Shown: one piece after another, positions 1 to 64,000 of the stretch
Layout: every line of letters begins with the position of its first letter
Numbering within the stretch: position 1 is the stretch's first letter
IMG/VR virus record: IMGVR_UViG_3300043252_000011
Coordinates: 1 to 64,000 of that record
Direction: 5' to 3' (one strand)
Origin: a virus
Lineage: Duplodnaviria; Caudoviricetes
Length of the DNA stretch: 64,000 nucleotides
Notes under the pieces: model-generated
Database searches by the model: none
Told to the model about the DNA's origin: nothing
Seen by the model: only the letters and a program-made list of their open reading frames with translations
Translations under genes and position numbers: made by a program

Positions 1-394
1 GAATGTCGCCAACTTAGAGGTATTCCGATGCACCGACCGAGCGAATTTTTAGCCTGGGCCGTCGAGACATTCGGTCCGGTTGCCCTCAAGCGCAAAGAAC
101 GCCTTATGCGCTTTACTGAGGAAGCAATCGAACTCGCGCACGCGGACGGCCTTAAGCGGGCTGATTTGGATAGGCTTTTGGACCGCGTTTATTCGCGTCC
201 TGCTGGCCATGTGTGGCGCGAAATCGGCCAAGCGCAGGCGTGCCTAGAAACCTACGCCCAAAGCATCGGCGTGTCTGCGGACGAACAGGCGCAGAAGGAA
301 TTTGATCGGGTGCGCAAAATCCCGAAAGAGGAATGGACGAAACGCCACGCGGCCAAGGTCGGCCTTGGTATCGCCGGCTGATACGGAATTAACA
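1..394 (+). repeat. 394-bp exact direct repeat, copy 1 (copy 2 at 52077-52470)
   Basis: Identical from gaatgtcgcc to ggaattaaca at offset 52076; diverges immediately after (tgcaag vs cggaga). Confidence 0.97.
28..381 (+). CDS. MazG-like NTP pyrophosphohydrolase-fold protein
   Basis: WAVETFG...RLMRFTEEAIEL...EIGQ resembles the all-alpha NTP-PPase EExxE motif; SD-like gagg upstream. Confidence 0.55.
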   Translation: MHRPSEFLAWAVETFGPVALKRKERLMRFTEEAIELAHADGLKRADLDRLLDRVYSRPAGHVWREIGQAQACLETYAQSIGVSADEQAQKEFDRVRKIPKEEWTKRHAAKVGLGIAG

Positions 395-672
395 TGCAAG
401 ACGGACTAAAAATTGAAACGGCTGCCGCGTTCACGCTGCGCGACGCAATCCGTCAGCATATGCAATCGTTTGCTTTGACTATCCGTACGAACCGCCGATC
501 TAATCAAGCCGTAGTTGCGGTGTACGTTGACGGCTTGGCGGGCGCCGTGGCGCTAACGATCGCGGGCGGCCACGGCAGCAAGGAAGACGTCGTTAACGCA
601 ACGGTAACTAAGTTGCGTGAAGCTGTGGACCGGGATTTGAGGCATTTGGGAAGAGAACATGCCCAACACTGA
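394..672 (+). CDS. hypothetical protein
   Basis: ATG ORF in tightly packed operon. Confidence 0.6.
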   Translation: MQDGLKIETAAAFTLRDAIRQHMQSFALTIRTNRRSNQAVVAVYVDGLAGAVALTIAGGHGSKEDVVNATVTKLREAVDRDLRHLGREHAQH

Positions 673-865
673 ACCAAATTCGTTGCCGCCAAACTTTGAC
701 AGTTGGATGGATTGGCGCGACCTGTACACGTCGCATGCCGCAGAGTTCAACGCCAGCCCGAAGACTTATTCCGGTGTGGTGTTGCTTAAAATACGGCTGA
801 AGCGCATGGGATTTGTTGGCGTCAATCTGGAACGAGAAATTGAGTTCATAAAAGAAAACGCCTGA
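659..865 (+). CDS. hypothetical protein
   Basis: ATG ORF overlapping upstream stop and abutting the helicase. Confidence 0.6.
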   Translation: MPNTEPNSLPPNFDSWMDWRDLYTSHAAEFNASPKTYSGVVLLKIRLKRMGFVGVNLEREIEFIKENA

Positions 866-867
866 CA

Positions 868-2520
868 ATGCACGCCGGCTTCCCCATAACACCGCCCCCG
901 CTGTTCGTACCGCGCCGGCATCAAACCGAAGGTGTACAGACGCTTATAAACCACGACGGCCGATTCAGCGTCGCCGAAGTCAGCGTCGCGGGTGGCAAAA
1001 GCGCGATGTTGGGAATGCTGGCGCTGCATTACAGCCAGTTCGGTCGCGTACTGATAGTTGCACACAACAAGGAATTGGTGGTTCAAAATGTCGAAGCCTG
1101 CAAGCAACTTGGGTGTGTCCCTGGTGTCTGCTCCGCATCCATCAGCGTCAACGCCTTCGCAAGAGTTACTGTCGGAACTATCGGAACAATCGTTAGTAGA
1201 CTCCACCTTTTCCGTGACGTGGTGGCGATACTTGTGGATGAGGTTCACAGGACGCCACCCGCTAAGTCATCGCAATACCGGCGGCTGTTTGATAAGCTCG
1301 CACAAACCAAAGTCCACGGACTGACCGCAACACCGTTCCGATCGGACGGCACTGGCGATCTTAACCGTACATTCGGGCCGGTTGTTTTCAAATATTCATT
1401 TCTCGACGCGCTCCGCGACGGCTACGTTAAGCCGCTCGTTCCCGTGGATGCCGGCGAGGACGAAACTATTGAGGTCGAAGGACTGAAGACCGTAGCCGGC
1501 GACTTCGATATGGACGAAATGGCGCCGCGTGCGATCAAGCTGTCGCCAAGCCATGCGAAAACAATTTTGGAGGTCATGCAAAAGTACGGGCGCCGTCGCG
1601 TGCTGGTGTTCTGTTGCAATATCGAGCACGTTGATAAGATGGACGCGGAGCTGCAAAAACTTAATGCCTCAGTTGTCGGCGTGCATTCGCGCTCGCTCAC
1701 AGGCAAGCGGGACAAAGCCGTTGAAGCATTCAAAGCCGGCCGCGCTGAAATTCTCGTTTCGTGCAATATGTTCACGACGGGCTTTAACGTTGTGGATATT
1801 GATTACATGGCATTCTGCCGCGCCACCAAATCTGCCGTACTGTACGCACAAAGCCTAGGTCGTGGTGCCCGTATAACGCCATACGCCGCTAATTGCCTCG
1901 TATCGGATTTTGGCGGCAACATTCAACGACACGGCACCCTTGACGCCGTGATGGCAGCTCCGGGGCGCTTGTTGGAGTGTGAAGCGGTGTTACCGTCTGG
2001 ACCATGCGCCGCCGAATGGGAAACATGGGAAAACGGCAAAACCTGCCCAAAGTGTCAAACACTGCATCGTAGCGCACCGAAATGTAAAAGCTGCGGCGAA
2101 GCGTTCGATCCGCATTTCCACGGCATGCGCTGCCCACACTGTCACCAACAGCAATCCGAAATAAAGACGTGCGCAGCGTGCGAGGAAACGTACGCGGCAT
2201 TCTTGCACCCGATATGCCCGTTTTGCGGTTTCGACAACACCGTAACGATGGCGGCCGGCAAGGATCTGAAAATGCGCGGCGGTGCGAGTGAAGCCGTCAA
2301 CATTCGCAAACTGGTCGAAGCCGAGCCGTGGCAGGCCGTGGTGAGCCCGCCGGTCAAAAACCCTTCGGGCGGCTGGACGTTGACAACGAAATTCACTACC
2401 TGTACATGGCCGTACGAAGTGCTACCCGAGCCGCATTCGGTTTACTTGAAGCGTTCGCCGAACGGTCGGTATGTTGCGGCTGGCGTGTACGACAGGCAAG
2501 GACAGATACATCAAAGGTGA
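868..2520 (+). CDS. SF2 DEAD/DEAH-box helicase (RadD/YejH-like) with C-terminal zinc ribbons
   Basis: Motifs AGGKS, DEVH, GLTATP, TTGFN, QSLGRGAR; several CxxC pairs in the C-terminus. Confidence 0.92.
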   Translation: MHAGFPITPPPLFVPRRHQTEGVQTLINHDGRFSVAEVSVAGGKSAMLGMLALHYSQFGRVLIVAHNKELVVQNVEACKQLGCVPGVCSASISVNAFARVTVGTIGTIVSRLHLFRDVVAILVDEVHRTPPAKSSQYRRLFDKLAQTKVHGLTATPFRSDGTGDLNRTFGPVVFKYSFLDALRDGYVKPLVPVDAGEDETIEVEGLKTVAGDFDMDEMAPRAIKLSPSHAKTILEVMQKYGRRRVLVFCCNIEHVDKMDAELQKLNASVVGVHSRSLTGKRDKAVEAFKAGRAEILVSCNMFTTGFNVVDIDYMAFCRATKSAVLYAQSLGRGARITPYAANCLVSDFGGNIQRHGTLDAVMAAPGRLLECEAVLPSGPCAAEWETWENGKTCPKCQTLHRSAPKCKSCGEAFDPHFHGMRCPHCHQQQSEIKTCAACEETYAAFLHPICPFCGFDNTVTMAAGKDLKMRGGASEAVNIRKLVEAEPWQAVVSPPVKNPSGGWTLTTKFTTCTWPYEVLPEPHSVYLKRSPNGRYVAAGVYDRQGQIHQR

Positions 2521-2524
2521 CGAT

Positions 2525-2662
2525 ATGGCGTGGAACCCGCCGCATTGGTTCGTAATGCCGCCTAGCGGTGAAAGTCGCCGTTTTGTAAGTACGCAGGCAA
2601 TGGTGATGTTCTTACGGAAGCACCCCGGCTGCTTAGTGACTTGGGTCATCCATCAAAGGTGA
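2525..2662 (+). CDS. small hypothetical protein (MAWNPPHW...)
   Basis: SD aaggtga then ATG; ends in the same 12 bp as the helicase. Confidence 0.55.
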   Translation: MAWNPPHWFVMPPSGESRRFVSTQAMVMFLRKHPGCLVTWVIHQR

Positions 2663-2665
2663 AAC

Positions 2666-2836
2666 ATGGCAAGGACAGTTGAAACGTACAACGCAGCGGT
2701 CGAAGCCTGCGTACAGACGATTAAAGAAATGAAAATCAAAACTGCGGATAGAGACGCTGGAAGTGGTTACGTTTTTAATGAAACTCTCAACGAAATCATA
2801 AAGGCCATCCGAAAACTTCGCCGTCCTGTCACCTAG
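2666..2836 (+). CDS. small hypothetical protein (56 aa, MARTVETYNAAVEAC...)
   Basis: Manual translation; SD aaggtga; below ORF-track cutoff. Confidence 0.55.
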   Translation: MARTVETYNAAVEACVQTIKEMKIKTADRDAGSGYVFNETLNEIIKAIRKLRRPVT

Positions 2837-2915
2837 CCTTGTACGGATAAAGGCTCTTGACGCCGCCCTAAATTCTTGTCATACAAATCGGCCTTAACCA
2901 ACGGAGAGCGGAACC

Positions 2916-3353
2916 ATGAAAATCACAGTCGAGTTTGACAGCGAGGAAGAATTCAAGGCGCGAATCAAAAATCCGCGCGGCGAGCGGGGCGACGGTGCCG
3001 GGCAGACGACGCAAGCCCCGCCGCCCTTGCAGCCGCCTCAGACGCAGCCTGCGTTCAATCCGACCCCGCCGCCGCCCCAGACAGCCGCGTTTACGCCGCC
3101 CCAAGGCTTCCCTGGCGCGCCTGTTGGACAGCCTGCAGCCGATCCTGTCGTATCTGGCCTCGTCCAGCGTATCTCGGCCCGCATTGACAGCGCGCTTGCC
3201 AGCGGCCAGCCTGCCGACGCGGTGCTGAATTGGTTCCGCGGGCAATGCGGCGCCGAGGCGTCGGCCGCAACCATGGACCAGATCAAGACTGTTTTTCTGC
3301 ACAAGCTGGCGCAGCCGGGGCTGGAGAACATTGCGAGATTGATGAACGCCTGA
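2916..3353 (+). CDS. Pro/Gln-rich hypothetical protein
   Basis: SD ggagag; low-complexity linker and small helical C-terminal domain; occupies the position before DUF2800 in APSE-type modules. Confidence 0.75.
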   Translation: MKITVEFDSEEEFKARIKNPRGERGDGAGQTTQAPPPLQPPQTQPAFNPTPPPPQTAAFTPPQGFPGAPVGQPAADPVVSGLVQRISARIDSALASGQPADAVLNWFRGQCGAEASAATMDQIKTVFLHKLAQPGLENIARLMNA

Positions 3354-3368
3354 CGCGACATTGACCGT

Positions 3369-3532
3369 CGGTTAGCAGAGGGATCGGCAAAGAAAGATTA
3401 CTTGCGTTCGCGTCGGGTACAAGGTGATAGGCGTTCAAAGTAATCAACCTCTGCACCGTTTTCATAATTAGGGCGCACAATGGCGTCCTAGGGGCGGCGG
3501 CTTACAGGTACAATGCGTTACCCGCCGCCCCT
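3369..3532 (+). ncRNA. candidate structured intergenic RNA or DNA hairpin element
   Basis: Stems 3375-3381/3448-3454, 3396-3403/3438-3445, 3469-3476/3483-3490, 3490-3500/3522-3532. Confidence 0.4.
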
Positions 3533-3552
3533 GAATTTTCAAAGGTCTGTAC

Positions 3553-4533
3553 ATGCCCCACGCCCTATTCGCACCATCGTCCGCCGCGACGTGGCTAGAG
3601 TGCTCTTTCAGCGCCCGCAACAGCATACCGGAAGCGCCAAAGCCATTGAAGACGCAACTTGCAGCGGACGAAGGCACGCGCGGTCACGAATTACTAGCCG
3701 CTGCCGTTGCGGAGAATGCTTTTCCTGACGACAGCGACAGTAAAGCAGAAGCCGTTGCTTTAGGTATTAGTTTTGTACGGCAGCTGGAGCCCGGCGATAC
3801 GTACACGGAATTGACGGTAGAACTAACGCACGAATGCGGCGGTACGGCCGATCTATTCAACGACCATCCGTACATCGCCACGATCATGGATTACAAGTTC
3901 GGCAAGTGGGACGTTGACGCGTACCACAACAAGCAAATGCTGACCTATGCCGCTGCATTGCTCAACGAGTGCGATGCCGAATGGTGGCGCCTTGTGATTT
4001 TTCAGCCGAACGGCCTAGACGAAATTCCCTTTAAGCAATGGGTCGCACATCGCAGCGAAGTGATTGCGCATCGCGACCGCGTGTTGCGACAGATTGCCGA
4101 TCGGAGCGCCCCGCGCCCCGGCCCGTGGTGCCGCTGGTGCAACGCATTCCAGCAATGCCCGGCCATGTCGATTGATGCCGGTTTCGTCATGGGTGCCATG
4201 TCACGCGTCCCCGAAAGCCTGACCAGCGAGGAACTTGTACGGCTGTTGCGAATCATCCGCGCGCTTGACGACGTGAAAGCGGTTTATGATGACGCACTGA
4301 CTACAAAATTAAAGCTGGGCTACGCGACGCCGGGTGCCGTATTAAAGCCAGCGCGTGCGTTCCGTGCTTGGAATGACCAAGAGCAAGCGGCCAAAGTGCT
4401 ATACGAACAATTTGGCCCGCGTGGAATCAAGCCCGTGTCCCCAGCGCAGGCCGAAAAATTGGGGCCGGCTGGTAAGCAATATGCGGCTGTCGGAGCGCAT
4501 AAGCCCGAAGGGCAGTTGAAAGCGAGTTATTAG
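3553..4533 (+). CDS. DUF2800 / Cas4-like PD-(D/E)XK exonuclease
   Basis: HALFAPSSAATWLEC, EGTRGH, GTADL, DYKFG, QMLTYA, CRWC...C. Confidence 0.88.
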   Translation: MPHALFAPSSAATWLECSFSARNSIPEAPKPLKTQLAADEGTRGHELLAAAVAENAFPDDSDSKAEAVALGISFVRQLEPGDTYTELTVELTHECGGTADLFNDHPYIATIMDYKFGKWDVDAYHNKQMLTYAAALLNECDAEWWRLVIFQPNGLDEIPFKQWVAHRSEVIAHRDRVLRQIADRSAPRPGPWCRWCNAFQQCPAMSIDAGFVMGAMSRVPESLTSEELVRLLRIIRALDDVKAVYDDALTTKLKLGYATPGAVLKPARAFRAWNDQEQAAKVLYEQFGPRGIKPVSPAQAEKLGPAGKQYAAVGAHKPEGQLKASY

Positions 4534-4534
4534 T

Positions 4535-4897
4535 ATGATCGGCATTGAAAAACTGACCAAGTATCGGCTGTGTTATCTGGCAACGCCGTATAGCAAATTT
4601 CCCAGCGGCATCCACTGTGCGTTTGTCGAAGCGTCGATCTTCGCTGCGAGATTGCTCGCGCTTGGCGTTAAAGTTTATAGCCCGATCGCTCACACGCACC
4701 CGCTCGCAATTTACGGCAACATCGATCCGTTAAACCTCGATATTTGGTTGCCATTCGATGCTGCAATGATGGACGCTTCTGAGGCGCTACTGGTCGCCGA
4801 AATGACGGGCTGGCAAACCAGCAAGGGCATTAAACACGAAATCGACTATTTCACAGACGCCGGGAAGGATGTTCATTTTTTGCCATACCCCCTATAA
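4535..4897 (+). CDS. DUF1937 / nucleoside 2-deoxyribosyltransferase-like protein
   Basis: YLATPYS...VYSPIAHTHP...GWQTSKGIKHEI. Confidence 0.8.
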   Translation: MIGIEKLTKYRLCYLATPYSKFPSGIHCAFVEASIFAARLLALGVKVYSPIAHTHPLAIYGNIDPLNLDIWLPFDAAMMDASEALLVAEMTGWQTSKGIKHEIDYFTDAGKDVHFLPYPL

Positions 4898-4904
4898 GAC
4901 TCAC

Positions 4905-4933
4905 TTGACCCTACCTGCCTTTGTCAGTACACT
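4905..4933 (+). promoter_or_regulatory. sigma70-like promoter of the SSB gene
   Basis: TTGACC-N17-TACACT. Confidence 0.7.
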
Positions 4934-4985
4934 CCAAATTCCCTACCGGCTGGGTTAGCCGGATTGATAAATGATAGGTGATAAA

Positions 4986-5756
4986 ATGGCTAACAGACAA
5001 TACGAAGCTGCAACAGTGTTCAATGCTCGCATTGCTGACATGCGGCATCTGTGGACGCCGAGCACAGTGTACAAAGGGCAGCCGACGCAAAAGCCTAACT
5101 ACTTCGCCATGTTCTTAGTTAAGAAAACCGTGGCGCAGTGGTTTCAGGAACCGGCACTCGCGGGCATTTCGGCGGCGTGCGGCAAGATCTACCAGAACAA
5201 CCCGCATATCCTTGTTTGGCCCGTCGTTGACGGCGACATGCCGAGCCCGGAAGGCAAATCATCTGAGTTTGCCAAAAGTCATTGGCTGTTTTCGGGATCG
5301 AGTGCCAACCCGCCGAACGTCGAAATCGTACAAGCCGGCGGTGTACTTACGAAGCTTACGAACAAAGTCGGTGTAAAATCCGGCGATTACGTCATGGCCG
5401 GCGTGACTGCGGCCGTAAAACAGAATGACCCGCGCGGCGTCAAGCTCTACCTTAACGCCGTCGTGTTTTCGTCGCCGGGCGAGGAAATCGTATTCGCCAA
5501 CTCCGTCAGCGGTGCCGAACTGATGCGTATGGCGGAACAGCAAGGCTTGCGTCCAGCGGGTTTCAGTCCTTCGCCTGGAGGCTTTACGCCGCAACAGCCC
5601 TTTGGCCAGCAACCGCAGGGTTTTACGCCGCCGGGAAGCAGCTTTGCCCCTACTCCGGGCGCCCCTGCAGCCCCGGCCTTCGCTGCCCCGGCCCTCACTG
5701 GTCCGGGTTTCGGTGGGAATGCGACATACCCTTCTAACCCCTTCGCACCGCGCTAA
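4986..5756 (+). CDS. ssb: DUF2815-type phage single-stranded DNA-binding protein
   Basis: VVDGD, SGDYV, GVKLYLNAV motifs; lies between DUF2800 and PolA; SD aggtga. Confidence 0.8.
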   Translation: MANRQYEAATVFNARIADMRHLWTPSTVYKGQPTQKPNYFAMFLVKKTVAQWFQEPALAGISAACGKIYQNNPHILVWPVVDGDMPSPEGKSSEFAKSHWLFSGSSANPPNVEIVQAGGVLTKLTNKVGVKSGDYVMAGVTAAVKQNDPRGVKLYLNAVVFSSPGEEIVFANSVSGAELMRMAEQQGLRPAGFSPSPGGFTPQQPFGQQPQGFTPPGSSFAPTPGAPAAPAFAAPALTGPGFGGNATYPSNPFAPR

Positions 5757-5769
5757 ACCGTCAGAGAGG

Positions 5770-5794
5770 GCGGGGACTTCGGTCCCCGCTTTTT
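5770..5794 (+). terminator. Rho-independent terminator-like hairpin
   Basis: GCGGGGAC-TTCG-GTCCCCGC followed by TTTTT. Confidence 0.85.
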
Positions 5795-5796
5795 CC

Positions 5797-7734
5797 ATGC
5801 CGCATCCTGACGACCTATTGGCCGATTTTGAGACGCGCAGCCGTTGCGATCTTAAAAAGGCCGGCGCGAGGCGCTATGCGGCCGATCCTTCGACCGGCAT
5901 CACGTCGGTCGTTTGGCAGTTTCGCGGCACCCGCAAACGCGCCTGCCCTGTGCATCCGCATTTAGGCACGCACGCGCTAACGGACTTGTATGTCGATGTA
6001 CGGCAATGCCGCCGGTTTGTCGCGCACCACGCAAATTTTGACGTGAGTATTCTACGCGCGGTCAATCCGTTTCTCGATCTGCCGCTGCCAAAAATCGACT
6101 GCACAATGGCGCGGGCACAATCGCTTGCACTTCCCGGCGGTCTTGACGAAGTTTGCAAGACACTCGGCATTCGGGGCAAAGACCCGCGTGGACGCGAACT
6201 TGTCATGAAGACATGCCGGCCGCAGCGTGACGGCACTTTCAACGAAGATGTACAGACATTTCGTGAGTTGCTGGAATACAATGACCGGGACGTAGATTGC
6301 CTAATCGATTTAGATAGTCGGCTGCCGCCGCTCACGCCAGACGAGCGTTTGATTTTTGAACGTACATGGCGAAAGAACGAAATCGGTTTGCCGATCGACG
6401 TACATTTGGCAACCGCCATTGCAATGCGACGGCAGGAAATTGAGCAAGAGAGTACCGCGACGCTGATGGAACTGACGCAGAACGCGGTAACGAAACTGTC
6501 ACAGCGCCAGCGCATTATCGAGTGGTGCAACAGCGGCAACCGCGCTGCCGAGTTGGAAAGCACGCAAAAACACATCGTCGCTGAAAAACTGGCCGATGAA
6601 AATTTGCACCCCGACGTACGGATTGTTTTGGAATTGCTGCAATCCGAAGGCGGCTCCGCGCCACTCAAAGCGCAAGCCCTGCTGGATCGGCACGTCGGCG
6701 GCTTTTACAAAGACGCCACTCGGTACTTCGGCGCGCGGTCAGGCCGTGGCACGTCCGAAGGTGCCAACATGTTTAACATAGCGAGACCATCGGGTAAGTA
6801 CGACGGGCAGGACGGACGGCCGACAATCGATAGCGTTATTCAGGGCCTTAAAGCCGGCTTCAAATATAACAACATTGCGCTTACCGATTGCCTTCGCAGT
6901 ACGGTCGTAGCTCCGCAAGGCTGGATGGTCTGCGACAACGACTTATCGGGCGCAGAATACCGCCTCGCAATGTGGATGGCGGGCGATACCGAGCGTCTGA
7001 ATGTGTTGGCGACCGGCGGCGATCCGTACATATACAACGCCATTGCCATGGGACGTTGCCCGCCGGGATCTACCAAAAAGACGCACCCGCATGAGCGACA
7101 GAGCTACAAATCGGTGACGCTGGGCGGCAACTACCAACTCGGTTGGAAAACATACATGGCGCACCAGCGTCGCGCCGGCAACAACGTAGACGAAATCAAA
7201 GCCCGCTCCGATATTGACGGCTACCGGCAAGCAAACCCACTTCTCGTGTCTCTTTGGTTTGCGCTCGCCGACGCGTTCAAGTTCGCGATTTATGAGCAAC
7301 CGGGCCGCATATTTCCTGCTGGCAAAGTCGCTTTTCAGAAAGATAGCCACGGCACCGTATGGATGCTGCTACCGTCCGGCCGCGCCGTACCGCACTATTC
7401 CGCGCATATCACGTACGGCGGTGAAATGGTGTTTTTCCGGGCCAAGTTCGGTGCGATGTTGCGGCGAAAAGCATTTGGTGGTTCGTTGCTCGAAATTGCC
7501 TGCCAGTCCATGACGCGGGACTTAGTAACGGCGGCTGAGGCCGACATTGAACGCGAGCTGCCCGACGTAGTGCTGATCTTGGACGTGTACGATTCAATTT
7601 TATCTCTTGCGCGTACTGACGTTGCCAGTGTACGGTCGCAACAGATGCGTGAGATTATGCGGCGCCCGCGTGCGTGGACTTCGGGGCTGCCGCTGGATTG
7701 CGAAGGCTACGAAAGTCAGAGGATGTCGCGATGA
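5797..7734 (+). CDS. DNA polymerase family A (APSE-like) with 3'-5' exonuclease domain
   Basis: Exonuclease DFET, AHHANFD, YNDRD; motif A DLSGAEYR, motif B RQSYKSVTLGGNY, motif C VYDS; start taken at ATG 5797. Confidence 0.93.
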   Translation: MPHPDDLLADFETRSRCDLKKAGARRYAADPSTGITSVVWQFRGTRKRACPVHPHLGTHALTDLYVDVRQCRRFVAHHANFDVSILRAVNPFLDLPLPKIDCTMARAQSLALPGGLDEVCKTLGIRGKDPRGRELVMKTCRPQRDGTFNEDVQTFRELLEYNDRDVDCLIDLDSRLPPLTPDERLIFERTWRKNEIGLPIDVHLATAIAMRRQEIEQESTATLMELTQNAVTKLSQRQRIIEWCNSGNRAAELESTQKHIVAEKLADENLHPDVRIVLELLQSEGGSAPLKAQALLDRHVGGFYKDATRYFGARSGRGTSEGANMFNIARPSGKYDGQDGRPTIDSVIQGLKAGFKYNNIALTDCLRSTVVAPQGWMVCDNDLSGAEYRLAMWMAGDTERLNVLATGGDPYIYNAIAMGRCPPGSTKKTHPHERQSYKSVTLGGNYQLGWKTYMAHQRRAGNNVDEIKARSDIDGYRQANPLLVSLWFALADAFKFAIYEQPGRIFPAGKVAFQKDSHGTVWMLLPSGRAVPHYSAHITYGGEMVFFRAKFGAMLRRKAFGGSLLEIACQSMTRDLVTAAEADIERELPDVVLILDVYDSILSLARTDVASVRSQQMREIMRRPRAWTSGLPLDCEGYESQRMSR

Positions 7735-9122
7735 TGCAGGATACGTACGAAGATTTTTTGGCCCGCAAATCGGCGCTTCCTGTTCATACGGGACTATCCC
7801 GTACTTTGGAGTTGTCGCCTAAACTGCGCCCTTTTCAGCGTGACATCGTCACTTGGGGTTTGCGGCAAGGCCGCGCTGCGGTATTTGCCGGGACCGGCCT
7901 CGGCAAGACATTTCAGCAACTATCCTGGGCGAAGGAAATTCAGCACGATACTTGGCGCCGGATACTCGTTCTGGCGCCGTTGGCAGTCGCGCAACAAACC
8001 GTACAAGAAGCCAAAAAATTCGATATTGATTCGGTCGAATACGCCCCCGATCGCGCGTCGATTAAATCTAACATCGTTGTGACGAACTATGATCGTATCG
8101 ACAATTTCGATCCTGCGGATTTTGCCGGCATCGTGCTCGATGAGTCCAGCATCATCAAAGCGCACGACAGCAAAACCAGAGCGAAATTGATTGAGTTCAC
8201 GCGAGACATTCCGTTCCGGTTGCCATGTACGGCAACACCTGCACCAAATGATTACGTTGAGCTTGGCAACCATGCGGAATTTCTAGGCGTATGCAGCGCC
8301 AAGGAAATGTTAGCAACGTGGTTTGTCCACAACAGCTCGATGAAAGCCGTAAGCGCCAAAAACCACGATAAGAAACCGGCTGCGGAGTGGCGTCTTAAGG
8401 GCCACGCGGAACAGGAATTTTGGGCTTGGCTTTCATCGTGGTCCGTAATGCTGCGGCACCCTAACGAACTAGGGTACGATGAGCCGGGATACGATCTTCC
8501 GCCGTTGCATAAGCATTTTATCACGGTCCCGTCAGATCTTCCCGCTGCGCACACGCTATCCGAACGTTTGCGAGCGCGGCGTGACAGCACAGTTGATCGC
8601 GTACGGACGGCGGCGACGCTGGTTAACATGCAACCAGATCGGCCGTGGCTGGTATGGTGCAACTCCAATCTGGAATCTGAAATGCTGACGGCTGCAATTG
8701 CCGGTGCAGTCGAGGTTAGAGGTAGCCACCCTGCCGAGCTTAAAGCGCAGCGCCTATTAGGCTTTGCAAACGGCACTGTGCGCGTGCTTGTCAGCAAACC
8801 ATCAATTGCCGGCTGGGGTATGAATTTCCAACGTTGTGCCGATATGGTTTTTGTTGGGCTCAACGATAGCTTTGAGCAACTATTCCAAGCAATCCGGCGT
8901 TGCTGGCGGTTCGGACAAACATCGGACGTACGCGCGTATTTCATCGCTTCGACTGCGGAGGGTGCCGTCGTCAGCAATCTTGCCGCCAAGGAAGCCGCTG
9001 CCGATCGCATGGCGGATGAAATGTCAAAGCACACCCGAACACTGATGACGCGAACGCTACATGGCATCCGTACGCTCACGCAACATAAAAACACTATGGA
9101 GGTTCCTTCATGGCTGCGGTGA
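7731..9122 (+). CDS. SNF2-like SF2 helicase
   Basis: GTGLGKT, LDESS, TATPAPND, GMNFQ, QAIRRCWRFGQ; ATGA overlap with the polymerase stop. Confidence 0.9.
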   Translation: MMQDTYEDFLARKSALPVHTGLSRTLELSPKLRPFQRDIVTWGLRQGRAAVFAGTGLGKTFQQLSWAKEIQHDTWRRILVLAPLAVAQQTVQEAKKFDIDSVEYAPDRASIKSNIVVTNYDRIDNFDPADFAGIVLDESSIIKAHDSKTRAKLIEFTRDIPFRLPCTATPAPNDYVELGNHAEFLGVCSAKEMLATWFVHNSSMKAVSAKNHDKKPAAEWRLKGHAEQEFWAWLSSWSVMLRHPNELGYDEPGYDLPPLHKHFITVPSDLPAAHTLSERLRARRDSTVDRVRTAATLVNMQPDRPWLVWCNSNLESEMLTAAIAGAVEVRGSHPAELKAQRLLGFANGTVRVLVSKPSIAGWGMNFQRCADMVFVGLNDSFEQLFQAIRRCWRFGQTSDVRAYFIASTAEGAVVSNLAAKEAAADRMADEMSKHTRTLMTRTLHGIRTLTQHKNTMEVPSWLR

Positions 9123-10093
9123 TCGATCAAGCGTCCGGTAAGGACTGGCATCTTTGGAACGGCGATTGTGTTGCCGTAGTACGCGCATTGCCAAATGAAT
9201 CCGTACACTACACTATTTATTCGCCGCCGTTTATTTCGCTGTACACGTTTTCCGACGACCCGCGCGACATGAGCAATTGCCGAGCGGATGCTGATTTCTG
9301 GCAACACTATAAATTTTTGATTGCCGAGGTCTATCGCGTTACCAAGCCCGGCCGGCTTGTATCAATCCATTGCATGAACTTGCCAACGTCCAAATTGCGG
9401 GATGGTTTCATCGGGCTGCGCGATTTTCGCGGCGACATCATCAAAGCGCACCAGGAGGTAGGTTTTTACTACCACTCCGAGGTCTGCATCCGAAAGGACC
9501 CGGTGTCGGCAATGCAGCGAACGAAAGCGATCGGTTTGCTGCATAAGCAAATTGTTAAGGACTCGAGCATGTCGCGCATGGCAATCCCCGATTACATCGT
9601 CACCATGCGCAAGCCCGGCGACAACCCGGAGCCGATTGCGGGACAATTCGACGCTTACTACGGTTCTGAAACTACAGTTAACGGCACGCTACCAAGTCGA
9701 GAATGGAGCGAAGAAGAAGAAAAGATGATACCGTGCATTGCGTCACCCGGCACGAAGCAGTACAGCATTGCAGTATGGCAGCGGTACGCAGAGCCGGTAT
9801 GGGACGACATTGCACAAGGCGACGTGCTATCTCGCAAAGAAGCGCGTGAGGAAACCGATGAAGCGCACATATCGCCGCTACAGCTCACGCCGATCCGGCG
9901 ATGCCTGGAGCTTTGGAGCAACCCCGGCGATACTGTGCTTTCACCTTTTGCTGGCATTGGCTCGGAATTGTACGTATCTCTGCAAATGGGACGTCGTGCG
10001 ATCGGCGCCGAATTAAAACCGTCGTATTGGCGCCAAGCTGTACAAAATTGCGAGCGCGGTGCAGCGCCGCTAAAAATGCCGTGGGAAGCATGA
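9110..10093 (+). CDS. N4-C/N6-A DNA methyltransferase (beta class)
   Basis: Catalytic SPPF near the N-terminus, SAM motif SPFAGIGS near the C-terminus. Confidence 0.9.
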   Translation: MAAVIDQASGKDWHLWNGDCVAVVRALPNESVHYTIYSPPFISLYTFSDDPRDMSNCRADADFWQHYKFLIAEVYRVTKPGRLVSIHCMNLPTSKLRDGFIGLRDFRGDIIKAHQEVGFYYHSEVCIRKDPVSAMQRTKAIGLLHKQIVKDSSMSRMAIPDYIVTMRKPGDNPEPIAGQFDAYYGSETTVNGTLPSREWSEEEEKMIPCIASPGTKQYSIAVWQRYAEPVWDDIAQGDVLSRKEAREETDEAHISPLQLTPIRRCLELWSNPGDTVLSPFAGIGSELYVSLQMGRRAIGAELKPSYWRQAVQNCERGAAPLKMPWEA

Positions 10094-10590
10094 CCGCACA
10101 AATCGGCCGTTTCACCATGCGCGACCTAAACCCATGGGAAGGGTCGCAGTTATTCGTACTGACAGGTAATCCCGACGTGACGCGCTATTTAGGCTTTCGT
10201 ACGCACAAATCCGTGGACGAAGCAACGCAACTCATAGAGCAATACCGCAACAGCCCGACAAAATGGCAAGCCGTGTGTTCTAACAATGAGATTTTAGGCG
10301 TAGTCGGCTTGGAGGTCGCGCGGCATCAAGTAACCATGTCGATTATGTTTCGGTCGGGTTGGAAAGCACGCGGTGCCGGCCGCGAGTTTTGCAGGCCGTT
10401 CGTACAGTGGATTTTTATACACCCGCAAATTTGGCGGTTATGGACATACGTCCACGTTGACAACATTCCAGGGCGACGCGTGACGGAGCGCATAGGTGCG
10501 CAGTGCGAAGGGCTGTTGCGGCGTTTTGAGTTTTTCCCGAATGTGAGTACAGAGCCGCAAGACTGCTATATTTATTCAATCGTTCGTTAA
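10090..10590 (+). CDS. GNAT acetyltransferase (RimJ/RimL-like)
   Basis: RGAGRE acetyl-CoA motif, VHVDNIPGRRVTERIG...EG; ATGA overlap. Confidence 0.82.
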   Translation: MTAQIGRFTMRDLNPWEGSQLFVLTGNPDVTRYLGFRTHKSVDEATQLIEQYRNSPTKWQAVCSNNEILGVVGLEVARHQVTMSIMFRSGWKARGAGREFCRPFVQWIFIHPQIWRLWTYVHVDNIPGRRVTERIGAQCEGLLRRFEFFPNVSTEPQDCYIYSIVR

Positions 10591-11231
10591 AACGGCAAAC
10601 TGCCAAGTCCGCTAAAGATGGACCCAAGGCCGCTACCTTTGGCGTTACCTTGCTTCGCTTGTGCTTGCGCCAGCGCCGTTACGTCCGCGTTTTCCGCATT
10701 GGTGGTGCTTACGTCCTGACCGAGTGATGTTTGCCCGACGCCGATCGCCTGGAACATATTGCCGAGCGCACTTTCGAGCTGGCCGAACTGTTGCTGATTG
10801 CCAGACAGATATTCGTTGTACGCATTGTTTGCATTCTGAGCGACGATGCCGTTGTTGATCGTGCCCAGCGCACGTTCGTTTGAGCCGGAAAGCAGACCAC
10901 CCTGCGCTGCTGCGCTGTTGTTCTGTGCTTCGTCCGCTTGCTGTAGCTGGTACTGCGCAGCCGGCGTGTTCGTGTAGCTCGACATGAATTGATTGTAGCC
11001 CTGCGTGTTGTTCGCAAAGGCTGACGCACCACCGATGGCATTTGAAGCAGTTGGCAGGAACGATTGACCAAAATTGATAAAGGGCTGTTGCATGCCCTGT
11101 ACGGCATTCGTGTTAGCCGTAACGGTGTTTTCGCCTTGCGTAATATCTTCGGAACCGATTTGAGCGCCAATAATTTGGCCGATGCCGCTGCCAAGGCCAC
11201 TGCCCATGCCGGTCGTTGGTGCCATCGACAT
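10587..11231 (-). CDS. DNA ejection/pilot-type internal virion protein (P22 gp7-like)
   Basis: Gly/Ala/Gln/Asn-rich; TPAAQYQLQQ...NSAAAQGGLLSG motif. Confidence 0.7.
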   Translation of the reverse strand: MSMAPTTGMGSGLGSGIGQIIGAQIGSEDITQGENTVTANTNAVQGMQQPFINFGQSFLPTASNAIGGASAFANNTQGYNQFMSSYTNTPAAQYQLQQADEAQNNSAAAQGGLLSGSNERALGTINNGIVAQNANNAYNEYLSGNQQQFGQLESALGNMFQAIGVGQTSLGQDVSTTNAENADVTALAQAQAKQGNAKGSGLGSIFSGLGSLPF

Positions 11232-11278
11232 TTCAGGTCCCTTGCATTTTGTATGACATTCGGGTAAGCATACCATCT

Positions 11279-11476
11279 ATGGCCGTGAACACCATAATGA
11301 TTTCGGGCAGGCTGCCCAAGGCCCTCGTAGAGCGCCTGGACTACGTAACCCGCAACATCGACAGTGACACGGTAAAGAACCGCTCTGCGGCGCTCCGTGA
11401 AGCGCTGGAGGCATGGCTGCCGGGGCGCGAAGATCGGTTAAGGGAGCTGGGTATCCTTGCCAAGAAAACCCGTTAA
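11279..11476 (+). CDS. ribbon-helix-helix (CopG/Arc-like) DNA-binding protein
   Basis: ISGRLPKALVERLD...NRSAALREAL. Confidence 0.8.
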   Translation: MAVNTIMISGRLPKALVERLDYVTRNIDSDTVKNRSAALREALEAWLPGREDRLRELGILAKKTR

Positions 11477-11831
11477 GAAGACGCCCAAGCCGAAGGGGCC
11501 TTCGGAAAACGAGATTCACGTAAAGGCGTGGGCTTGGGTCAGGCAGGCGCACCCGGCGCTGCTTATTTTTCATGTCGCCAACGAACGTAAAGCCCATGTC
11601 CAATATCACGTCAAAATGAAGCGCAAAGGCGTGCTTGCCGGCGTGGCTGACTTTCTCGCGTTTCCGGCCGATGGCCGTAAACTCGCGATCGAACTGAAAG
11701 ACGGCAAGGGCGCGCAAGATGCGGAGCAAGTCAAATTCCAACGGCGATGGGAGGCCGCCGGCGGTCTTTATTTTATCGCACGTACGGTTGAGGATTTCCA
11801 GTTTATTATTGGTATGATGCAATTTAGCTGA
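11457..11831 (+). CDS. VRR-NUC nuclease
   Basis: SENEI, FHVANE, GVLAGVADF, IELK, Q. Confidence 0.88.
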   Translation: MPRKPVKKTPKPKGPSENEIHVKAWAWVRQAHPALLIFHVANERKAHVQYHVKMKRKGVLAGVADFLAFPADGRKLAIELKDGKGAQDAEQVKFQRRWEAAGGLYFIARTVEDFQFIIGMMQFS

Positions 11832-11832
11832 T

Positions 11833-11885
11833 TTGACATCAATTTGTAGACGTGCTATTGTACGTACATCGTAAATGCTGGAGAG
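11833..11885 (+). promoter_or_regulatory. conserved phage promoter/leader cassette, copy A
   Basis: TTGACA-N17-TATTGT, palindrome TGTACGTACA, SD GCTGGAGAG. Confidence 0.85.
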
Positions 11886-11891
11886 TACGCC

Positions 11892-12056
11892 ATGCTTATA
11901 AAAGACTGGGTAGGTCAATTGTATTGCATAGAAATTGCCTATGTAGCGTTCCTCGGCGGTTTCGTTGTTTGGATTGATGACGATCCATATAATGAAGGCG
12001 AGCCGTTTAATTCGCGCCGCGACGCCATTGCCGCAATGCGGCACTTATTCCGGTAA
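11892..12056 (+). CDS. small hypothetical protein (54 aa)
   Basis: Manual translation after SD ggagag; TAATG overlap with next gene. Confidence 0.6.
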   Translation: MLIKDWVGQLYCIEIAYVAFLGGFVVWIDDDPYNEGEPFNSRRDAIAAMRHLFR

Positions 12057-12574
12057 TGTGGATGCGCTGGCACCTGAGTCACCGTGCGGACCCTCTCGCT
12101 GTACCTCTAGCGGATCGACATTATAATCGACAAAAAATAGGTTCCCCGCAATTCGCACCACCCGGCCGCTGCGTAGTTTTATTGTCAGACTGCATGCGAG
12201 CTTTCTGGATTACGTCATGGCCGTACGCACAATACGTTAAGCATCAATGGGCAGGTGCGTGGACGTGTAGCGCGTTTCGTTCTGAGGATGCAGGGATTGC
12301 TTCAGAATTAATAAAAGAAGCAGTTGCAGCAACTCGCGCTGTATACGGTGATGCTCCGCCGCTAGGTATGGTTACGTTCTTAGATACGAAGGAAGTGAAA
12401 CCCATAAAAGTACGTGGTATTCCAACATGGGGCCGTACATGGGAGTTAGCCGGTTTTAAACATGTAGGATGGACGAAAGGCGGTCTTATGGCATTTCAGT
12501 TGCTTCCGTCAGACATGCCCGCCCCGCATCCGGCTTTGCCTATGGACGCTTATCCATGGCGAGTACGTAATTAA
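12056..12574 (+). CDS. Mom-like GNAT-fold protein, possible DNA modification
   Basis: ADRHY..Q, CSAFRSE..ASELI, MVTFLD, GRTWELAGF..VG pattern. Confidence 0.5.
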   Translation: MWMRWHLSHRADPLAVPLADRHYNRQKIGSPQFAPPGRCVVLLSDCMRAFWITSWPYAQYVKHQWAGAWTCSAFRSEDAGIASELIKEAVAATRAVYGDAPPLGMVTFLDTKEVKPIKVRGIPTWGRTWELAGFKHVGWTKGGLMAFQLLPSDMPAPHPALPMDAYPWRVRN

Positions 12575-13014
12575 GCAAACGCAACCCACGCACCGGCAAT
12601 CTTGCCGTACAAATACGAACCGACGCCGCCCGTGTTGTTGATGTATAAATCATCGTTATTGCCGAGCCCGGCACCGGGAGCGCCGGAACCGTTTAAGATC
12701 TGGTTGCGCGCCGTCAGAGTTACGATACTAGCAGTGTTGGCTGCGATGTTGGCGGTATTCGTCGCGATACTATTGGTGTTGATCGTGATGTCGGCGGTAT
12801 TTGTCGCAATGTCGGCAGTGTTGGTCGCGACCTCCGCAGCGAGAGTGGCAACTTGGATAAACAGTGCCGGCAATCCTTGAACTTCGTCAGGATCGATTAG
12901 TCCTTGACTATTTAAGATAGATTGAATTTCGAGCAACCATCTATTTAGTTGCTGACCAAAAGCGCCGAACGATACGGGCAGTTGCGGCGGTGGTGGTAGT
13001 TTCAGCGCCATCAC
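12571..13014 (-). CDS. virion structural protein with heptad coiled coil (tail needle-like)
   Basis: NTADIAT heptad repeats; follows the gp10-like gene. Confidence 0.6.
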   Translation of the reverse strand: MMALKLPPPPQLPVSFGAFGQQLNRWLLEIQSILNSQGLIDPDEVQGLPALFIQVATLAAEVATNTADIATNTADITINTNSIATNTANIAANTASIVTLTARNQILNGSGAPGAGLGNNDDLYINNTGGVGSYLYGKIAGAWVAFA

Positions 13015-14489
13015 GTACCTGCCGATATTTGCGCAAATATTTCGTCAATTGTGAACGGCGCTTGTACACCGCTGTACTGCAGGCGGAATTGGCGCCGCCG
13101 TCCCGTACCAAAACTGCGACCAATTGCACGCCGGGTGCCGGGCTGCGGCATCGTGATTTGCCGAGCGCCACGCCACGTCACAGCTCTATCTTCGGACCAG
13201 TCCAGTTGAAAATTTCCGGCTGCCGGTCCCATGGACGATGTTACGTCGATTGAATCATAAGTTTGTCGTGTTTCCTGTCCGCTGGAACTAGCTTTTATTA
13301 AGTTGCCTGCACTTCCGCCAAGCCAAGGCGTTATTATCATGCGCTGCAAAGCACCAGCCGGTTCCGAATTGCTGTTTATGTTCACCGTACAGACTTGGCC
13401 GGTGTCGAGCCCCACATACGTAACGCCGCCAACATATTCCGTAGCGCAACGACCCGCATGATCTAGCCGTCCACCCGGCGACTGTCGGTAAGACCAGACG
13501 CCAGTCGAACCACACAGCTCCAAAGTCCACTGGCCGGGCAGCGTCAATACGTAGAAATCGCCGCCGCCCTGCCCGTACGCGTATGCCGTCAACGTCGCTA
13601 GTTGCGTAGTCGTGAGTTGTTGCAAGAGCAAATCAATCCATGCCGGCGATATTGGCTGACCAGTTTGCCCCGTACACATCCATATGCGGCGGTCGGTTCC
13701 CACGAACATGATTATATCGCGTAAAATTGCCAGAGATAGGCGTGCAGCTAGCCCCACGGAATAGAGTGAATTGGGGTACGCCGTGAATGCGAAATCCGTC
13801 TGTCCGCCGGGATTGTACCATTGTTCAAGCGAGCGGGAGCCAAGCGGCCACAACACAAGCCCCGACACTGCAAGATCTACGACGCGATCGGCGCGGGCTT
13901 CCTTCGTCGCAAAGCTGTTCGGTAGTACGTTAGCCGGGTCCAGCGGTTGTGAGCTGTACATTTTGGCGTCTTGATTAGCGTAGAAATTGGACGCGGCGGA
14001 CCATACCGTTATGTTATTTAATTCAGCAACGGCGGACGGATCGAAGTTAATACTGGCGTCAAAATCGGCGTTGACGACGCCAGCGGCCGGCGTTGCCGTG
14101 TAGCCTGTGCCGTATTCTGCCGGATTATTGGTATTCGCGTTAGACGCAATGGCGAGCGCCGTACGATCTTCGGCAAAACGCATAACCGGCTGCTGCGCAT
14201 TCACGGCGACAAAACCCGCCAACGTCGGCGCCCCGGTTTCCGCACCGTAGTATATCGAGCCGTCCGCGTGCCCGGTCCATACCGTTTCAAGCGCCTGCCC
14301 TATGGTAATGCAAGGTGCTGCTGTAGGCTGGCAAACCTGCGTAAGCCCTGGCGCACCGACAAGACGCGCTTTACCGGGCTTGCCTTCTTTTTGTTCGCGC
14401 GGGACGACGCGCACATTGACAAGTTTCCCCGCGCCTTGATCTAAGTTAAGAGGATCTTGGAACGAACCTAGTATGTCGATTGTACTCAT
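13011..14489 (-). CDS. packaged DNA stabilization / tail hub protein (P22 gp10-like)
   Basis: EARADRVV, LGSRSLEQWY, LDWSEDRAVTW, GTGRRRQFRL; 492 aa. Confidence 0.8.
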   Translation of the reverse strand: MSTIDILGSFQDPLNLDQGAGKLVNVRVVPREQKEGKPGKARLVGAPGLTQVCQPTAAPCITIGQALETVWTGHADGSIYYGAETGAPTLAGFVAVNAQQPVMRFAEDRTALAIASNANTNNPAEYGTGYTATPAAGVVNADFDASINFDPSAVAELNNITVWSAASNFYANQDAKMYSSQPLDPANVLPNSFATKEARADRVVDLAVSGLVLWPLGSRSLEQWYNPGGQTDFAFTAYPNSLYSVGLAARLSLAILRDIIMFVGTDRRIWMCTGQTGQPISPAWIDLLLQQLTTTQLATLTAYAYGQGGGDFYVLTLPGQWTLELCGSTGVWSYRQSPGGRLDHAGRCATEYVGGVTYVGLDTGQVCTVNINSNSEPAGALQRMIITPWLGGSAGNLIKASSSGQETRQTYDSIDVTSSMGPAAGNFQLDWSEDRAVTWRGARQITMPQPGTRRAIGRSFGTGRRRQFRLQYSGVQAPFTIDEIFAQISAGT

Positions 14490-15173
14490 CTATGCACGCA
14501 CGAAGCGTAACCACATTTGGCCTCTGGCGTAGTCACGCCAGCGCGCATTGACACGTTCGGCGTCCGCAACGATAGGGTCCGTTGGGCTTAGCACGCGACC
14601 GTACGAGCCCATGATGCGGCGGCCGAGCAACAGCGTAGCGTCGTGTATGCCTTCCGGCGGCAATGCAACCACGTCGCTGCCATCCGGTGCGGAAATCAAG
14701 GCCAGCCGGCCGCCGTATTCGATCAGCGCCTTTGCAGGGGCGCGCGGCGGCTGCCATGCAGTGATCAGCACCGAACCGTCCGCCTGTCGTTCCTGATGCC
14801 ATTTGGTTATAATGCCGGGGTACGTCGTGCGTACAACATCCGAAATAGGAACCATGCGGGTTTCGCGGTTCACTGTCAAAACTATATCGTTCATCCAAAT
14901 AGCGCGTACGGCTACTGCGTCAACTTGGACCAAATACAAGGGGCTGCCGCTGCCGACTACAAACGAATAAATTTGCAAAGGAATACCGGGGGGCAGTGTG
15001 ACCGCAAGGCGCTTGATGAGGTACTGACACGCGCCGTCTGCTTGTTCGTTGCGGAGCAAATCATTTAGGATGGCGACGTTGTTCACTATGTCCGTGGCTG
15101 TGGGTGATTCAGTTTGATCTACTATACCGAATAGGTGCAGTGCTTCCGTGATGATTTGGGCGGCGGTGGTCAT
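14490..15173 (-). CDS. head-tail adaptor (P22 gp4-like)
   Basis: MTTAAQIITEAL..FGI...E.P...LNDLL..EQADG N-terminus. Confidence 0.75.
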   Translation of the reverse strand: MTTAAQIITEALHLFGIVDQTESPTATDIVNNVAILNDLLRNEQADGACQYLIKRLAVTLPPGIPLQIYSFVVGSGSPLYLVQVDAVAVRAIWMNDIVLTVNRETRMVPISDVVRTTYPGIITKWHQERQADGSVLITAWQPPRAPAKALIEYGGRLALISAPDGSDVVALPPEGIHDATLLLGRRIMGSYGRVLSPTDPIVADAERVNARWRDYARGQMWLRFVRA

Positions 15174-15412
15174 CGTTTTTTAGCCTTGTGACGCTTGCGT
15201 TCAATTTTGGTTGCACTCTGATGTATTCGGCATCGTTTATGTAAAATCATCTTACCTTTGTGCTTACGCCACGAAAAGCGGTATTCGTGAGTAAGCCCAC
15301 AACCGCAACAAGTTATAAACCAGAACCGCGGAACGGTAGTCCACTGTGAAAAATGCCGAGACGAAATTTGTACGGATTTCCTCTTTTTGAGTTTTGCCCA
15401 GCGGAATGCCAT
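15170..15412 (-). CDS. hypothetical Cys/His-containing basic protein
   Basis: CCGCGLTH; overlaps next start. Confidence 0.55.
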   Translation of the reverse strand: MAFRWAKLKKRKSVQISSRHFSQWTTVPRFWFITCCGCGLTHEYRFSWRKHKGKMILHKRCRIHQSATKIERKRHKAKKR

Positions 15413-15413
15413 A

Positions 15414-16031
15414 TCAAACCTGCTTCACGGCAGCCCAAGGCGGCGACCATAGTTGATCGTTCGGCAAATCTGAGTCTGTCTGCGTCACACCCGCCAGCTC
15501 ACCCGCTTCATTTGGCGGTGTCACTGTACGCACGGAATTGCTCGGAATGAAAGTGCCATCGTAATCTTGCGGTACGATGGTTGTCAGGTTAAAGACTTTG
15601 CTCGGTAGCGGAGCGTTCGGCCCCATGAACGCCGCCGACTTTCCAAGGCTGGCGTAGTACGGAACCGACGTAAGCAGCTTGGCGAGCCGCGTTGCATCGT
15701 CCGGCGCGGCAACAGGTGCGGCAGCGAATACCGCCGTGGTGCCGCTCACGGGGCCGTTGCCCCATATGGCGTCGAGATTGTAACGGAGTGGCAGCGGTTC
15801 CGGTGGCGGTTCAATCGATTTATCGGGAAACGCTTGAAAGTCGTAAATTTCTGGCCAGGGATCAAAACACGGACGAGTAGAACGTCCGCTTGTTTTTGTA
15901 CACACAAGCAAGCCGGTCAGACGCTCGCGCTTCAGGGTGCTGTAAAGGACGCGGGCGTTGCAGCGTGAGCACGCGCCCCATACGGCATAGCTGGGGAACT
16001 TTGGGACGCCCGTGTGGTGCGGCGTTGACAT
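15414..16031 (-). CDS. conserved head-region protein with N-terminal Cys motif
   Basis: CSRC...GLLVC...CFDP; directly downstream of the capsid gene. Confidence 0.65.
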   Translation of the reverse strand: MSTPHHTGVPKFPSYAVWGACSRCNARVLYSTLKRERLTGLLVCTKTSGRSTRPCFDPWPEIYDFQAFPDKSIEPPPEPLPLRYNLDAIWGNGPVSGTTAVFAAAPVAAPDDATRLAKLLTSVPYYASLGKSAAFMGPNAPLPSKVFNLTTIVPQDYDGTFIPSNSVRTVTPPNEAGELAGVTQTDSDLPNDQLWSPPWAAVKQV

Positions 16032-16061
16032 GCCGGAACTGTATCACACCGGCTGCGATGT

Positions 16062-16094
16062 AAAAAGGCCCCCGGTTCGCCAAAACCGAGGGCT
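16062..16094 (-). terminator. terminator after major capsid gene
   Basis: GC-rich hairpin followed by TTTTT on the minus strand. Confidence 0.7.
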
Positions 16095-16125
16095 TAAGTT
16101 GGGAGGTTAACGCCTTACGCAACGC

Positions 16126-17058
16126 TTACGCATTATCTGCGCCAGGACTGACATAAACGGTTCTCCAGTCCACTATGGAAGCGGCACACCGGAACCAAAG
16201 CGCCATGAGCTTCGCTTGGTTGCTCCAGTTGCTATCCTCGCGCATTTCCAGCGCGGAACGCTCCCAAAAGGTGAAGCCCTGGCCGTTGTCCTTGTCCTGT
16301 TCGGACGTTTGGATGAAATAGTTGTCTTTGTCCACGAGGTACGGCGTTTCAACGACTTCCGGCAGCGCGCCAGTCGATCGCAGCACGTTGATGTTGTTCG
16401 TCTGCGCGTTCCACTGCAACGGCGAGCCGAGAATACGCCGGGTTTCCGGGCCGCTTTCCGGAGACAGGATGACGCGGCGCGGCAGCTCGTTGATGATAAA
16501 GCCGCGGCCGTTGCGTGTGTACGAAATCTGAATGACGGCGTTCTCAAACGCCAGTTCCGACACGTTGGCCGAAACGAGCAAATTGCTTTGCAAGCCGGAA
16601 GCGGTTGGATGGCTCGCGGAGCCCAGCGGCACGCCGTCAGCGCGGATGCCGTTCACGGCATCGACGGCGACCTGAAGTGGCGCATGGGCAATGTATTCTT
16701 CGGTTTGACGCGCGCTGAAAGCCAGCTCTTTCATCATGCGGGCGCCGACATCTTCGTACAGATTGTCGTCTTCGGCTTCGCGAGATACCGCGACAGCGAG
16801 GCCGTACGAAGCATGTGTGACCTGAGTGCGGTAGCCTTCGTTCGGTACGTCGAATTGCACGGGCTCCAGTTCCGGCTGCTGCACGGCGAGGCCAAGGCCG
16901 GCGCGCTCGGTCATGAATTCTTCAAATGCTTTTTCGGAGGGCTTCGTGTCGAAGAATTTTGTGTAGATCGGTTCGAGCCGTTCGTAGTCCAAACCGAAAA
17001 GGGCATAGAGCCCCGGCCAGTATTGACTTGGCTGCAAGGAGCGATCGATTACCTGCAC
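16126..17058 (-). CDS. major capsid protein
   Basis: WPGL..LFG.DY, SEKAFEE, YGLAVAVSREAEDDNLY, DGVPL.S.SHP; SD ggag, GTG start, own terminator. Confidence 0.88.
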   Translation of the reverse strand: MQVIDRSLQPSQYWPGLYALFGLDYERLEPIYTKFFDTKPSEKAFEEFMTERAGLGLAVQQPELEPVQFDVPNEGYRTQVTHASYGLAVAVSREAEDDNLYEDVGARMMKELAFSARQTEEYIAHAPLQVAVDAVNGIRADGVPLGSASHPTASGLQSNLLVSANVSELAFENAVIQISYTRNGRGFIINELPRRVILSPESGPETRRILGSPLQWNAQTNNINVLRSTGALPEVVETPYLVDKDNYFIQTSEQDKDNGQGFTFWERSALEMREDSNWSNQAKLMALWFRCAASIVDWRTVYVSPGADNA

Positions 17059-17207
17059 GTTTTATCTCCGTACGTTGCAGCCTCGCGAGGCCAAAGGACG
17101 CCAAAACCCTATAGCGGGTAAGGGAACTTAGCACCCAATGCGGCCGGGCGCAATATGTGGTATAGAGGCTCTTGATTTGTCATACCGACTGTCATACAAG
17201 GGGCCGC

Positions 17208-19139
17208 ATGCGCGATCTTCCCGTTCTAAAGCTGGACCTAACGAAGCCACAAGATTTTGGCAACGTCGCCGAAAAACTTGGCGAGGATGAACGCCGTACG
17301 CTCGCAACCGATGTTATTGCGCTGATCGGCATAGACGAACAATCGATGTCGGATTGGCTTGGGGAGGCCAAAGGTTACCTCGACAAAATTGACAACGACG
17401 AAAACGACAATCCGAACGACCGCGAACAAGAAGGCGCTGGGGAAGAACCGCCGCCAAAAACCGAAATGACATTGTCTGCGGTCATTCAGTTTTCAGCCCG
17501 CGCGACCGATGCTCTGCTAGGCGAACCGGATTTAGCGCGGGCCAGCGAGCCAGGTAGCGAAGACTTAGCAGCGTGGGTATCCAGTCAACTCCGTACAAAA
17601 GACCCAAACTGGACTTTGGACACGGACCCGCTCGTAATTCATATGTCCGTTACCGGTTTGGGCTGGCGCAAGCGCGACTTTGACGATGAAGACCGCGTAT
17701 TTCATTCGGCCTTTCGTCCGTGTACGGATGTTATCATAAATAGCAGCGTTCGTTCCGTAGAGCGCGCCCCGCGTATTACTGATATGTTTGAACGTTATCC
17801 GTACGAAATAGATCGTTTGATCGAACGCAAAAAATGGGTTGCTTACGAACCTGTTTATGATGAACGCGACCCACAAGCGCCGAAACGATTTTACGATGTT
17901 GACTTGTGGCTTGATCTTGACGGCGACGAAATAGACGAACCATGGACCGTCGTTATCTCGCGAGACGATACGCCGGAAATTGTACGTATAAAGCCGCGGT
18001 GGTCCAAAAAGACTGTCGTAAGTACGGACGATGTTCTGTATTTTAATCCAATCCGCCGATTTTATCCGTACCGATTCCTGCCGGACCCGAAGGGTACTTT
18101 CCTGCCCATGGGATTTGGCAAGTTGCTTGATCGTACGGAAAGCTCTGCCGATCGGCTTTTAGGGTCCATTGTAGATACCGCCAAAAGCGAAAGTGAAAAT
18201 GGCGGCGTACTTGCCGGTGGCGGCTTTGGATTGCCCGACAAAGTTGAACTAAAAAATAATCGCATTGCCACTGTCAATACGGACGGCGCCCCACTCGCTA
18301 ACAGGTTCTCTCCGTTCCCGGTCAAATCAGTGTCGCCCGGTTCCGTCGCAACGCTCGAAAAATTGATGACGCTTGGCGACCGTCTTGCCGGCACGCTGAA
18401 CCTTTTGGAAAATGCGCCGTCGTCCATGACTGCTACCATGGCGAAGGGCATCATAGACACTGGCACGCAAGTCCAGTCCGCTGTACATCGGCGGCTCGTC
18501 GCGTCCATGACGCAAGAATTTCGCATGTTCGTCCAGATGGCGGATGCCTACGACATGCTGCCCGAAGGCATATCGGCTTCCGGCAAAGACGGCGTAGCAG
18601 TCACGGCGGACCCATCGTTGGCAACCGAAATGCAGCGTACGGCATTGGCCGGCATTTACATGGAGTTGATGAAAGACCCTATGACGAAATGGGACGAGGT
18701 CCGCATGCGACTGTATCGCACGCTGCGGCTTCCTGACCCGCAAAAACTGATAGGCCAAGGTCCGCAGCCACCGCAAGCCACGCCTAACGAAAAAATGAAA
18801 GGCATGATTGGCCTTGGCAAGCTGCAAATCGACCAGATGAAGGCTAAGGCGATGGTGGCTGTACAGCTTACCCAAGCCTTGCTGAATATGGTCGAAGCCA
18901 GCGGCGGAATGCTTGACAATCGAGCGGCTTTGCTGCAAATGGCACAGATAGAACAAACCGTACAAGAGCTAATGGCGGGCGCGAACAATGCAGGCGGCAT
19001 CCTTAGCGGAATGGATCAACAGTCAGGAAACCAGAGCCCTGGTGACGTATCTCAAGTTCCGCCGGGAACCGGGGGTGGCAATGTTCCTCCAGGGTCTGCC
19101 GACAATCCCGGAAATGCAGGCGCGATCAGCGGGAGCTGA
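17208..19139 (+). CDS. portal protein
   Basis: About 640 aa; GLGWRK, Y.FLP.P.G.F..MGFGKLL, Q/P-rich C-terminus typical of podovirus portals. Confidence 0.85.
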   Translation: MRDLPVLKLDLTKPQDFGNVAEKLGEDERRTLATDVIALIGIDEQSMSDWLGEAKGYLDKIDNDENDNPNDREQEGAGEEPPPKTEMTLSAVIQFSARATDALLGEPDLARASEPGSEDLAAWVSSQLRTKDPNWTLDTDPLVIHMSVTGLGWRKRDFDDEDRVFHSAFRPCTDVIINSSVRSVERAPRITDMFERYPYEIDRLIERKKWVAYEPVYDERDPQAPKRFYDVDLWLDLDGDEIDEPWTVVISRDDTPEIVRIKPRWSKKTVVSTDDVLYFNPIRRFYPYRFLPDPKGTFLPMGFGKLLDRTESSADRLLGSIVDTAKSESENGGVLAGGGFGLPDKVELKNNRIATVNTDGAPLANRFSPFPVKSVSPGSVATLEKLMTLGDRLAGTLNLLENAPSSMTATMAKGIIDTGTQVQSAVHRRLVASMTQEFRMFVQMADAYDMLPEGISASGKDGVAVTADPSLATEMQRTALAGIYMELMKDPMTKWDEVRMRLYRTLRLPDPQKLIGQGPQPPQATPNEKMKGMIGLGKLQIDQMKAKAMVAVQLTQALLNMVEASGGMLDNRAALLQMAQIEQTVQELMAGANNAGGILSGMDQQSGNQSPGDVSQVPPGTGGGNVPPGSADNPGNAGAISGS

Positions 19140-19248
19140 CGAAATATTGCGGCTGTTGATGCAGCCGCCGGAAAAGATCATTGAAGCGTTTGAAAACGCG
19201 GCCAGAGAGTTAAAAGACCACACCCGCGACCGCCCGGAGCTACGTTAA
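18988..19248 (+). CDS. small conserved protein following portal
   Basis: EWINSQETR pattern; TAATG overlap with GroES. Confidence 0.6.
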   Translation: MQAASLAEWINSQETRALVTYLKFRREPGVAMFLQGLPTIPEMQARSAGADEILRLLMQPPEKIIEAFENAARELKDHTRDRPELR

Positions 19249-19850
19249 TGAGCAACATCGGCGTACATGATTTCGCTATACCTCACGGCGACGTACAGCC
19301 GACGCGGGATATGGTGCTTGTTCGGTTGCCACTGTCACCTAAGAAGGTAGGAAGCTTTTACGTTCCTGACGGGTTCCGCGACATGGCACAGCATAACGTC
19401 ATGGTTGGCCGCGTTGTCGCCATGGGGCCGCTTGCGTTCGTCTATAAAGACGCAGGTGGAAATCTAGCGCGGCAGCCTGTAAACATAGGTGACTGGATTG
19501 TTTTCCGTCCGTACGCTGGTACGCAGACGACAGGCGGCAAAATTTCCACAAGTAACTGGCGCTACCTGTCCAGCTTTCAAGACGTGATCGGCCTCGTTCC
19601 CGCGGATAAGATGCCGGACCCGGCAACGCTGCTATGGGAAGAAGCTGAAGTCGAAGCCAGGACGGCCACGCCCGGACCCAAACCAACAGAGAGTTTCGGC
19701 GGCGAGCCGCGCGAACGTATCACGATAAAGGATAAACCGCGATATGACGGTCCTTTCGAATACGGAAAACTGTGCCCCAGCGGCGTTCCTTGCACGTCGG
19801 ATCGTTGCAGGGAAGCGGATCAATGCTTAGGTGGCGCGTACAGCCAATAA
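19248..19850 (+). CDS. groES: GroES/Cpn10 co-chaperonin
   Basis: QPTRDMVLVR, GRVVAMGP, VNIGDWIVFRPYAG. Confidence 0.85.
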   Translation: MSNIGVHDFAIPHGDVQPTRDMVLVRLPLSPKKVGSFYVPDGFRDMAQHNVMVGRVVAMGPLAFVYKDAGGNLARQPVNIGDWIVFRPYAGTQTTGGKISTSNWRYLSSFQDVIGLVPADKMPDPATLLWEEAEVEARTATPGPKPTESFGGEPRERITIKDKPRYDGPFEYGKLCPSGVPCTSDRCREADQCLGGAYSQ

Positions 19851-19859
19851 AGGTGCCCG

Positions 19860-20516
19860 ATGCCCGAACTTAACGTCATGTTGCTGGAACAAGCCCGCAA
19901 CGGCTTGCAAGCGGAACTTGATACCGCCGTAACGAACGGCGACACAGAAGCGGCGCGCAAGGTCGCTGCAAAAATTAGTGACTTGAACGGTGCCGCCGCG
20001 CCCAAGCCGTCAACGGCGTACGGTGACACTGAGATTCACGCCGAGCTGAACAAACTGCCGTGGTTCGGCGTGGACCCGAAGAAGTCGGGCCGTACGATTG
20101 AACTTGGCAAGACGATGGACCCTAAGAAATTCGGTACGGCTGCCGAGTTCGCGGCGGCGCTGGTCAAAGTCGTTGACGAAGAATTTAAGCCGGCTGCCGC
20201 CGCGGCGCCGGAAGGCGAAACCGATGAAGAACGCGAGACGCGGGAAGCCGAAGAAGCGGAAGCTGCTGCCGCCAAAGCGAAAAAACCACGCGCCAGCGAC
20301 GGCCCAACGGAAGGCGATGCCGGCGGCACGCGCCAGCGCCGTACATCGGGACCGTGGGTGAAGATGTCCGATGCCCCCGCCGACGTGCAAAGAGAAATAA
20401 ACCGCACGGCGGACAAGTTCGCTCCGAAGACCAAGGAAGGGCGCGAAAAATTCGTGGCCAAGGCGCTTGAAGCGCACTATGCTAAGGCGCAGCTCGCCAA
20501 GGGAAAGAAACCATGA
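19860..20516 (+). CDS. putative capsid scaffolding protein
   Basis: Acidic helical protein, PWFG motif; position after portal and GroES. Confidence 0.6.
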   Translation: MPELNVMLLEQARNGLQAELDTAVTNGDTEAARKVAAKISDLNGAAAPKPSTAYGDTEIHAELNKLPWFGVDPKKSGRTIELGKTMDPKKFGTAAEFAAALVKVVDEEFKPAAAAAPEGETDEERETREAEEAEAAAAKAKKPRASDGPTEGDAGGTRQRRTSGPWVKMSDAPADVQREINRTADKFAPKTKEGREKFVAKALEAHYAKAQLAKGKKP

Positions 20517-20755
20517 ACCGTCGCAAAGCTACGTTAGTTCTTGCCAGCATAGTTGGCGTCATGGCCCACAAAGTCAAAGCCGAAGATCAGCAGCCATCTT
20601 GGTCATCATCAGGTATCACTCCGATGGCGAACATTTCCTTAAGACCGACGTCAATGATTTTCGATCTCAAAGGCTTCAAAGACTATACATTCCACTTAGA
20701 AGGCAAAACGCTAACTTTCACACCCGAAGAATTATTCGAGGCACTTTCATCATGA
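20513..20755 (+). CDS. hypothetical protein with RR-type N-terminal signal
   Basis: MNRRKATLVLASIVGVMAHKVKA; ATGA overlaps on both sides. Confidence 0.55.
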   Translation: MNRRKATLVLASIVGVMAHKVKAEDQQPSWSSSGITPMANISLRPTSMIFDLKGFKDYTFHLEGKTLTFTPEELFEALSS

Positions 20756-21303
20756 ACAACGACCCAACAAACCCCTTCGCCGGCATCCCCGGCGCGCTGA
20801 AGCCAAACCCGCCGCCTGGGGTGCCGGAGCCGCAAACTGCCGGCGACGCCATGGCGAGCGCGTCACCATTCAAAGAACCGCTGGACGTTGATGAAATCAT
20901 CAAAAACCTGACGCTCGATCGGCCGCTGAAGCTGTTCATTCCGAACAAGGAAAAATATCCACAATACGAATTCAGGATCATCAACAGCATTCCGCATGAA
21001 ATTGCGGACGCCCACAACAAAGGCTTTCGCGAAGTCACCGACCCGGAAATGTCGGCGCTGTTCCGCGATCTTGTCGCCGGTACGGACAAGGAAGGCAAGG
21101 CATTTCGGCCGATTCTGTGCGCGCGTTCAAAGGCCGTTGGCGAGCACATCCGCAAACGCTATCGCATTCAGCTTGCCAGTCTGTACGCCGGCATGGACCC
21201 GAGCAACAAGGATCTGGCCGGTAAATACACGTCCAACGTGGACGCCAAAGATGGCACCAAAGGACAATTCACCGGGGCCGGTTTCCGTATCAAGACGGGG
21301 TAG
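20752..21303 (+). CDS. conserved head-module protein
   Basis: YEFRIIN...KGFREV...ILC pattern; follows scaffold. Confidence 0.65.
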   Translation: MNNDPTNPFAGIPGALKPNPPPGVPEPQTAGDAMASASPFKEPLDVDEIIKNLTLDRPLKLFIPNKEKYPQYEFRIINSIPHEIADAHNKGFREVTDPEMSALFRDLVAGTDKEGKAFRPILCARSKAVGEHIRKRYRIQLASLYAGMDPSNKDLAGKYTSNVDAKDGTKGQFTGAGFRIKTG

Positions 21304-21306
21304 AAA

Positions 21307-21522
21307 ATGATACTGTGGGCTGTATGGTTAGCCGTCATCGCAGGCAGTTTTGCGCTGTTTGAGGGGCAGGCACTTTACCGGGGCACCCCGACATTATCGC
21401 GCTGGGTGTGGACCGTAAGCAAAGCGTGGCCGCCGTTCCCATACGTTGCCGGTTTTATTACCGGATTTCTCGCCTGCCATTTTTGGTGGGGCGGAATTGC
21501 GTGCTTCGCACCTGTACAATAA
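21307..21522 (+). CDS. small Trp-rich two-TM membrane protein (homolog of 60155-60394)
   Basis: FE..AL...PTLSRWVW...WPPFP..AGF.TGFL.CHFWWGG. Confidence 0.75.
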   Translation: MILWAVWLAVIAGSFALFEGQALYRGTPTLSRWVWTVSKAWPPFPYVAGFITGFLACHFWWGGIACFAPVQ

Positions 21523-21602
21523 AATCCGTACTGTGGCACGCAAGCCACACCATACGGGCGTATAATCTCCGCAGGGCATCACGCCCGATATAGGGGACCC
21601 AT

Positions 21603-22409
21603 ATGCGCAGACTTATGTTGCTCACCACGGCGTTGACCGCGCTGGCAATGCCGGCAATGGCAGCCGATATGGCGGTCAAAGCCGTTCCGCCCGTTCCGTA
21701 CGTCGCACCCGTTACTTGGTTTGTCGGTGTCCTTACTGAGGCCGACGTAGCCCAATCGAGCGTCAGCGGGACCAATGTCTTCGCCACAAGTCTCGCCAGC
21801 GGCGATCTGACGGCCACTGGTGGCTCGGTTGGCGGTCGAGTCGGTTTCATCGGCACCGGACAACTCGGCTGGTATCGAGGCATCCTGACCGGCGAATGGG
21901 CCAACATCTCCGGCACCAACAGCGTAGGCGCCACGGCGACCACAAGCGCCGCCAGTGCGTCGATCGCGAGCCGGTGGTCTTCAACCCAGGAGTTCGATAT
22001 CGGCGTCGAGTGGCTGCAGCGGATCACGGCGGCCCTTCCTACGCTCGGCAACATCAATCTGTTCCCGAGCATTACGCCAATCACCCCGAATGTCCCTGTC
22101 GGTACGCCCCGGCAATATATCGGTGCCGGCTTAAAGGAGGCCGGACTCAGTGGCTCGTTTGGCATGGCCAGCGGAACGACAGTCGGCGTCTATCCGATGG
22201 TCACTGGCGGCTTCATCTGGCCCACGCTCGGCACCAACGGCAAACCCAATGGCGGCGCAATCGATGCATCCGCCGGCATTGCTTTCCCGGTCAAGGGCTT
22301 CAGCATGGGGAACGTGTTCGCTACCAACGGCGCCCCGCTCACGTTCGGGGCTGGTGCCAATCTCGGCACGCAATACTGGACGCGGCTGAGCTATGACTTT
22401 GGTTTGTGA
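21603..22409 (+). CDS. outer-membrane beta-barrel (Omp25/RopB-like porin family)
   Basis: Sec signal then AADMAVKA; amphipathic strands; C-terminal LSYDF; SD gggga. Confidence 0.8.
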   Translation: MRRLMLLTTALTALAMPAMAADMAVKAVPPVPYVAPVTWFVGVLTEADVAQSSVSGTNVFATSLASGDLTATGGSVGGRVGFIGTGQLGWYRGILTGEWANISGTNSVGATATTSAASASIASRWSSTQEFDIGVEWLQRITAALPTLGNINLFPSITPITPNVPVGTPRQYIGAGLKEAGLSGSFGMASGTTVGVYPMVTGGFIWPTLGTNGKPNGGAIDASAGIAFPVKGFSMGNVFATNGAPLTFGAGANLGTQYWTRLSYDFGL

Positions 22410-22415
22410 TGCGTT

Positions 22416-22448
22416 TGGGGGCGGCTAACTGCCGCCCCCATTTTACTT
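22416..22448 (+). terminator. terminator after porin gene
   Basis: TGGGGGCGGC-TAACT-GCCGCCCCCA-TTTT. Confidence 0.8.
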
Positions 22449-22789
22449 TAGCGAATTTTTTCAATTGCCTCGATAACAAGACTCGTAACCGTACGCCGGG
22501 TTTTCTTCGCCTTGGCGTCGATTTTGGCCTTTTGCGCCTTGGTCAAGCGCATATCTAGCCGTTCCGAACGGGCGTCACCGTTAAGCTTGTGTTTTACCGC
22601 GCGCCGTGCCGCCTTTAGCAGCGCCTTCACTGGCCGCTTTTTCTTCGCTTTCGACTTAGCGGCCTTCCGCTTTTTGGCTCTGGGCTTCACAAGCCGTTTT
22701 TTCTTCGCTTTCGGCTTGGTGCGTTTTTTGGCCTTGGGCTTCGGCTTTGCCGGTTCCGGCGGGCCAATGTCTGCGAGAGGGGTATCCAT
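22448..22789 (-). CDS. Lys-rich histone-like protein with C-terminal RHH domain
   Basis: KPKAKK repeats; RSERLDMRLT..QK...TVTSLVIEAI. Confidence 0.75.
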   Translation of the reverse strand: MDTPLADIGPPEPAKPKPKAKKRTKPKAKKKRLVKPRAKKRKAAKSKAKKKRPVKALLKAARRAVKHKLNGDARSERLDMRLTKAQKAKIDAKAKKTRRTVTSLVIEAIEKIR

Positions 22790-22809
22790 GGCCTACAATC
22801 CTCGTACGG

Positions 22810-22852
22810 TTGACGATGGCGATGGCATAGCGTACATTGCCGCACAGGTCAA
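22810..22852. promoter_or_regulatory. interdigitated opposing sigma70-like promoters
   Basis: Plus TTGACG-N17-TACATT (22810-22838); minus TTGACC-N17-TATGCC (22852-22824). Confidence 0.6.
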
Positions 22853-22876
22853 CACAGGTACGGAATGGAGCTGGAA

Positions 22877-23278
22877 ATGAGCATCGATGACGTGACGCCC
22901 GAAGAAACCGTCAGAATTGCCGGTATCCTTGAACAAAAGGTTACGCAGGCATACGCCGACAAAAACAAGTTCAAGGCCGAAGCCGATTCCCTGCGCACAG
23001 CACTCGACGTAATGACCGCTGATCGGGATTACTGGCGACATCGAGGCGAAGAAGCCGAACTGGAGCGCGACGAAGCGCGCGAATCCGAAGAATACATGCA
23101 CCGTCAATGGGAGAACGTCGGCGCGGTTGCCAGAGAAACGCTGGAGTATCGTAACGCACGCAAAAAGAAACCGCGTCCGCAGCTCGTTCTATCGGCTACC
23201 GAAACGGACGAGGCGCGCCACAACGCGACGGTCGCACAATTTGCGCCGCCTCATATTCGGAATCAAGAAAGGCAATAA
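22877..23278 (+). CDS. coiled-coil hypothetical protein
   Basis: SD ggag; charged helical sequence. Confidence 0.7.
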   Translation: MSIDDVTPEETVRIAGILEQKVTQAYADKNKFKAEADSLRTALDVMTADRDYWRHRGEEAELERDEARESEEYMHRQWENVGAVARETLEYRNARKKKPRPQLVLSATETDEARHNATVAQFAPPHIRNQERQ

Positions 23279-23290
23279 CAGGACGATAGC

Positions 23291-23533
23291 ATGGCAAAAA
23301 TGAAATCAGATATTCCGCTCGATCAAGCCATTGCTCTTGTTCGCGCATGTCAAAAGCTGAATTGCGATACAGCCGAACAACTATTCGCGATGGTTGAACG
23401 TCGAGCCGCAGAGGCGGCTAAGGCCGTCGAGCTGCGGGCCGCGCTGGCACCGTTTGCTAATTGGGCAATGCACCCATCGGAAAAGCCGTCGCTTACGGAT
23501 TGCAATCGCGCTCACCGAGCCTGGAAGAAATAG
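23291..23533 (+). CDS. hypothetical protein
   Basis: SD agga, ATG. Confidence 0.6.
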   Translation: MAKMKSDIPLDQAIALVRACQKLNCDTAEQLFAMVERRAAEAAKAVELRAALAPFANWAMHPSEKPSLTDCNRAHRAWKK

Positions 23534-23554
23534 CCACTAACCGCCGATTTGCCG

Positions 23555-25129
23555 TCAACTCTCAATCGCCATCGAAATAGCACAACAGTCCCAACGATCG
23601 GGGGAGCGACCAATCTCTTTCCTGATTTTCTCTTTCGGCGTCATAAACAACCGCGCTTGCTCATCACGCCGGCAAGCATTTTGTCCCCACTTGTACGCCG
23701 CCGCTTCCTCTTGCGCCATTTTATCATTTGGCATCGATACCCGGCCGCCAAGCCAGCGCAGCAACTTGTCATGCAACTCCGCACGGCGATTGCCGTACAT
23801 GACAGAATTATGGGCGCCATGGCTGAATACCACAGGCACGATCTTTTCCGATCCCAACTCTCGCATGCGCAAACGGCAGCCGGCGACTAAATCGCGCCCA
23901 TAGCCACCCGTGCCGTCGATCAAGATAGCGTCCATGTCGAAACGCTTGTATGTCGCTACGAGCCAATCTGATGCCACATTGGCGTCACGGCTGGCCAGCT
24001 CGCCCCATACCCGCGCCCCGATCGCGGAGCCTTGCCGATCGCAAACAAAGGGCTTGTCCTGACCGTCGCCTGCCGGGTCCACGCAAAGCAGCTTCAATGC
24101 CCCAGCGGAAGGCGCCGGCTTGCTGGTCATGGCCGCTTGGACCAGCGACGCCGGGTAGAAATCCAGCGTACTGTCGGCCATGAAACATTCGCTATAAATA
24201 GCCGGATATTCCTGCCGCGTCAGCCGATGAATCGTCTCGGGCTGACCGCCGTTCATAGTCGCAATCGTGTAGTTTTTCAGCCAAAAGAAATAGAGGTGTT
24301 CACGGTCCAGGCCGTGCAATTTGGCGTAGTCCTCAAACTCCCTAGGAGCAACCCAACCTGCAGGAACCTCTATGCGGTATTCCGGCATGACGGTCCACGG
24401 TAGGAAATGAATACGCCACGGTCCCTTGTTATTTTGTTTGTGGGCTTCCTCGCACATATTGTAGAACATGCCGGATTGCCCATTGCCGGTACTTTCCTGC
24501 GTTATCTCCGTCCCCGGTAGATCTTGTACGGTTTGCAAAAGACCCGATGACAAATCTTCCGTGTTGTCGAAGAAAGCTGCTTCCGACAGATGCAATAAAT
24601 GAAAATCATCGGAACGGCCGATGTCGCCGCCGTCCGCAGACGCAACTTTGTATAGCGATTTCAGCTTATCAAAAATCAACTCGTACGAGTTCGTAGCGCC
24701 GATCGATGGGCGCACGGCCGGCGGCAAACCATTAGCAAATTCCTTGATTTCACGGTGCAAATTACCCGCACTATCCGCGCGGTGCGCCACAACTTGCGCA
24801 CGCCGACCGAACATAGTTGCAGTTTGGTGAAAGTACCGACCGCCGATGTACGTACTGACGCCCATGCGGCGTGCTTTGGGTATGAGTGCCCGCACCATGC
24901 CGAACACTTCGCGCTCCCGCTCTATGCGGACATGAAGTATCCGTTGTGCGCTGTTCAATATAAATGGAATGCGCTCGCCGCCCTCGCGGGGGCGTATGCG
25001 CATAAACTTTTCGCGGTAATAGTCGAAATTACAGAGTTTCGCCCGTACGGCTTCTTTAGTCTGTACGGGCGAAACTGCCGGCGCGGTCCACGGGAAATTC
25101 AAGGGGATGCCCCGATTTGACAAAGCCAA
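23555..25129 (-). CDS. terL: terminase large subunit
   Basis: KARRMGVST (Walker A), LHLSEAAF (Walker B), ESTGNG, VDPAGDGQD nuclease motif, SPDRWD; start uncertain. Confidence 0.93.
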   Translation of the reverse strand: MALSNRGIPLNFPWTAPAVSPVQTKEAVRAKLCNFDYYREKFMRIRPREGGERIPFILNSAQRILHVRIEREREVFGMVRALIPKARRMGVSTYIGGRYFHQTATMFGRRAQVVAHRADSAGNLHREIKEFANGLPPAVRPSIGATNSYELIFDKLKSLYKVASADGGDIGRSDDFHLLHLSEAAFFDNTEDLSSGLLQTVQDLPGTEITQESTGNGQSGMFYNMCEEAHKQNNKGPWRIHFLPWTVMPEYRIEVPAGWVAPREFEDYAKLHGLDREHLYFFWLKNYTIATMNGGQPETIHRLTRQEYPAIYSECFMADSTLDFYPASLVQAAMTSKPAPSAGALKLLCVDPAGDGQDKPFVCDRQGSAIGARVWGELASRDANVASDWLVATYKRFDMDAILIDGTGGYGRDLVAGCRLRMRELGSEKIVPVVFSHGAHNSVMYGNRRAELHDKLLRWLGGRVSMPNDKMAQEEAAAYKWGQNACRRDEQARLFMTPKEKIRKEIGRSPDRWDCCAISMAIES

Positions 25130-25176
25130 AATTTTAGTTTATTGTACGTACATCGAAAACGCAGAACGCTGGAGAG
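25117..25176 (+). promoter_or_regulatory. conserved phage promoter/leader cassette, copy B
   Basis: TTGACA-N17-TATTGT, TGTACGTACA, GCTGGAGAG. Confidence 0.85.
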
Positions 25177-25181
25177 CAAAG

Positions 25182-25397
25182 ATGAAAATAGACGAAAGCC
25201 GCAAAGGGATGCTGCCGTGGGCCGTCGCCAAAAAGCCCGGTTACGTAGGTAAAGCATCCGGCCTGTACTTTCATTTTTACCGCACTGAGAAAGAAGCCGA
25301 AGCGTGCCGCCGCGCTTTAAAACGCCAAGGCAAATACCAAGAGTCGGTTAAGTACATGCCAGGTCACTGCTACGAACTCGGCACGATACTATTTTAG
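25182..25397 (+). CDS. hypothetical protein (moron-like)
   Basis: Downstream of promoter copy B, opposite strand to its neighbours. Confidence 0.65.
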   Translation: MKIDESRKGMLPWAVAKKPGYVGKASGLYFHFYRTEKEAEACRRALKRQGKYQESVKYMPGHCYELGTILF

Positions 25398-25401
25398 ACT
25401 G

Positions 25402-25752
25402 CTACGGCGCCACCGTCGCCCCTGTATACGGAACGCCTGGTGTGGCGCTCTCCTGTTTAATGGCAGCGACAATTGCCGGCGTTGCCGCGATCACGTCGGG
25501 GTTATTCGGCAGCGCGTCAGCGGTCGCCTTGTCGGTAACAACCGTTGTCTTCGGCATCTTGCCCACGGTGTCTTTGAGCGACTGCGCACGAGTGACAATG
25601 ACGGGCCACAGAACCGCGCCGGCAGCAACCAAACTGTATATCAGCGTCGTCCAATCTGCGGCACCGAGCCCGAGCACACCTTTGGCAGCAAGCGCGCCCG
25701 CGATTGTGGCAATGATCGGAGCTAAGGTGGTTTGAAGCTGCGTTTTGTTCAT
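25402..25752 (-). CDS. putative holin
   Basis: Two TM segments; similar to 59926-60153; downstream of endolysin. Confidence 0.6.
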   Translation of the reverse strand: MNKTQLQTTLAPIIATIAGALAAKGVLGLGAADWTTLIYSLVAAGAVLWPVIVTRAQSLKDTVGKMPKTTVVTDKATADALPNNPDVIAATPAIVAAIKQESATPGVPYTGATVAP

Positions 25753-25815
25753 GTCGAAGCATCCCCGTTAATGGATGCCGTACACATACCACCTGTCAGA
25801 CAAAGAAGCAACAGT

Positions 25816-26064
25816 CTAGTTCTTCTTATTGAGTCTGGCCTCGATCTCGCCAGTTGTTGGGCGTGTCTGCTCTAGTGTTTTAATGCGATCTTCTAGACGA
25901 TCACTCTCACGTTGATAATCACTTTTCAAACCTTCATATCGTTCTTTGGTATTTTTAGAAAATTCTTCGTGCTCACGAATGGACAGGCTTTTACCGAGCA
26001 ACTGAGCCGCGAGACTCAGGGCGGACAAAACTACGGCCCCAAGAGCTATGTAGGAAGAATCCAC
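25816..26064 (-). CDS. N-terminal TM plus coiled-coil lysis-cassette protein (homolog of 58326-58577)
   Basis: YIALGAV.LSA..LA.Q.LGKSLSIREHEEF. Confidence 0.75.
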   Translation of the reverse strand: MDSSYIALGAVVLSALSLAAQLLGKSLSIREHEEFSKNTKERYEGLKSDYQRESDRLEDRIKTLEQTRPTTGEIEARLNKKN

Positions 26065-26084
26065 AGTTGCCCCCGCACCCCGCT

Positions 26085-26801
26085 TTACCCCGTCACTATA
26101 GCGGCATCAATTACCGCCCATGTATGCGGCCCCGGCATGCCGTCAGCCGTCAGCGAATGCTTCGCCTGAAACCATTTGACGGCTGCTTTAGTAAGATCGT
26201 CGTACTGTCCGTTCACAGCCAGCGGTGGCGCGTAGCCGAAGCTATTGAGCGCGATTTGCAAATTCTCAGTGGTGTACAGCCCGACTACGGCCGACGCTGA
26301 CGCAGGCGGCGCTACCTTGGCCACCGCCGCCTCGAATACCTGCCGCCACGCTTCGGTGCCGTCGTGACCGCCGGGACCGCCGCCCCAATCGTTGAAGATA
26401 TTACCGCCAAGGCGCATTTGCGGATGCCGCTGCCCGTTCGGGTCCGTAGGCAGCCCTTGGTCAGTGAAGCCGTGGATAAGGTCGCTGCCGGCCATCACAG
26501 TCGCAATCGCGGCATTCATCTTCGCTTGCAGCGCCGGATTGGCTTGAAGCTGCCTGATAGTCCGGGGGTACGCACCCCGATTGTACGGCCCGTAGAAACC
26601 ACTATGCAGCATTGAAAGCACGGTTTGCTTCCAACCGCGCGAGTTGCAATACAGAATGCGGTTAAGAAGGCTTTCGAGGCACGGAACCGGGTGCGCGCCG
26701 TCTTCCGTTATCATCATGGCGCATACTTGGTCATGCGTAGTCGGGTCTGCTATCTGAGCGGCGAACTGAGCGCGTTGCTGTGCGATGTACGGATTGGTCA
26801 T
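26085..26801 (-). CDS. endolysin with C-terminal peptidoglycan-binding domain
   Basis: LQIALNSFGY...TKAAVKWFQ..HSLTADGMPGPHTW; N-terminal E...ESLLNR hydrolase-like motif. Confidence 0.8.
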   Translation of the reverse strand: MTNPYIAQQRAQFAAQIADPTTHDQVCAMMITEDGAHPVPCLESLLNRILYCNSRGWKQTVLSMLHSGFYGPYNRGAYPRTIRQLQANPALQAKMNAAIATVMAGSDLIHGFTDQGLPTDPNGQRHPQMRLGGNIFNDWGGGPGGHDGTEAWRQVFEAAVAKVAPPASASAVVGLYTTENLQIALNSFGYAPPLAVNGQYDDLTKAAVKWFQAKHSLTADGMPGPHTWAVIDAAIVTG

Positions 26802-26805
26802 TCAA

Positions 26806-28065
26806 CTATCCCTGAATTTCCTGCAGCGTCATAGTGCCGCCTGCTTCAGATCCGTTCCCTGTGACACCTTGGCAGTATATCGCATAGGTTTGCGTGGTGA
26901 CCAATCCAGGCGCGTGGAGCATGACGAAAGAAACCGGAATCGTGTTCACGTTGATCGTTGAAGGCTGGCCGATTAAGGTCCCGTTATTGGCAAGCGAAAG
27001 TTTTACACCGTCATTTGTAGTAATGCTGGTATTCGACGCCGCGGCGTTTACCAGCACGAGGTTAACCGCGCTAGTCGGTGTGATTGGGCCGCTAACGGCA
27101 GTCGTGATATAAGCCGGCGTTGTACAGGTCGTGGAACCGCTTACGTTCACAAATGGAGCTGTCTGTACCACGTCTCCCGGCTTCGCGATACCAGGACCGA
27201 ATATTTGCAGACTCGTACACGAATTCCCCCAAGCGCCGGCAACAGTCTGCCCGCTTCCGAAACTGCAAAACCCGATTATCCGTACGGCGTCGGCAGCAAC
27301 GCCGGCTGTGGCGTACAAAGTACCGCCAGTGTTAGAAGACCCACCAATGGTTGTAGTGGTTGGTAGCGTATGTTCCCAAGCCGCACATGGAAAAATAGTC
27401 GTCTGGTTACTGCACGTCGCCACCGCCAGCTCAGGAACGCCCGCGTTGTACTCTAGAAAAATCCACACACGAAACGGCACGCCATTTGAAGTGCCGAGCG
27501 TCGCACCGTTGGGGATGGTGATGGACTGCGTAGCAGTGATGGAAGCAAACGTAATCGTGCCTGTCGTTCCTACAGTAGACCGGAACGGCACTATGACCGG
27601 ACTGCCGCTGCTAGGCGCAGCGCCGTTCGCTTGCGTCAACGTGATGGTAAGCGCGTTACCGGAAGCAACAGCCGACAAACCGAGATTGATCGGCATATCG
27701 TAGCCGCCTGTCGTACTGACAGCACTGCAATTAACTCCGGTGCCGGATACGTATTTCAGTGCTTGATTGACAGCCGTACAGTTCGGCAGCGGAAGATCGG
27801 TTACGGTAGTACCATTCAAACTGCCTTTCACCGTATTGGCAGCGCCGGGCGTAAAGCCGCTGTTGGCGATAGTGCCAAAGCCTGGATCGGCGGAAGGGCC
27901 GTTACTGACAAGCGGCTGTCCTGCCGTGCTGGGTACTGCGGCATTGAATCCGGTGTTGCCAGCGCCCTTGCCGATCGGCACGGAGTGGATTGCCGTCTGC
28001 TGCGCCAGCGCAGGCGCGCAAACCAGCAAAAACGCAAGAGCGGCAGCGGTACGGAGCATTTTCAT
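26806..28065 (-). CDS. tail fibre/appendage-like protein with Sec signal peptide
   Basis: MKMLRTAAALAFLLVCAPALA-Q; G/T/S-rich beta structure; PGDVVQ...MTLQEIQG C-terminus; ATGA overlap. Confidence 0.7.
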   Translation of the reverse strand: MKMLRTAAALAFLLVCAPALAQQTAIHSVPIGKGAGNTGFNAAVPSTAGQPLVSNGPSADPGFGTIANSGFTPGAANTVKGSLNGTTVTDLPLPNCTAVNQALKYVSGTGVNCSAVSTTGGYDMPINLGLSAVASGNALTITLTQANGAAPSSGSPVIVPFRSTVGTTGTITFASITATQSITIPNGATLGTSNGVPFRVWIFLEYNAGVPELAVATCSNQTTIFPCAAWEHTLPTTTTIGGSSNTGGTLYATAGVAADAVRIIGFCSFGSGQTVAGAWGNSCTSLQIFGPGIAKPGDVVQTAPFVNVSGSTTCTTPAYITTAVSGPITPTSAVNLVLVNAAASNTSITTNDGVKLSLANNGTLIGQPSTINVNTIPVSFVMLHAPGLVTTQTYAIYCQGVTGNGSEAGGTMTLQEIQG

Positions 28066-28673
28066 GGTATCAGTATCCAAGCGTTAAGATCGGGGGACGG
28101 ACGGAGACGCACACGCGCCAAGTAATCGGCGGTGGATTGCAAATTCCATGTTGCTTGCTGCATGATCGTAGCGCCGCCAACCGGCGAAACTAAAATTTCA
28201 TGGTTAGCAACACCCGTTGAAAAATCGGTGAGTACAATATCCTTTTGCGTAAGATACTGCGCTGCAATCGAGGGGAGCTGTACGGCTGTGTTAGCCGGCG
28301 CGGCGCGTTGTATGGCAGCAAGTGATACGCCGGGGTTAATAACGTTGTTCGCGTTCGGCAGCGATTGAAAAACCGAACCGGACGGCGACAAGAATGCTTG
28401 CCACAACGCAGGCGTCGCAACTTGATACTGCCCTGCTACCGGATTCCAGATGTACAGTGTGCCTTCCGCCGTCCATGACGGGATGGCGGGCTGAAACCAA
28501 AGCGTGCTCGCCTGATTTACAGTCGGCGCCGTCTGCCCGACCGAAAGAGCGAACATGCCAGCGCGGGCCAGCGCGACAACAATGTAATCCAACCCCGGCA
28601 TTCTTTCCGAACGCACGGCGCTGCCGACGAGCCGCAACAATCCGATGAAGTCTGTCGCTGGATTGTAGCTCAT
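28062..28673 (-). CDS. virion structural protein
   Basis: Within the structural operon; fibre-like motifs. Confidence 0.6.
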   Translation of the reverse strand: MSYNPATDFIGLLRLVGSAVRSERMPGLDYIVVALARAGMFALSVGQTAPTVNQASTLWFQPAIPSWTAEGTLYIWNPVAGQYQVATPALWQAFLSPSGSVFQSLPNANNVINPGVSLAAIQRAAPANTAVQLPSIAAQYLTQKDIVLTDFSTGVANHEILVSPVGGATIMQQATWNLQSTADYLARVRLRPSPDLNAWILIP

Positions 28674-29098
28674 ACGTTGTGCTCGTTTTCAGCGGTATAG
28701 AGTGGGTTAAGCGCGACTGCCACTGCCGCAGGGTTGGCAGGCCATACGCCGGCAGCCTTTGGCCCTAAAATGGACGGCTGCAATCCGTAGTTCGGATAGC
28801 CGCCCCACATCAAACAATAATCGCCGTTCGATCCTAGGTCGTTTGTCGGCTGCGCGGAACTGAACCAGTTCAACGCGGCTTGGTAAATCGCAGGCACGGC
28901 GAACAAGTAGTTGCCCCACGAACTCGTCTTGTCATTGGACCGCCTCGCGTACAGAAACCAAGTCTGCGTGTCTACGTACACATCGCCAACGACGCCGGCA
29001 GACGGCACAGGCTCGCCCGTACCACGCAGCACCGGACCGAATTGCTTCGTCTGCGCAAACACGCCGCCCTGAATTGTGCCATTGTCAAAGCCACTCAT
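28670..29098 (-). CDS. virion structural protein (tandem paralog of 29095-29724)
   Basis: MSGFD.GT.QGG.FAQTKQFG shared. Confidence 0.75.
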   Translation of the reverse strand: MSGFDNGTIQGGVFAQTKQFGPVLRGTGEPVPSAGVVGDVYVDTQTWFLYARRSNDKTSSWGNYLFAVPAIYQAALNWFSSAQPTNDLGSNGDYCLMWGGYPNYGLQPSILGPKAAGVWPANPAAVAVALNPLYTAENEHNV

Positions 29099-29724
29099 AC
29101 GGCATGCTCGTCTTCGGCAGAATATAATGGATTCAAAGCGACAGCCGCAACAATCGGCGCTGACTGCTCCGCACGCTGAATAACAGGCGTGTTTCCGAGC
29201 TGCGGCACCGGAATGGATAAGACATACTCGCTATCTTCAGCGGCGACGATGAGCTGCCATGAATTGCTGAACGCAATAGGTGCACCTTCGTCCAGTTCGC
29301 CAGCCGGCAGCGAATAGCCTGCATAGGCGGGGTCAAGCAATAAATCCGGGCCATCGCCGCTTTCAGGCCAGTAACCGTTGACGTTTGGACCACAGAAAGA
29401 CGGCTGGAGTCCGTAGTTATTGAAGCCAGCCCAAAGCAAGCAATAATCGCCGTTCGCTCCAAAATTGTTCGTCGGCAGCGACGAACTAAACCAATTCAAA
29501 CCGGATTGGTACTGCGCCGGAACGGCAAACAAATAGTGGCCCCACGGGTCGGTGCCTTCCGCGCTGCGTTTTTCGTACAAAAACCATGTCTGTACGTCAA
29601 TGTATAAATCACCGACAACGCCGGCCCCCGGCACGGGCGGCCCGGAACCGCGAAGGATCGAGCCAAACTGCTTTGTTTGGGCAAAAATGCCGCCTTGCGC
29701 AGTTCCTTGATCGAAACCGCTCAT
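29095..29724 (-). CDS. virion structural protein (tandem paralog of 28670-29098)
   Basis: Same N- and C-termini with an internal insertion. Confidence 0.75.
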   Translation of the reverse strand: MSGFDQGTAQGGIFAQTKQFGSILRGSGPPVPGAGVVGDLYIDVQTWFLYEKRSAEGTDPWGHYLFAVPAQYQSGLNWFSSSLPTNNFGANGDYCLLWAGFNNYGLQPSFCGPNVNGYWPESGDGPDLLLDPAYAGYSLPAGELDEGAPIAFSNSWQLIVAAEDSEYVLSIPVPQLGNTPVIQRAEQSAPIVAAVALNPLYSAEDEHAV

Positions 29725-30137
29725 GTGGATGCACCAACATCGCCTGTACGGGCAATCTGCATATCCATAACAACGCCCGTACTTTCGGCATTGTTGATAT
29801 TAACAATACGCAAGCGCGCCCAACCTTCACGATGAGCACGGCGGGACGTGGCAACGACGATATTCTGCCATTGATCGATTGGACGCGCGGAAGCATCCGG
29901 GTCGCCGCCATACATCTTCATTTCCATGATGACTTGGACTTCGGGCGCAATCGGCGACGGCGTGATGGTGCTCGACGCGGCGGAAACAAACGCCAACGAA
30001 GCGCGAGCTATATTAACAGAAATGGTATTGCCCTTACTTACCGGCAGCCACCCGGTCGCGCCGCCGACGAAATCGGCGTACACGGTATCGTTCTGATTGT
30101 TGATTCGCGTTGCGCTGCCGCCCGGCCGATAGAACAT
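29721..30137 (-). CDS. virion structural protein
   Basis: Beta-rich ORF in operon; ATGA overlap. Confidence 0.6.
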   Translation of the reverse strand: MFYRPGGSATRINNQNDTVYADFVGGATGWLPVSKGNTISVNIARASLAFVSAASSTITPSPIAPEVQVIMEMKMYGGDPDASARPIDQWQNIVVATSRRAHREGWARLRIVNINNAESTGVVMDMQIARTGDVGAST

Positions 30138-30149
30138 ATCCGTACAGCC

Positions 30150-30407
30150 CTACCGGCCTTTGTCGAAAGCCGTATTGCCGGAATATCGCGTACTGGAGCC
30201 GCCACCGTCGCCGTGATTGGACTTTGCCAGCCGGCGGTTGCCCATGCCGGTGTCCGCCACCGCGCCGGGATAGTGCTTCAACTGCCCTTCCGGCACACCA
30301 CCGCGCCCGGTGAATTTCGTAGCCGGCGGCCCCATTTCATTGGGTACGCAATCGTTATTGCCGGTCTTATTGAAGCCAGTTTTTAGACCGCGAAATCGAG
30401 TGCCCAT
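30150..30407 (-). CDS. Gly/basic low-complexity protein
   Basis: SD gagg before ATG 30407. Confidence 0.55.
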   Translation of the reverse strand: MGTRFRGLKTGFNKTGNNDCVPNEMGPPATKFTGRGGVPEGQLKHYPGAVADTGMGNRRLAKSNHGDGGGSSTRYSGNTAFDKGR

Positions 30408-30470
30408 GGTGCCTCTGTCCAGTTTGTATGACGCCTTCAAAGCATCATACCACTCGGTTCCCGGCTTTCA

Positions 30471-30498
30471 TAGGCCCCCGCCACGCGGCGGGGGCCTA
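30471..30498. terminator. 12-bp perfect hairpin (terminator or processing site)
   Basis: TAGGCCCCCGCC-ACGC-GGCGGGGGCCTA. Confidence 0.55.
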
Positions 30499-30547
30499 CG
30501 CTGGTAAGGCGTTAGCGGTCGCGGCCGTATTCGTCAGCACGAGACTG

Positions 30548-30928
30548 CTACGCTTGCGGGAAGGGCTGTTGCGGGCGCGTGCCCGCTTCGCGGAACGGCG
30601 TCGAATCGCGAGCCGGGACGGAGCTATCGAACAGATGCGGCCAGTTTATCTTGGCCGTGCCTTCCGGGTCGACGTCGCCCTCCTTGCGCATACGGGCGAT
30701 CGCTTCGTCCTTGGTCGCGGGTGCGACGTATAGCGGATTGCCTTCGTGCGCTTGGTCCTTTCGTTCGTCTACCAGCTCGGTATCGGGATGGTCGATGAGC
30801 TGCTTGACGCGACCGTGTGCCGATGCAGCGATATCCGCAAGGTTCTGATTCTTCAGCTTGCGGGCACGCTCTTCCACACCTTTCAGCACGTCAAACATGC
30901 TTTGGAGGGTATTCTTCAGATCAGCCAT
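30548..30928 (-). CDS. hypothetical protein
   Basis: Strong SD aaggag. Confidence 0.7.
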   Translation of the reverse strand: MADLKNTLQSMFDVLKGVEERARKLKNQNLADIAASAHGRVKQLIDHPDTELVDERKDQAHEGNPLYVAPATKDEAIARMRKEGDVDPEGTAKINWPHLFDSSVPARDSTPFREAGTRPQQPFPQA

Positions 30929-31088
30929 GATTCGCTCCTTTGGGTTGGCATGATGCCGAGTATATCAACTTTCGGGACGCAAAGAAGTTCATTTCTTCGC
31001 CTTCCGATTGCACAGCCGCGCTATCGTCATATGCACCTTGGCAAGCAGACGATGCCGGCGCGCAAGACTCAGGTACTTCGCACGGCGT

Positions 31089-31376
31089 TTAGTACTCCCG
31101 ATTAATGCCCCTGGCATTCGCGTCATTTATATAGCCCACGCCTTTGCGCAAATTCCGAATATCTTCTTCGACATTTTGTATGTCGTCTTCCGCACGTCGT
31201 AGCCGATCGGCCTCGACTGCAGACGTGATAAGCAAACCTTTGGTTTCCTTCACGTCGGTTTCAATACGCTGGATTTTGCCCGTCAGTTTTCCGGCGAAGA
31301 AACCACCGCCCCCGATTGTGAGTACGAGATTCAAGGCGGCAACCCCGGCTGCTACTGTCCCCGCGTCGATAATCAT
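31089..31376 (-). CDS. TM plus coiled-coil protein
   Basis: N-terminal hydrophobic helix, charged coiled coil. Confidence 0.65.
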   Translation of the reverse strand: MIIDAGTVAAGVAALNLVLTIGGGGFFAGKLTGKIQRIETDVKETKGLLITSAVEADRLRRAEDDIQNVEEDIRNLRKGVGYINDANARGINREY

Positions 31377-31482
31377 TGGGCGCCTTTTCTGAGCACGTTT
31401 TTGGTCAGAATTACCGCCGCGTAGACGAACAATGCGATCATAATAAGCGCCAAAACGGGACTGCCATACGGGTGCATAAGAA

Positions 31483-33396
31483 TCACGGAGTCGGTGTTAA
31501 GATAAGTTCTACATCAGCAAATGCACTGTTGCCTTCTGTTTGAGTAACTCTGAAGTATAAAGTGGGGAAACCGGCGACTGTATACGTAGCCAGGTTATTA
31601 TTATTAATAGTTAAATTTTGTGCATTATTAGCAGTGCCGTCCGATGCGGTTGACACCGTCACTGCCGATCCCGACGTGACGATCTGCGTGCCGCCGCCGC
31701 TAGTCGCGGTAAATACCCCAACCTGTGATGCCGTAAGCGATCCCGTCGCTCCAATAATGCGAATAGAGTTTATGAGGTAGCGCGAAGCCCAAGCTGGCAA
31801 ACTAACTGAGAGCGGAGTGTCCCCGACTGCATTGAAATTCACTCCTGCGGCGATGACAGCCAACGTCGTTGACGCCGGATTTCCGTTTAAGTAGTAACCG
31901 CCGCCGGCAGCCAAGTTGACCGTAGACGGTCCTTTATCTGCTCCCACAGGCGGCGTGGTACCTGAGAACGTACCAAAATAAGTGCCGCCGTCATTAAAAA
32001 CGCAAAACCACGGAGCTTGAACTACGGCATTTATTGCAGTTGTGTACTCACAGTCTCGTGTCGGCTCCGACGTACTGCTCCAATTAGCATCTGCGTAAAC
32101 CTGGAAACTACCGCGGCCAAATACCCATCCTGGGCCGCCAGAAACACAGGTTGCGCAGTACGCACCGCCGCCACCGAAGGAGACGAGATTATTGCCGTTG
32201 ACGATCGCGGTAGGCGCGGCCAGCGTGCCGTTGGCGTACATACCGGTGAAAGACGGGCTGTCAGTGCCGCCGTTAGGAGTTGCGATAGCGATATATCGCG
32301 TACCTTGGCCGTCCACATTTGCAGCGGCGAAAGCAACATCGCCGCCCAGTAAAGCCGATGAAATCGGAGCGGCATTTAGATTAACTGCGGCCGTACCACC
32401 GCTAAAAGTCCATCCGGTTGCGTAGGTCGCAACACAGTTCACGACGTTCGTAATTATTCCATAAAACAAACAAAGAGGCCGCAGCGTTCCGCCGTTGTAA
32501 GCCACAGAGCCAAAAGCAGAATAGCCTAGTGTGGTGTCGGCGCCGAAACGTGCGCAGCCGACCGGAGCGCTTGCATTTGCGATAAGATCGGCATCGCAAT
32601 CATCGTGCCAAGTTATAAAACCTTCCGCGTTTGCTGTTGCCGTCCCGTTAGGCATCAAATCAGATGCCATTCTAGTATTTACCGTAGTTGGCCTGGCAGT
32701 TTGAACAGGAAAAGTCGTAATCGTAGGACGCGGCAAGATTTGAAACTGATTGCCGCCAGTACCGAAAAACAATTGATCTAAAAAAGTCCCGGTCGGTATC
32801 GCAGAAGTTCCAGTGGGGTTGCCCAACGCCTGCCCCGCCTGTATTACTGGCGTGCCGCCCCCACCGCCCGACGTTGTCTGATCGTAAAAAATCGGTTCGA
32901 TCAAAAGCGTATTGACCGGGCCGCCCGGCGAAACTGCACACACGCGCGCTTGTGTGTACATCATATAGTAGTCAGCTTGCGGCGATGCTTGGATTACATT
33001 GCTGGGCGGCGTTGATGGGCACGCGGCGCTCCACGAAACCGTCGTACCGCCAGCTACAGTCATCGCAGCGGAAAGCGTTATGCCCGTTGTACCGTTGTAC
33101 GCAGCAACCGTTGTTCCCGACGTGATTCCCGCACCGGAAATCAGGCCGCCAACAATCGGTGGTATTGCTGGCGTCGCTGTCAGCGTCAAAGTCGTAGATG
33201 AGCCTGACGTGCTGCCGATGCCAGAACCTTGGGACGTGAAAATTGACGCGTTGCCCGCGATCATGCGGACCTTGATCGGGCCGTTACCTAAATCGGCGAC
33301 TGCATTTGCAGCGATCGGCAGTGTGATGGCGTTCTGTGCGTGCGCGTGAAGCGCCGTACAGAGCAGAAACGATAAGGCGAGTAGAAATCTGCGCAT
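31483..33396 (-). CDS. large fibre/appendage-like protein with Sec signal peptide
   Basis: MRRFLLALSFLLCTALHAHA-Q; N-domain paralogous to 35562-36107; multiple Cys. Confidence 0.7.
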   Translation of the reverse strand: MRRFLLALSFLLCTALHAHAQNAITLPIAANAVADLGNGPIKVRMIAGNASIFTSQGSGIGSTSGSSTTLTLTATPAIPPIVGGLISGAGITSGTTVAAYNGTTGITLSAAMTVAGGTTVSWSAACPSTPPSNVIQASPQADYYMMYTQARVCAVSPGGPVNTLLIEPIFYDQTTSGGGGGTPVIQAGQALGNPTGTSAIPTGTFLDQLFFGTGGNQFQILPRPTITTFPVQTARPTTVNTRMASDLMPNGTATANAEGFITWHDDCDADLIANASAPVGCARFGADTTLGYSAFGSVAYNGGTLRPLCLFYGIITNVVNCVATYATGWTFSGGTAAVNLNAAPISSALLGGDVAFAAANVDGQGTRYIAIATPNGGTDSPSFTGMYANGTLAAPTAIVNGNNLVSFGGGGAYCATCVSGGPGWVFGRGSFQVYADANWSSTSEPTRDCEYTTAINAVVQAPWFCVFNDGGTYFGTFSGTTPPVGADKGPSTVNLAAGGGYYLNGNPASTTLAVIAAGVNFNAVGDTPLSVSLPAWASRYLINSIRIIGATGSLTASQVGVFTATSGGGTQIVTSGSAVTVSTASDGTANNAQNLTINNNNLATYTVAGFPTLYFRVTQTEGNSAFADVELILTPTP

Positions 33397-34349
33397 CAGA
33401 AGTTCCACCCATTGGTCGCGCTGCGCATATTGGCGAGCATGGCTTGATAGGATGAGTTGAGATCAGCGGGCCAAATGCCGGCTTCGCAGACAAAACCCGC
33501 GATCATGCTCAGAGTGCCTGCCGAGCGGCCCATAAAATATTCAGGACCGCTTAATGCGGTGCCGCCGGAACTCGCTGTGTTTGTATTTGCGCTGCTATCC
33601 GACGCAAAAAGAGGCGCCGCGGCATTTACAACATTCAAAAGTGCGTGGGGCGCTCCATCGGCTACCGTGAGAGAAATTGTTGCCCCATTCGAGGTTTGAA
33701 CAGTGTTTGCAGAATTACCAAATCTAAGAAAAGTCAAATTGGTTCCATTGCCAAAAATGTTTTGCACAGTTGTATTGCTGCCTGTTCGCTCAGTAACCGC
33801 CGTCAGCGTATAGGGGGCAGATTGAGAAATATTTCCGGCAGTTTTCAGTACCGTCGCTGCATTTCCCGTCCCCGCCGCGCACGGCAAACCATTCTGCGCA
33901 CTGAGCGTCAGCCCCGGCATATTAGCGAGCGTCGCCTGAACGACGTGATTGCCGGTGCCGGTTTGATCGTAGAGTTTTGTGATGCTGCACGCGACGTGTG
34001 TGATGGTGCAGAACGTTGTCACGCTCACAACCGGGGCTCCGGTCGGACACACGACGGCAGCCATATTGGCAAAGCCGTTCGTACCGACGTTGAGCGTACA
34101 GGTCGCCAGCCCTGTTGCGGTGTCCACAAGATCGGCTAGCGGACTTTGCGCGGCGGCGTAGGCGGCATTGTAGGCGCGGCCGGCGGAGTAGAATGCGATG
34201 GCGCCACTGGCGATGTCGCCGGGGCCTTGGTATCCGGCGGCGGATTTGACGGTATTAAATACGCCTTCGCCGATCAATTGCGCTGATGCCTGCCACGCAC
34301 CAAAAAGCACAACGCATGCTGTCAGCCATGTCAGAGCGATTTTGCGCAT
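33396..34349 (-). CDS. signal-peptide protein with arabinofuranosidase B (GH54)/ConA-like domain
   Basis: GPGDI...RAY...FC...CSITKLYDQTGTGNHVVQA resembles the AbfB catalytic N-terminus; signal ends ASA-Q. Confidence 0.6.
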   Translation of the reverse strand: MRKIALTWLTACVVLFGAWQASAQLIGEGVFNTVKSAAGYQGPGDIASGAIAFYSAGRAYNAAYAAAQSPLADLVDTATGLATCTLNVGTNGFANMAAVVCPTGAPVVSVTTFCTITHVACSITKLYDQTGTGNHVVQATLANMPGLTLSAQNGLPCAAGTGNAATVLKTAGNISQSAPYTLTAVTERTGSNTTVQNIFGNGTNLTFLRFGNSANTVQTSNGATISLTVADGAPHALLNVVNAAAPLFASDSSANTNTASSGGTALSGPEYFMGRSAGTLSMIAGFVCEAGIWPADLNSSYQAMLANMRSATNGWNF

Positions 34350-34351
34350 GG

Positions 34352-35230
34352 TTACTTATAGTCGATGTTGATCTGCACGCCGGTCGCAGCATTCGTATTG
34401 TCGTTATCAGCAACCGCGCCTGTGTAGCAAAAACTGATTCCGTTTGCGAACAACTTACCGCCGGGATAGTTCAAATGCAAACCCGGACTGATCACATTCG
34501 ACTGTACGGGGAGGTTGTTCACGACGCCAGTTGCCGAACTACAAGTCGGCGCGCTGGCACTGTCGTAAAAACGAAAATCACCGAGTGTCGTTGTCGTGTT
34601 GATAATCGTAAGATCATAAACAGTCCCCGCACTGGCTTTAACGTTCGTTGAATTATTCGACGCAGCAGATCCTACGTGATACGGCGTCGCGCCACCCGAC
34701 GCGCTCGCCGAAGGTGCTACAAGCCACGGCACTGTATTCGGGGTATTACCCGGCTGTACGGTCCATGTACCGGATTGCGTTGCAGCTACCGTTGCCAGCG
34801 GCGTAAGCGCAGTAATCTGCGCTGCAGTGAGCACTACAGGAATCGAAGCCGCCGCAAGTTGCTGACCAAGCGTGTACGGCCAAAACGTGCCAGTTACTTT
34901 CAGATTACCATTTACGTCCGTTTGGAACGCGACCATCTGACCAGTAGTCAACGTCGGCGGCGATGATAAGTACTCGGCACCCGCTGCAGTCCCCGCGCTA
35001 GGAAAGACAGCGCCAAAATTTGAAGATGTTCCGCCGCCGCCCCCGCCCCCGCCGCCGTCACACAGCTTCCCCGTCGTATCCATCGTAAGAATGCCGTACG
35101 TGCCAGCAACGTACGATACGGGCGGCGTACCACACGCCGACACGATCAGGGCTTGCAATTGCTGTTGAGCGCTCACGGGCACGCACAGAGCACCAAGCGC
35201 CAGCAAAATGAAAAATAGAAATTTCTTCAT
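34352..35230 (-). CDS. structural-like protein with Sec signal peptide
   Basis: MKKFLFFILLALGALCVPVSA-Q; C-terminal VKASAGTVY...FYD...G..FANGI beta-sandwich. Confidence 0.7.
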   Translation of the reverse strand: MKKFLFFILLALGALCVPVSAQQQLQALIVSACGTPPVSYVAGTYGILTMDTTGKLCDGGGGGGGGGTSSNFGAVFPSAGTAAGAEYLSSPPTLTTGQMVAFQTDVNGNLKVTGTFWPYTLGQQLAAASIPVVLTAAQITALTPLATVAATQSGTWTVQPGNTPNTVPWLVAPSASASGGATPYHVGSAASNNSTNVKASAGTVYDLTIINTTTTLGDFRFYDSASAPTCSSATGVVNNLPVQSNVISPGLHLNYPGGKLFANGISFCYTGAVADNDNTNAATGVQINIDYK

Positions 35231-35538
35231 CGTGCGCGCCCCGTATCGATCTTTTCGATCACGCCGGTAAACGCCGTTGCGCCGACAACAACCATGCTGT
35301 AGCGCCCCGCCGGCAACTGCATTTCTGTGTAGCCGGCTGCAGCCGCCACCGGCATGGCAGGCACGTACGTTGCTCCGTCAGGCAGCAACCTTTGCAATTG
35401 GTAGCTGGTAAAGCCACCAGCCGCTATCGTAAGCCCGTACCTGCCTGCGTCCAGCTCAAAGTCGGTTGCTGGCGTGGCGGCAAGATTGACCCAGGACTGA
35501 TAGCTACGCGGTATGGTCTTTATAGGATTGGCAACCAT
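35227..35538 (-). CDS. small virion structural protein
   Basis: Beta-rich; in operon. Confidence 0.6.
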   Translation of the reverse strand: MVANPIKTIPRSYQSWVNLAATPATDFELDAGRYGLTIAAGGFTSYQLQRLLPDGATYVPAMPVAAAAGYTEMQLPAGRYSMVVVGATAFTGVIEKIDTGRAR

Positions 35539-35561
35539 CGGATGCGCCCCTCATTGGGTGA

Positions 35562-36107
35562 TTAGTGCGCTCCGATGGGGTATTGAGCAATCAGCCCGCC
35601 AGGACCGCGATTGCCGTACGCGCAAACGCGAGCCTGCGTGTACATCGGAAGATCGGAACCGACTGCGGCTTGAACCAGCGCGAGCGGCGCCGTAGGCGGC
35701 GCGGCCGGACACGCTTGACCCCACGCGAGCGGGGTGGACGCCGCGACGGTCATGGCTGCCGAAAGGGTGATGCCAGTCGTACCGTTGAACGCCGTGACGG
35801 TCGTGCCCGACGTAATGCCGGTGCCGGAAATGATGCACCCTACACACGGCGGATCGGCGGCAGCGGTCGCCGTCAGCGTGAGCGTGGTGGACGAACCGGA
35901 CGTGCTGCCGATGCCAGATCCTTGGGACGTGAACAGCCCCAAGCTGCCCTGAAGCGTACGAATTTCAGTCGGGCCGTTGCCCAAATCGACGACGGTATTC
36001 GAGACTACGACTGTCGGGACCTGTACAACAGTCTGCGCAAGCGCGACAGTCGGCGCCATCAAAAGCAGTGCAGCCAACGCAGCGCGGATATTGGCGATAA
36101 GTTTCAT
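35562..36107 (-). CDS. structural-like protein with Sec signal peptide
   Basis: MKLIANIRAALAALLLMAPTVALA-Q; SD gaagga. Confidence 0.7.
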   Translation of the reverse strand: MKLIANIRAALAALLLMAPTVALAQTVVQVPTVVVSNTVVDLGNGPTEIRTLQGSLGLFTSQGSGIGSTSGSSTTLTLTATAAADPPCVGCIISGTGITSGTTVTAFNGTTGITLSAAMTVAASTPLAWGQACPAAPPTAPLALVQAAVGSDLPMYTQARVCAYGNRGPGGLIAQYPIGAH

Positions 36108-36147
36108 TGTGCTGTTTCCTTCGTTACGATGATTGCGCGCTGTACGG

Positions 36148-36885
36148 CTAGTCTTCCACGAACGCAGCGCCGCCGCGATAGTGACGGCTGCTATTGAACT
36201 GCACGAGTGCGACAAAACCGGCGGAAGTCGGATCATTGCCGATTTGATTGCCCGAACTGAGCAAACGCAGCGGCAGCGTTGACGTGGTTTGGAAAGTCGC
36301 CGGATCGAGCGACACGCCGGAAATGCCGAAGCGCGTTGCTTGCTGTGCGGCATTTGCTTTCACGTCGATGCCGGCGCCAAGAATCAGGTTGAACGCGGTA
36401 GCCGGCACAGTCGGCATCGTGATTTCCATTTCCAAGCTCGGGCTCGTATCGACGGCAGCCCAGCACTCGGTCGAAGCTGGCGCGTACTGAAAGCCGTTCT
36501 TTGCCTGATAAAGCGTGATCGGGCCGAAGCCGACAACCACGCCGGCAATGATGCTGGTCGTGTCGCCGGGCACCCAGCGGGTGATGTTCGGGTCCATGGA
36601 TTGGTTGCCAAGCAACGTACCGCCGCCGTTGCCGATGACGACTGATGGCGTTGCCGGGGTGCCGATGTTGTACGGCATGTCGGCCGCGCCGGGCGTGCCG
36701 ATCGAGCCGGAAGCCCACACGACGATATCGCCCCGGAAAATCGCTGCGGCGTTGGCGGCCGGAATGTGGAAATAACGGACAGTCGCTTGCGCTTGGGGGC
36801 CGCCGTCGCGAGGCGTCACAGGTAGGAGTCCCGAATAGTGTTTAAAGCCACCCCCAAGCGTACCGGCATTAATGATGTTCACCAT
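36148..36885 (-). CDS. capsid decoration / minor capsid protein
   Basis: YFHIPA...AIFRGDIV...AGVVVG...LPLRLL pattern of capsid-associated decoration proteins; SD aggag. Confidence 0.65.
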   Translation of the reverse strand: MVNIINAGTLGGGFKHYSGLLPVTPRDGGPQAQATVRYFHIPAANAAAIFRGDIVVWASGSIGTPGAADMPYNIGTPATPSVVIGNGGGTLLGNQSMDPNITRWVPGDTTSIIAGVVVGFGPITLYQAKNGFQYAPASTECWAAVDTSPSLEMEITMPTVPATAFNLILGAGIDVKANAAQQATRFGISGVSLDPATFQTTSTLPLRLLSSGNQIGNDPTSAGFVALVQFNSSRHYRGGAAFVED

Positions 36886-36977
36886 CGAGAAATCTCCTGC
36901 GTTGCGTCATACAATTTCATTGACACACTACACCGCTAAAGCGTATGACACCAACTCTTAAATAGGCGGGGGTTTCC

Positions 36978-37535
36978 GTGAAACCGTGTAACACTTGTGG
37001 CGTCGTGAAAAATTTAGAGCAATTCCATACGCACTCAACACGCGACGGGCGCCGTAATAAATGCGCCGAATGTGAAAATAAACTCAGGCGCGAACGCCGG
37101 CAGAACAATCTAGCAAAAGAACGCGCCCGCGATAGAAAACGCTACCGTACAAATCCCGTACGGCGGCTGAACAGCCAAAGATTACGCGCAGCTAATTTAG
37201 ACCGATACAAAGCCAATGACGTACGCCGACACGCTGCCGATCCGCGTAAAAAAATGTTGCGCGCCGCACGAAAGCGCGCTAAAGAGTACGGTAGAGAGTG
37301 TACAATAACCTTAGCAGATATTATTGTGCCCCCGCTGTGTCCGTTGCTAGGCGTCCCCATAACAGTTGGGACCGCTAAGGTCCACAACAACTCACCTACA
37401 CTTGATCGCAAGGACAGCACAAAAGGATACGTACCCGGCAACGTGTGGGTTATAAGTTGGCGCGCTAATCGTATGAAATCTGACAGCACACTTGAAGAAT
37501 TAAAACTTTTTGTAAAAAATTGGCCAGTCACATGA
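36978..37535 (+). CDS. HNH-like homing endonuclease
   Basis: CxxC N-terminus; CPLLG...SPTLDRKDSTKGYVPGNVWVISWRANRMK. Confidence 0.8.
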   Translation: MKPCNTCGVVKNLEQFHTHSTRDGRRNKCAECENKLRRERRQNNLAKERARDRKRYRTNPVRRLNSQRLRAANLDRYKANDVRRHAADPRKKMLRAARKRAKEYGRECTITLADIIVPPLCPLLGVPITVGTAKVHNNSPTLDRKDSTKGYVPGNVWVISWRANRMKSDSTLEELKLFVKNWPVT

Positions 37536-37687
37536 CGCACCCGTGGGAAAAGCCACCAGAGCCGGACTACAACGAAATACCAGAATTCCTAAAACGCGAA
37601 TTGCCGCCTAATCACGCAAATAATCTTCAAGAGAAAGCCCAAGATTGGCTTCCGCCTTGGGGACCCACGAATTCGTCTCATTCCTGA
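37532..37687 (+). CDS. 51-aa micro-ORF with FtsZ C-terminal-like peptide
   Basis: Manual translation MTHPWEKPPEPDYNEIPEFLKRE...; ATGA overlap with the HNH stop. Confidence 0.45.
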   Translation: MTHPWEKPPEPDYNEIPEFLKRELPPNHANNLQEKAQDWLPPWGPTNSSHS

Positions 37688-37916
37688 GTGCCGCACGTAC
37701 AACGCCGGTAACGCCACTGTCGCGCGCCCGCTCGAATAGCAGTATTTGGCCTTCCGCGAGCGCCTTGTCGATTTCAGGATCGTCTTTCACCGTATTCCAA
37801 TCGATACCAGCAGCTCGCGCCGCCAGTTCGTACGGTACGCCTTCCTGCAACCGCGCGATCATGATTTCACGCGGCGTTGTTGCTTTGGGCTTTTGGGGAT
37901 AAGACCACGGGAACAT
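37608..37916 (-). CDS. putative terminase small subunit (HTH)
   Basis: RLQEGVPYELAARAAGI...DPEIDKALAEG. Confidence 0.55.
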   Translation of the reverse strand: MFPWSYPQKPKATTPREIMIARLQEGVPYELAARAAGIDWNTVKDDPEIDKALAEGQILLFERARDSGVTGVVRAALRNETNSWVPKAEANLGLSLEDYLRD

Positions 37917-37924
37917 TATTTTGC

Positions 37925-38320
37925 CTACGGCGAGGCCCCAACGCCTTGCACGGCACCACGTTGCGCGATCGTACCGGCAACATCACGCGCCGTACGAGCA
38001 CCGTTATCCGGCATCGCACCAAGAATATCGGAGAACTTGGCAGGGCTGCCGGCCGCGCGTTCCTGCATCCGATTTTCGCCATCCGCATACGCAGCCCACT
38101 GTGCAAACCTATGATGAGGGGCTGAGTCGCCAGGCTGGATAAAAATTACGTCACATTCTTCCGTACATCTACAGAGCGGAGTTCCGTTGCCAATAACGAT
38201 CATGACGTCGATAAGACGTGCGTTGTGCACTTTAGTTATTACAGCCGCGAAAGGTATATTGTCCGAACACCTATAGCGGAACCAAACAGTACGCCCAGCC
38301 TTTAATTCTATTTCAGTCAT
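37925..38320 (-). CDS. hypothetical protein, apparently chimeric C-terminus
   Basis: GRTVWF...PFAAVITKV N-domain; ends AQRGAVQG like the upstream gene. Confidence 0.6.
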   Translation of the reverse strand: MTEIELKAGRTVWFRYRCSDNIPFAAVITKVHNARLIDVMIVIGNGTPLCRCTEECDVIFIQPGDSAPHHRFAQWAAYADGENRMQERAAGSPAKFSDILGAMPDNGARTARDVAGTIAQRGAVQGVGASP

Positions 38321-41300
38321 TGCACTGCCCCCGAACGCAGCACGTCACCCTGTACAGCCCCGCGCTGCGCCACGTTGCCGGTGATAGCCTTCAGAGTCCC
38401 GTCGTCTTGCAAGTCCTTCATGAAGAAATCCTTAAACTGTACCGGCTGGCCAAGAACCTTGGCGTTCATGTACTGACGCATTACCCTGTATATGCGCTGG
38501 CCGCCAATACCCGCCGCAGCCGTAGCGGAGAGAGCGCCGAGCGTTGGGACGCCTGCGGCATTCGCCGATAGCTCTCCCGCGATGACTGGCAGCATCAATT
38601 TCCAGTCGGCAGGCGCCCCCACTTTCATTGCGTTAAACGCACGCATGGCACCCGGGTCGTCACCCGCAAACGACTTAAAAGCAGTCTCCATCGCGCGGCG
38701 CGCTGGCGAATTACCGCCTTCTAACAGTTGCTGCATCCGGGCGTAGTTCATGCCGCCCGAACCTGTCATGATCGTCGCCCAGCTTTTATCTAGTTGCTCC
38801 AGACGGTCGATAACTTGTGGAGCTCTAGCAGGGCCAAACACGTACTTTGCCGCCGCTACCTGTTGATTGCGTACGCCCTGAAAAATATTATCCATCGCAT
38901 CCGCGCTCGGCTTATCGGCATTTTGCAAAAACGCCATGCGCTTTTGTATTAATTCAGAACCAGCATTTTGCAGTTGCTGCCATTTCTGACTCCAGTTATC
39001 GGCCGGAGCCTTAACCAACATTTCCGCGTGCTCCGCATCGGGCACGAACTTAGCTTCAACCGTGCCAGTCGGATTTTCCGACGTGCGTATCTGCGCAAGC
39101 GGGCCGTCCGGCGTCGGTTGATTTGCTTTTGGGACGCCAACGCCAGTGTTCTGCACATCCTGGCGAAGTTGATTATAACCCTGCGATGTTTCATTTGCCG
39201 CACTTCGCGCACGGCCCATGACAACGGCTTCGCCGCGTGGTACGTCGCCTTCCGACGTAACCTTGTGCGCATACGCTACTTCGTCAGGCTTCGCGTTCGG
39301 CAGCATGTCTTTAATCGTTGCTTCAGCTTTCTCCTTCGCAGCCTGTGCAGCTAAGTACTTCGGATTATCACCAGCGCCATCGCCCGGTAGCTTTGGCTCC
39401 GTTGTGGCGAGCGTTTGGTTTGCTTCGTGCAGATCCTTCGCAGCGGCTTGTACGGTTTTTTGCGCGTCGGTTGTGAATAAGCTGTAAACTTTATTCAGCC
39501 CCATGCCGAGCGCGTGGCCAAACAGTCTACCGCCAAGACCTTCAGCGCCGCCGCGCAAGCCAGCGTCAACTATGTCAGCCGGGGTACCGCCTTCCACTGC
39601 TGTCGCACCCGCTTCAATAGCGGCGCTGCCGGCAGTTTGGCCGCCGAGTACCGCAAGCCCCGTTTTTGTTAGCAATTTACCAGCGGGCACAACACTGAGA
39701 AGGCCACCAAGTGCAGCTTGTTCGGCGATCTTTGTTTTACTTTGCGGGTTGCCCTGCAGGTAGTCTTTCAGAACTTGACCGCCGCCGCCGCCGATCGCAC
39801 CGCCAATAACTTGACCCGGCAAACCAGCGCGCGAGCCGATAAGCGATCCGACAGTAGAGCCGGCGGCGGGCAACGCGCCTTCAAGCATTTGCGTGCCGCC
39901 CTGACGCCCTTGCTCTTGTTGCTCCGGCGTAAGCTGGTTCCACGCCGTCGCGGCAGGGTCGTCCATCGGATTGCCCGCTGCCGGCTGTCGGCCCGGCGCT
40001 GCGCTGGACTGTGGTACTGTGCCCTCTGTAGCGTCGGCATAGCGTTGCAATACCGTTGCGACAGTCGGCCGCCCTCTGAAAAATCGCGGATTGTTTCTCG
40101 CAGCCTCTTCGCCGACAACCGTACGTGCATCGGCATTAGGATCGGCCTGCAACAGTTTTGGGCCGCCAGCCGTGCCGAGATTGTGCGCAATGTACAGCGA
40201 CGTGTCATTAACCGGCAGCCCGGCCGTCTGCAATGCAGTCGCGTTCTTTTGCGTAAAAGTAGCGAGCGCCGCTGTCTGCTGCGCTGGCGTCGCGTCCTTG
40301 GCACGATCAGGGGCACCGGGTGGCCGATTGTCTTTCCAGGTCTGATCCGTGAATCCGTACGCACCCGACGCGCTGGTGCTCGCGGTAGTGGCCGTCCATG
40401 GGTTTGCTTTTCCGGGCGCCTCGATGCCTTGCGTAGTTTGCGCGTACGTTGGCGACGCACCTGGAGGCATCGAAGGCTGGCCCGTACCGCCGCCGGGCGA
40501 TTGAGGGGCCGGGAGGTTTGACGGCGGTACGGGTTGCGCTGGGGTTACAGCGCCGGCATTCTGGTCCGGCTGTTGTACGGGTGTCAAGGGGGGTCGCGGC
40601 GGCTGAGCGCCGTTTACGTTCGATCCTTGCGGAAAAAATATACGCTGATTGCCGCGCACGACGCTGGGGTACGAACGCCAGCCATTAATCGCGTCAACGC
40701 GGCCTTCCTCGTGGTATTGCGCAACGCTGTCTTTCAACGACGCATCAAGTGGTATGTCCTCCAACGGGCGCCCAATCTGTCCGGCGTAGCGCATTGCCCC
40801 ACTAACGCGCCCAGCAGCTTGCTCTTGCGCAAATTTGTAGTTTTCGTTCGCGATGAACTGCATCCCGCGCTTTGTTTCATCCGAAATGCGCGGCGCGTCG
40901 CCTTTTCGGCCGCCATCAACCCAATTCTTATATGCGCCCAGCTCGCTTGTCGCGCGATTCAGGAAGCCTTCAAAGCCGCCTTGTTGCTTTCCGAACATCT
41001 GCGACAAGCCCGTGGTGCCGGCAGCGGCCGATTTCTCAGCCACGTCGCGGCCGACGGCGCCCAACGTGTCTTTCAGCAGCGCCAAACCGGCCGACGAATT
41101 GTACATCTGGTCATTAAGCGCCTCGTTCCTGAATTTGTTCGCTATGTTGTACTGATTAAGCGCGCCTTTTACGTCGTCGCCCGCAAACATCTTGTCGCTT
41201 TTTTCAAGGCGTTCTGCCGTCGTTGCGTTCCAGCCGCCGTCTTTCGGGGCGAGGCCATATTTTTCAACCTGTACGGAACCGTTAGGGCCGACATTGCCAG

Positions 41301-42258
41301 TCTGCCCGTCAATGGACCGCGTACGGACAGGAAAACCAGCAGGCTCGTTTGAGCTACCAACGCGAATATCGCCTTGCAACGCGACTTCCACATCTTTTGG
41401 AGCCGTGCCATCGAAATTCGTGATGTTGTTAAGTTTCTGCGTAACCTGAGAATGCAGTTGCTGCGCTTGCGTAAACGCCGCGCCGTGTTGTTGCACTCCA
41501 GCCTGCCAGTCCGACACTTTTTCCGGTATCGTTTGGAATCCAAGCGAAGTGATGGATTGCTTTTCTTCCGGCGTTAGGCTGCGGAGTACGGATGCGTACG
41601 CGGGTTGATTGTCGCCGGCAGCATTTAGTTTTGTGATGGCCGTGCTGGCTGCGGCGAGCCGCGCCCCGGCACCGTCAACAGCGGTCCCGGCAAAATCCTG
41701 CACCCAATCGCCCTTGCCGCGCGCCTGGAGATATTTGGCTTTACTGAAATCGCCGGACTTATACTGGTCGAGCAACCAATTATCCACCGTGTCATTCGTC
41801 ATGAACGGGTTTTGAGCGGACGCCGGCATTCCAAAATTGGTCGCACTTTTCTGGATGTCGGTTTGCTGTTGCTTTTGCGTTTTGATATTCTGCAGTTGTT
41901 CGGTCAGTTTTGGCAACGCATCACGCGCTGCCTGTACGGATTCGGGTGCAAATATCTGCATAAGAAAACCGCCGAAGCCGCTGGCCGTCGCGATCTTGCT
42001 GGTGCGATCGACGCGCTGTTCAAGCAGGTTCGCCGACTGGTCAAGCGCAGTTGCTTTCGGATCCTCTAGCGGTTTGTAGTTCGGAAACGGCGAGACGAAC
42101 GAGTTACCGAATGTTGGCCCGCTGTCTTGCGGTGCAAGCGCTGTCGGCGCTGCCGTGGGCATATCCAAACCGCCGGCCGGCAACACGCCGCTGCCATCGC
42201 CGCTATATGCTGGCGAGCCCGATTGAGTATCTAGGCCACCGCCGAAAACGTCTGACAT
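38317..42258 (-). CDS. large internal virion/ejection protein with lysozyme/transglycosylase-like domain
   Basis: 1313 aa, A/G/Q-rich; IEA...SASGAYGFTDQTW...LYIAHNLG.AG..KLL. Confidence 0.8.
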   Translation of the reverse strand: MSDVFGGGLDTQSGSPAYSGDGSGVLPAGGLDMPTAAPTALAPQDSGPTFGNSFVSPFPNYKPLEDPKATALDQSANLLEQRVDRTSKIATASGFGGFLMQIFAPESVQAARDALPKLTEQLQNIKTQKQQQTDIQKSATNFGMPASAQNPFMTNDTVDNWLLDQYKSGDFSKAKYLQARGKGDWVQDFAGTAVDGAGARLAAASTAITKLNAAGDNQPAYASVLRSLTPEEKQSITSLGFQTIPEKVSDWQAGVQQHGAAFTQAQQLHSQVTQKLNNITNFDGTAPKDVEVALQGDIRVGSSNEPAGFPVRTRSIDGQTGNVGPNGSVQVEKYGLAPKDGGWNATTAERLEKSDKMFAGDDVKGALNQYNIANKFRNEALNDQMYNSSAGLALLKDTLGAVGRDVAEKSAAAGTTGLSQMFGKQQGGFEGFLNRATSELGAYKNWVDGGRKGDAPRISDETKRGMQFIANENYKFAQEQAAGRVSGAMRYAGQIGRPLEDIPLDASLKDSVAQYHEEGRVDAINGWRSYPSVVRGNQRIFFPQGSNVNGAQPPRPPLTPVQQPDQNAGAVTPAQPVPPSNLPAPQSPGGGTGQPSMPPGASPTYAQTTQGIEAPGKANPWTATTASTSASGAYGFTDQTWKDNRPPGAPDRAKDATPAQQTAALATFTQKNATALQTAGLPVNDTSLYIAHNLGTAGGPKLLQADPNADARTVVGEEAARNNPRFFRGRPTVATVLQRYADATEGTVPQSSAAPGRQPAAGNPMDDPAATAWNQLTPEQQEQGRQGGTQMLEGALPAAGSTVGSLIGSRAGLPGQVIGGAIGGGGGQVLKDYLQGNPQSKTKIAEQAALGGLLSVVPAGKLLTKTGLAVLGGQTAGSAAIEAGATAVEGGTPADIVDAGLRGGAEGLGGRLFGHALGMGLNKVYSLFTTDAQKTVQAAAKDLHEANQTLATTEPKLPGDGAGDNPKYLAAQAAKEKAEATIKDMLPNAKPDEVAYAHKVTSEGDVPRGEAVVMGRARSAANETSQGYNQLRQDVQNTGVGVPKANQPTPDGPLAQIRTSENPTGTVEAKFVPDAEHAEMLVKAPADNWSQKWQQLQNAGSELIQKRMAFLQNADKPSADAMDNIFQGVRNQQVAAAKYVFGPARAPQVIDRLEQLDKSWATIMTGSGGMNYARMQQLLEGGNSPARRAMETAFKSFAGDDPGAMRAFNAMKVGAPADWKLMLPVIAGELSANAAGVPTLGALSATAAAGIGGQRIYRVMRQYMNAKVLGQPVQFKDFFMKDLQDDGTLKAITGNVAQRGAVQGDVLRSGAVQ

Positions 42259-42321
42259 TTTGACCGCTCCGCATGCGAATTGCGGGACGGTAGCATGATT
42301 AGAGCTGGTTTGTCACTTAGG

Positions 42322-42585
42322 CTACCTAATGAATATCTGTGCACGAAAAAACCTACCAATTCTGAATCCAAACTCTCGTCTTACGCTGCGTTTCTCAGCT
42401 TCGTTTGCCGCAGCAACAATAAATTCAGCATCCGCACGGGTCAAACCGTAGCCAGGAGACCCGCTGTCAGTGGACCACCCCGGCGCCTCAGGATCGGCGC
42501 TCACAGTCCATATTTCAGCTTCGTCCCGCTCGGACCCTTTGCTGTAAGAGCAACCTTCATCGCAGACTGCGTACCACTTTCGCAT
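42322..42585 (-). CDS. hypothetical protein
   Basis: DAEFIVAAAN phage small-protein motif. Confidence 0.55.
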   Translation of the reverse strand: MRKWYAVCDEGCSYSKGSERDEAEIWTVSADPEAPGWSTDSGSPGYGLTRADAEFIVAAANEAEKRSVRREFGFRIGRFFRAQIFIR

Positions 42586-42635
42586 CTTTAACCCCGTTAA
42601 TTGTACGGTTAGTGTGCATCCTTTTCCGTACACTG

Positions 42636-42791
42636 TCAACTGCGCCGCTTTCCATAAAGCAAACATACGTACAACCGATATGCTTTCACAGCCAAATGCC
42701 TGCCGCCGCTAGGATACGCAATGTACACATACGTTGGCCACTGAGGCCAAGTATGCCACAACACACTCAATTCGCGACCAAATATTCTCAT
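42636..42791 (-). CDS. small hypothetical protein
   Basis: ATGA overlap with the GcrA stop. Confidence 0.45.
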   Translation of the reverse strand: MRIFGRELSVLWHTWPQWPTYVYIAYPSGGRHLAVKAYRLYVCLLYGKRRS

Positions 42792-43249
42792 GCTGTACTC
42801 CGATAAGCCACACTGCAATGTTCCGCACAGTACGGCTTGCCTTCGACGGCGCTGCCACCACAGAAAAAGAAATCAGGCGACAATGGGTCGCCGAACGGCC
42901 ATTTGCAAACGCCACTGTTGAGTTGCAATAGTGTACAGCGCTGCGCGGCTGGAATATTGGAACCGTCAGGTAGGACTGGCAATAGAGCCGGCGCGTTTAT
43001 TTCGACATAGTCGAAGCGGTCGCCGTGATTAGTGAGGCGCTTAACTTTTGGCCGTGTCTTCGATCTGTCTTTGGTGCTCTGCGGACGCTCCCCTAAACCA
43101 AGACGGTGTGCTTTCCCGATGCACGCATTACGCTCCCCCGGAAAACCTAACTGAGCAGCAATATCGCTAAATGAATATCCTTGGGCGTGCAGCTTACGAA
43201 ATTTTGCTTCGCGCTCGATCGTCCATTTAATTACCTGCGGGGCGCCCAT
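42788..43249 (-). CDS. gcrA: GcrA cell-cycle regulator homolog
   Basis: WT.ER...G.S...IA.QLG..RNACIGKAHRLGL and CKWPFGDP...FFFCG...GKPYCAEH..AY. Confidence 0.93.
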   Translation of the reverse strand: MGAPQVIKWTIEREAKFRKLHAQGYSFSDIAAQLGFPGERNACIGKAHRLGLGERPQSTKDRSKTRPKVKRLTNHGDRFDYVEINAPALLPVLPDGSNIPAAQRCTLLQLNSGVCKWPFGDPLSPDFFFCGGSAVEGKPYCAEHCSVAYRSTA

Positions 43250-43458
43250 CACACTTTGCTCCACGGCATCCAGGCCGTGCCGACGACGCTGTAAAAGAAT
43301 TTCGTCTCCCGATCATGGCGCGGTCCCCACACAACACGTACGCCGCTGGGTGTACATTCGACAACTTCGCCATGACCGCGGACGTAAATGCCGCCGCCGA
43401 TGGCGTGATTTACGATCTTGTCGCCTTCTTTGAGCGCGGAGAATTCTTGCAAGTTCAT
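43249..43458 (-). CDS. hypothetical protein (SH3-like)
   Basis: LKEGDKI...GEVV...VVW; coupled to neighbours. Confidence 0.6.
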   Translation of the reverse strand: MNLQEFSALKEGDKIVNHAIGGGIYVRGHGEVVECTPSGVRVVWGPRHDRETKFFYSVVGTAWMPWSKV

Positions 43459-43691
43459 GACGCAGCCCCGACGTAGACGATACGAAAACCGATCTTGTGA
43501 AGCGCGATGATTATTGCGGACGCGTCATTCGGGTCGAAATCGTGAAACCCGTTATGCATGAGTGCTTGCTGTGCAGCAACTAATTCCGCCGGTTTGTACA
43601 GCTTGTTTACGTGCTCAGCCATCCTGGCCCATTCCTCGTTGCTGGCGTGACTTGTGAGTACCGTCAGGATAATGGTCGCGCATATCCCCAA
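43455..43691 (-). CDS. hypothetical protein
   Basis: Coupled ORF; start uncertain. Confidence 0.45.
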   Translation of the reverse strand: MGICATIILTVLTSHASNEEWARMAEHVNKLYKPAELVAAQQALMHNGFHDFDPNDASAIIIALHKIGFRIVYVGAAS

Positions 43692-44042
43692 CGACGTGCG
43701 TAACCCGGCCTGAATACTTTGGCATGTCCTTAATTGACAGCTTCATGCGCGGATCGGGTTGCGATGGCGTAAAGCACGCTATTAGCTTTGCCAGCATTTT
43801 CTTCATCTTACCACCCCGAACGCGTGCATAAACACCGCACCGAACGAACAACCAAGCATCAAGCCGAGCCCGATGCAAACAAATAAAGTCAGCTTTTCGG
43901 TGCGCGTCATAGCTCGTCATCCAGTAAATCGAGGATGCCCAATAGCACGTCGACGATGAACTTGTCACGGCCCGGTTCGTCAGCATGGCGTTTTATGCGT
44001 TCACGGAGTCGTGCGATTTTGGCGTCGATAGATCGCTTACGT

Positions 44043-44240
44043 TCAACCACGGCTCAACTCCCTCTTAATCCTGGCAACCATCGAACGGCTGCACGTGTAC
44101 AGCCGCTCCGCTTCCGGACTGCGTGGCCTATCGGCTTCACGTACCGATGCATCGCTGGCGATAATCACACTCGCCAGCAACCTTTGTACGGCGTTGAGCA
44201 GCCTGCCGCGCCGGTCCCGTTTGCGGTGGTAGCGTGTCAT
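44043..44240 (-). CDS. small basic hypothetical protein
   Basis: ATG ORF with aggtga upstream. Confidence 0.5.
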   Translation of the reverse strand: MTRYHRKRDRRGRLLNAVQRLLASVIIASDASVREADRPRSPEAERLYTCSRSMVARIKRELSRG

Positions 44241-44306
44241 GGCACGTCACCTAACAACAGCCGAAGATTATGTGCCATGAGCGTCTTTTTTATTTTTACG
44301 TGGCAT

Positions 44307-44717
44307 TTAATACACCACTCGCTTGCCAGCTTCCGGCTTGAACGAAGCCACGGCAACGAACGACTTGCCTTCGTCACCCAGCTTTTCCATTTGTGCCGGC
44401 GACAGCAGCTCGCGTTTGAACGCCTTGTCGCCAAGCGTCTCTTGCGCAAGCACGGCGGTAGTCTCGGGGTCGCTCCAGCGGCGATGCACAACAGCGTCTT
44501 TGACGACAACGCCGGGAATCAGCTCGCCGTTGCCGATCGCACGCGCTTGAATTTGTGCATCGATGGCAGCTTGGAATGCACCGATTGCCTGTACGGCTTT
44601 CACCATCGGGACAAGGTTGGCGCTTTCGATGGCGTCGGCATTGATAGCTTGCAATTTGGCAAGTACCGATTCGAGATCGGCGTAGACGGTGGCTAAGGCG
44701 GGGATGTTCGTATTCAT
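44307..44717 (-). CDS. stand-alone paralog of the DUF2800 C-terminal region
   Basis: PG..K....R.W.D...SPAQ.EKLG..GK...V...KPE shared with 3553-4533. Confidence 0.8.
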   Translation of the reverse strand: MNTNIPALATVYADLESVLAKLQAINADAIESANLVPMVKAVQAIGAFQAAIDAQIQARAIGNGELIPGVVVKDAVVHRRWSDPETTAVLAQETLGDKAFKRELLSPAQMEKLGDEGKSFVAVASFKPEAGKRVVY

Positions 44718-44720
44718 AGT

Positions 44721-44776
44721 CGCTCTCCAGCGGTTTGTCGATGTACGTACAATAACACCTTAAAAACCTATGTCAA
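44721..44776 (-). promoter_or_regulatory. conserved phage promoter/leader cassette, copy C
   Basis: TTGACA-N16-TATTGT, TGTACGTACA, AAACCGCTGGAGAG. Confidence 0.85.
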
Positions 44777-45226
44777 GCGATTATTTCGCTTTTCCAACCG
44801 CCGACCGTAACCCCAGCTCGTTTCGGTGTCCATGCCCAAAAGCCACGCCAGCTTGCCGAGTTCGTAACCCTCACAGATGGCGTCCCAATGGGCCACAGCC
44901 GCTCGCCCATTGACCGGCGAGGCAACGATGGCAATCCGCAAGGCTGACGCTGCAGGCTCGTCGGCAGCCGCCAGAACGCGTTGCTTGCGTTTTGTACGTT
45001 CAAAATCCGTACGTCGCAAGTTACTGATCGCCACAAGATCCTCAACCACGCTCGCAAGCAAGCCGCCGCAAAGTTCCGCCAGTTCGATCGGTAACCCGGC
45101 TTGCCTGCAGGCTATCGTCAAAGTCGGGCTTTTCATCCGTACAAGCGCGTTGATAGCCGGTTGATGCCGCGCAACTGTCTGTACGGCCAGTTCGGGCAGC
45201 CGTGTGTGCGTAATAAGTGCGTTCAC
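44768..45226 (-). CDS. hypothetical protein
   Basis: GTG start with SD aaggt. Confidence 0.6.
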   Translation of the reverse strand: MNALITHTRLPELAVQTVARHQPAINALVRMKSPTLTIACRQAGLPIELAELCGGLLASVVEDLVAISNLRRTDFERTKRKQRVLAAADEPAASALRIAIVASPVNGRAAVAHWDAICEGYELGKLAWLLGMDTETSWGYGRRLEKRNNRLT

Positions 45227-45329
45227 GTTTCGTACCTTTCACGATTGGATGATACTCTCCCTTCGTCCCCCTCGTCTAGTGGGTGTTGATGCCTATGCTT
45301 ACTAACACCCTCCCACTTCAAGGGGGTGA

Positions 45330-45460
45330 TTGAATATGCAGGCTGTAAATTTACGGCTTTTCACCATATATTTACAGCTAAGACTGTGGTAAATTTACAA
45401 CAAATTTATGGTGTAAAATAAAATTCACAAAAATTCATGAGACCCCTTTACAACTCTTTT
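45330..45460. other. AT-rich region with AAATTTAC-like repeats, candidate replication origin
   Basis: GTAAATTTAC palindromes at 45345-45354 and 45389-45398 plus degenerate copies, at a strand switch. Confidence 0.5.
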
Positions 45461-45503
45461 TGAGGGGCGTAGAAGGGTGTCATACAAACCGCTGGAGAGT
45501 GAC

Positions 45504-45785
45504 ATGCAGACCGAGGATTATAAAGGCGCCCGGATACTGGCAACAGTCGAGCACCTGGGCGAAACGTTTCAAATTGTACGGTGGCGCGTCAACGGCAAGC
45601 CATGGCGCAAGTACATGGCACTGTTGTACGGCGGCATAGTTATGTCGTATGGCAAAGGCGAAACCAACCCAACCAGAGCAGCTACTGAGTTCAAACATCT
45701 TTTTGAAAAAACCTTTACCGACCGCACTGAAATGCTCACCCGAATCCAGACTCTGAAACACCAGGCAGCCGGCCATTGCGACTGA
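45504..45785 (+). CDS. hypothetical protein
   Basis: SD ggagag. Confidence 0.65.
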   Translation: MQTEDYKGARILATVEHLGETFQIVRWRVNGKPWRKYMALLYGGIVMSYGKGETNPTRAATEFKHLFEKTFTDRTEMLTRIQTLKHQAAGHCD

Positions 45786-45797
45786 AAAGGAAACATC

Positions 45798-46277
45798 ATG
45801 CACGCGAAATACGAAGGCCAACTACCGGACGGCTGGCAACGTGGCGAGCCGGTTACGAAATACTGGAACGGCGACTACATCCACCTTTACCGGGTTGTAC
45901 GGCCTTGTGCAACGTGCGGCGCTGAAATTAGTCTGGACGTAACCAGAAAGGCGCTCGAAGGCACCAAAAAGAACGCCGGGCTGCTGCTGCGCAACTGTCC
46001 AAAATGCCGAGCGGAACGCAAGGCCGGCGGTCCCGGCTCGCGTGGCGGTAAGTCCAGGCCGGTTGCCGGTGATGCACCCGTGGTTGTGCAGACTGCGATT
46101 CCGGCCGAAATAACGGAGGAACTTGAACGGCTCCGTATGGCAAATGCAACCATGAAAGAGGAACTTGACGGGTTGTACACACAATTAAAGGAGTTGCGCG
46201 AACGCCCTGGCGAACCTGAACTGTTGCAAAAAAGTCACTCAGAAAATAATGTGAAAATGCCTTGGGAAAAGAGTTGA
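45798..46277 (+). CDS. zinc-finger plus coiled-coil protein
   Basis: CATC...CPKC; SD aagga. Confidence 0.7.
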   Translation: MHAKYEGQLPDGWQRGEPVTKYWNGDYIHLYRVVRPCATCGAEISLDVTRKALEGTKKNAGLLLRNCPKCRAERKAGGPGSRGGKSRPVAGDAPVVVQTAIPAEITEELERLRMANATMKEELDGLYTQLKELRERPGEPELLQKSHSENNVKMPWEKS

Positions 46278-46334
46278 CAGAGCGCGGGAATGCGTGTACT
46301 TGTACGTACATCGAAAACGCAAACCGCTGGAGAG
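46274..46334 (+). promoter_or_regulatory. conserved phage promoter/leader cassette, copy D
   Basis: TTGACA...TGTACGTACATCGAAAACGCAAACCGCTGGAGAG. Confidence 0.8.
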
Positions 46335-46339
46335 CGAAA

Positions 46340-46510
46340 ATGATTACCCGAATCAAAACCGACGAAGAACTGGTACAGGAAGCCGCCCGCAAGTTGGCCA
46401 TCGCTTGCAGCGGTGCCGAGTTTGATGCGGCGTGTGCTGACATGGTCGAAGCACTGCGTTATGCTCGTTCCGTGCAATGGTGGTCGCAGTTCGAGCGGGA
46501 GGTTGTGTGA
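46340..46510 (+). CDS. small hypothetical protein
   Basis: Downstream of promoter copy D. Confidence 0.6.
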   Translation: MITRIKTDEELVQEAARKLAIACSGAEFDAACADMVEALRYARSVQWWSQFEREVV

Positions 46511-46728
46511 TGACCGACATGAAAAACGTAAAATTTTTGCGCGACTTGCCGGGCGGCTCCACCTATCATTTAGGAACCGCCGTTTATTATCCGAACGGCC
46601 CCGGCTGGCGCTTTATTTCTAACGTTAGTTCGCACAAGGGCAGTCGTAAGTTCCACGCGACAATGGAAGCATGCGTACCCCGTTGGGTCGGCTACCCTGG
46701 CAAATGCCGCAGTGAGGTCAAGCAATGA
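46510..46728 (+). CDS. small hypothetical protein
   Basis: TGATG coupling, SD ggagg. Confidence 0.6.
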   Translation: MTDMKNVKFLRDLPGGSTYHLGTAVYYPNGPGWRFISNVSSHKGSRKFHATMEACVPRWVGYPGKCRSEVKQ

Positions 46729-46766
46729 GCTACGGCCGCCACAGCATTATCGCGGGAACTTAAGTC

Positions 46767-46943
46767 ATGACGTTAAAAATCCACACAGAATTTGTCTACC
46801 CACCGATTCCAATTCGTCAGTTTGATTGGTCGGCAGTGACTGACAACTACGAACCGGGATGTCCGATTGGTTACGGCCCTACGGAACGAGAAGCGATTGA
46901 CGATTTGCTTTCTCAAATTGAGCCAGAGGAATGGAGTGAATGA
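46767..46943 (+). CDS. small phage protein (PPIPIRQFDW...GYGPTEREAI)
   Basis: Manual translation, 58 aa. Confidence 0.6.
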   Translation: MTLKIHTEFVYPPIPIRQFDWSAVTDNYEPGCPIGYGPTEREAIDDLLSQIEPEEWSE

Positions 46944-47113
46944 GCTACGGCCGCCACCACAGCCACGGCGGCCTTGGCCTCTTTGCCATCGTCGCCGCCA
47001 TCGCATTTGCCTTCGGCGTACGTACAGCGCGCATTATCGTCGGCGGTACGTTGCTGATCGGCGCCGCGTTCTTCGGCTACGTCATGTTTCGCGTGATTAT
47101 GGGGACGATATGA
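46940..47113 (+). CDS. small two-TM membrane protein (MSYGRHHSH...)
   Basis: Manual translation, 57 aa, ATGA overlaps. Confidence 0.6.
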   Translation: MSYGRHHSHGGLGLFAIVAAIAFAFGVRTARIIVGGTLLIGAAFFGYVMFRVIMGTI

Positions 47114-47460
47114 GCAAGCTAATCAAATTTCAGCTAAAATTAAAAGACGGCGTTTCGATTGATTGCGTAGGTTACGTTCCGTACGAAGGATCACCTCTTG
47201 CGTTGACGCGCCCCCTGTTTCAAGGTAGGGCAGGTATTGAATTTGATGAATCGCAATGGTGCGTGAGGCACATCCGTACAAGCATGAGCTTAGGCTTTAC
47301 GCGTTTTGAATCGCGTAAAGCAGGCATGGCGTTTATCGATCTCTTGAAACCGCGCGAGTGGTGCTGGGTTGTTTGCGATGAATCAAAGGGCAAAGAATGC
47401 CCCGAAATAGTGCGCTGTTTTGAGTTGTACCAGAACGCTGTGAAGGTGAGCGTATCGTGA
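47110..47460 (+). CDS. hypothetical protein
   Basis: ATGA overlap, SD gggga. Confidence 0.6.
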   Translation: MSKLIKFQLKLKDGVSIDCVGYVPYEGSPLALTRPLFQGRAGIEFDESQWCVRHIRTSMSLGFTRFESRKAGMAFIDLLKPREWCWVVCDESKGKECPEIVRCFELYQNAVKVSVS

Positions 47461-47558
47461 CCAGCAACGAACAAGCCAGCGAACTCCTAACGCTCATTGC
47501 GCTGTCGCTATTCCTGGCCATGGTGTTGTCGTGGTCGGCTATCATTGGAGGCTAGAAT

Positions 47559-47771
47559 ATGCCACGGCGGTCTGGAATAAATTGGAATTTACCTGATGGA
47601 AATCTGTCAACGGGTGACGCGCAACTCGCGGTACTGATGGACATTCGGGACGAACTGAAAGAGTTAAACAACAAACTCGCTTGCTTTCGCGTCCGCAGGA
47701 TGCTCAACACGGTGCAGCGCATTGACAAGCGTTTGGCCAAAAGGTTGCCGCTCAAACAGCGGGGCGTTTGA
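47559..47771 (+). CDS. hypothetical protein
   Basis: SD ggagg. Confidence 0.6.
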   Translation: MPRRSGINWNLPDGNLSTGDAQLAVLMDIRDELKELNNKLACFRVRRMLNTVQRIDKRLAKRLPLKQRGV

Positions 47772-47861
47772 CAATTCCATAGCGCGAGCATAAAAAGAAA
47801 AACCCCGATACGGGCTCGACTCCGTACCGGGGCTAGAAGCGCACCACAGCTAGGGCCTGCG

Positions 47862-49928
47862 ATGCTCGCTCCCACTAGCACAACCGCGTACGACATACAA
47901 TCTTTTTGGGACGCCGCGATTGCACGCGGTCTTTTCCCCCTCGCCATAGCCCGGAACAGCAAAGCGCCGATCGGCGCGGGTTGGAATCTGTGGACGCACC
48001 CGATCGTGCACCCCGGCGCCGGCAGTGTCGGGCTCCGCTGCGGCGATAACGGCCTGACCGCATTCGATTGCGACCACGCGGACCCGCAAATATCGCAACG
48101 TCTGCTGGCGGCTTTTCGTTCCGTACTCGGCCCGAACATCCCCGTACGCTGGGGCCGTGAACCAAAATTCCTAATTCCGTTTTATCTCGTTGATGCGCCC
48201 GTACAAGGCCGCACATTTACATTTCCAGATGGCAACAAATTACAATTAATGGGCGGTCAGTTCGTCGCGTTCGGTCCGCATAAAGATACCGGCCAAGACT
48301 ATCGCTGGGAAAACTGGAATGTTGAATGGCCTCGACTGACAACGGAGCAACTGCAAACAGTCCTGTCCGAAGTCCCGCTACGAGCTGGTACGTCATTGCG
48401 CTTCGCTGCCGATCATGAAACCGCCAGCGCCGATGAGCTGAAATACGCGACGCCGCAGACGTACGATGAATGGGGAGCCGGCCGCGAAGCTGCCGCACGT
48501 TATCTCGGCATGCTGAAGCACGAATTACTAGGCAAAACCGAAGGACGCGGATCTACAATCTTTGCCATCGTTGGCGTGCTGAAATTTGCCGAGCAACACG
48601 GCATGTGCACGCGGCGTGAAATCGAAGATGCCATCACCGAGGCCGGGCATAGTTTGGACGAAGGCATCGGCGGCCGTACGCTTGGCGAAGAAATAACGCG
48701 GCAGGACCAATTGCCGGTACTGCGCGGCAACCTGATTATGCAAGCAGTCATGTCGCGCCGTACGATGCTGCAAGGTTTGCACGACGCACAGACAGCGCCG
48801 ACGCTGGCGTTACGCAGTGGCTTTGAAATATCCTTGGAGGACGACAATGCCGAGCTGCCATGGCTATTATATCAGAGGATACTTTGCGGCGAGGTTCACT
48901 TTTTCACCGGGCACAGCGGCGCCGGCAAGTCCGCGCTTGTTACTGATTTGGCCTTCCAATTTCTTCGGGGCCAAGCGTGGTTGGATGCTGACAACGAACG
49001 TACAAACGGTCATGTATTGTGGGTTGCCGCTGAAGACGACTACGGCACAGAACGACGCGTGAGGCACTTATTACGCCAAGAGCCAAACGCAACCGAGCTG
49101 GCATCGCGCTTCCACATGATACGCAGCATCAACGAGCCGCTGGCATTCGAGCAACAATGCGTAGCGCAGGTTCAAGCTATGGCCGCAATGAACAAGCGCG
49201 TCGATATAATTACGCTGGATACTTGGGGCGCGAGCGGTCTTTGCTTCGCCGACAATGATACCGAAGCCGTGCTGAAAGCCATGTTTATTCTGAAAAGCGT
49301 AGCGCGGCGTACGGGTGCGGCTGTACTTGTCACCGATCATTTACCGCTCGGCAACGAAGACGCTTGGCAAAAAGGCAACGGCGCCAAGTCTGGCAACGCT
49401 GGTTTTGTTTATCGCGTCACTGGCGGTCGCAACGATTACGTGTCAGTTGATTGCGGCAAGGCGCGCGGTGCTCCGAAGGCCAAAAGTTATACGGGTAAAA
49501 TCGTTTCGGAAAACTACGGCAAAGACGTAAAAGGCCGTACAACCACCGTGAATATATTCAAGCGCATTTCCGAAGTCATCAAAGAGAACAAAGAACAGTC
49601 CGCCGTGCTCAGGCTTGCCGCAATACTGCCCGGAGTAACTGCCGCTGGTATGGACGCCTTGCGCGCCGGCAGTATCGTCCGATTCGATAGTGTGGCTGCC
49701 GAGATAGGCCATGCCGTTAAAGGCGAAGTGCCCGGCTATGTCGTCAGTAAGGATGCCGCTAAAAAGATGTTCGAGGATGGTATAAAGGGCTTGCTAGAGA
49801 GTGGACATTTTAGGGCCTTGTACGGTTATCCGTTTCTTGCTATTTTCCCGCCGAGTGGTAGTGTACGGCAAGAACTGACGATACCGTTTGTAATAGACAT
49901 CCCGAAGGAGAGTTTTCCATGGCAGTGA
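47862..49928 (+). CDS. primase-polymerase (PrimPol-type) fused to AAA/RecA-like helicase
   Basis: KAP...W, VGLRCG...AFDCD; Walker A GHSGAGKS, AAED, Walker B ITLDT, VTDH. Confidence 0.88.
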   Translation: MLAPTSTTAYDIQSFWDAAIARGLFPLAIARNSKAPIGAGWNLWTHPIVHPGAGSVGLRCGDNGLTAFDCDHADPQISQRLLAAFRSVLGPNIPVRWGREPKFLIPFYLVDAPVQGRTFTFPDGNKLQLMGGQFVAFGPHKDTGQDYRWENWNVEWPRLTTEQLQTVLSEVPLRAGTSLRFAADHETASADELKYATPQTYDEWGAGREAAARYLGMLKHELLGKTEGRGSTIFAIVGVLKFAEQHGMCTRREIEDAITEAGHSLDEGIGGRTLGEEITRQDQLPVLRGNLIMQAVMSRRTMLQGLHDAQTAPTLALRSGFEISLEDDNAELPWLLYQRILCGEVHFFTGHSGAGKSALVTDLAFQFLRGQAWLDADNERTNGHVLWVAAEDDYGTERRVRHLLRQEPNATELASRFHMIRSINEPLAFEQQCVAQVQAMAAMNKRVDIITLDTWGASGLCFADNDTEAVLKAMFILKSVARRTGAAVLVTDHLPLGNEDAWQKGNGAKSGNAGFVYRVTGGRNDYVSVDCGKARGAPKAKSYTGKIVSENYGKDVKGRTTTVNIFKRISEVIKENKEQSAVLRLAAILPGVTAAGMDALRAGSIVRFDSVAAEIGHAVKGEVPGYVVSKDAAKKMFEDGIKGLLESGHFRALYGYPFLAIFPPSGSVRQELTIPFVIDIPKESFPWQ

Positions 49929-50087
49929 AAGACGATCCGAAAGCCATTGCCAAATTACTCCGAGCCATGGCTAAAAGTGAACACGGTCAATGTTATGGGT
50001 GGCACGTAATTTTAAACGCTGCAGCAAATTTGCTGGACGCAACGGCAAAATAATGGGCATAGACGCAAACGGCGAATTTGATGGCAT

Positions 50088-50345
50088 TTGTGCCTGTGGA
50101 AAAGCCGCTATGGATGGAATCAGATGTATCCTTGGTGCTACCCACATGCCTCTGAATCGTCAACCACACAAGCCGCGCTCTATGCCGTGGGAGACATCGT
50201 CTATTCCGGCCGCGAGCGCGGAACCGTCGTTACCGTGGACGCAGACAAGGCTACCATGGGAGTAGTTTGGGAAGACAGTGATGACGGCAAGCCGATTACA
50301 TATCCGATGGACGCAGACTACTTGAGTAAGGAATTTCCATGGTAG
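50088..50345 (+). CDS. hypothetical protein (SH3-like)
   Basis: VGDIVY...GTVV...VVWED; start uncertain; overlaps another ORF (49990-50265). Confidence 0.45.
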   Translation: MCLWKSRYGWNQMYPWCYPHASESSTTQAALYAVGDIVYSGRERGTVVTVDADKATMGVVWEDSDDGKPITYPMDADYLSKEFPW

Positions 50346-51289
50346 CGTACTACAACGAAAAAGACCCGTTCGCAGCGGAATGGCTACGCAAATTAATTGC
50401 TGCGAACATCATCGCACCCGGCGACGTTGACGAAAGAAGCATTGAAGATGTTATTCCCATGGAACTCGCCAAGTACACACAATGCCATTTCTTCGCCGGC
50501 ATCGGTGTCTGGTCTTACGCCATGCGCCGCGCCGGCTGGCCCGATGACCGCCACGGCTGGAGCGGTTCGTGCCCATGCCAGCCTTTCAGCCAGGCAGGCC
50601 AAGGCGCGGGGTTTGCTGACGAGCGGCACCTATGGCCTGCGTTTTTCCATCTTATCGAGCAGTGCCGCCCTGACATCGTTTTTGGTGAGCAGGTTGCGAG
50701 CCCGGACGGATTTGCTTGGTTCGACCTTGTACAGTCTGACATGGAAGGTACGGACTACGCCTTCGGGGCGCTCGATCAATGCGCTGCGGGCTTCGGCGCG
50801 CCGCATATCAGACAGCGGCTATACTGGATGGCCTACGACAACAGCGCGGGACTGGCCCAGCAACAGCGCAACGGAAGAATACCATTCGGAACGCTGGTCG
50901 CACTCCCGCGGGAAGGCGCTGAACGAATTAACGGAGCAACTAGCGGGATGGAACAGCACGTCGGCGTCGGACGGGAATGGCGGCAAACGTCCGCACCCGG
51001 ATACGACAATGACGGGGCGGCACCCGAACGGCAACAAAATCAATATGGGGGTGTCATCGCAAGCACACCTAGCATTCTTGAACGTGCAGCCGGCCCGACT
51101 AACGGTTACTGGCGAGCTGCTGATTGGCTCCGATGCAAAGATGACAAGTGGCGGCCAGTTGAACCCAGCGCATTCCCGTTGGCTCATGGGGTTGCCAATT
51201 GAGTGGGACTTCTGCGGGGTTACGGTAACGCTATCGTCGCGCCGCAAGCGCAAGAATTTGTGAAGGCAGCCATGCAGTACATGCCATGA
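50339..51289 (+). pseudogene. C5-cytosine DNA methyltransferase alpha chain interrupted by in-frame TGA at 51200-51202
   Basis: Motifs I FFAGIG, IV GSCPCQPFS, VI GEQV, VIII HIRQR; motif X GYGNAI lies after the TGA; downstream stop 51289 overlaps the next ATG. Confidence 0.75.
50397..51263 (+). CDS. overlapping-frame beta chain of the C5 methyltransferase (M.EcoHK31I-like)
   Basis: Open +1 frame with WPTTTARD and motif-IX-like LNPAHSRWLMGLPIEW; true start probably internal. Confidence 0.65.
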   Translation: MLRTSSHPATLTKEALKMLFPWNSPSTHNAISSPASVSGLTPCAAPAGPMTATAGAVRAHASLSARQAKARGLLTSGTYGLRFSILSSSAALTSFLVSRLRARTDLLGSTLYSLTWKVRTTPSGRSINALRASARRISDSGYTGWPTTTARDWPSNSATEEYHSERWSHSRGKALNELTEQLAGWNSTSASDGNGGKRPHPDTTMTGRHPNGNKINMGVSSQAHLAFLNVQPARLTVTGELLIGSDAKMTSGGQLNPAHSRWLMGLPIEWDFCGVTVTLSSRRKRKNL

Positions 51290-51609
51290 GTGATATAGAG
51301 GTTTTTCCCTGGGACCCGCCACAACGATCGGTGGAAGACACCATCGAATTGATACGAAACGACTTTGCGTACGCTGTTGCAAACACCGCGATTGTAGTAC
51401 ATTCCAACAATCCGGCGTTCGCCTTCATCGCCAACACGCAGCGGGGCCAGCTCGTACCGCGCGGGGAGGTTAAACTGTCGGACGGAACGACGGTTGAATT
51501 GCAGGATATCGGGATGTGCCAGCCCAACGTGCCTCACATGACCGTACAGCAGATCATGACGCGTATCTGGAAACTGGCGAGTGATTTGGGGTTGGAGATT
51601 GTGAAATGA
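51286..51609 (+). CDS. hypothetical protein
   Basis: ATGA coupling. Confidence 0.6.
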   Translation: MSDIEVFPWDPPQRSVEDTIELIRNDFAYAVANTAIVVHSNNPAFAFIANTQRGQLVPRGEVKLSDGTTVELQDIGMCQPNVPHMTVQQIMTRIWKLASDLGLEIVK

Positions 51610-52037
51610 CAAAAGACGAAGTTATTAATAAAATTGTCACTGATCTAGCGTGGCGCGGGCCGAGCGGACGACCGATGAATTTTGTTTGTCTAACACGTGA
51701 ACAAGCGATAGTCCTAATAAAGCCAGAGCCAGAAAAAGAGACTTCTAAATGACCGCATACTGGCCAACGGCTGCCGTAATGCAGCATCTGGACGGCTACC
51801 AGCGAGTCGGACTGGTAAACGCTTCGCTCGGCACGTCGCAACTAATGATGGTTGCCTGCCATATAACGCGACCAGCAAGATATCCGCCTGCACGTCATTG
51901 GCAGTCATTCAATCGAAAGGCGCCGGAATGCGTTGCGTTTACCTGAGCTACCCCGACTACGGCCAATGGACCGCCCTGGAGCGCGGCGGCTTTGTGGAAA
52001 TGTGGGACGATTTCGGCTTTGTGATGGACGCGCTGCA

Positions 52038-52066
52038 TTGACAGCGTACGGTAGCAGGTGTACAGA
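52038..52066 (+). promoter_or_regulatory. sigma70-like promoter upstream of the repeat
   Basis: TTGACA-N17-TACAGA. Confidence 0.5.
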
Positions 52067-52076
52067 ATAACAACAA

Positions 52077-52470
52077 GAATGTCGCCAACTTAGAGGTATT
52101 CCGATGCACCGACCGAGCGAATTTTTAGCCTGGGCCGTCGAGACATTCGGTCCGGTTGCCCTCAAGCGCAAAGAACGCCTTATGCGCTTTACTGAGGAAG
52201 CAATCGAACTCGCGCACGCGGACGGCCTTAAGCGGGCTGATTTGGATAGGCTTTTGGACCGCGTTTATTCGCGTCCTGCTGGCCATGTGTGGCGCGAAAT
52301 CGGCCAAGCGCAGGCGTGCCTAGAAACCTACGCCCAAAGCATCGGCGTGTCTGCGGACGAACAGGCGCAGAAGGAATTTGATCGGGTGCGCAAAATCCCG
52401 AAAGAGGAATGGACGAAACGCCACGCGGCCAAGGTCGGCCTTGGTATCGCCGGCTGATACGGAATTAACA
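52077..52470 (+). repeat. 394-bp exact direct repeat, copy 2
   Basis: Identical to 1-394. Confidence 0.97.
52104..52457 (+). CDS. MazG-like protein (identical to 28-381)
   Basis: Same translation. Confidence 0.55.
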   Translation: MHRPSEFLAWAVETFGPVALKRKERLMRFTEEAIELAHADGLKRADLDRLLDRVYSRPAGHVWREIGQAQACLETYAQSIGVSADEQAQKEFDRVRKIPKEEWTKRHAAKVGLGIAG

Positions 52471-52481
52471 CGGAGATTGAT

Positions 52482-52712
52482 GTGAAAAAGACGATCACGC
52501 CCGACGAGCGCCTCCAAGCCTTCGCACTCTTTGTAATGGCTTGCCAGCACGCTCAGGAATGCCGCCGATACGAGCGGGCCATCGCCAAGATTTTCGGCGA
52601 CACCGACGAGTTCAATTCGCGGGTTAGCGATTCCATCTACGGGAGTGAGCCCAATGGGGCCTCTGTCGAGTTCGATGAAATCTTGGAAGGCAACGAGATC
52701 AAGGTGAAGTGA
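52482..52712 (+). CDS. hypothetical protein
   Basis: SD ggag, GTG start. Confidence 0.6.
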   Translation: MKKTITPDERLQAFALFVMACQHAQECRRYERAIAKIFGDTDEFNSRVSDSIYGSEPNGASVEFDEILEGNEIKVK

Positions 52713-53128
52713 TGGCGCGCTTTGCTGCCCAAACTCGAGTTGGCGTCGATCAAACCCGTGTTGAGATCGAGCGCACGCTGGCGCGCTATGGTGCCACCGC
52801 GTTCGGCTACATCAGCAAGCAGGGCGTGGCCATCATTGGCTTTGAGGCGGCTAAGAGGCACATCAAAATTACTGTGCCGCTTCCAGTCGGCGAAGATGAA
52901 AAGACGAAGCAGCAAGCCCGGCAGCGCTGGCGCGCCCTACTCCTGGTCATCAAGGCCAAGCTCGAATCTGTCGAAAGCGGCATCGAGACTTTGGAGGAAG
53001 CATTCTACGCAAACATCGTCATGCCGGACGGCCGCACGATCTATGAAAGCACGCGCGAGCATGTTGCGGTCGCTTACAAGACCGGCAAGGTGCAGGGACT
53101 TTTGCCGGATTACACGAAGTCCGGTTAA
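52709..53128 (+). CDS. conserved phage protein
   Basis: T.V...EIE..L.RYGAT.F...QRWRALLLVIKAKLESVESGI. Confidence 0.75.
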   Translation: MMARFAAQTRVGVDQTRVEIERTLARYGATAFGYISKQGVAIIGFEAAKRHIKITVPLPVGEDEKTKQQARQRWRALLLVIKAKLESVESGIETLEEAFYANIVMPDGRTIYESTREHVAVAYKTGKVQGLLPDYTKSG

Positions 53129-53150
53129 TGACAGAACACTCGCCAACTTC

Positions 53151-54053
53151 ATGACCCAGGCAGCGACCATAGAAGCTCCTACCCGCCCGGCACTCCGCTG
53201 GCACGGCGGTAAGTGGAAGCTCGCGCCGTGGATCATGTCGCATTTCCCGCCGCACCGGGTCTACGTTGAGCCGTTCGGTGGTGCTGCCTCCATCCTGCTC
53301 CGCAAGGAGCGCGTCTATGGGGAGGTTTATAACGACCTGGACGACTGGGTTGTGAACCTATTCCGCGTCCTCCAAAACGAGGAACAGGCGGCACGCCTAG
53401 TCCGGCTGCTCGAGGTCACACCCTTCGCCCGGACTGAATTTGAAGTCGCGCGCAAGCTCGGCGAGGCGGAAGGCGACCCGGTTGAATTGGCCCGCCGGCT
53501 GATAATCCGATCCTACATGGGCTTTGGGTCCAATGCGCACGACGGCCGATCGACAGGCTTCCGGTCGAACAGCAACCGTAGCGGCACGTTGCCGGTGCAA
53601 GATTGGGCCAATTACCCCCAGGCGCTGCTTAAGATAGTCGAGCGGTTCCGAGGCGTGGTGATCGAACATCGTGACGCCACCGCCGTCATGGTGCAACACG
53701 ATAGCCTCGAGACGCTGCATTACGTGGATCCTCCATATCTCCCTGAGGTCCGATCGCCGGCAAATAAATACGGCCTGAAATACCGGATGTACCGGCACGA
53801 AATGGACGCTGCCGGCCACCTAACGCTGATTGAGGCGCTGCACCAGCTCGAGGGAATGGTCATCCTATCCGGTTATCCCCCCCCTTTGTACGAATCCGCG
53901 CTGCCTGGCTGGCGACGATCAGAGACGGCCGCCCTAGCCGATGGCGCGCGGAAGCGCACGGAAGTTCTTTGGATCAATCCGGCCGCCGCCGAAGGCCTCG
54001 ATCGCGTGCGGCGAGGTCATGAGTTTGGTTTGTTCGCAACAGTTGGCGGTTAA
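53151..54053 (+). CDS. DNA adenine methyltransferase (Dam/D12 class)
   Basis: LRWHGGKW, YVEPFGGAAS, EVYNDLD, YVDPPY. Confidence 0.92.
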   Translation: MTQAATIEAPTRPALRWHGGKWKLAPWIMSHFPPHRVYVEPFGGAASILLRKERVYGEVYNDLDDWVVNLFRVLQNEEQAARLVRLLEVTPFARTEFEVARKLGEAEGDPVELARRLIIRSYMGFGSNAHDGRSTGFRSNSNRSGTLPVQDWANYPQALLKIVERFRGVVIEHRDATAVMVQHDSLETLHYVDPPYLPEVRSPANKYGLKYRMYRHEMDAAGHLTLIEALHQLEGMVILSGYPPPLYESALPGWRRSETAALADGARKRTEVLWINPAAAEGLDRVRRGHEFGLFATVGG

Positions 54054-54075
54054 CTTCTGCTTAACAGGGACACCG

Positions 54076-55675
54076 ATGGCTGAGCACTGGAAAGATAAGG
54101 ACGGCGTGATCCACTGCGAAGGCGTCGAGTCCGGCGACTATCTGCTTTGTGGCCTAGCGCCGGAAGGCGAGAATGGCGACGATGAATTGCCGACAAAAAC
54201 GCACGCTTCGATCAATTGTAGCAATTGCGTCGCCATCATTGCCTTTTGCCGCCGCATCCGACCGGGAGAATTTGTATCAACCGTGCGAGCACAGAGGTAA
54301 CGGCAATGGCTATCGTCGAAGTTCACCTGGTCGAAGATCGCGCCAAAATCTATAGCAGCACGGGCGCTGTTTACGAGATTTGCGACGATCATTTTGACCA
54401 ACCGACTGTCAAAGTCCTAGAAATGGGCGGCCGTGGTTATGAACGCTCGCAAACGCAAGTCGAGAGAGACGATCAGCTAAAACGCTATCGTCGGGCGCTT
54501 GAAAATATCATGTACTGTGAGGCGACCATGTGCGCCGACTACGTTGAAGAAATGAAGGAACTTGCACGCAACGCCCTTATGAGGCCGCGATGACCCGCTC
54601 CCAACTCGAAATGGCCGCCCAGGCAATCGCCAAAGAACACGGCTGCGGCCTGGACGACAATGGCGGAATATGCCCGGCCGGCGACAAAGGCGAGCCATGT
54701 ATGTGCGAGAGGTTCGCGCGGGTTGCGTTGCGAGCGGCAGAGGAATGCGCGCTTTGCGAAACACCGGAGACAACATGATCTTAAAAAACGGCTTCGATAC
54801 AGGAAAGTCCTGTTGTTTTTGCGGTGCCGACATTACCAACTGTGAACGAGGCTATGCTGGAGAGCCGTGTTGTCGCGCTTGCGGCAAGGGCGGCAATGGC
54901 GAGCCTGACGAGGCTTACATGGCTTACAAGGGAAACCTACCAGCGCCGCTCTGGTTTTGGGGATGATAGCGATGGCACGAGACAAATTCGATATGGCGGC
55001 GAGTTTCATCGTCGAGGAACATATCCGTATCTACGACAAGATGGTGCCGCATCCCGACGCGATTAAAGACGCCGTCGCGAAAGAATTGCGCCAAACATGG
55101 AACGAGGCCATTGACGCGGTGATCGCCAAGGCAAAGACAATCGCCGCCGTAATCGACTAACCCGTCCAATGTAGGGAGATTCATGATGGCGGCGAAGGAA
55201 GATCATCTGCGCGACCGGCTTCTGCGGATCGTGCTTGACGCGATCGAGCTGAAAGAGGTCTCCCGCGAGGAGGCGCTGGCCGCCTGCATGGGTACTGCAG
55301 CAACTGTCCTCGGCACCTATTCGGAAGATCAGCGTGAGGCAGTTGCGCTGGCGCTTGATGGCGTCTTGCTCAAACACGCCAATGCGCGCGCTCGACAGCT
55401 CCGATCTGGGGAAGTCGACGCCGACATGGCGCGCGCTAATCAGTAGAATGTCGCTCAAAACCCAACCACGCGAAGATGCCACGGGCCGATATGGCTTCGA
55501 GGGCGATTGGGGTCGCAAATGTCTCTGCGGTCACGAGCTTGGCGTTCACACCGCCGCAGCGCCGCACGAGTGCATGAACGCGGATCGGCACCACATGATG
55601 GGTGGTCCCTGGATGGACAAGACGATCACGGCGACGACCTGCTACTGCACCAAATTCAGACCAGTAAAAAAGTAA
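54076..55675 (+). other. run of small coupled hypothetical ORFs (54076-54300, 54306-54593, 54590-54778, 54775-54966, 54963-55160, 55183-55446, 55448-55675), several Cys-rich
   Basis: Consecutive ORFs with SD sites or start/stop overlaps. Confidence 0.6.
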
Positions 55676-55785
55676 CATCACATTAACTTGGAGAAATCCC
55701 GTGAAGATCATCATGCGAAACGCGCACGATACACTTGCAGCCTTCCAGACCGCGCAGGGCATGGAGAAGGCCGGCTAACGATGAA

Positions 55786-56010
55786 ATGTCGGAAAATGGC
55801 TGGCAGCCAATTGAAACAGCGCCAAAACATCGGCACCATCATCTGATGATGTGGGGCAGCGGCATCGGATTCTATCGCTGCACGTTCATAGGCGTGTGGG
55901 TCGGTGATCGGTGGCAAGAGGCTTATGGTAATCGGGATGCTGATCCAACTCATTGGGCGCCAACACCAGAGCCACCGGATAACGCCGAGATAGTCGGGAA
56001 AAACCCATGA
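55786..56010 (+). CDS. DUF551-like phage protein
   Basis: WQPIETAPK...PTHWAP.PEPP. Confidence 0.75.
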   Translation: MSENGWQPIETAPKHRHHHLMMWGSGIGFYRCTFIGVWVGDRWQEAYGNRDADPTHWAPTPEPPDNAEIVGKNP

Positions 56011-56390
56011 CGCCGATCCAGAGAATCAAAGCCGAGCGCCAACGTCAGATCGATGTCGAGGGTTATGATGGAAAACATGATGATGCGCACGATAGCGGCG
56101 AACTGTTGCGAGCCGCTGTGCTATACTATCAGCACACGATGTTGCAGCTACGGATGGAGCCACCATTAAAATTGCGCGGCGACGGCGCACCGATCGGTTG
56201 GCCCTGGGAGGCGGAATGGTGGAAGCCAAAAAACCACATGCAAAATTTGGAACGCGCTGGCGCCCTCTGCTTGGCTGAAAAAGACCGTCTGCTGCGCTGC
56301 CGCGGCGGCTGGGTTGAGCACGTCAATCAAAAACTTCGCCTAATTTGCGCGGCCATCAAACAACTAGATGAAGCAGCGAGTAATCCCTGA
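56007..56390 (+). CDS. conserved phage protein
   Basis: AERQRQI..EG...HDD.H..GEL..AA..Y...WPW...WWKP...L.RAGAL.LAE. Confidence 0.75.
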   Translation: MTPIQRIKAERQRQIDVEGYDGKHDDAHDSGELLRAAVLYYQHTMLQLRMEPPLKLRGDGAPIGWPWEAEWWKPKNHMQNLERAGALCLAEKDRLLRCRGGWVEHVNQKLRLICAAIKQLDEAASNP

Positions 56391-56405
56391 ACAGCAGGAA
56401 GAACT

Positions 56406-56699
56406 ATGGCCTATACGGCACAAGAGATTATCGATCACCTTCGCTACTTTTGGCAAAAGGCCGAAGGTATCGACTACGGCCAAGAGCACGAGGTCATGAA
56501 AGCCGCCGCGGCCCAGATCGAATCCGACGCGAAGGTGATCACGGCGTTGAGGGAGACGCTTGAGGGATACGCATGTTATGGATTGGAGAAGTGCCCAGTT
56601 CCAAAGCTCAATGACGGTTCGTGCATTCACGCCGGTACGGGCCACTGCGGCGACGCGGCATTCCGCGCTATTGAGCAGACAGCGGGGGAAACAAATTAA
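56406..56699 (+). CDS. hypothetical protein
   Basis: SD agga. Confidence 0.55.
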   Translation: MAYTAQEIIDHLRYFWQKAEGIDYGQEHEVMKAAAAQIESDAKVITALRETLEGYACYGLEKCPVPKLNDGSCIHAGTGHCGDAAFRAIEQTAGETN

Positions 56700-57097
56700 A
56701 TTCAGCGGCACCAAAGACCTTGAAATCGAACTGATGCCCGATAGCTCGGTGAGATTGACGATGCGCTATGCGACATCCTACGAGGCCACAATCGCATATG
56801 ACGAGATTACCACTGCGGCAAGGACGGGCAAGCTCAAGATGAACCTCGAGCTGGGCGAAGTCTTGGAAGAAGAAGGCCCACGAATATAAGCGATATGTCG
56901 GGAAACAATGGAGAAACAGAATGGGAATTAACTTAATCGGCTTAGGCCGCGATGTCGCACCTAAGATAGACACGAAAGCACGGGAGCTAGCACGCCTTCG
57001 GGATGCTCTTGAAAAAATTGCCCACGTTACGGGAGAAGATGATCCTGCTATATCATGCTTATCCGGTTGCCACACACAAACGCTTGAGAGGTACTAG

Positions 57098-57439
57098 ATG
57101 TTGATCGAACGCCGAGGCTTGTTGACCGGGATCGTCGCAACTCTTTGCGCGCCTTCAATTGTGCGCGCGGGATCATTGATGCGGATCGCTGGCGAGCGGT
57201 ATCGAATTTGGGGGTTTTCGTGTCCTTTGCTGCCGCCAGCGGAGGCGGCCTACAACAATCCGGCTTTATGGGACAAATATCTCGGGCCAACTCGCCGCCT
57301 TCAATTCGGAACATGGACGTTTTTCGGCAAAACCGGGAACGTCTATACCGACGACGTGATTGACTTTGCGAAGCAGGAATATCCGGATGCGCTCCCGTGG
57401 CCTGCGCATCAGGCACAAGATGTAGGGCTGTGTGTCTAA
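57098..57439 (+). CDS. hypothetical protein with twin-arginine-like N-terminus
   Basis: ERRGLLTGIVATLCAPSIVRA; SD gagg. Confidence 0.6.
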   Translation: MLIERRGLLTGIVATLCAPSIVRAGSLMRIAGERYRIWGFSCPLLPPAEAAYNNPALWDKYLGPTRRLQFGTWTFFGKTGNVYTDDVIDFAKQEYPDALPWPAHQAQDVGLCV

Positions 57440-57776
57440 ACCGGATAAGCATGTGCTATATTATGGCCGTGGGCTCAAAAGATTGCGCTGGAAGCACTCG
57501 ACTAACAAGAGATATGTCGAAATGGGCGATCATCGCTTTGAATTAAAGGCTGAATTTTCCATGCACGGGCATGAGAAGAAAATAAATTGGAATCTAAATT
57601 GGAGCGATAGTATCCCCGAGCGCTTGGCGGAATGGGTTGAACAACAGTATCAAGAAGCCATGAATTTCTGGTACGAAGCCGAATGGACCGCCGAAGATCA
57701 TCGTAACGCCGAAATAGAGAGAACCGAACGGGCAGAGTTGGATCGCCTTAAAGCCAAATACGAACCGCCACACTAA
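57432..57776 (+). CDS. hypothetical protein
   Basis: Coupled ORF. Confidence 0.55.
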   Translation: MSKPDKHVLYYGRGLKRLRWKHSTNKRYVEMGDHRFELKAEFSMHGHEKKINWNLNWSDSIPERLAEWVEQQYQEAMNFWYEAEWTAEDHRNAEIERTERAELDRLKAKYEPPH

Positions 57777-57788
57777 ACAAGAGTTAGC

Positions 57789-58022
57789 ATGGTCATGAGC
57801 CAATATCTTTCGCTTTACGATGCCCAGACTGAAATCCTGCAGTGGCTTGAATCGAAAGGCCACGCGGTTGATTATGGTTCTGGCAAACCTCTCGATGATT
57901 GGCGGGTATGGCAGATGTGCAAAAGAAAGCGGCGGTTTCAGATGCGTCCAGAGGAAGATGAGCGTCGCCGCGTGTACGCCTGTCCGCATTGCGAGGGCTG
58001 GCATTTTACCCGGCGCCGATAG
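57789..58022 (+). CDS. small zinc-binding protein
   Basis: CKRKRRF...YACPHCEGWHFT. Confidence 0.6.
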   Translation: MVMSQYLSLYDAQTEILQWLESKGHAVDYGSGKPLDDWRVWQMCKRKRRFQMRPEEDERRRVYACPHCEGWHFTRRR

Positions 58023-58050
58023 TAGACAAGTTAACACGCAGGAGCTTGGA

Positions 58051-58329
58051 ATGAGCAATACTGACGGACAGCGCGATATCACCTTGGCGATGGAAGCAGA
58101 ACTCGCGACAGTGTCTAAGACCACCGTGGCAGCAGCAGCCAAAGCGGCGGAAGATCAAGACATCGCCTATGTGATGACGCAGCAGATCAACTGCATCATC
58201 GATGCCAATGTGCGGCTTCGCGGCTCGCACCGCCTCGTCGGCGCCGATGTCCAGGCGTGGGTCAACATGGTGGATTATCTGACGCGGGAAAAGGAAGGAC
58301 TTACCGCAAAGCGCCAGCGGCAGAACTAA
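58051..58329 (+). CDS. hypothetical protein
   Basis: SD aggag. Confidence 0.6.
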   Translation: MSNTDGQRDITLAMEAELATVSKTTVAAAAKAAEDQDIAYVMTQQINCIIDANVRLRGSHRLVGADVQAWVNMVDYLTREKEGLTAKRQRQN

Positions 58330-58577
58330 TCAGCTTTCTTATCAAGCCGCGCCTCGATCTCGCCAGTTGTCGGTCGGGTCTGTTCAAGCGTCTTAACCCG
58401 ATCTTCGAGCCGGGTTGTCTCCCGCTGGTAATCACCTTTCAACTCATTCAATCGTTCTTTGGTGTTTTTGGCAAATTCCTCATGCTCGCGGATCGACAGA
58501 CTCTTGCCGAGCATTTGGGAGGCAAGAGTGATTGCAGAGAGGATGACCGCGCCAAGTGCAATGTAGGTGGGGTCCAT
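58326..58577 (-). CDS. TM plus coiled-coil protein (homolog of 25816-26064)
   Basis: Highly similar protein including GKSLSIREHEEF and TLEQTRPTTGEIEARL. Confidence 0.8.
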   Translation of the reverse strand: MDPTYIALGAVILSAITLASQMLGKSLSIREHEEFAKNTKERLNELKGDYQRETTRLEDRVKTLEQTRPTTGEIEARLDKKAD

Positions 58578-58930
58578 CAGCCATGCGGCAATTCAATCCG
58601 CCTCAACCGCTGCTCGTGGTCTTTCGTAATGTCTTTCAGGTCGGAATCAATCTGTGTCTCGGTCTTGATATGATCGTCGAGCTTGGTCGTCAGCACATTC
58701 AAATTGGTTATGGCCTGTTGCTGGGCATCGTTGATCTTGCTGATGGCGGTCCACTGCAATTGAATGCCGGTTTCGGATTTGGTTTTAACATCGACAAGCG
58801 TGCCCCAGGCCAAATAGATCGCGGCCGTGCCGGCGGCGCCGATGAGCGTGATGAGGATTCGGAATACCCAAGCGGTTGCCCGTTCCTTGGTCTCGACGAA
58901 TTCCTGTAGCGTCATGCCGATCCTGCTCAT
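58577..58930 (-). CDS. TM plus coiled-coil protein
   Basis: Single TM, C-terminal DHEQRLRRIE. Confidence 0.65.
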   Translation of the reverse strand: MSRIGMTLQEFVETKERATAWVFRILITLIGAAGTAAIYLAWGTLVDVKTKSETGIQLQWTAISKINDAQQQAITNLNVLTTKLDDHIKTETQIDSDLKDITKDHEQRLRRIELPHG

Positions 58931-58992
58931 TTCGCGCCCGCCAATACTAACGTCTTCGAAGTTTCGTGCTACTCATCCACAAGTCCCGGTAC

Positions 58993-59027
58993 GAAAGTAT
59001 GGGGCCGCATTGGCGCGCGCCCCATAC
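58993..59027 (-). terminator. terminator after second porin gene
   Basis: GTATGGGGC...GCCCCATAC then TTT on the minus strand. Confidence 0.55.
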
Positions 59028-59054
59028 CGACTGACTGACGCTACTCCCTCGACG

Positions 59055-59852
59055 TTACAGGCCGAATTCGTAACTCAACCGCGTCCAATACTGCGTGCCG
59101 AGGTTGGCGCCCGCACTGAGTGTGAGCGGAGCGCCGTTTGTCGCGAAGGCGTTACCCATGGTGAAACCCTTGACCGGGAATGCAACGCCGGCAGAAGCAT
59201 CGATCGCGCCGCCGTTCGGCTTGCCATCGGTGCCGAGCGTAGGCCAAATGAAGCCGCCAGTAATCATCGGGTAAGCGCCAACGGTCGTGCCGTTCGCGTT
59301 ACCGAAGCTGCCACTGATTCCGGCTTCTTTGAGGCCAACGCCGACGTATTGCCGTGGTGCTCCGACAGGAACGGTCGGGGGAATCGGCGTGAAGGTCGGA
59401 AAGTTCGTCACCGGCAACGTCGGGAGGGCCGCATAAATCTTTTGCAGCCATTCAAAGCCGATGTCGAATTCCTGCGTCGCGGCCCATCGACTTGCGATTG
59501 CTGCGCTGGCTGCGCTTGTCGTGGCAGTTGCCTGCACCGTATTGGTGCCAGTGATATTCGACCATTCGCCGGTCAATTTGCCTCTGCACCATCCGATAGC
59601 GCAGTGGCCGACATAACCGACTTCGCCGCCGACCGCGCCACCCGTCGCCGTGAGATTGCCGCTTGCGAGACTCGTGGCAAAGACATTGGTGCCGCTGACA
59701 CTCGACTGCGCGACATCAGCCTCGGTGAGGATACCGACAAACCAGCTGGAACCGGCCGCGGTAGCTGCCGGTGCCTTCAATGGCAAGTCTGCCGCCAGAG
59801 CCGGTACTGCCAGCGCGGTAAGCGCCATGGTAAGCAGTAGCAATTTGCGCAT
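59055..59852 (-). CDS. outer-membrane beta-barrel (homolog of 21603-22409)
   Basis: Signal then AADLPLKA; ends LSYEFGL; SD aggagg. Confidence 0.8.
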   Translation of the reverse strand: MRKLLLLTMALTALAVPALAADLPLKAPAATAAGSSWFVGILTEADVAQSSVSGTNVFATSLASGNLTATGGAVGGEVGYVGHCAIGWCRGKLTGEWSNITGTNTVQATATTSAASAAIASRWAATQEFDIGFEWLQKIYAALPTLPVTNFPTFTPIPPTVPVGAPRQYVGVGLKEAGISGSFGNANGTTVGAYPMITGGFIWPTLGTDGKPNGGAIDASAGVAFPVKGFTMGNAFATNGAPLTLSAGANLGTQYWTRLSYEFGL

Positions 59853-59925
59853 GGAAACCTCCTGTTGAGTTACGTGGTCAACCATACGCTTTTAGTTGTG
59901 TCTTTGGTGCAACACAGTTTGGAAA

Positions 59926-60153
59926 TCAGCGACCGATCGCGCCTCCCGGCTGCGTGCCAGGGGAGTTTGCTGGAGCGCCAATGACCTTGCCGGTGCGATT
60001 GTTTACTACACTCCACACTGCGGCGCCCACCGCAACTATGGCGGCGGTAATGTCACCGACATCGCTCTGGGTAATCCATCCCTTTGCGACCGCATAGGCG
60101 AGAGCCGGCGGAATGATAGCACGCAGAATTCCAGTGATTTGATCGTAGTTCAT
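59926..60153 (-). CDS. putative holin
   Basis: DQITGILRAI...AKGWI...AAVWSV, two TM segments. Confidence 0.7.
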   Translation of the reverse strand: MNYDQITGILRAIIPPALAYAVAKGWITQSDVGDITAAIVAVGAAVWSVVNNRTGKVIGAPANSPGTQPGGAIGR

Positions 60154-60154
60154 G

Positions 60155-60394
60155 TCACTTCCCCTGATTGACTGGTTTGAAGTTTACGATGCCACCCCAC
60201 CAAAAATGACAACACAGAAAGCCGGTCAAAAACCCGGCAATCCATGGAAATGGCGGAAACGCGGCCGTGATGTTCCAGACAAAACGCGACAGCGTGGATG
60301 TTCCGTCATAGAGCGAATAGCCTTCCATCACCGAGAAGCTGATGACGATCAGCAATAGCCACACCGCCCATTTGATGCTGCCTTTCATCATCAT
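60155..60394 (-). CDS. small Trp-rich two-TM membrane protein (homolog of 21307-21522)
   Basis: STLSRFVW...FPPFPWIAGFLTGFLCCHFWWGG. Confidence 0.75.
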   Translation of the reverse strand: MMMKGSIKWAVWLLLIVISFSVMEGYSLYDGTSTLSRFVWNITAAFPPFPWIAGFLTGFLCCHFWWGGIVNFKPVNQGK

Positions 60395-60972
60395 ACCGTC
60401 TCCCTCGTGAAGGTTACTGTCGGATCAAGTTTTGCAATCATCCACAAAAGCGGCGCACAGCCAGGTTGCGGGTCCATGACGGTCGATGACCAGACATGAT
60501 CGCGAATCCATTTGCCGGGTTGCTGAATGTTCGTGCAGCCCCAAATGTACGACGATGGATGGCCCCACGCTTCCGAGCCGACGCCATTGAACAGCAGCAT
60601 ATAGTAGAGCTGCTTCTCGAGCCGCCAATCGCTGATGCTGCCCCAGCCCTCGACATTGATAGCATCCACACCACCGTCAATGAAAGCATTTGGGCCAATG
60701 AAAGGACCGCGCCCCACGGGCACTTCCGTGGTTCTGAGCGTCAGCGTTTGGCCGTTGCCTAAATAGGTTTTGAAATTCGCATCGCTCTCGCGGCGATGAA
60801 TGCAAGCGAGCATTTGCCATGGCACACGGGTCTTGGATTCGAGTACCTGATATGTGACTTTGTTGTTGATCGCAAACTGCGCCTCCTCCGTGAATGCCTG
60901 CACGCGGCCGGCATTGATGGTCATTGCGTCCCACCATTTCGCATAGCGCGGCCAGATGTCGGAGTAGCGCAT
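60391..60972 (-). CDS. lysozyme-family endolysin (COG5526-like)
   Basis: VPW..IH.RES..F..YLGNG...VP.GRGPF...SSYIW.CTN...GKWIRDHVW...D.QPGC..LL. Confidence 0.8.
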   Translation of the reverse strand: MRYSDIWPRYAKWWDAMTINAGRVQAFTEEAQFAINNKVTYQVLESKTRVPWQMLACIHRRESDANFKTYLGNGQTLTLRTTEVPVGRGPFIGPNAFIDGGVDAINVEGWGSISDWRLEKQLYYMLLFNGVGSEAWGHPSSYIWGCTNIQQPGKWIRDHVWSSTVMDPQPGCAPLLWMIAKLDPTVTFTRETV

Positions 60973-63512
60973 TAGTTGATCCCATAAACGAGAATTGAGC
61001 CGGACGTGATATTGCCGCTGTCCATAAGAACCTGGAAGCCATCAACGACGCCTGCGGTGTTCCAGTAGCCCGACATTTGCCCGGTAAAAGGAGGCGCGGA
61101 GCCCGACACATAATTCGCAAATCCACCGATCATGCAAATTGCATTGGCGGACGGATTAGTAATCGTGATCCAACCGCTCATACCGGGAGCCGAGTTGGCC
61201 AGTGAAAATCCATTTGCATCGAGCGGGTAACTTAATGGAATATAGCCTGTCGGGCCGACAGAACTCCCGCTTGATGAATTGATCCAACCGCCAAAGCTGC
61301 TGAGATAACCGCTCGATTTGTAAGCACCGCCGGAATGGATTTGCAGTTCTAGGATTTTTTCATTCGTTGCCGGAACGATGGCCTGAAATACCAGCAGATA
61401 GGACGTGTAGGTATTGTTGATCGGGCAAGTGCCGGATGTCGGCGAGGCATTGTTGATCGATGTCGAATTGCTCGCGGTGATCGTGCATAGGTAGGTCATC
61501 GCGCCGGTGCCGTTGGCACTCGCCCACGTTCCATCACCGCGCCAGAAGGTTCCTGCGCTGGCGCTGGTGCCGGAATTGAGATTGCTGACCGGAAGATTGC
61601 CGGTGACGCCGGTGCTGAGCGGCAAGCCGGTGGCATTTGTCAAGACTGCCGCGGATGGCGTGCCAAGCGCCGGCGTCGTCAATGTCGGCGACCCGCTGAA
61701 AACAAGCGAACCCGATCCGGTTGTGCTTTCCGCCGCCGCTGCGCGGAAGATGCGCCATGCCGCGCCGTCGTAGCCGATGAGCAAATCGAGTGCGCCGCCG
61801 CCGCCGGTAACCGTCGTATTCGGCAGCTTGCACGCGCCATCCCCGCAATTCGCCGCGAGGCCGTCGATGATGTGGGAGATTTGGCCGGCGGTCGGGGAGG
61901 CGGGGAGGCCGGCGTAGGTGTGGGCGGTGATGATCGGATCAGTGATCGTCGGCGCTTGCTTGCCAACAAGAATGCCGGTGCCGCTTATACCTTCGCCGTC
62001 GCTGTCTTGATAGCCAAGAGAAAAATTACATCCGCCGCTTCCCGGAAATATGCTGGCGCACGCCGTGGCGTTCGGCAAATTAAGAAAGCCGGGGCCTTGA
62101 CCGTTGAATTGCGAGCCGGTGCCTGTACCTGAAACGATCCATCCCGTGACATCAACGCTGGAATCAACCGCCTGTGCAAAGTTGCCCGACCAAGAGACCG
62201 AACTGCCGATTGTTGTAGTGCCGCCTGCCGCTAGATTGGCTCCGGCACTCAGGTTCCAATGATTGATGAAAGTAGTATTAGATAAAAGCGTTTCATTGGT
62301 GGCATTGACCGTAACGCCTTTGCCGGTTGCGGAAACATGGGAGCCTGAATTTCCCCAAGCGCCCCAGACGATTCCGCCATAATCGCAGATGGCTATCTGT
62401 CGGCATTGAATGCCTGGCCCGGCGCCATTGACAGCAGTGATCTCCAAATTGTTGACGCCGGCTTGGCCGCCGTCTTGGAGCAAAATACCCGTCGCGCCGC
62501 TTGGCACTTGGAGCACGACGTTCGACGGCGTGATAGAATTACCGTTGATCGAGAGAAGCTGGCCTGAGCTGCCGCCGCTATTTCCTTGATATGTGCACAG
62601 CGCGCCAGCAGTCGCGGTTGCGTAAGAACCACCCGACCCGTCGAGAAGCTGAATCGGTCCCGCCGCTCCTAAGAATGTCGCAATCTGTTTTACAAACGAA
62701 CACGCCGTCGCCAGCGTGCAGGCATTCCCCGAACTGAGACAATTGCCGCTGCCGGTTGCGCTCGGCGCGGCGTAGAGCGGGAGACCGCCGACGGGCGCAA
62801 CTGCGCCCCACACCGCAACGTCTTTTAGGAGCGATCCGGTGGAGTTATTCCAAATTGCTACATCGCCGATTGTGGATGAGGACGGCCCGACGATATTGCC
62901 AGTCCCAGGCCCGGCAGGAAGGCATGTTGGCGTCAATCCATTCGCACCGAGATTAAGAAACGCCCCAGCACAAGCACTCGGCTGCGGCAGTGGTCCCATC
63001 GTGTTGCCGGGTTGCGAAAACAGCCCGCGCCCGGTCAGGTCGTTGGTCTTGTCCCAAAGCTCACGCTCGACCGTGGTGGTTTCGGTCATGCGCTGGTTGA
63101 GATCGCGCGCCGCAACGCCGCGGCCTTCAGTGAATTGCGTCAACTGCCGCGGCCGTTCGGCGCCGACGATCTGCACTGTGCCGGTCTGGACCGCGTTGAA
63201 CGTCAGCACCGCATTGGTGATCGGCCGCGGGATGGTCGACAGCGGGCCGGTGGTTGAAGACAGCGACCAGCCGAAATTTGGGTCGGTCGAGAGATAGCGG
63301 ACGCCGTTCACCCAAACTTGCAGCCACGCATCGATGTCCGACCCACTGGCAAACAACGCCATATTCACAGCACAACTACAATTATTAGCGCTCAAACTAT
63401 ATGACGTTCGTCGCTCAGCATCAGGTAGCGCCGGCACAGCAGGAGGCGCCTGAGCAGCAGCAATACGCAGGCTCAACAACAGAAGTAAAATGATTGCCAT
63501 TGCTCGGCGCAT
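60972..63512 (-). CDS. tail fibre/spike with Sec signal peptide and T7 gp17-like N-terminal anchor
   Basis: [21 protein letters not shown]; RTSY...V.VNG...LTF...F..G...A.DLN...E anchor pattern; many Cys; [18 protein letters not shown] fibre repeat. Confidence 0.72.
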
Positions 63513-63513
63513 T

Positions 63514-64000
63514 TTACACTCCAAAGCTCAGTGCCCAAACCGGAGTCATGGGAGTTACGCGCGAGCGGCGGTTATTTGCTTGTTCTTTCGCTGTTGCCCA
63601 ACGACAATTTTCGGGCGAATAATCGCCGTTGACATTAATGCGATCAAGGCTGTGCTTGGAGGATGGCCTGCGACCCATATCATCGAGAAAGTTTTGATAA
63701 TCTTGGCGCCATCGCACACAAATAGCGATGCCGCGTCCGCCATATCTCGAATAGCATTTATTGTTTCGATTATAACAGCGACTTCTCATGGCGGCCCATG
63801 CTTTATACTCAGGGGTAGCATCTGTTTCGCCATGAGTTCTTGATCTATGACCGAGCGTTGCCAAGTTTTCTCGACTAAGGCACCCACAACTTCGGGTATT
63901 TCCAGTGCGCAGCAATGAACCAAAAACATCGGATTCGCCGCCGCAATCACATTTGCAGCGCCAGCGACCCTTTCGCTCATATCTCTGATAACTTGACGAA
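63514..64000 (-). CDS. HNH homing endonuclease (5' partial)
   Basis: SCGC, W.AMRSRC...[34 protein letters not shown]. Confidence 0.88.

What the first reader, a model, noticed from the sequence alone, without database searches (positions are those of the whole stretch)
395..52076. Genome-wide over-representation of the palindrome YGTACR in phage 1 only
Seen, by manual and approximate counts: GTAC occurs about 18 times in 1-3000 (about 13 as YGTACR) and about 20 times in 17001-20000 (about 15 as YGTACR). It occurs only about 4 times in 52471-55500 and about 3 times in 60001-63000. Uniform expectation for YGTACR is about 3 per 3 kb. Known: phages usually avoid palindromes, and the cyanobacterial HIP1 repeat is a precedent for an iterated palindrome linked to a methylase. 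Inference: the motif may be a self-mark written or read by a phage enzyme (N4/N6 MTase-SNF2 pair, Mom-like protein, GNAT) or a binding site for a phage DNA-binding protein.
Basis: partly seen in the sequence, partly recalled or inferred. Interest (0 to 1): 0.78.

Follow-up and report, generated by a model that had tools for sequence, protein, structure and literature searches.

The report
Iterated YGTACR palindrome in soil phages
One of the two soil phages joined in this contig, and its whole clade, carries the six-letter palindrome YGTACR about four times too often in every reading frame and between genes, while its nearest relatives purge the same word; the phage's methylases do not explain it, and the only gene that tracks it is a tiny early gene of unknown function.

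Summary
Phage 1 (window 1-52076) has 335 GTAC and 196 YGTACR. Dinucleotide shuffles give 138±11 and 50±7 (z 17 and 21). The synonymous-codon shuffle gives z +8.5, about +5 in each frame, and spacers are just as rich. Phage 2 is depleted (z -4.9).

The word is the degenerate palindrome YGTACR: CGTACG 3.8x, CGTACA/TGTACG 4.3x, TGTACA 3.3x. RGTACY is depleted (GGTACC 0.13x). There is no strand bias and no regular spacing.

Among 22 related whole genomes fetched, 16 are enriched (1.7-4.25x). Six others are depleted (0.33-0.75x): a sister clade of five and one further relative.

The named candidates fail. The N4/N6 methylase-SNF2 pair sits in 2 of the 16 enriched relatives, the C5 methylase in 2 and the GNAT in 11. 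Close homologues of the pair also occur in depleted contigs. No Vsr gene or Vsr-like neighbour signature was found.

Sites are kept at silent positions and are rare in recently exchanged genes.

One 69-aa early gene (43249-43458, minus) tracks the trait through both its gain and one loss (G021). Its fold is SH3/Tudor-like and its function is unknown.

Most likely this is a selection-maintained dispersed DNA word with an unidentified reader. The same scan has noted GTAC-core excesses in other phages, including a relative of this one.

The parts
1..52076 (.). Phage 1, a complete circle that is YGTACR-rich throughout: 196 sites, mean spacing 265 bp, near-Poisson.
   Evidence: Self-BLAST shows 1-394 = 52077-52470 at 100%. 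Counts and shuffles. Spacing CV 0.93.
52077..52470 (+). A 394-bp stretch identical in both phages, carrying a 117-aa gene and no YGTACR site. It is the joint of the two genomes in the contig.
52471..64000 (.). First part of phage 2, which runs to 98301 of the contig. It is GTAC-poor: CGTACG 1 against 14.7 expected over the whole phage.
43249..43458 (-). A4, a 69-aa early protein. It is the only gene whose presence follows the enrichment through both its gain and its loss. Predicted fold is an SH3/Tudor-like barrel.
   Evidence: HMM search: present in 16 of 16 enriched whole genomes and absent from G021, the five sister-clade genomes, G020 and phage 2. Tree. Loci. Fold.
42788..43264 (-). GcrA-family regulator whose start overlaps the end of A4. 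It is patchy across the clades, so it is not the cause, but it points to an alphaproteobacterial host.
   Evidence: PF07750, E 4.9e-34. Distribution. Nearest bacterial relative is Bradyrhizobium sp., 43%.
44768..45226 (-). A1, a 152-aa all-helical early protein limited to the clade and kept in the non-enriched G021.
45798..46277 (+). A2, a 159-aa zinc-ribbon plus coiled-coil protein limited to the clade and kept in G021.
47862..49928 (+). PrimPol-AAA_25 primase-helicase limited to the clade and kept in G021. The sister clade has a very different AAA_25 protein at this place.
51286..51609 (+). A3, a 107-aa protein limited to the clade and kept in G021.
7674..10093 (+). SNF2 helicase (7674-9122) and N4/N6 methylase (9110-10093). 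Not linked to the word.
   Evidence: Pfam. Distribution.
10099..10590 (+). GNAT acetyltransferase (Acetyltransf_3). Not required for the enrichment.
50339..51202 (+). C5 cytosine methylase. It is sporadic, shared with phage 2, and itself site-poor (1 site).
30141..32235 (.). Longest stretch without a site (2.1 kb), covering accessory genes with few or no orthologues in relatives.

Best explanation
YGTACR is a dispersed DNA-level word that selection builds up and keeps in one clade of about 52-kb soil phages, whose hosts are probably Alphaproteobacteria.

Shown:
- The excess is independent of composition, codon usage, reading frame, strand and coding status.
- Sites are chosen at silent codon positions and are retained between diverged genomes.
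- Genes recently exchanged with other phages lack the word.
- The trait appears at the base of the clade and has been lost once inside it.

Inferred:
- The word is read on duplex DNA by a factor with two-fold symmetry. Each flank contributes about independently: Y is favoured 5' of GTAC and R is disfavoured.
- The factor is specific to the phage lineage, not to the host. It is not one of the phage's methylases.
- The benefit grows with the number of sites, as for a self-mark, a protective coat or a loading site.

The best candidate from comparative genomics is the 69-aa early protein A4 (43249-43458, minus strand), or something that travels with it. What A4 does is unknown.
For: Statistics: (z 7 to 21).

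The four top-ranked 6-mers of 14 pooled enriched genomes under a second-order model all contain GTAC: CCGTAC, CGTACA, CTGTAC, CGTACG. There is no information beyond position -2.

There is no strand or coding-strand bias: CGTACA 54 against TGTACG 52, and CCGTAC 66 against GTACGG 64.

Among relatives whose capsids are at least 86% identical, the trait is bimodal.

Sites of phage 1 are retained 1.5-2.4 times more often than phase-matched 6-mers in enriched relatives, and at or below expectation in the sister clade.

Where the amino acids are identical, distant enriched genomes keep YGTACR in 107 of 178 windows. The sister clade uses synonymous alternatives.

Density by gene class is 3.9x in core genes, 4.9x in clade-wide genes and 2.9x in rare genes. 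The five genes shared with phage 2 hold 3 sites in 3.2 kb, about 1x.

Phage 1 and phage 2 share 394 identical bases yet have opposite GTAC content. This argues against a purely host-level cause.

A4 is present in 16 of 16 enriched whole genomes. It is absent from all 8 non-enriched genomes searched, including G021, which keeps A1, A2, A3 and the PrimPol. G021 is nested inside the enriched clade.

Every A4-bearing locus of at least 10 kb has O/E 1.5-5.7. L228 is left out: it is a doubtful partial match (E 2e-4) in a 436-kb contig with no other phage 1 gene.
Against: No reader is shown.

The A4 association rests on only two coincident events, one gain and one loss.

A4's predicted fold matches best the RNA-polymerase-binding Tudor domains (UvrD/PcrA C-terminus, CarD, Mfd RID) and TraI domains, at middling Z of 5-6.5. 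That would suit host take-over as well as DNA reading.

A4-positive genomes range from 1.5x to 5.7x, so A4 does not set the level of enrichment.

A benefit that rises with the number of sites is assumed, not demonstrated.

The host is unknown, so a host factor or host methylase cannot be excluded.

The loss of sites in G021 could reflect a host switch, with the A4 deletion a coincidence.
Confidence: 0.45

Rival explanations
1. Host-driven. The clade infects hosts in which a host protein reads YGTACR, or a host methylase with a repair pathway drives sequences toward it. The phage genome is moulded by that host, and relatives on other hosts are not.
For: The trait is quantitative (0.33 to 5.7x) and reversible inside the clade, as expected if hosts differ. 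Different clades purge different palindrome sets, so they meet different restriction repertoires. G021 has a different G+C (0.62) and has purged CGTACG and TGTACA.
Against: Phage 2 shares 394 identical bases with phage 1 and is GTAC-poor. The two alphaproteobacterial loci sampled, Bradyrhizobium and Caulobacter, have YGTACR O/E 0.45 and 0.20. One-letter neighbours of the word are not depleted.
Confidence: 0.22
2. HIP1-like. A methylase specific for YGTACR, phage- or host-encoded, marks the sites. A methyl-directed mismatch repair converts near-matches into the word.
For: Elhai 2015 (PMC4390886) links iterated palindromes to cognate methylases. Phage 1 carries two methylases.
Against: Neither methylase co-varies with the trait. 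There is no Vsr-family gene in the contig. The transition neighbours YATACR/YGTATR stand at a ratio of 1.06 between clades, and all one-letter neighbours lie at 0.78-1.31. The enrichment is 4x, not 10-100x.
Confidence: 0.1
3. Priming sites. The clade-specific PrimPol-helicase starts primers at a GTAC-containing template word, and dense sites on both strands speed replication.
For: The PrimPol-helicase is present in 13 of 13 enriched and 0 of 6 depleted genomes of the first set. A contig with a 35% identical relative has a mild excess, 1.7x. My own knowledge: some primase-polymerases need a fixed template word.
Against: G021 keeps the PrimPol (67% identical) but has O/E 0.67. A second distant relative has 0.65. 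A single-strand reader does not need a palindrome.
Confidence: 0.08
4. A passive by-product. Heavy purging of other palindromes and skewed codon or dinucleotide use push sequence into the few permitted palindromes.
For: All these phages purge many 6-bp palindromes. The sister clade shows mild excesses of the spared ones: GATATC 2.6x, GGTACC 2.4x, GTATAC 1.6x against composition.
Against: The excess survives dinucleotide, Markov and synonymous-codon controls. The roughly 150 surplus sites far exceed the sites removed from neighbouring words. The word is equally dense in spacers. Sites are conserved in position.
Confidence: 0.05

Closest known systems
HIP1 (GCGATCGC) and alternate highly iterated palindromes of cyanobacteria (Elhai 2015, PMC4390886)
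   Same: A short palindrome is over-represented genome-wide, in genes and spacers. It is lineage-specific and can be lost or replaced between relatives.
   Different: This case is in a phage, not a cell. The excess is 4x rather than tens of fold. No cognate methylase travels with it, and there is no biased pattern of one-letter deviations.
Chi-rich lambdoid phages that lack a recombination module (Zheng et al. 2025, PMC12315714)
   Same: A phage genome is enriched in a short word that some machinery reads. Enrichment co-varies with phage gene content.
   Different: Chi is asymmetric, oriented and, in the named phage LLS, clustered near the ends. YGTACR is symmetric, shows no orientation bias and is spread evenly.
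Avoidance of Type II restriction sites by phages (PMC6286503; title and abstract seen only)
   Same: The same class of words (4-6 bp palindromes) is involved. Phage 2, G020, G021 and the sister clade purge CGTACG and many others to near zero.
   Different: In phage 1 the sign is reversed for exactly this word.
GTAC-core excesses noted by this scan in other phages: AGTACT in Rak2-like jumbo phages and enterobacterial prophages, and CGTWACG in an uncultured temperate phage
   Same: A GTAC or YGT/ACR palindrome is enriched in all frames in phages that purge other palindromes.
   Different: The flanks are opposite (AGTACT is depleted here, 0.31x). Hosts and phage families differ. Here a close sister clade without the trait allows a search for the gene. 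Those notes are unchecked by me.
Operators of Phd/YefM antitoxins (TGTACA core, PMC1802561)
   Same: A dimeric DNA-binding fold reads a TGTACA or CGTACG core.
   Different: There is no PhdYeFM domain in the contig. This case has about 200 sites inside genes rather than a pair of sites in a promoter.

Membership tests
HIP-type iterated palindrome (Elhai 2015) | Palindromic word far above expectation throughout the genome, in genes and spacers | tested here: met
   196 sites against 50±7. All three frames and the spacers are enriched. The magnitude is modest at 4x.
HIP-type iterated palindrome (Elhai 2015) | A methylase specific for the word, or its core, is present whenever the word is abundant | tested here: not met
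   Among the 16 enriched relatives, the N4/N6 methylase is in 2 and the C5 methylase in 2. Homologues also sit in depleted contigs. A host methylase could not be tested.
HIP-type iterated palindrome (Elhai 2015) | Biased pattern of one-letter deviations, pointing to directed repair | tested here: not met
   All one-letter core neighbours lie at 0.78-1.31 relative to the sister clade. No Vsr-family gene was found.
Chi-like oriented hotspot | Asymmetric word with an orientation bias relative to DNA ends or replication | tested here: not met
   CGTACA 54 against TGTACG 52 on the + strand, with no block-wise polarity.
Restriction-site avoidance | The palindrome lies below expectation | tested here: not met
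   Not met for YGTACR in phage 1. It is met for phage 2 (CGTACG 0.07), for G020 and the sister clade, and for G021. In phage 1 it is met for RGTACY (GGTACC 0.13, AGTACT 0.31).
Dispersed operator or stoperator sites of a phage repressor | Tens of sites, mostly at promoters or gene junctions, often oriented with transcription | tested here: not met
   About 200 sites. Density is similar in genes and spacers. There is no coding-strand bias and spacing is near-Poisson.
Phd/YefM operator system | A PhdYeFM-domain protein is encoded | tested here: not met
   PF02604 finds nothing in the 98-kb contig, and the control genomes ring.
Tudor/SH3-like RNA-polymerase-interacting domain (CarD N-terminus, Mfd RID, UvrD/PcrA C-terminus), for A4 | Fold match clearly above background, and sequence-family membership | tested here: inconclusive
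   VIA-align Z 5.7-5.9 at 18-21% identity. That is within the range the tool calls common. Foldseek best E is 0.05. No Pfam or PDB sequence match.
GcrA cell-cycle regulator family, for ORF 42788-43264 | Match to PF07750 above the curated cut-off | tested here: met
   118.4 bits against a cut-off of 26.9, covering 2-148 of 155 profile positions.

The most novel reading that the evidence does not exclude
It binds the roughly 200 dispersed sites on the phage chromosome. It thereby marks the chromosome as self, for example by holding host RNA polymerase on phage DNA or by shielding it from GTAC-directed restriction. If so, it would be the first identified reader of the GTAC-core iterated palindromes that recur in unrelated phages.
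Probability: 0.15. Interest if true: 0.85.

Novelty: new variant of a known kind. Interest (0 to 1): 0.62.

Why it matters
Phages are expected to shed short palindromes, and the relatives of this phage do so to an extreme degree. A clade that instead accumulates one palindrome, and conserves it at silent positions, must gain something from each copy. No such benefit or reader is known for any phage.

This scan has met GTAC-core excesses in several unrelated phage groups without finding a reader. Here, very close relatives with and without the trait exist, and one loss lies inside the enriched clade. That cuts the candidate genes from about ten to one small protein and rules out the obvious methylase explanation. 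The open question becomes a bench experiment: a binding assay with one 69-aa protein, plus a methylation read-out on virion DNA.

Tried and rejected
- **Phage collection.** DNA similarity to the INPHARED phage collection gave no match.
- **Prophage relatives.** The capsid found no relative in 185,579 species genomes, so no host came by that route.
- **tRNAs.** None in the window.
- **A1, A2, A3.** A1 was folded (pLDDT 88); Foldseek against the PDB found no match. Profile searches against PDB sequences gave nothing for A1 and A3. A2 gave only a weak coiled-coil or bZIP-like hit at E 0.014.
- **ESM Atlas** for A1 and A3: no usable hit.
- **A4 in sequence libraries.** No Pfam or PDB sequence match.
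- **A4 homodimer job.** No answer; it counts neither for nor against.
- **A4 or A1 in other phage backbones.** All hits in IMG/VR and JGI metagenomes belong to the same clade. No independent lineage was gained.
- **Sequencing runs.** Only assembled contigs of soil metagenomes are kept. Molecule ends or nicks at GTAC could not be examined, and read laying was not used.
- **Spacing and helical phasing.** Only the trivial distance of 4 (GTACGTAC) stands out. Small excesses at 6, 10 and 27 bp come from related genomes counted together.
- **G021 tandem array.** Some units of the 18-bp array upstream of its PrimPol carry CGTACA. Homologous arrays in G013 and G015 have no GTAC, so I do not read it as a binding array for the word.
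- **Alternating pyrimidine-purine tracts or UV avoidance.** Rejected, because only GTAC-containing 6-mers top the list and position -2 prefers C.
- **Methylase specificity.** It could not be inferred. The best solved relatives are a Thermus beta-class methylase, with CcrM only weakly matched, and M.HhaI.


Full report
**What the DNA is.** The window is the first 64 kb of a 98,428-bp virus record. Self-comparison shows that 1-394 recurs exactly at 52077-52470 and that 1-127 recurs at the contig end. The record is therefore two circular phage genomes joined through a shared 394-bp stretch. Phage 1 is 1-52076. Phage 2 is 52077-98301. They share a few genes at 72-80% DNA identity.

**The observation.** Phage 1 has 335 GTAC (6.4 per kb) and phage 2 about 1.2 per kb along its whole length.
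- Dinucleotide-preserving shuffles of phage 1 give GTAC 138±11 and YGTACR 50±7, against 335 and 196 observed (z 17 and 21).
- Under the maximal-order Markov model, GTAC is the most over-represented of all 256 tetramers (O/E 1.30, z 7.4).
- Shuffling synonymous codons inside each gene keeps protein and codon usage. It gives 186±11 against 279 observed (z 8.5). The three frames give z 5.5, 5.3 and 4.8.
- Spacers carry 7.7 GTAC per kb.
- Phage 2 is depleted by the same synonymous-codon test (z -4.9).

**The word.** It is the degenerate palindrome YGTACR, with these counts against composition:

| Form | Observed | Expected |
|---|---|---|
| CGTACA/TGTACG | 106 | 24.5 |
| CGTACG | 58 | 15.3 |
| TGTACA | 32 | 9.8 |
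| GGTACC | 2 | 15.3 |
| AGTACT | 3 | 9.8 |

- Mixed flanks lie in between, roughly as the product of two independent half-site effects.
- Position -2 mildly prefers C, and nothing further out carries information.
- In 14 pooled genomes the four top-ranked 6-mers under a second-order model all contain GTAC: CCGTAC, CGTACA, CTGTAC and CGTACG.
- There is no strand bias and no bias toward the coding strand.
- Spacing is near-Poisson (CV 0.93), with no phasing.

**Relatives.** The capsid protein finds more than 80 IMG/VR contigs at 86-99% identity. I fetched 22 whole genomes.
- YGTACR O/E falls into two groups. Sixteen genomes lie at 1.7-4.25. Five sister-clade genomes lie at 0.43-0.75, and G020 at 0.33.
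- The depleted genomes purge many 6-bp palindromes to near zero, CGTACG among them. These phages therefore live under heavy Type II restriction.
- Phage 1's clade purges too (GAGCTC 0.04, CTCGAG 0.08, CAGCTG 0.13), but has CGTACG at 4.2x.

**A DNA-level, maintained trait.**
- Phage 1 sites are retained in other enriched genomes 1.5-2.4 times more often than phase-matched 6-mers. In the sister clade they are retained no more than expected.
- Where the encoded amino acids are identical, distant enriched genomes keep YGTACR in 107 of 178 windows. The sister clade uses synonymous alternatives.
- Core genes carry 3.9x, clade-wide genes 4.9x and rare genes 2.9x.
- The five genes shared with phage 2 carry 3 sites in 3.2 kb, about chance level. 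This is what is expected if newly acquired DNA is slowly converted.

**The proposed writers fail.**
- The N4/N6 methylase and its SNF2 neighbour occur in phage 1 and in only 2 of the 16 enriched relatives (G019 and the L001/L014 contig). They also occur in the non-enriched G021.
- Homologues 80-82% identical sit in contigs at O/E 0.3-0.6. Homologues 60-69% identical sit in a contig at 0.11.
- The C5 methylase is in 2 of the 16 enriched relatives. It has a homologue in GTAC-poor phage 2.
- The GNAT is absent from four enriched complete genomes and present in G021.
- No Vsr-family gene is present.
- The deamination neighbours YATACR/YGTATR are not depleted. All one-letter neighbours lie at 0.78-1.31 relative to the sister clade, while YGTACR stands at 5.8. 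The repair-drive model proposed for HIP1 (PMC4390886) therefore leaves no trace here.

**Search for the gene.**
- Genes of phage 1 present in all 13 enriched genomes of the first set and essentially absent from the six depleted ones are the PrimPol-AAA_25 primase-helicase and a handful of small early proteins. Pfam and PHROGs are almost blank for these.
- One genome breaks the tie. G021 (51.8 kb, G+C 0.62) has the PrimPol (67%), A1, A2, A3, the GNAT and even the methylase-SNF2 pair. Yet its O/E is 0.67, with CGTACG 4 against 17 expected and TGTACA 0 against 6.5.
- Profile searches show that it lacks just one clade-wide gene, the 69-aa ORF A4 (43249-43458, minus). A4 is present in all 16 enriched genomes and in none of the 8 non-enriched ones.
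- On a tree of eight core proteins, G021 is nested inside the enriched clade. Trait and gene were therefore gained together and lost together.
- In 24 further contigs where the region can be read, A4 lies 1-3 kb downstream of A1, and all are enriched.
- This is an association from two events, not proof.

**What A4 is.** A4 has 254 relatives in metagenomes, all unnamed. Its model (pLDDT 80) is an SH3/Tudor-like barrel. The best structural neighbours are TraI domains and the RNA-polymerase-binding Tudor domains of UvrD/PcrA, CarD and Mfd, at Z 5-6.5, which is not decisive.

**Host.** The ORF that overlaps the end of A4 (42788-43264) is a clear GcrA-family regulator. GcrA is a regulator conserved among Alphaproteobacteria that acts with RNA polymerase at methylated promoters (PMC3667746, PMC4647560). 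It is patchy in both clades and in phage 2. It therefore does not explain the word, but it points to alphaproteobacterial hosts. The nearest bacterial homologue is in Bradyrhizobium (43%). The bacterial loci recovered are YGTACR-poor (O/E 0.1-1.0).

**Reading.** The word is real, symmetric, selected and phage-lineage-specific. Phage 2 shares identical DNA with phage 1 yet purges GTAC. I therefore favour a phage-borne cause (0.45) over a host-borne one (0.22), with A4 as the one concrete candidate. Methylase-linked drive (0.10), primase sites (0.08) and a compositional by-product (0.05) are less likely.

**Link to earlier notes.** The scan has reported GTAC-core excesses in other phages, with different flanks. 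No reader of the word was found in any of them.

**Limits.**
- Gene calls are from my own simple caller.
- The host is inferred.
- No modification data exist.
- The look-up of encoding contigs closed before more A4-bearing contigs could be fetched.

Noticed in passing
window 42788-43264 (-); also contig 92961-93497 in phage 2: GcrA-family cell-cycle regulator genes occur in phage 1, in phage 2 and in several relatives of both clades. Their starts or ends overlap neighbouring small genes. This suggests alphaproteobacterial hosts and phage interference with GcrA/CcrM-type control.
   Followed up: partly
G001-G005, G020 (loci L092-L112) and phage 2 (window 52471-64000 and beyond): GC-rich 6-bp palindromes are purged to an extreme degree. 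GGATCC, GAGCTC, GGGCCC, CCGCGG, CGATCG and CTGCAG lie at 0-0.03 of expectation, and CCWGG and GANTC at 0.01-0.02. The few spared palindromes (GATATC, GTATAC, GGTACC) lie at 1.6-2.6x against composition.
   Followed up: partly
L181:11353-11826 (G021 51353-51826); G013 34243-34457; G015 50833-51008: Long tandem arrays of 9-21-bp GC-rich units (26 copies of an 18-mer in G021) lie directly upstream of the PrimPol-helicase gene in several clade members. They may be origin iterons. Phage 1 has no such array.
   Followed up: partly
L258:15324-17668 and L259:7348-9569: The SNF2 plus N4/N6 methylase pair of phage 1 recurs at 35-69% identity next to a GcrA-like gene in two MAG contigs, labelled Planctomycetaceae and Salinisphaerales. 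The three genes may travel together.
   Followed up: no
window 44307-44717 (-): A 136-aa ORF matches only the C-terminal third of the DUF2800 / PD-(D/E)XK exonuclease family. The phage also encodes a full-length copy at 3553-4533. It could be a fragment or a stand-alone domain.
   Followed up: no
window 12743-12830: A 21-bp tandem repeat of 4.2 copies lies inside the gene 12571-13014. Similar 21-bp arrays (AACA..GCCACC-like units) occur in G003, G008, G013 and G019.
   Followed up: no
L177 (Logan contig, 15.8 kb): A contig with a 35% identical primase-helicase also encodes an Acb2/Tad1-hairpin family protein (an anti-CBASS/Thoeris sponge fold). It has a mild YGTACR flank preference: 25 of its 51 GTAC are YGTACR.
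   Followed up: no
window 4535-4897 (+): A DUF1937 protein (E 1e-22) lies between the exonuclease and the SSB. It has no orthologue in any of the 22 relatives.
   Followed up: no

Follow-up and report, generated by a model that had tools for sequence, protein, structure and literature searches.

The window analyzed here is a stretch of 64,000 nucleotides that belongs to a virus record of 98,428 bp with terminal repeats, and it contains a phage replication module with the gene order DUF2800 nuclease, DUF1937, SSB, and PolA-like:

3553-4533: gene for a DUF2800 PD-(D/E)XK nuclease, an upstream neighbor of the SSB gene in the replication module
4535-4897: DUF1937 gene, between the DUF2800 nuclease gene and the SSB gene
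4971-5756, + strand: SSB gene in the 0 frame, 261 aa, with matches to PF10991 and phrog_7011
5797-7734: PolA-like (family-A polymerase) gene, directly after the SSB gene

The product of 4971-5756 is a phage SSB of the T7-gp2.5/Enc34 type with an OB domain of PF10991 and not of PF00436. Its residues 25-173 match Enc34_ssDNA-bd (PF10991) with 37.7 bits (cut-off 26; E 2.2e-9), and it also matches the phrog_7011 family "Gp2.5-like ssDNA binding protein" (E 2.4e-14). The gene is present as a single copy in the whole 98,428-bp record, and a search of the same record for an SSB of the PF00436 type found none. We found 270 homologs of this SSB; a tblastn search of 50,697 GenBank phage records gave no match to the gene among cultured phages and none of 185,579 species genomes yielded a homolog. 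The 0-frame protein consists of the OB-fold domain up to around residue 190 followed by a tail rich in Pro, Gly, Ala, and Phe. It shares its fold family and a flexible C-terminal interaction tail with T7 gp2.5, which ends in a critical Phe, and with ORF6 of Enc34. However, an acidic C-terminal tail is described as a hallmark of T7-type SSBs, and the tail of the Enc34 protein is in frame and strongly acidic (16 of the last 29 residues; PMC5686142), whereas the last ca. 70 residues of the in-frame tail studied here have not a single Asp or Glu and finish with NPFAPR, i.e., with a C-terminal Arg. This SSB clade is therefore odd in that its in-frame tail is devoid of the acidic character thought to be universal for T7-type SSBs.

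The 3' end of the SSB gene can be read in a second frame, and the features relevant to this reading are the following:

5558-5564, + strand: site A, in-phase heptamer G_GGT_TTC, specific to the window genome and not conserved
5618-5624, + strand: site B, in-phase slippery heptamer G_GGT_TTT and proposed -1 shift site, ca. 39 codons before the -1 stop
5624-5734, + strand: transframe (-1) coding segment, 37 codons after the putative slip, with 4 Cys and 2 Trp, ending in DIPF
5630-5677, + strand: stem-loop found by folding, candidate stimulator, 5 nt after site B
5705-5711, + strand: site C, in-phase heptamer G_GGT_TTC, 10 codons before the -1 stop
5723-5737, + strand: Asp-Ile-Pro-Phe-stop in the -1 frame, an SSB-Ct-like tip conserved in homologs
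5736-5756, + strand: terminus NPFAPR-stop found only in the 0 frame, C-terminal peptide of the predicted unshifted isoform

A first-pass annotation made from the letters of the window had described the basic arrangement correctly: the 0 frame ends with ...GFGGNATYPSNPFAPR-stop at 5756, the -1 frame reads ...GFRWECDIPF-stop (GAC ATA CCC TTC TAA at 5723-5737), and three in-phase heptamers of the type X_XXY_YYZ start at 5558 (G_GGT_TTC), 5618 (G_GGT_TTT), and 5705 (G_GGT_TTC). Each of them leads into an open -1 frame, which extends over 93 codons from the stop at 5453, and one A added after 5721 indeed gives N-D-D-I-P-F-stop. Within the transframe segment, the Cys codons lie at 5645, 5666, 5684, and 5720 and the Trp codons at 5699 and 5714. 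Of these three heptamers, the one at 5618 alone keeps its position in the homologs; at the position of site A, already the closest relatives L001 and L002 have GGGCTTC instead. As a class, in-phase heptamers are not enriched in the G/P/F-rich tail (2.3 observed versus 2.0 expected per 75 codons), and heptamer enrichment, being not significant overall, was therefore not used as evidence.

For a comparison of the 3' ends of homologs in both frames, we collected 65 homologous loci from IMG/VR and metagenomes, 49 of them distinct after duplicates and truncated genes had been dropped. In the -1 frame, Pro-Phe-stop is present in 38 of the 49 genes and preceded by Ile or Val in 36 of those 38. Under a null model that keeps the 0-frame protein and redraws synonymous codons from the OB-domain usage of the family, [I/V]PF-stop would be expected in 0.10 genes compared to the 36 of 48 distinct genes that have it, and a chance origin of the -1 tip is excluded because such shuffles produce it at a rate of only ca. 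0.002 per gene. The 0-frame terminus is equally well preserved. Of the 120 homologs listed (58-94% identity), about 110 have a C-terminus of the form [F/W]-x-[P/Q/G]-R, mostly NPF-[A/G/P]-PR, and from the -1 stop to the stop of the 0 frame the genes vary as is usual for coding in frame 0 (57% of substitutions at third positions, 54% synonymous). This terminus is therefore genuine and under selection, so that both ends, in the 0 and in the -1 frame, are real.

The first-pass annotation had also raised the possibility that a once in-frame DDIPF tail was displaced by the recent loss of 1 nt or by an error in assembly or sequencing. This reading is refuted: one inserted A near 5722 would restore N-D-D-I-P-F-stop and a homopolymer insertion in one database contig (L062/P0121) does fuse both frames, but the identical out-of-frame arrangement occurs across many samples, in 36 of 48 distinct genes, and NPF-x-PR, located 3' of the -1 stop, is itself kept in about 110 of 120 homologs and varies in the manner usual for the 0 frame. 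The frame fusion in L062 was judged to be noise because this contig is identical to L007 apart from two homopolymer insertions, the second of which breaks its OB domain. The same P0121 was the only hit when an in-frame version of the transframe tail was sought by profile among 1.84 billion representative proteins, and it was rejected as a true in-frame tail given the two insertions relative to L007.

A global nucleotide alignment of all genes gave a clean signal only for the OB domain and the segment after the stop. Since it handled the tail too poorly, we chose frame tests that are stop-anchored, peptide-threaded, or alignment-free. Independent events at the tip were counted by Fitch parsimony on a tree of the OB domain, with tips down to 43% OB-domain identity; the tip counts are conditioned on genes with PF-stop, and the Fitch counts could be too high if tails have recombined:

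-1 Ile/Val codon: ATC, ATT, ATA, GTT, GTC; overlapping 0-frame residue F, S, Y, or P
-1 Pro codon: CCC, CCA, CCG; overlapping 0-frame residue P, H, or R; 4 third-position changes, 0 at first and second positions
-1 Phe codon: TTC, TTT; overlapping 0-frame residue S or F; 9 third-position changes, 0 at first and second positions
-1 stop codon: TAA, TAG, TGA; overlapping 0-frame residue N, S, or D; 11 third-position changes, 1 at first and second positions

Each of the 24 third-position substitutions counted for Pro, Phe, and stop leaves the -1 reading unchanged and replaces the residue of the 0 frame. At the tip, CCT and TCT, which are rare as 0-frame codons (8% usage each), stay fixed while 0-frame residues change radically, and the antisense frame with coinciding wobble positions contains a stop when read from the sequence. 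PF-stop is missing in 10 of 46 tree tips, and in two of these 10 the -1 tail is still rich in Cys but has a different end. The substitution pattern at the tip fits sense coding in the -1 frame and neither a 0-frame motif nor a nucleic-acid element.

This selection on the -1 frame extends ca. 30 codons upstream of the tip. The four -1 Cys columns are kept in 34 of 37, 36 of 36, 30 of 32, and 35 of 35 genes, respectively, with both TGC and TGT in use, and TGT at a -1 Cys column changes the 0-frame residue from Ala to Val. These columns coincide with conserved, synonymous T's of the 0 frame because a -1 Cys needs a third-position T before Ala; the entropy of these T's is 0-0.34, compared to 1.2-1.9 at typical positions. 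Without any alignment, the pattern C-x5-8-C-x3-6-C-x8-16-C-x0-3-x-P-F is recovered in 26 of 38 genes versus 0.08 expected from synonymous shuffles, and the mean -1 Cys count is 4.2 versus 1.3 expected. The two Trp columns of the transframe segment are conserved as well. One exception is L008, which has a TGA at the codon for the first Cys, i.e., between the heptamer and the tip. Taken together with the substitutions at the tip, these patterns indicate with high confidence that the -1 frame is a selected coding frame. Neither a Pfam search with the transframe peptide, which gave no match, nor an ESM Atlas search, with sub-threshold matches to small Cys-rich peptides only, assigned it to a known family, and an AlphaFold2 model built with 29 homologs is of low confidence (pLDDT 56). 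With its four Cys, the Cys4/Trp-rich segment is a putative metal-binding module.

The same observations bear on the idea that the -1 frame is never translated and that the conserved pattern is instead a signal in the nucleic acid itself, be it an RNA structure or a DNA site to which a protein binds, or an unusual 0-frame motif. A 0-frame motif A-T-[F/Y/S]-P-[S/F]-[N/S] does recur around the tip in the family, and the tail region is GC-rich and folds readily. Yet variation falls on every third base and is synonymous in the -1 frame, including swaps between TAA, TAG, and TGA as well as between TGC and TGT at the Cys codons; 0-frame residues flip (P/H/R, S/F) while rare synonymous codons stay fixed, and the antisense frame that could share these wobble positions is interrupted by its stop. 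No conserved structure was found either: RNAalifold on 18 homologs gave no consensus structure and no covariation. We thus consider it very improbable that these patterns arose without translation of the -1 frame.

If the -1 frame is translated, ribosomes have to enter it, and several findings point to site B as the place of entry. Of the 35-36 genes aligned at this heptamer, 31 have its GGG and 31 its TTT, with hardly any change at any codon position, even though GGT (0.20) and TTT (0.29) are minority codons in the family. GGGTTTY is found 24-45 codons before the -1 stop in 28 genes, the distance of the site B heptamer from this stop is 37-44 codons in most genes, and 35 of 38 genes have some canonical heptamer in phase from which the -1 frame is open to the stop. 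Four genes (L007, L047, L049, and L036) have other canonical heptamers at the site B position (C_CCT_TTC, G_GGA_AAC, or C_CCA_AAC), which carries little weight given how often heptamers arise by chance in the tail. ATG, GTG, and TTG are all absent from the -1 frame in 32 of 38 genes, including the one of the window, and independent initiation is therefore excluded. Cys1-3 lie upstream of 5705 and are selected, so ribosomes would have to be in the -1 frame at least 30 codons before the stop; a heptamer at site C, 3' of these residues, cannot explain their conservation. A review of recoding (PMC5009743) counts G_GGU_UUU as one of the shiftiest heptamers and describes a shift of bacterial ribosomes on G_GUU_UUC in T7 gene 10. 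From these data, we infer that entry into the -1 frame occurs by ribosomal slippage at 5618-5624.

Other routes into the -1 frame would be a slip at 5705 or at several sites, transcriptional slippage, or non-canonical internal initiation. Transcriptional slippage is opposed by the T-run at the heptamer, which comprises just four bases and is too short for the known kinds of slippage by RNA polymerase, while internal initiation is opposed by the 32 of 38 -1 frames without ATG, GTG, or TTG. A slip at 5705 gains some support from about 13 of 38 genes that share its G_GGT_TTC at a distance of 10-12 codons from the stop, and the upstream heptamer is missing from two genes (L012 and L053), with L008 adding its stop between site B and the tip. 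Furthermore, measurements in E. coli have shown that ribosomes slip to -1 at a low level and at many positions within a low-complexity SSB linker (PMC10861913). Against these points, Cys1-3 are selected although they lie upstream of 5705, and the invariance at nucleotide level falls exactly on GGGTTT. It therefore appears unlikely that the -1 frame is reached by one of these routes instead, though site C is a possible secondary slip site next to site B.

The comparisons thus show the SSB gene to be dual-coding at its 3' end, and slippage at site B would let it yield two products. Most ribosomes would stay in the 0 frame and produce the 261-aa SSB with its non-acidic tail ending in NPFAPR, while a fraction would slip one base back on G_GGT_TTT (5618-5624), with tRNA-Gly re-pairing from GGU to GGG and tRNA-Phe from UUU to UUU. 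For the shifted ribosomes, 37 codons of the -1 frame would follow up to the TAA at 5735, resulting in an isoform of 255 aa composed of 218 residues from frame 0 and 37 residues from frame -1. This isoform would have the same DNA-binding domain and a different tail made up of the Cys4/Trp-rich segment and Asp-Ile-Pro-Phe-COOH. As a whole, we regard this reading, i.e., a -1 frameshift at 5618 that generates a 255-aa isoform with Cys4 segment and SSB-Ct-like tip beside the 261-aa form, as likely on the basis of the comparative evidence. Several results count against it: folds of the whole segment and of each sequence revealed neither a conserved stimulator nor one above background, the 60-nt fold downstream of the heptamer that contains the stem-loop at 5630-5677 has an MFE of -25.6 kcal/mol and a z of only -1.1 versus shuffles, a search near the heptamer for a conserved upstream motif or SD-like element returned none, and L008, L012, L053, and the 10 tree tips that lack PF-stop are exceptions to the pattern. 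A programmed -1 frameshift yielding two SSB isoforms had been proposed in the first-pass annotation, and this core of the proposal gains comparative support, but the conserved shift site is the one at 5618 alone and not all three heptamers. Similarly, the DIPF tip that it had singled out is under selection, but the transframe part goes beyond the tip and comprises a conserved, Cys4/Trp-rich segment of 37 codons.

The C-terminal tails of SSBs organize replication, repair, and recombination proteins on single-stranded DNA and are sensed by several anti-phage defense systems. With a tip that resembles the C-terminal peptide of bacterial SSBs as well as the end of T7 gp2.5 with its terminal Phe, the shifted isoform may dock on tip-recognizing proteins, be it host SSB partners or a phage polymerase or helicase, which the unshifted isoform could not do. 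The conserved SSB-Ct of bacteria is DDDIPF (PMC5872125), and the -1 product resembles it in ending with Ile/Val-Pro-Phe-COOH, in the window as E-C-D-I-P-F. Compared to bacterial SSBs, however, the OB domain is unrelated, being of the T7-gp2.5/Enc34 type, a Cys/Trp/Arg-rich segment instead of a Gly/Gln/Pro linker precedes the tip, the acidic run is short or missing in many homologs, and the tip would be reachable only by recoding. Asp is found at -4 from the end of the tip in 14 of 38 genes and at -5 in 10 of 38, several homologs (L009, L021, and L047) end in the full D-D-I-P-F, and one whole subgroup ends in W-V-C-[I/V]-P-F without acidic residues. Since conservation in the family does not include the acidic residues ahead of IPF, host-SSB mimicry by the tip is no more than plausible, and docking on the phage's own replisome is just as conceivable.

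Given the same frameshift, the IPF-COOH tip could instead dock on the adjacent family-A polymerase or on the phage's helicase/primase and not on host partners, with the NPF-x-PR form having another role or being a form with masked tail. All characterized T7-type SSBs use their acidic/aromatic C-terminal tail for their own replisome, as exemplified by T7 gp2.5 with a Phe-terminated tail that serves its own polymerase and helicase (PMC5686142), and SSB tails in mobile elements have been predicted to contact the neighboring PolA (bioRxiv 10.1101/2022.12.02.518924). The PolA-like gene directly after the SSB gene and the poor conservation of the acidic residues of the host tip are in line with such a function. 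Conversely, Ile/Val-Pro-Phe exactly matches the three most critical residues of the SSB-Ct (PMC5872125), L009, L021, and L047 have the complete D-D-I-P-F, and prophage DUF669 proteins related to gp2.5 with an in-frame DDDIPF have been read as mimics of host SSB (PMC13687109). We therefore see docking to the phage's own replisome as a possibility to be taken seriously, albeit a somewhat doubtful one. Returning to host partners, we tentatively propose, with doubt still slightly prevailing, that this clade of uncultured soil phages may use the frameshift to make an isoform with a zinc-binding Cys4 segment and an SSB-Ct tip, that the isoform ratio may set access to or competition for the host-SSB interactome, and that the major isoform may use NPF-x-PR.

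The proposed mechanism has a close known parallel in another replication gene, E. coli dnaX (tau/gamma), where a -1 slip on an X_XXY_YYZ heptamer gives two proteins with a common N-terminal functional domain and different C-terminal interaction parts. However, dnaX has A_AAA_AAG with an upstream SD-like element and a downstream hairpin where the SSB gene has G_GGT_TTT, and its shifted product is a truncation (one codon and then a stop), whereas the shifted SSB would gain a conserved 37-residue module with a docking tip. As proposed for the SSB gene, T7 gene 10A/10B (G_GUU_UUC) and lambda G/GT have a conserved -1 shift near the 3' end that changes or extends the C-terminus, and the T7 site is a G/U-rich heptamer used by bacterial ribosomes (PMC5009743), but these are genes for virion structure. 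With regard to the tail itself, T7 gp2.5 has its Phe-terminated tail in frame, whereas here it is found in the -1 frame and only the -1 tail has Glu and Asp near the terminal Phe. The prophage DUF669 proteins share with this SSB the combination of an SSB/annealing protein of the gp2.5 lineage and a host-SSB-like tip (PMC13687109), yet their motif is in frame and constitutive while the tip described here would be conditional on frameshifting and is coupled to the Cys4 segment.

The covered part of the recoding review (PMC5009743) lists no replication SSB among its frameshift genes, and in the literature searched, which included this part, frameshifting was not described for any phage SSB. What appears to be new here is thus the application of a programmed -1 frameshift to the interaction tail of a phage SSB, with the kind of frameshift itself being known. 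If true, one gene that swaps two conserved tails would constitute a new regulatory layer of the phage replisome, in parallel to dnaX tau/gamma but by exchanging a docking module and not by truncating the protein. It would also mean that a conserved peptide of 37 residues escapes annotation, as it has no in-frame counterpart among the 1.84 billion proteins apart from the one artefact contig.

Another feature of the locus lies between the SSB stop and the polymerase ATG at 5797:

5764-5795, + strand: strong hairpin followed by a T-run, found by folding in comparison with shuffles

This hairpin has an MFE of -25.1 kcal/mol with a z of -4.5, none of 200 shuffles being equally stable, and an equivalent of it is found in L007 and L062.

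Two of the homologous SSB loci, L017 and L052, retain the G_GGT_TTT heptamer and the four-Cys segment of the −1 frame, yet terminate it with A-I-H-G-T-stop instead of the SSB-Ct-like IPF-stop, so the Cys-rich segment could function independently of the tip. At L008, on a 49.7-kb contig shared with L026, a TGA around position 3657 takes the place of the TGC codon that encodes the first conserved cysteine (Cys1) in other genes and cuts the upstream heptamer off from an ECDIPF-stop that is itself perfectly preserved. This TGA could reflect a recent loss, an error, or a different route of entry into the −1 frame. At L056 (positions 2700–2881), two −1-frame units follow each other, the first ending in DIPF-stop and the second, which is preceded by a C_CCT_TTC heptamer, in DDVPF-stop.

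The only database protein that carries the four-Cys and IPF tail in frame is P0121, encoded at L062 on a Ga0182025 contig. This contig differs from L007 solely in two homopolymers that are each longer by 1 nt (A3 to A4 and T3 to T4); the second insertion joins the 0 frame to the tail directly upstream of Cys1. Given this otherwise complete identity, we read the fusion as probable sequencing noise rather than a genuine in-frame tail.

The 0-frame C-terminus (window 5736–5756) is conserved as NPF-x-PR-COOH in roughly 110 of the 120 homologs. While acidic tails are held to be universal among T7-type SSBs, the clade studied here differs by its non-acidic in-frame tail, which lacks acidic residues altogether (window 5541–5756). 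Contigs of relatives with an SSB of this type measure around 45 to 54 kb; the record analyzed here has a length of 98 kb (98,428 bp), with terminal repeats and a single SSB copy.

The SSB gene is followed by one further element:

5764–5795, very stable GC hairpin with T-run between the SSB stop and the ATG of the PolA-like gene (5797), z −4.5

Hairpin and T-run fill this gap and thus leave no space for a Shine-Dalgarno sequence; a comparable hairpin also occurs at L007 and L062. In T7 gene 10, frameshifting is influenced by a terminator located far downstream.

From 5602 onwards, the +1 frame continues without a stop directly into the polymerase ORF (window 5602–7734), which explains the 710-aa, TTG-started entry in the ORF list. 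In homologs, the corresponding stretch is interrupted by +1 stops, so that the open +1 frame of the window looks incidental.

Follow-up and report, generated by a model that had tools for sequence, protein, structure and literature searches.

Our analysis shows that the outer-membrane beta-barrel gene carried by two soil phages is an optional, autonomous, dispensable and exchangeable cassette, and we tentatively predict that its product is an accessory, wall-tethered surface-remodelling protein. The first-pass annotation had offered three options for this barrel: an outer-membrane partner of transmembrane (TM) coiled-coil proteins in a non-canonical spanin, an anchor or channel for exported fibres, or a superinfection-exclusion factor. 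Among these, exclusion or surface modification fits the anatomy of the barrel best. After export during lytic infection, BAM would insert the barrel and the L,D-transpeptidases of the host would cross-link it to peptidoglycan. Wall cross-linking is the fate of the host Omp25/RopB-type barrels in Rhizobiales, to which we liken the phage barrel, and the proposed tethering is an extrapolation from them. The most probable roles would be a block to adsorption or superinfection, or the prevention of progeny sticking to cell debris; the barrel would not be an obligatory outer-membrane subunit of a spanin. Since the gene is optional, self-contained and swappable, a surface accessory is more likely than a missing outer-membrane lysis factor.

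The IMG/VR record IMGVR_UViG_3300043252_000011 consists of two phage genomes fused in assembly, phage 1 (here phage A, positions 1–52076) and phage 2 (phage B, 52077–98301); the window is the whole analysed stretch of 64,000 nucleotides. Positions 1–394 are repeated at 52077–52470 and positions 1–127 at 98302–98428, which indicates a figure-eight assembly of two genomes and agrees with the first-pass annotation, which had spoken of two phages. They have few proteins in common: about ten ORF pairs are shared, of which some are barrel shadows on the antisense strand, and three of these pairs are the barrel, a small Trp-rich protein and the coiled-coil protein cc83 (cc82 in phage A). The earlier claims that both phages carry the same barrel and small-protein genes, and that the proteins are similar with diverged codons, hold, and the four ORFs lie at the coordinates given. 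Between the barrel copies, identity is 77% at the protein level (E 8e-128) and 71–74% at the DNA level, and the small proteins are 63% identical (E 2e-33). The Nei-Gojobori values (pS/pN) are 0.64/0.14 for the barrel, 0.78/0.27 for the small protein and 0.80/0.13 for cc82/cc83. By these comparisons, all three are under strong purifying selection, with synonymous sites saturated. The gene order described for phage B (fibre, lysozyme, membrane protein, holin, barrel, two TM coiled-coil proteins) is likewise seen in the ORFs (Table 1). Contigs matching the phage B barrel exactly occur in three soil RNA libraries and span the barrel and the holin; they indicate presence only, level, strand and true transcription are not readable from them, and gaps in their coverage carry no meaning.

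Table 1. Features of the barrel and lysis regions of phages A and B, in window coordinates.
Feature	Position	Strand	Remarks
Phage A small Trp-rich two-TM inner-membrane protein, class-II-holin-like	21307..21522	+	71 aa
Phage A conserved leader of the barrel gene	21532..21562	+	dyad TGT-N12-ACA, then GCGTA(TAAT) box
Phage A outer-membrane beta-barrel (predicted)	21603..22409	+	268 aa; signal peptide 1-20, mature N-terminus Ala-Asp; AF2, Foldseek
Phage A two-TM holin-like protein	25402..25752	-	116 aa; no family match
cc82, phage A homolog of cc83	25816..26064	-	79% identical to cc83
Phage A endolysin with C-terminal peptidoglycan-binding domain	26085..26801	-	PHROG endolysin families, E 2e-13
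cc83, N-terminal TM and coiled coil	58326..58577	-	invariant SIREHEEF and TRPTTGE motifs
cc117, N-terminal TM and periplasmic coiled coil	58577..58930	-	i-spanin-like topology
Terminator-like hairpin directly 3' of phage B barrel	58991..59025	-	~10-bp GC-rich stem, then UUUCGU
Phage B outer-membrane beta-barrel (predicted)	59055..59852	-	265 aa
Phage B leader dyad and GCGTA box of the barrel gene	59885..59916	-	
Phage B holin, Phage_holin_10, Pam3 gp28 family	59926..60153	-	Pfam E 7.8e-14
Phage B small Trp-rich two-TM protein	60155..60394	-	79 aa; overlaps endolysin stop by 4 bp
Phage B endolysin, Pfam-less family	60391..60972	-	193 aa; invariant RE...GPF...GK..D
Phage B signal-peptide fibre-like protein	60972-63524		850 aa

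The signal peptide, the AF2 model and the Foldseek matches all uphold the initial call of an outer-membrane beta-barrel. The AF2 model of the phage A protein is a barrel at moderate confidence (pLDDT 69.6), and its top Foldseek matches are OmpA, NspA, Ail, OmpW and OprF, each with probability 1.0 and with E values of 5.5e-5 to 1.7e-3, except for OmpW (5.7e-3). Based on this modelling, the protein is predicted to be a Sec-exported, OmpA/OMP_b-brl-like outer-membrane protein of 8–10 strands, the number being uncertain because nine strands are called in the model and a closed barrel needs 8 or 10. The nearest ESM Atlas clusters are OMP_b-brl proteins, and hhalign against phage OMP_b-brl members gave probabilities of 95% and 87% over the N-terminal half, a remote similarity. 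No Pfam, NCBIfam or PHROG family was matched: the PF13505 profile was not reached above threshold, no Ail_Lom (PF06316) match was obtained, and a sequence-profile search of solved structures returned only noise. The family currently has no Pfam model and no annotation. At the C-terminus, where an aromatic beta-signal was looked for, the last strand ends in SYxF followed by 2–5 further residues. The most conserved segment is the top of hairpin 1, which lies outside by topology. The phage B reading frame is open up to 59885, and the ATG at 59852 is preceded, 6 nt upstream, by an AGGAGG Shine-Dalgarno sequence. A reading as an outer-membrane enzyme of the PagL, PagP or OmpT type was also rejected, since no His is invariant in the family and a catalytic triad is missing.

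In some bacteria without Braun's lipoprotein (Lpp), the outer membrane is held to the wall through Ala-Asp barrels. The signal peptide of the phage barrels ends in AxA-AD (AMA-AD or ALA-AD, the hyphen marking the cut), a signal peptidase I site without Cys. Residues A20 and D22 do not vary among 51 barrel sequences reaching down to 31% identity, and A21 is conserved in at least 90% of them. The family therefore has the Ala-Asp mature N-terminus of the peptidoglycan-anchored barrels of Rhizobiales, and other barrel types in these phages also bear the motif. PMC10787603 (citing Godessart 2021) describes Ala-Asp as the motif that anchors Brucella and Agrobacterium barrels to peptidoglycan. As summarised there, Brucella Omp25, Omp31 and Omp2b and Agrobacterium RopA and RopB share with the phage barrel a Sec signal peptide followed by mature Ala-Asp, a Pro-rich periplasmic linker after this motif and a small OmpA-like barrel of about 240–270 aa; to this can be added the remote profile similarity to OMP_b-brl members. 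Unlike the Rhizobiales barrels, the phage barrel is encoded by virulent phages, does not match PF13505, carries an extra 35 residues inserted between its fourth and fifth strands and displays unusually conserved surface hairpins, and its covalent linkage is predicted from the motif.

The barrel gene forms a self-contained cassette: a conserved dyad leader and a strong ribosome-binding site of its own precede it, and several loci also have a terminator. Within the window, the leader pattern matches just the two barrel leaders. The dyad occurs in 17 of 32 leaders of Ala-Asp barrels, compared with 2.4% of random sequence windows, and is also found 5' of other barrel types. The terminator-like hairpin of phage B lies within the 124-bp gap between the barrel and cc117, and similar hairpins stand 3' of the barrel in loci L019, L021, L023, L004 and L027. 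We take the leader as a sequence dyad because RNAalifold gave no structure and a manually drawn 8-pair helix was no better than shuffles, its covariation not being significant. A sigma-70 promoter scan of positions 58000–61200 found nothing. The leader itself was rejected as a sigma-70 promoter on account of its TTGCAC...TAnnnT spacing of 20–21 nt, unsuitable for sigma-70, and as a sigma-54 or NifA-UAS element on account of a spacing of N12 instead of N10.

Members of the barrel family come from contigs of uncultured soil phages only, of which nearly all lack an integrase; searches of 185,579 GTDB genomes and 50,697 phage records found no relatives. The 15–16 complete barrel phages are essentially free of integrase domains, with one tyrosine-integrase match in 15, below the cut-off. 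In about 20 of 24 loci the barrel comes after genes for endolysin and holin, the endolysins representing six families, and signal-peptide fibre-like genes usually lie just upstream of the cassette (at least 13 barrel loci). The linkage to lysis and fibre genes proposed at the outset is thus supported across homologs. Occupancy of the position is variable. In phage-A-type relatives the barrel fills its slot in about 10 of 16 loci, and the remaining slots are empty or hold an inverted copy (L158-160), other Ala-Asp barrels (in L157 a true PF13505 member, 40.6 bits) or a signal-peptide fibre-like gene (L161 and L164). Only 4 of 80 cassettes with related endolysins contain the barrel, and most of the other 76 are also without a lipoprotein; the barrel is likewise missing from 36 of 39 cc83-family loci. 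A complementary distribution of barrel and lipoprotein spanin was not found, because most of the related cassettes have neither; L111 has both.

Hydropathy and charge distribution give the small Trp-rich protein two TM helices, with a conserved loop on the periplasmic side, and its family alignment contains invariant TLSR..W and HFWWGG motifs. It belongs to no Pfam or NCBIfam family, matches PHROG 3555 (unknown function) just weakly and falls into unnamed clusters only in the ESM Atlas. An Ala-Asp barrel lies 0.1–0.7 kb downstream of it in 11 of 23 independently sampled loci, in line with the recurrence of the two genes suggested earlier. In 9 of 24 unbiased loci, the gene immediately upstream encodes a peptidoglycan hydrolase or its SH3 module, with six Pfam families represented (Phage_lysozyme, GH108, Amidase_2, Rv2525c-like, Peptidase_M15_4 and SH3), and in other loci (W2, L030/L169) a Pfam-less A3-type endolysin directly precedes it. 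By analogy, a holin or a holin partner is the most likely identity of the small protein. Class II holins or pinholins are exemplified by S21 of phage 21, with 68–71 aa and two TM domains, and the small protein matches them in size, in the number of helices and in the end-to-end fusion of its gene to that of the endolysin. It differs from class II holins in matching no described holin family, in the presence of a second holin (Pam3 type) and, in phage-A-type genomes, in lying beside the barrel and away from the endolysin.

Virulent phages encode blockers of receptors or DNA injection, such as T5 Llp, phi80/T1 Cor, and T4 Imm and Sp, which protect the infected cell or the progeny; Imm is an 80-aa two-TM inner-membrane protein, and Llp, Cor and Sp act at the outer membrane or in the periplasm. 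The barrel and the small protein resemble them as small envelope proteins encoded near receptor-binding genes, but show no homology to them, and Llp and Cor are lipoproteins. Since the small protein is translationally coupled to endolysins, a holin fits it better than Imm.

Regarding the other lysis genes, the phage B endolysin shares homology with the catalytic domains at the N-terminus of PG_binding_1 endolysins and has 563 relatives in IMG/VR, and the 116-aa protein of phage A resembles, by eye, the Pam3-type holin and a 133-aa protein of L009 in its architecture. cc117 has homologs in L113 and L002 and a sub-threshold match to TIGR03495 LysB (E 0.084). The cc83 family usually adjoins endolysins, mostly without a barrel. 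A lipobox scan that included nested ORFs found no coding-strand ORF with a credible lipoprotein signal, nested or free, in the two lysis regions and five related loci, so the reported lack of a lipobox o-spanin in either lysis region stands. An antisense 51-aa lipobox ORF at 59461–59616 was rejected, being on the wrong strand and having a Cys that is not conserved in phage A. The barrel has no lipoprotein signal with a lipobox Cys, and its gene neither lies inside or overlaps an i-spanin gene nor is inherited together with one. The first-pass annotation had named two findings that would speak against it, a nested Rz1-like lipoprotein and barrel homologs unlinked to lysis or fibre genes; neither occurred.

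Several points weigh against surface remodelling: in most loci the barrel lies within a late fibre-endolysin-holin operon, and an exclusion protein produced so late would be of limited use; the outer-membrane step of lysis is left unaccounted for, because the barrel cassettes have no recognisable spanin; and strongly conserved surface hairpins are atypical of known exclusion or adhesin barrels. We give a smaller but real chance to a reading in which a non-canonical disruption system has the barrel as its outer-membrane arm, replacing the o-spanin lipoprotein and held to peptidoglycan by its Ala-Asp tether until the endolysin frees it. The freed barrel, alone or with cc117, cc83 and their analogues, would then break or fuse the outer membrane. 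Such a role is consistent with the virulence of the barrel phages, with the position of the gene after endolysins of six families and holins in about 20 of 24 barrel loci and just 5' of N-terminal-TM coiled-coil genes of i-spanin topology, with the lack of lipoproteins in the scanned barrel loci, with the faint LysB-like match of cc117, with the order of barrel, ~115-aa TM coiled-coil protein and cc83 repeated in phage B, L109, L111 and L113, and with the barrel, small protein and cc83 being among the few proteins common to both phages. Like lambda Rz/Rz1, the barrel gene is found after the genes for holin and endolysin and adjoins one for an inner-membrane protein whose periplasmic part forms a coiled coil, and a peptidoglycan-dependent restraint is conceivable. 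However, the barrel is optional and is neither a lipoprotein nor nested in or co-inherited with the coiled-coil gene; most related cassettes and cc83 loci do without it, mostly without a lipoprotein as well, and sister phages of phage A lack it entirely. Furthermore, the coiled-coil genes next to barrels belong to unrelated families with no common C-terminal motif, L111 combines barrel and lipoprotein, the cassette has its own leader and terminator and stands inverted in L158-160, and in phage A a distance of 3.4 kb separates the barrel from the lysis genes, which are on the opposite strand. A specific partnership between the barrel and the TM coiled-coil proteins was consequently not borne out. 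A complex prediction with the mature barrel and the periplasmic parts of cc117 and cc83 scored 0.00 and was weighed for neither side. We give a low probability to a further reading, in which an Ala-Asp barrel made by phages of Lpp-less hosts serves as a peptidoglycan-gated outer-membrane lysis factor, an alternative to spanins. In that case the barrel would be parked covalently on the wall until released by the endolysin, and would then destabilise the outer membrane by itself or together with the small Trp-rich protein and the coiled-coil proteins of the inner membrane.

The invariance of the tether motif could also point to an envelope stabiliser, whose extra barrel-peptidoglycan links would hold the infected cell together until lysis, the gene serving maintenance much as psbA does in cyanophages. 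One and the same slot accepts different Ala-Asp barrels, which suggests that the shared property of being a tethered barrel matters. We nevertheless consider this role improbable: outer-membrane barrels are long-lived, so their replacement in a short latent period seems unnecessary, the highly conserved surface hairpin is left unexplained, and we know of no precedent for a phage-supplied envelope-stabilising barrel. An anchor or conduit for Sec-exported fibre-like proteins would suit the fibre-like genes directly upstream of barrels and in the barrel slot of L161 and L164. It found no specific support and is very unlikely, since such fibres are equally present in the barrel-less relatives L032, L118, L125 and L144, no barrel-fibre co-variation was seen, and an 8–10-stranded barrel has no channel for a folded fibre. 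The accessory outer-membrane proteins Lom, NmpC/Lc porin and Bor of lambdoid phages are expressed from the prophage and serve the lysogen, and nmpC and bor lie beside lysis and fibre genes in lambdoid prophages. The barrel is similar to them as an outer-membrane gene with its own control signals (leader, gene, terminator), inserted beside fibre and lysis genes, dispensable and variably present among related phages. In contrast to them, it is carried by phages without an integrase and has no prophage copies and no sequence-family membership, as seen from the bacterial genomes and the Ail_Lom profile. Because the barrel phages are without integrases, we give lysogenic conversion by a classical, prophage-expressed moron hardly any weight.

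Phage-borne outer-membrane proteins have been known mainly as prophage conversion genes, whereas here a set of virulent soil phages carries host-like barrels with a peptidoglycan-anchor motif, a shared leader and often one conserved inner-membrane partner. If surface remodelling is true, these barrels would represent a novel kind of device for exclusion or for protecting progeny in Lpp-less hosts; with a role in lysis, they would help to explain how phages without spanins open the outer membrane. Under either reading, they may serve as natural probes for the tethering of barrels to peptidoglycan.

Self-comparison of the 98,428-bp record, whose first 64 kb constitute the window and which IMG/VR flags as having direct terminal repeats, revealed that positions 1–394 are identical to 52077–52470 and positions 1–127 to 98302–98428. 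It therefore represents two genomes, phage A and phage B, that were merged into a figure-eight assembly and have one 394-bp stretch in common. According to an all-against-all ORF comparison, the two phages are otherwise unrelated and have few proteins in common, among them a ~320-aa protein (72% identity), the outer-membrane beta-barrel, the Trp-rich two-TM inner-membrane protein (hereafter, the small protein) and an 82/83-aa TM coiled-coil protein (cc82 in phage A, cc83 in phage B). Protein identity, pS and pN were 77%, 0.64 and 0.14 for the barrels (71–74% DNA identity), 63%, 0.78 and 0.27 for the small proteins, and 79%, 0.80 and 0.13 for cc82/cc83. Synonymous sites are saturated between the copies; purifying selection on these pairs is therefore strong, and the first-pass annotation, which had described similar proteins with diverged codons, was correct in this (63–77% protein identity) and in all of its ORF positions. 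Phage B also carries a resolvase-type serine recombinase, too short for a large serine integrase.

Features of the two phage genomes and related loci (record positions, except L002 and L004, loci of related uncultured phages)
Feature	Genome	Position	Strand	Remark
Phage A genome	A	1–52076		self-comparison
Phage B genome	B	52077–98301		self-comparison
Operon before small protein and barrel	A	17172–21303	+	
Gene preceding the hot spot	A	20752–21303		
Small protein	A	21307–21522	+	71 aa
Barrel leader	A	21532–21575		
Barrel	A	21603–22409	+	268 aa
cc82	A	25816–26064	−	cc83 homolog
cc83	B	58326–58577	−	
cc117	B	58577–58930	−	
Terminator-like hairpin after barrel	B	58999–59025		
Barrel	B	59055–59852	−	265 aa; start at 59852, AGGAGG Shine-Dalgarno in front
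Barrel leader	B	59873–59916	−	
Small protein	B	60155–60394	−	79 aa
Endolysin	B	60391–60972		Pfam-less (A3 type)
Serine recombinase	B	85666–86439		257 aa; outside the window
Lipase_3-like protein	L002	8801–9472		
Lipase_3-like protein	L004	3647–4372		

The barrel had no match in Pfam, PHROGs or NCBIfam, and its small family comprises 52 clusters (90% identity) in a set of 5.8 billion proteins and 74 representatives (50% identity) in one of 1.84 billion. An AlphaFold model from 51 sequences predicted a barrel with moderate confidence (pLDDT 69.6, nine strands called), for which Foldseek ranked the OmpA transmembrane domain, NspA, Ail, OmpW and OprF at the top (all with probability 1.0), with a Legionella Dot/Icm-associated porin likewise high. 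The ESM-Atlas neighbours are bacterial OMP_b-brl clusters, and profile comparison with two OMP_b-brl-type barrels from sister phages gave probabilities of 95% and 87%. The barrel thus belongs, as a diverged branch, to the OmpA/OMP_b-brl world and should have 8 or 10 strands. The top of hairpin 1 (residues 47–74), outward by topology, is the most conserved segment and the periplasmic turn T1 the most variable; on the periplasmic side, 35 residues are inserted between strands 4 and 5.

The signal peptide of the barrel ends in AxA, and all members continue with Ala-Asp; across 51 sequences, down to 31% identity, A20 and D22 never vary, and a Pro-rich linker follows. A passage of PMC10787603 citing Godessart et al. 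(2021) describes this motif as joining barrels of Brucella and Agrobacterium, which are without Braun’s lipoprotein, covalently to peptidoglycan via L,D-transpeptidases. By analogy, the phage barrel may also be tethered to peptidoglycan.

Relatives of the barrel were found neither in 185,579 species-representative bacterial genomes nor in 50,697 deposited phage genomes; all homologs came from soil metagenomes, many on CheckV-complete contigs of 42–74 kb. Three soil RNA libraries, each from a different study, contained exact-match contigs over the barrel gene, indicating presence only. A sub-threshold tyrosine-integrase match was seen in one of 15 complete barrel-bearing genomes, from which large serine recombinase domains were missing too. 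Since integrases are essentially missing and the bacterial genomes searched gave no relatives, we regard these phages as virulent, which makes lysogenic conversion unlikely.

In ~20 of the 24 distinct loci inspected, the barrel had an endolysin and a two-TM holin-like gene 0.1–1.5 kb upstream on the same strand, in support of the proposed tie of its homologs to lysis genes. These endolysins belong to six unrelated families (that of the phage B endolysin, GH24, GH25, GH108, Rv2525c-like and the L004 type), so the linkage is not inherited synteny. The order in phage B is signal-peptide fibre-like gene, endolysin, small protein (overlapping the endolysin gene by 4 bp), holin (Phage_holin_10, E 8e-14), barrel, cc117 and cc83. 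In phage A, the small protein and barrel close a plus-strand operon whose first gene, a 655-aa ORF with no PHROG match, reads as portal from position only; the endolysin, cc82 and holin-like genes lie on the opposite strand, 3.4 kb from the pair. An N-terminal-TM coiled-coil protein is nearly always encoded one to four genes downstream of the barrel, and these neighbours, among them the cc117, cc83/“MADGKGD” and cc128 types, belong to unrelated families that have no C-terminal motif in common. As in the first-pass annotation, which saw no lipobox o-spanin, the search of both lysis regions and of five related loci found no lipoprotein ORF with a credible signal, nested or free.

The catalytic family of the phage B endolysin has 563 relatives in IMG/VR, stand-alone or fused to PG_binding_1, and an invariant R61, E62, G89-P90-F91, G153-K154 and D158. 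The match of cc117 to the P2 LysB i-spanin model TIGR03495 was far sub-threshold (E 0.084; 13 bits, cut-off 92.75). Members of the cc83 family, which are ~82 aa long and have a single TM helix and invariant SIREHEEF and TRPTTGE motifs, are widespread among contigs of soil phages (also L109–L147), usually directly beside endolysins of several kinds; they look like lysis-cassette proteins in their own right, hitherto uncharacterised. A 35-aa lipoprotein, with three Cys in its 17-residue mature part, recurs downstream of cc83, ~440–800 nt from its start (L114, L129–L134, L142, L143), and is a candidate minimal o-spanin of barrel-less relatives. In about five loci (also L012, L016), the gene immediately behind the barrel, or close to it, encodes a Lipase_3-like protein of 223–241 aa, which has no homolog in this record; the protein always ends 12–35 residues past the GHSLG nucleophile motif, would thus lack the customary Asp and His, and could be either a truncated domain or an esterase of the lysis cassette (cf. 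mycobacteriophage LysB). Upstream of the lysis cassette, most of these soil phages, whether or not they have a barrel, encode large fibre-like proteins that bear textbook Sec signal peptides (e.g., L011, L013, L014, L021, L022, L026, L109).

The small protein comprises two hydrophobic helices, the second ending in HFWWGG, along with basic termini and a conserved TLSR..W loop, and belongs to no known family (Pfam, PHROG, NCBIfam, ESM Atlas). When 27 loci were sampled via the small protein itself, a peptidoglycan hydrolase or its SH3 module stood directly upstream in 9/24 loci, representing six Pfam families (Phage_lysozyme, GH108, Amidase_2, Rv2525c-like, Peptidase_M15_4, SH3); elsewhere, the upstream gene was an A3-type endolysin (W2, L030/L169). 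These hydrolase genes, and the 4-bp overlap often seen with the upstream gene, suggest holin-like behaviour. Of the 23 loci with enough room behind the small protein, 11 had an Ala-Asp barrel 0.1–0.7 kb downstream, and these barrels represent at least five sequence types; the pairing is thus genuine and extends beyond this barrel family. The converse is weaker, with the small protein in only about a third of barrel loci, and neither is strictly dependent on the other.

Non-coding DNA of 76–370 nt precedes every barrel gene and bears a conserved leader with a dyad TGT-N12-ACA and a GCGTA box, to which most lysis-cassette loci add a GTAAATTCA box before a strong Shine-Dalgarno. The combined pattern has two matches in the 64-kb window, exactly at both barrel genes, and the dyad occurs in 17/32 leaders versus 2.4% of random windows. 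Covariation gave no support for an RNA hairpin, so the dyad more probably binds a protein or belongs to a promoter. In both leaders and ~20 other loci, a TTGCAC-like hexamer lies 20–21 nt upstream of a TAnnnT box; the dyad overlaps this spacer, whose over-long spacing resembles MerR-type regulated promoters, and also stands in front of other Ala-Asp barrel types. Terminator-like hairpins similar to that of phage B follow the barrel in at least five other loci.

The content of the barrel slot was compared in 16 loci of phage A relatives, found via the neighbouring 183-aa gene. This barrel filled it in ~10/16 loci and was inverted in L158–160. Other occupants were an Ala-Asp barrel of 242 aa in L150 and a different one in L162, barrels of the OMP_b-brl type in L155 (26.4 bits) and L157 (40.6 bits, which exceeds the cut-off), and, in L161 and L164, a signal-peptide fibre-like gene of 1,100 aa; in L165 and L168, no barrel was found within 4 kb downstream. 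The end of the phage-A-type head operon (L148–L168) is thus a hot spot, in which an endolysin together with a barrel also occurs. Among 80 cassettes with the endolysin closest to that of phage B, four had the barrel, ~8 a plausible lipoprotein and the remainder neither; the barrel was present in 3/39 cc83 loci, with a lipoprotein in ~13 of the other 36, and L111 had both together. Barrel and spanin are therefore not complementary in distribution, and the barrel is dispensable for close relatives.

The barrel gene has a leader of its own and a terminator, changes in position and orientation, comes and goes among sisters and is swapped for other tethered-type barrels; this anatomy fits an accessory cassette at operon ends, not a fixed lysis subunit. 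Lambdoid phages, with nmpC/lc and bor beside their lysis genes and lom among the fibre genes, are a precedent, although the barrel phages are virulent. Of the first-pass interpretation, the lysis linkage, the pairing and the lack of a lipoprotein stood, and the specific partnership of barrel and coiled-coil proteins gained no support, as the latter are of unrelated families. We tentatively propose that the barrel would be made during lytic infection, inserted and probably tethered to the cell wall, and would remodel the surface, with exclusion, adsorption block or progeny protection as possible roles. A non-canonical spanin, acting as a peptidoglycan-gated outer-membrane factor, retains genuine support: it has an attractive logic and would agree with the barrel’s position, the i-spanin-like neighbours and the failure to find a spanin in the lysis regions; however, the dispensability of the barrel and its unrelated coiled-coil partners leave this rather unlikely.

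That the barrel stabilises the envelope by supplying a tether is improbable, and a role as fibre anchor is more doubtful still. A conversion moron is as remote a prospect as the anchor.

In conclusion, what is new about the barrel cassette of these virulent soil phages is the presence on phage barrels of the peptidoglycan-anchor motif, a dyad leader common to barrel genes, the exchangeability of different Ala-Asp barrels, and their recurrent pairing with one conserved inner-membrane protein.
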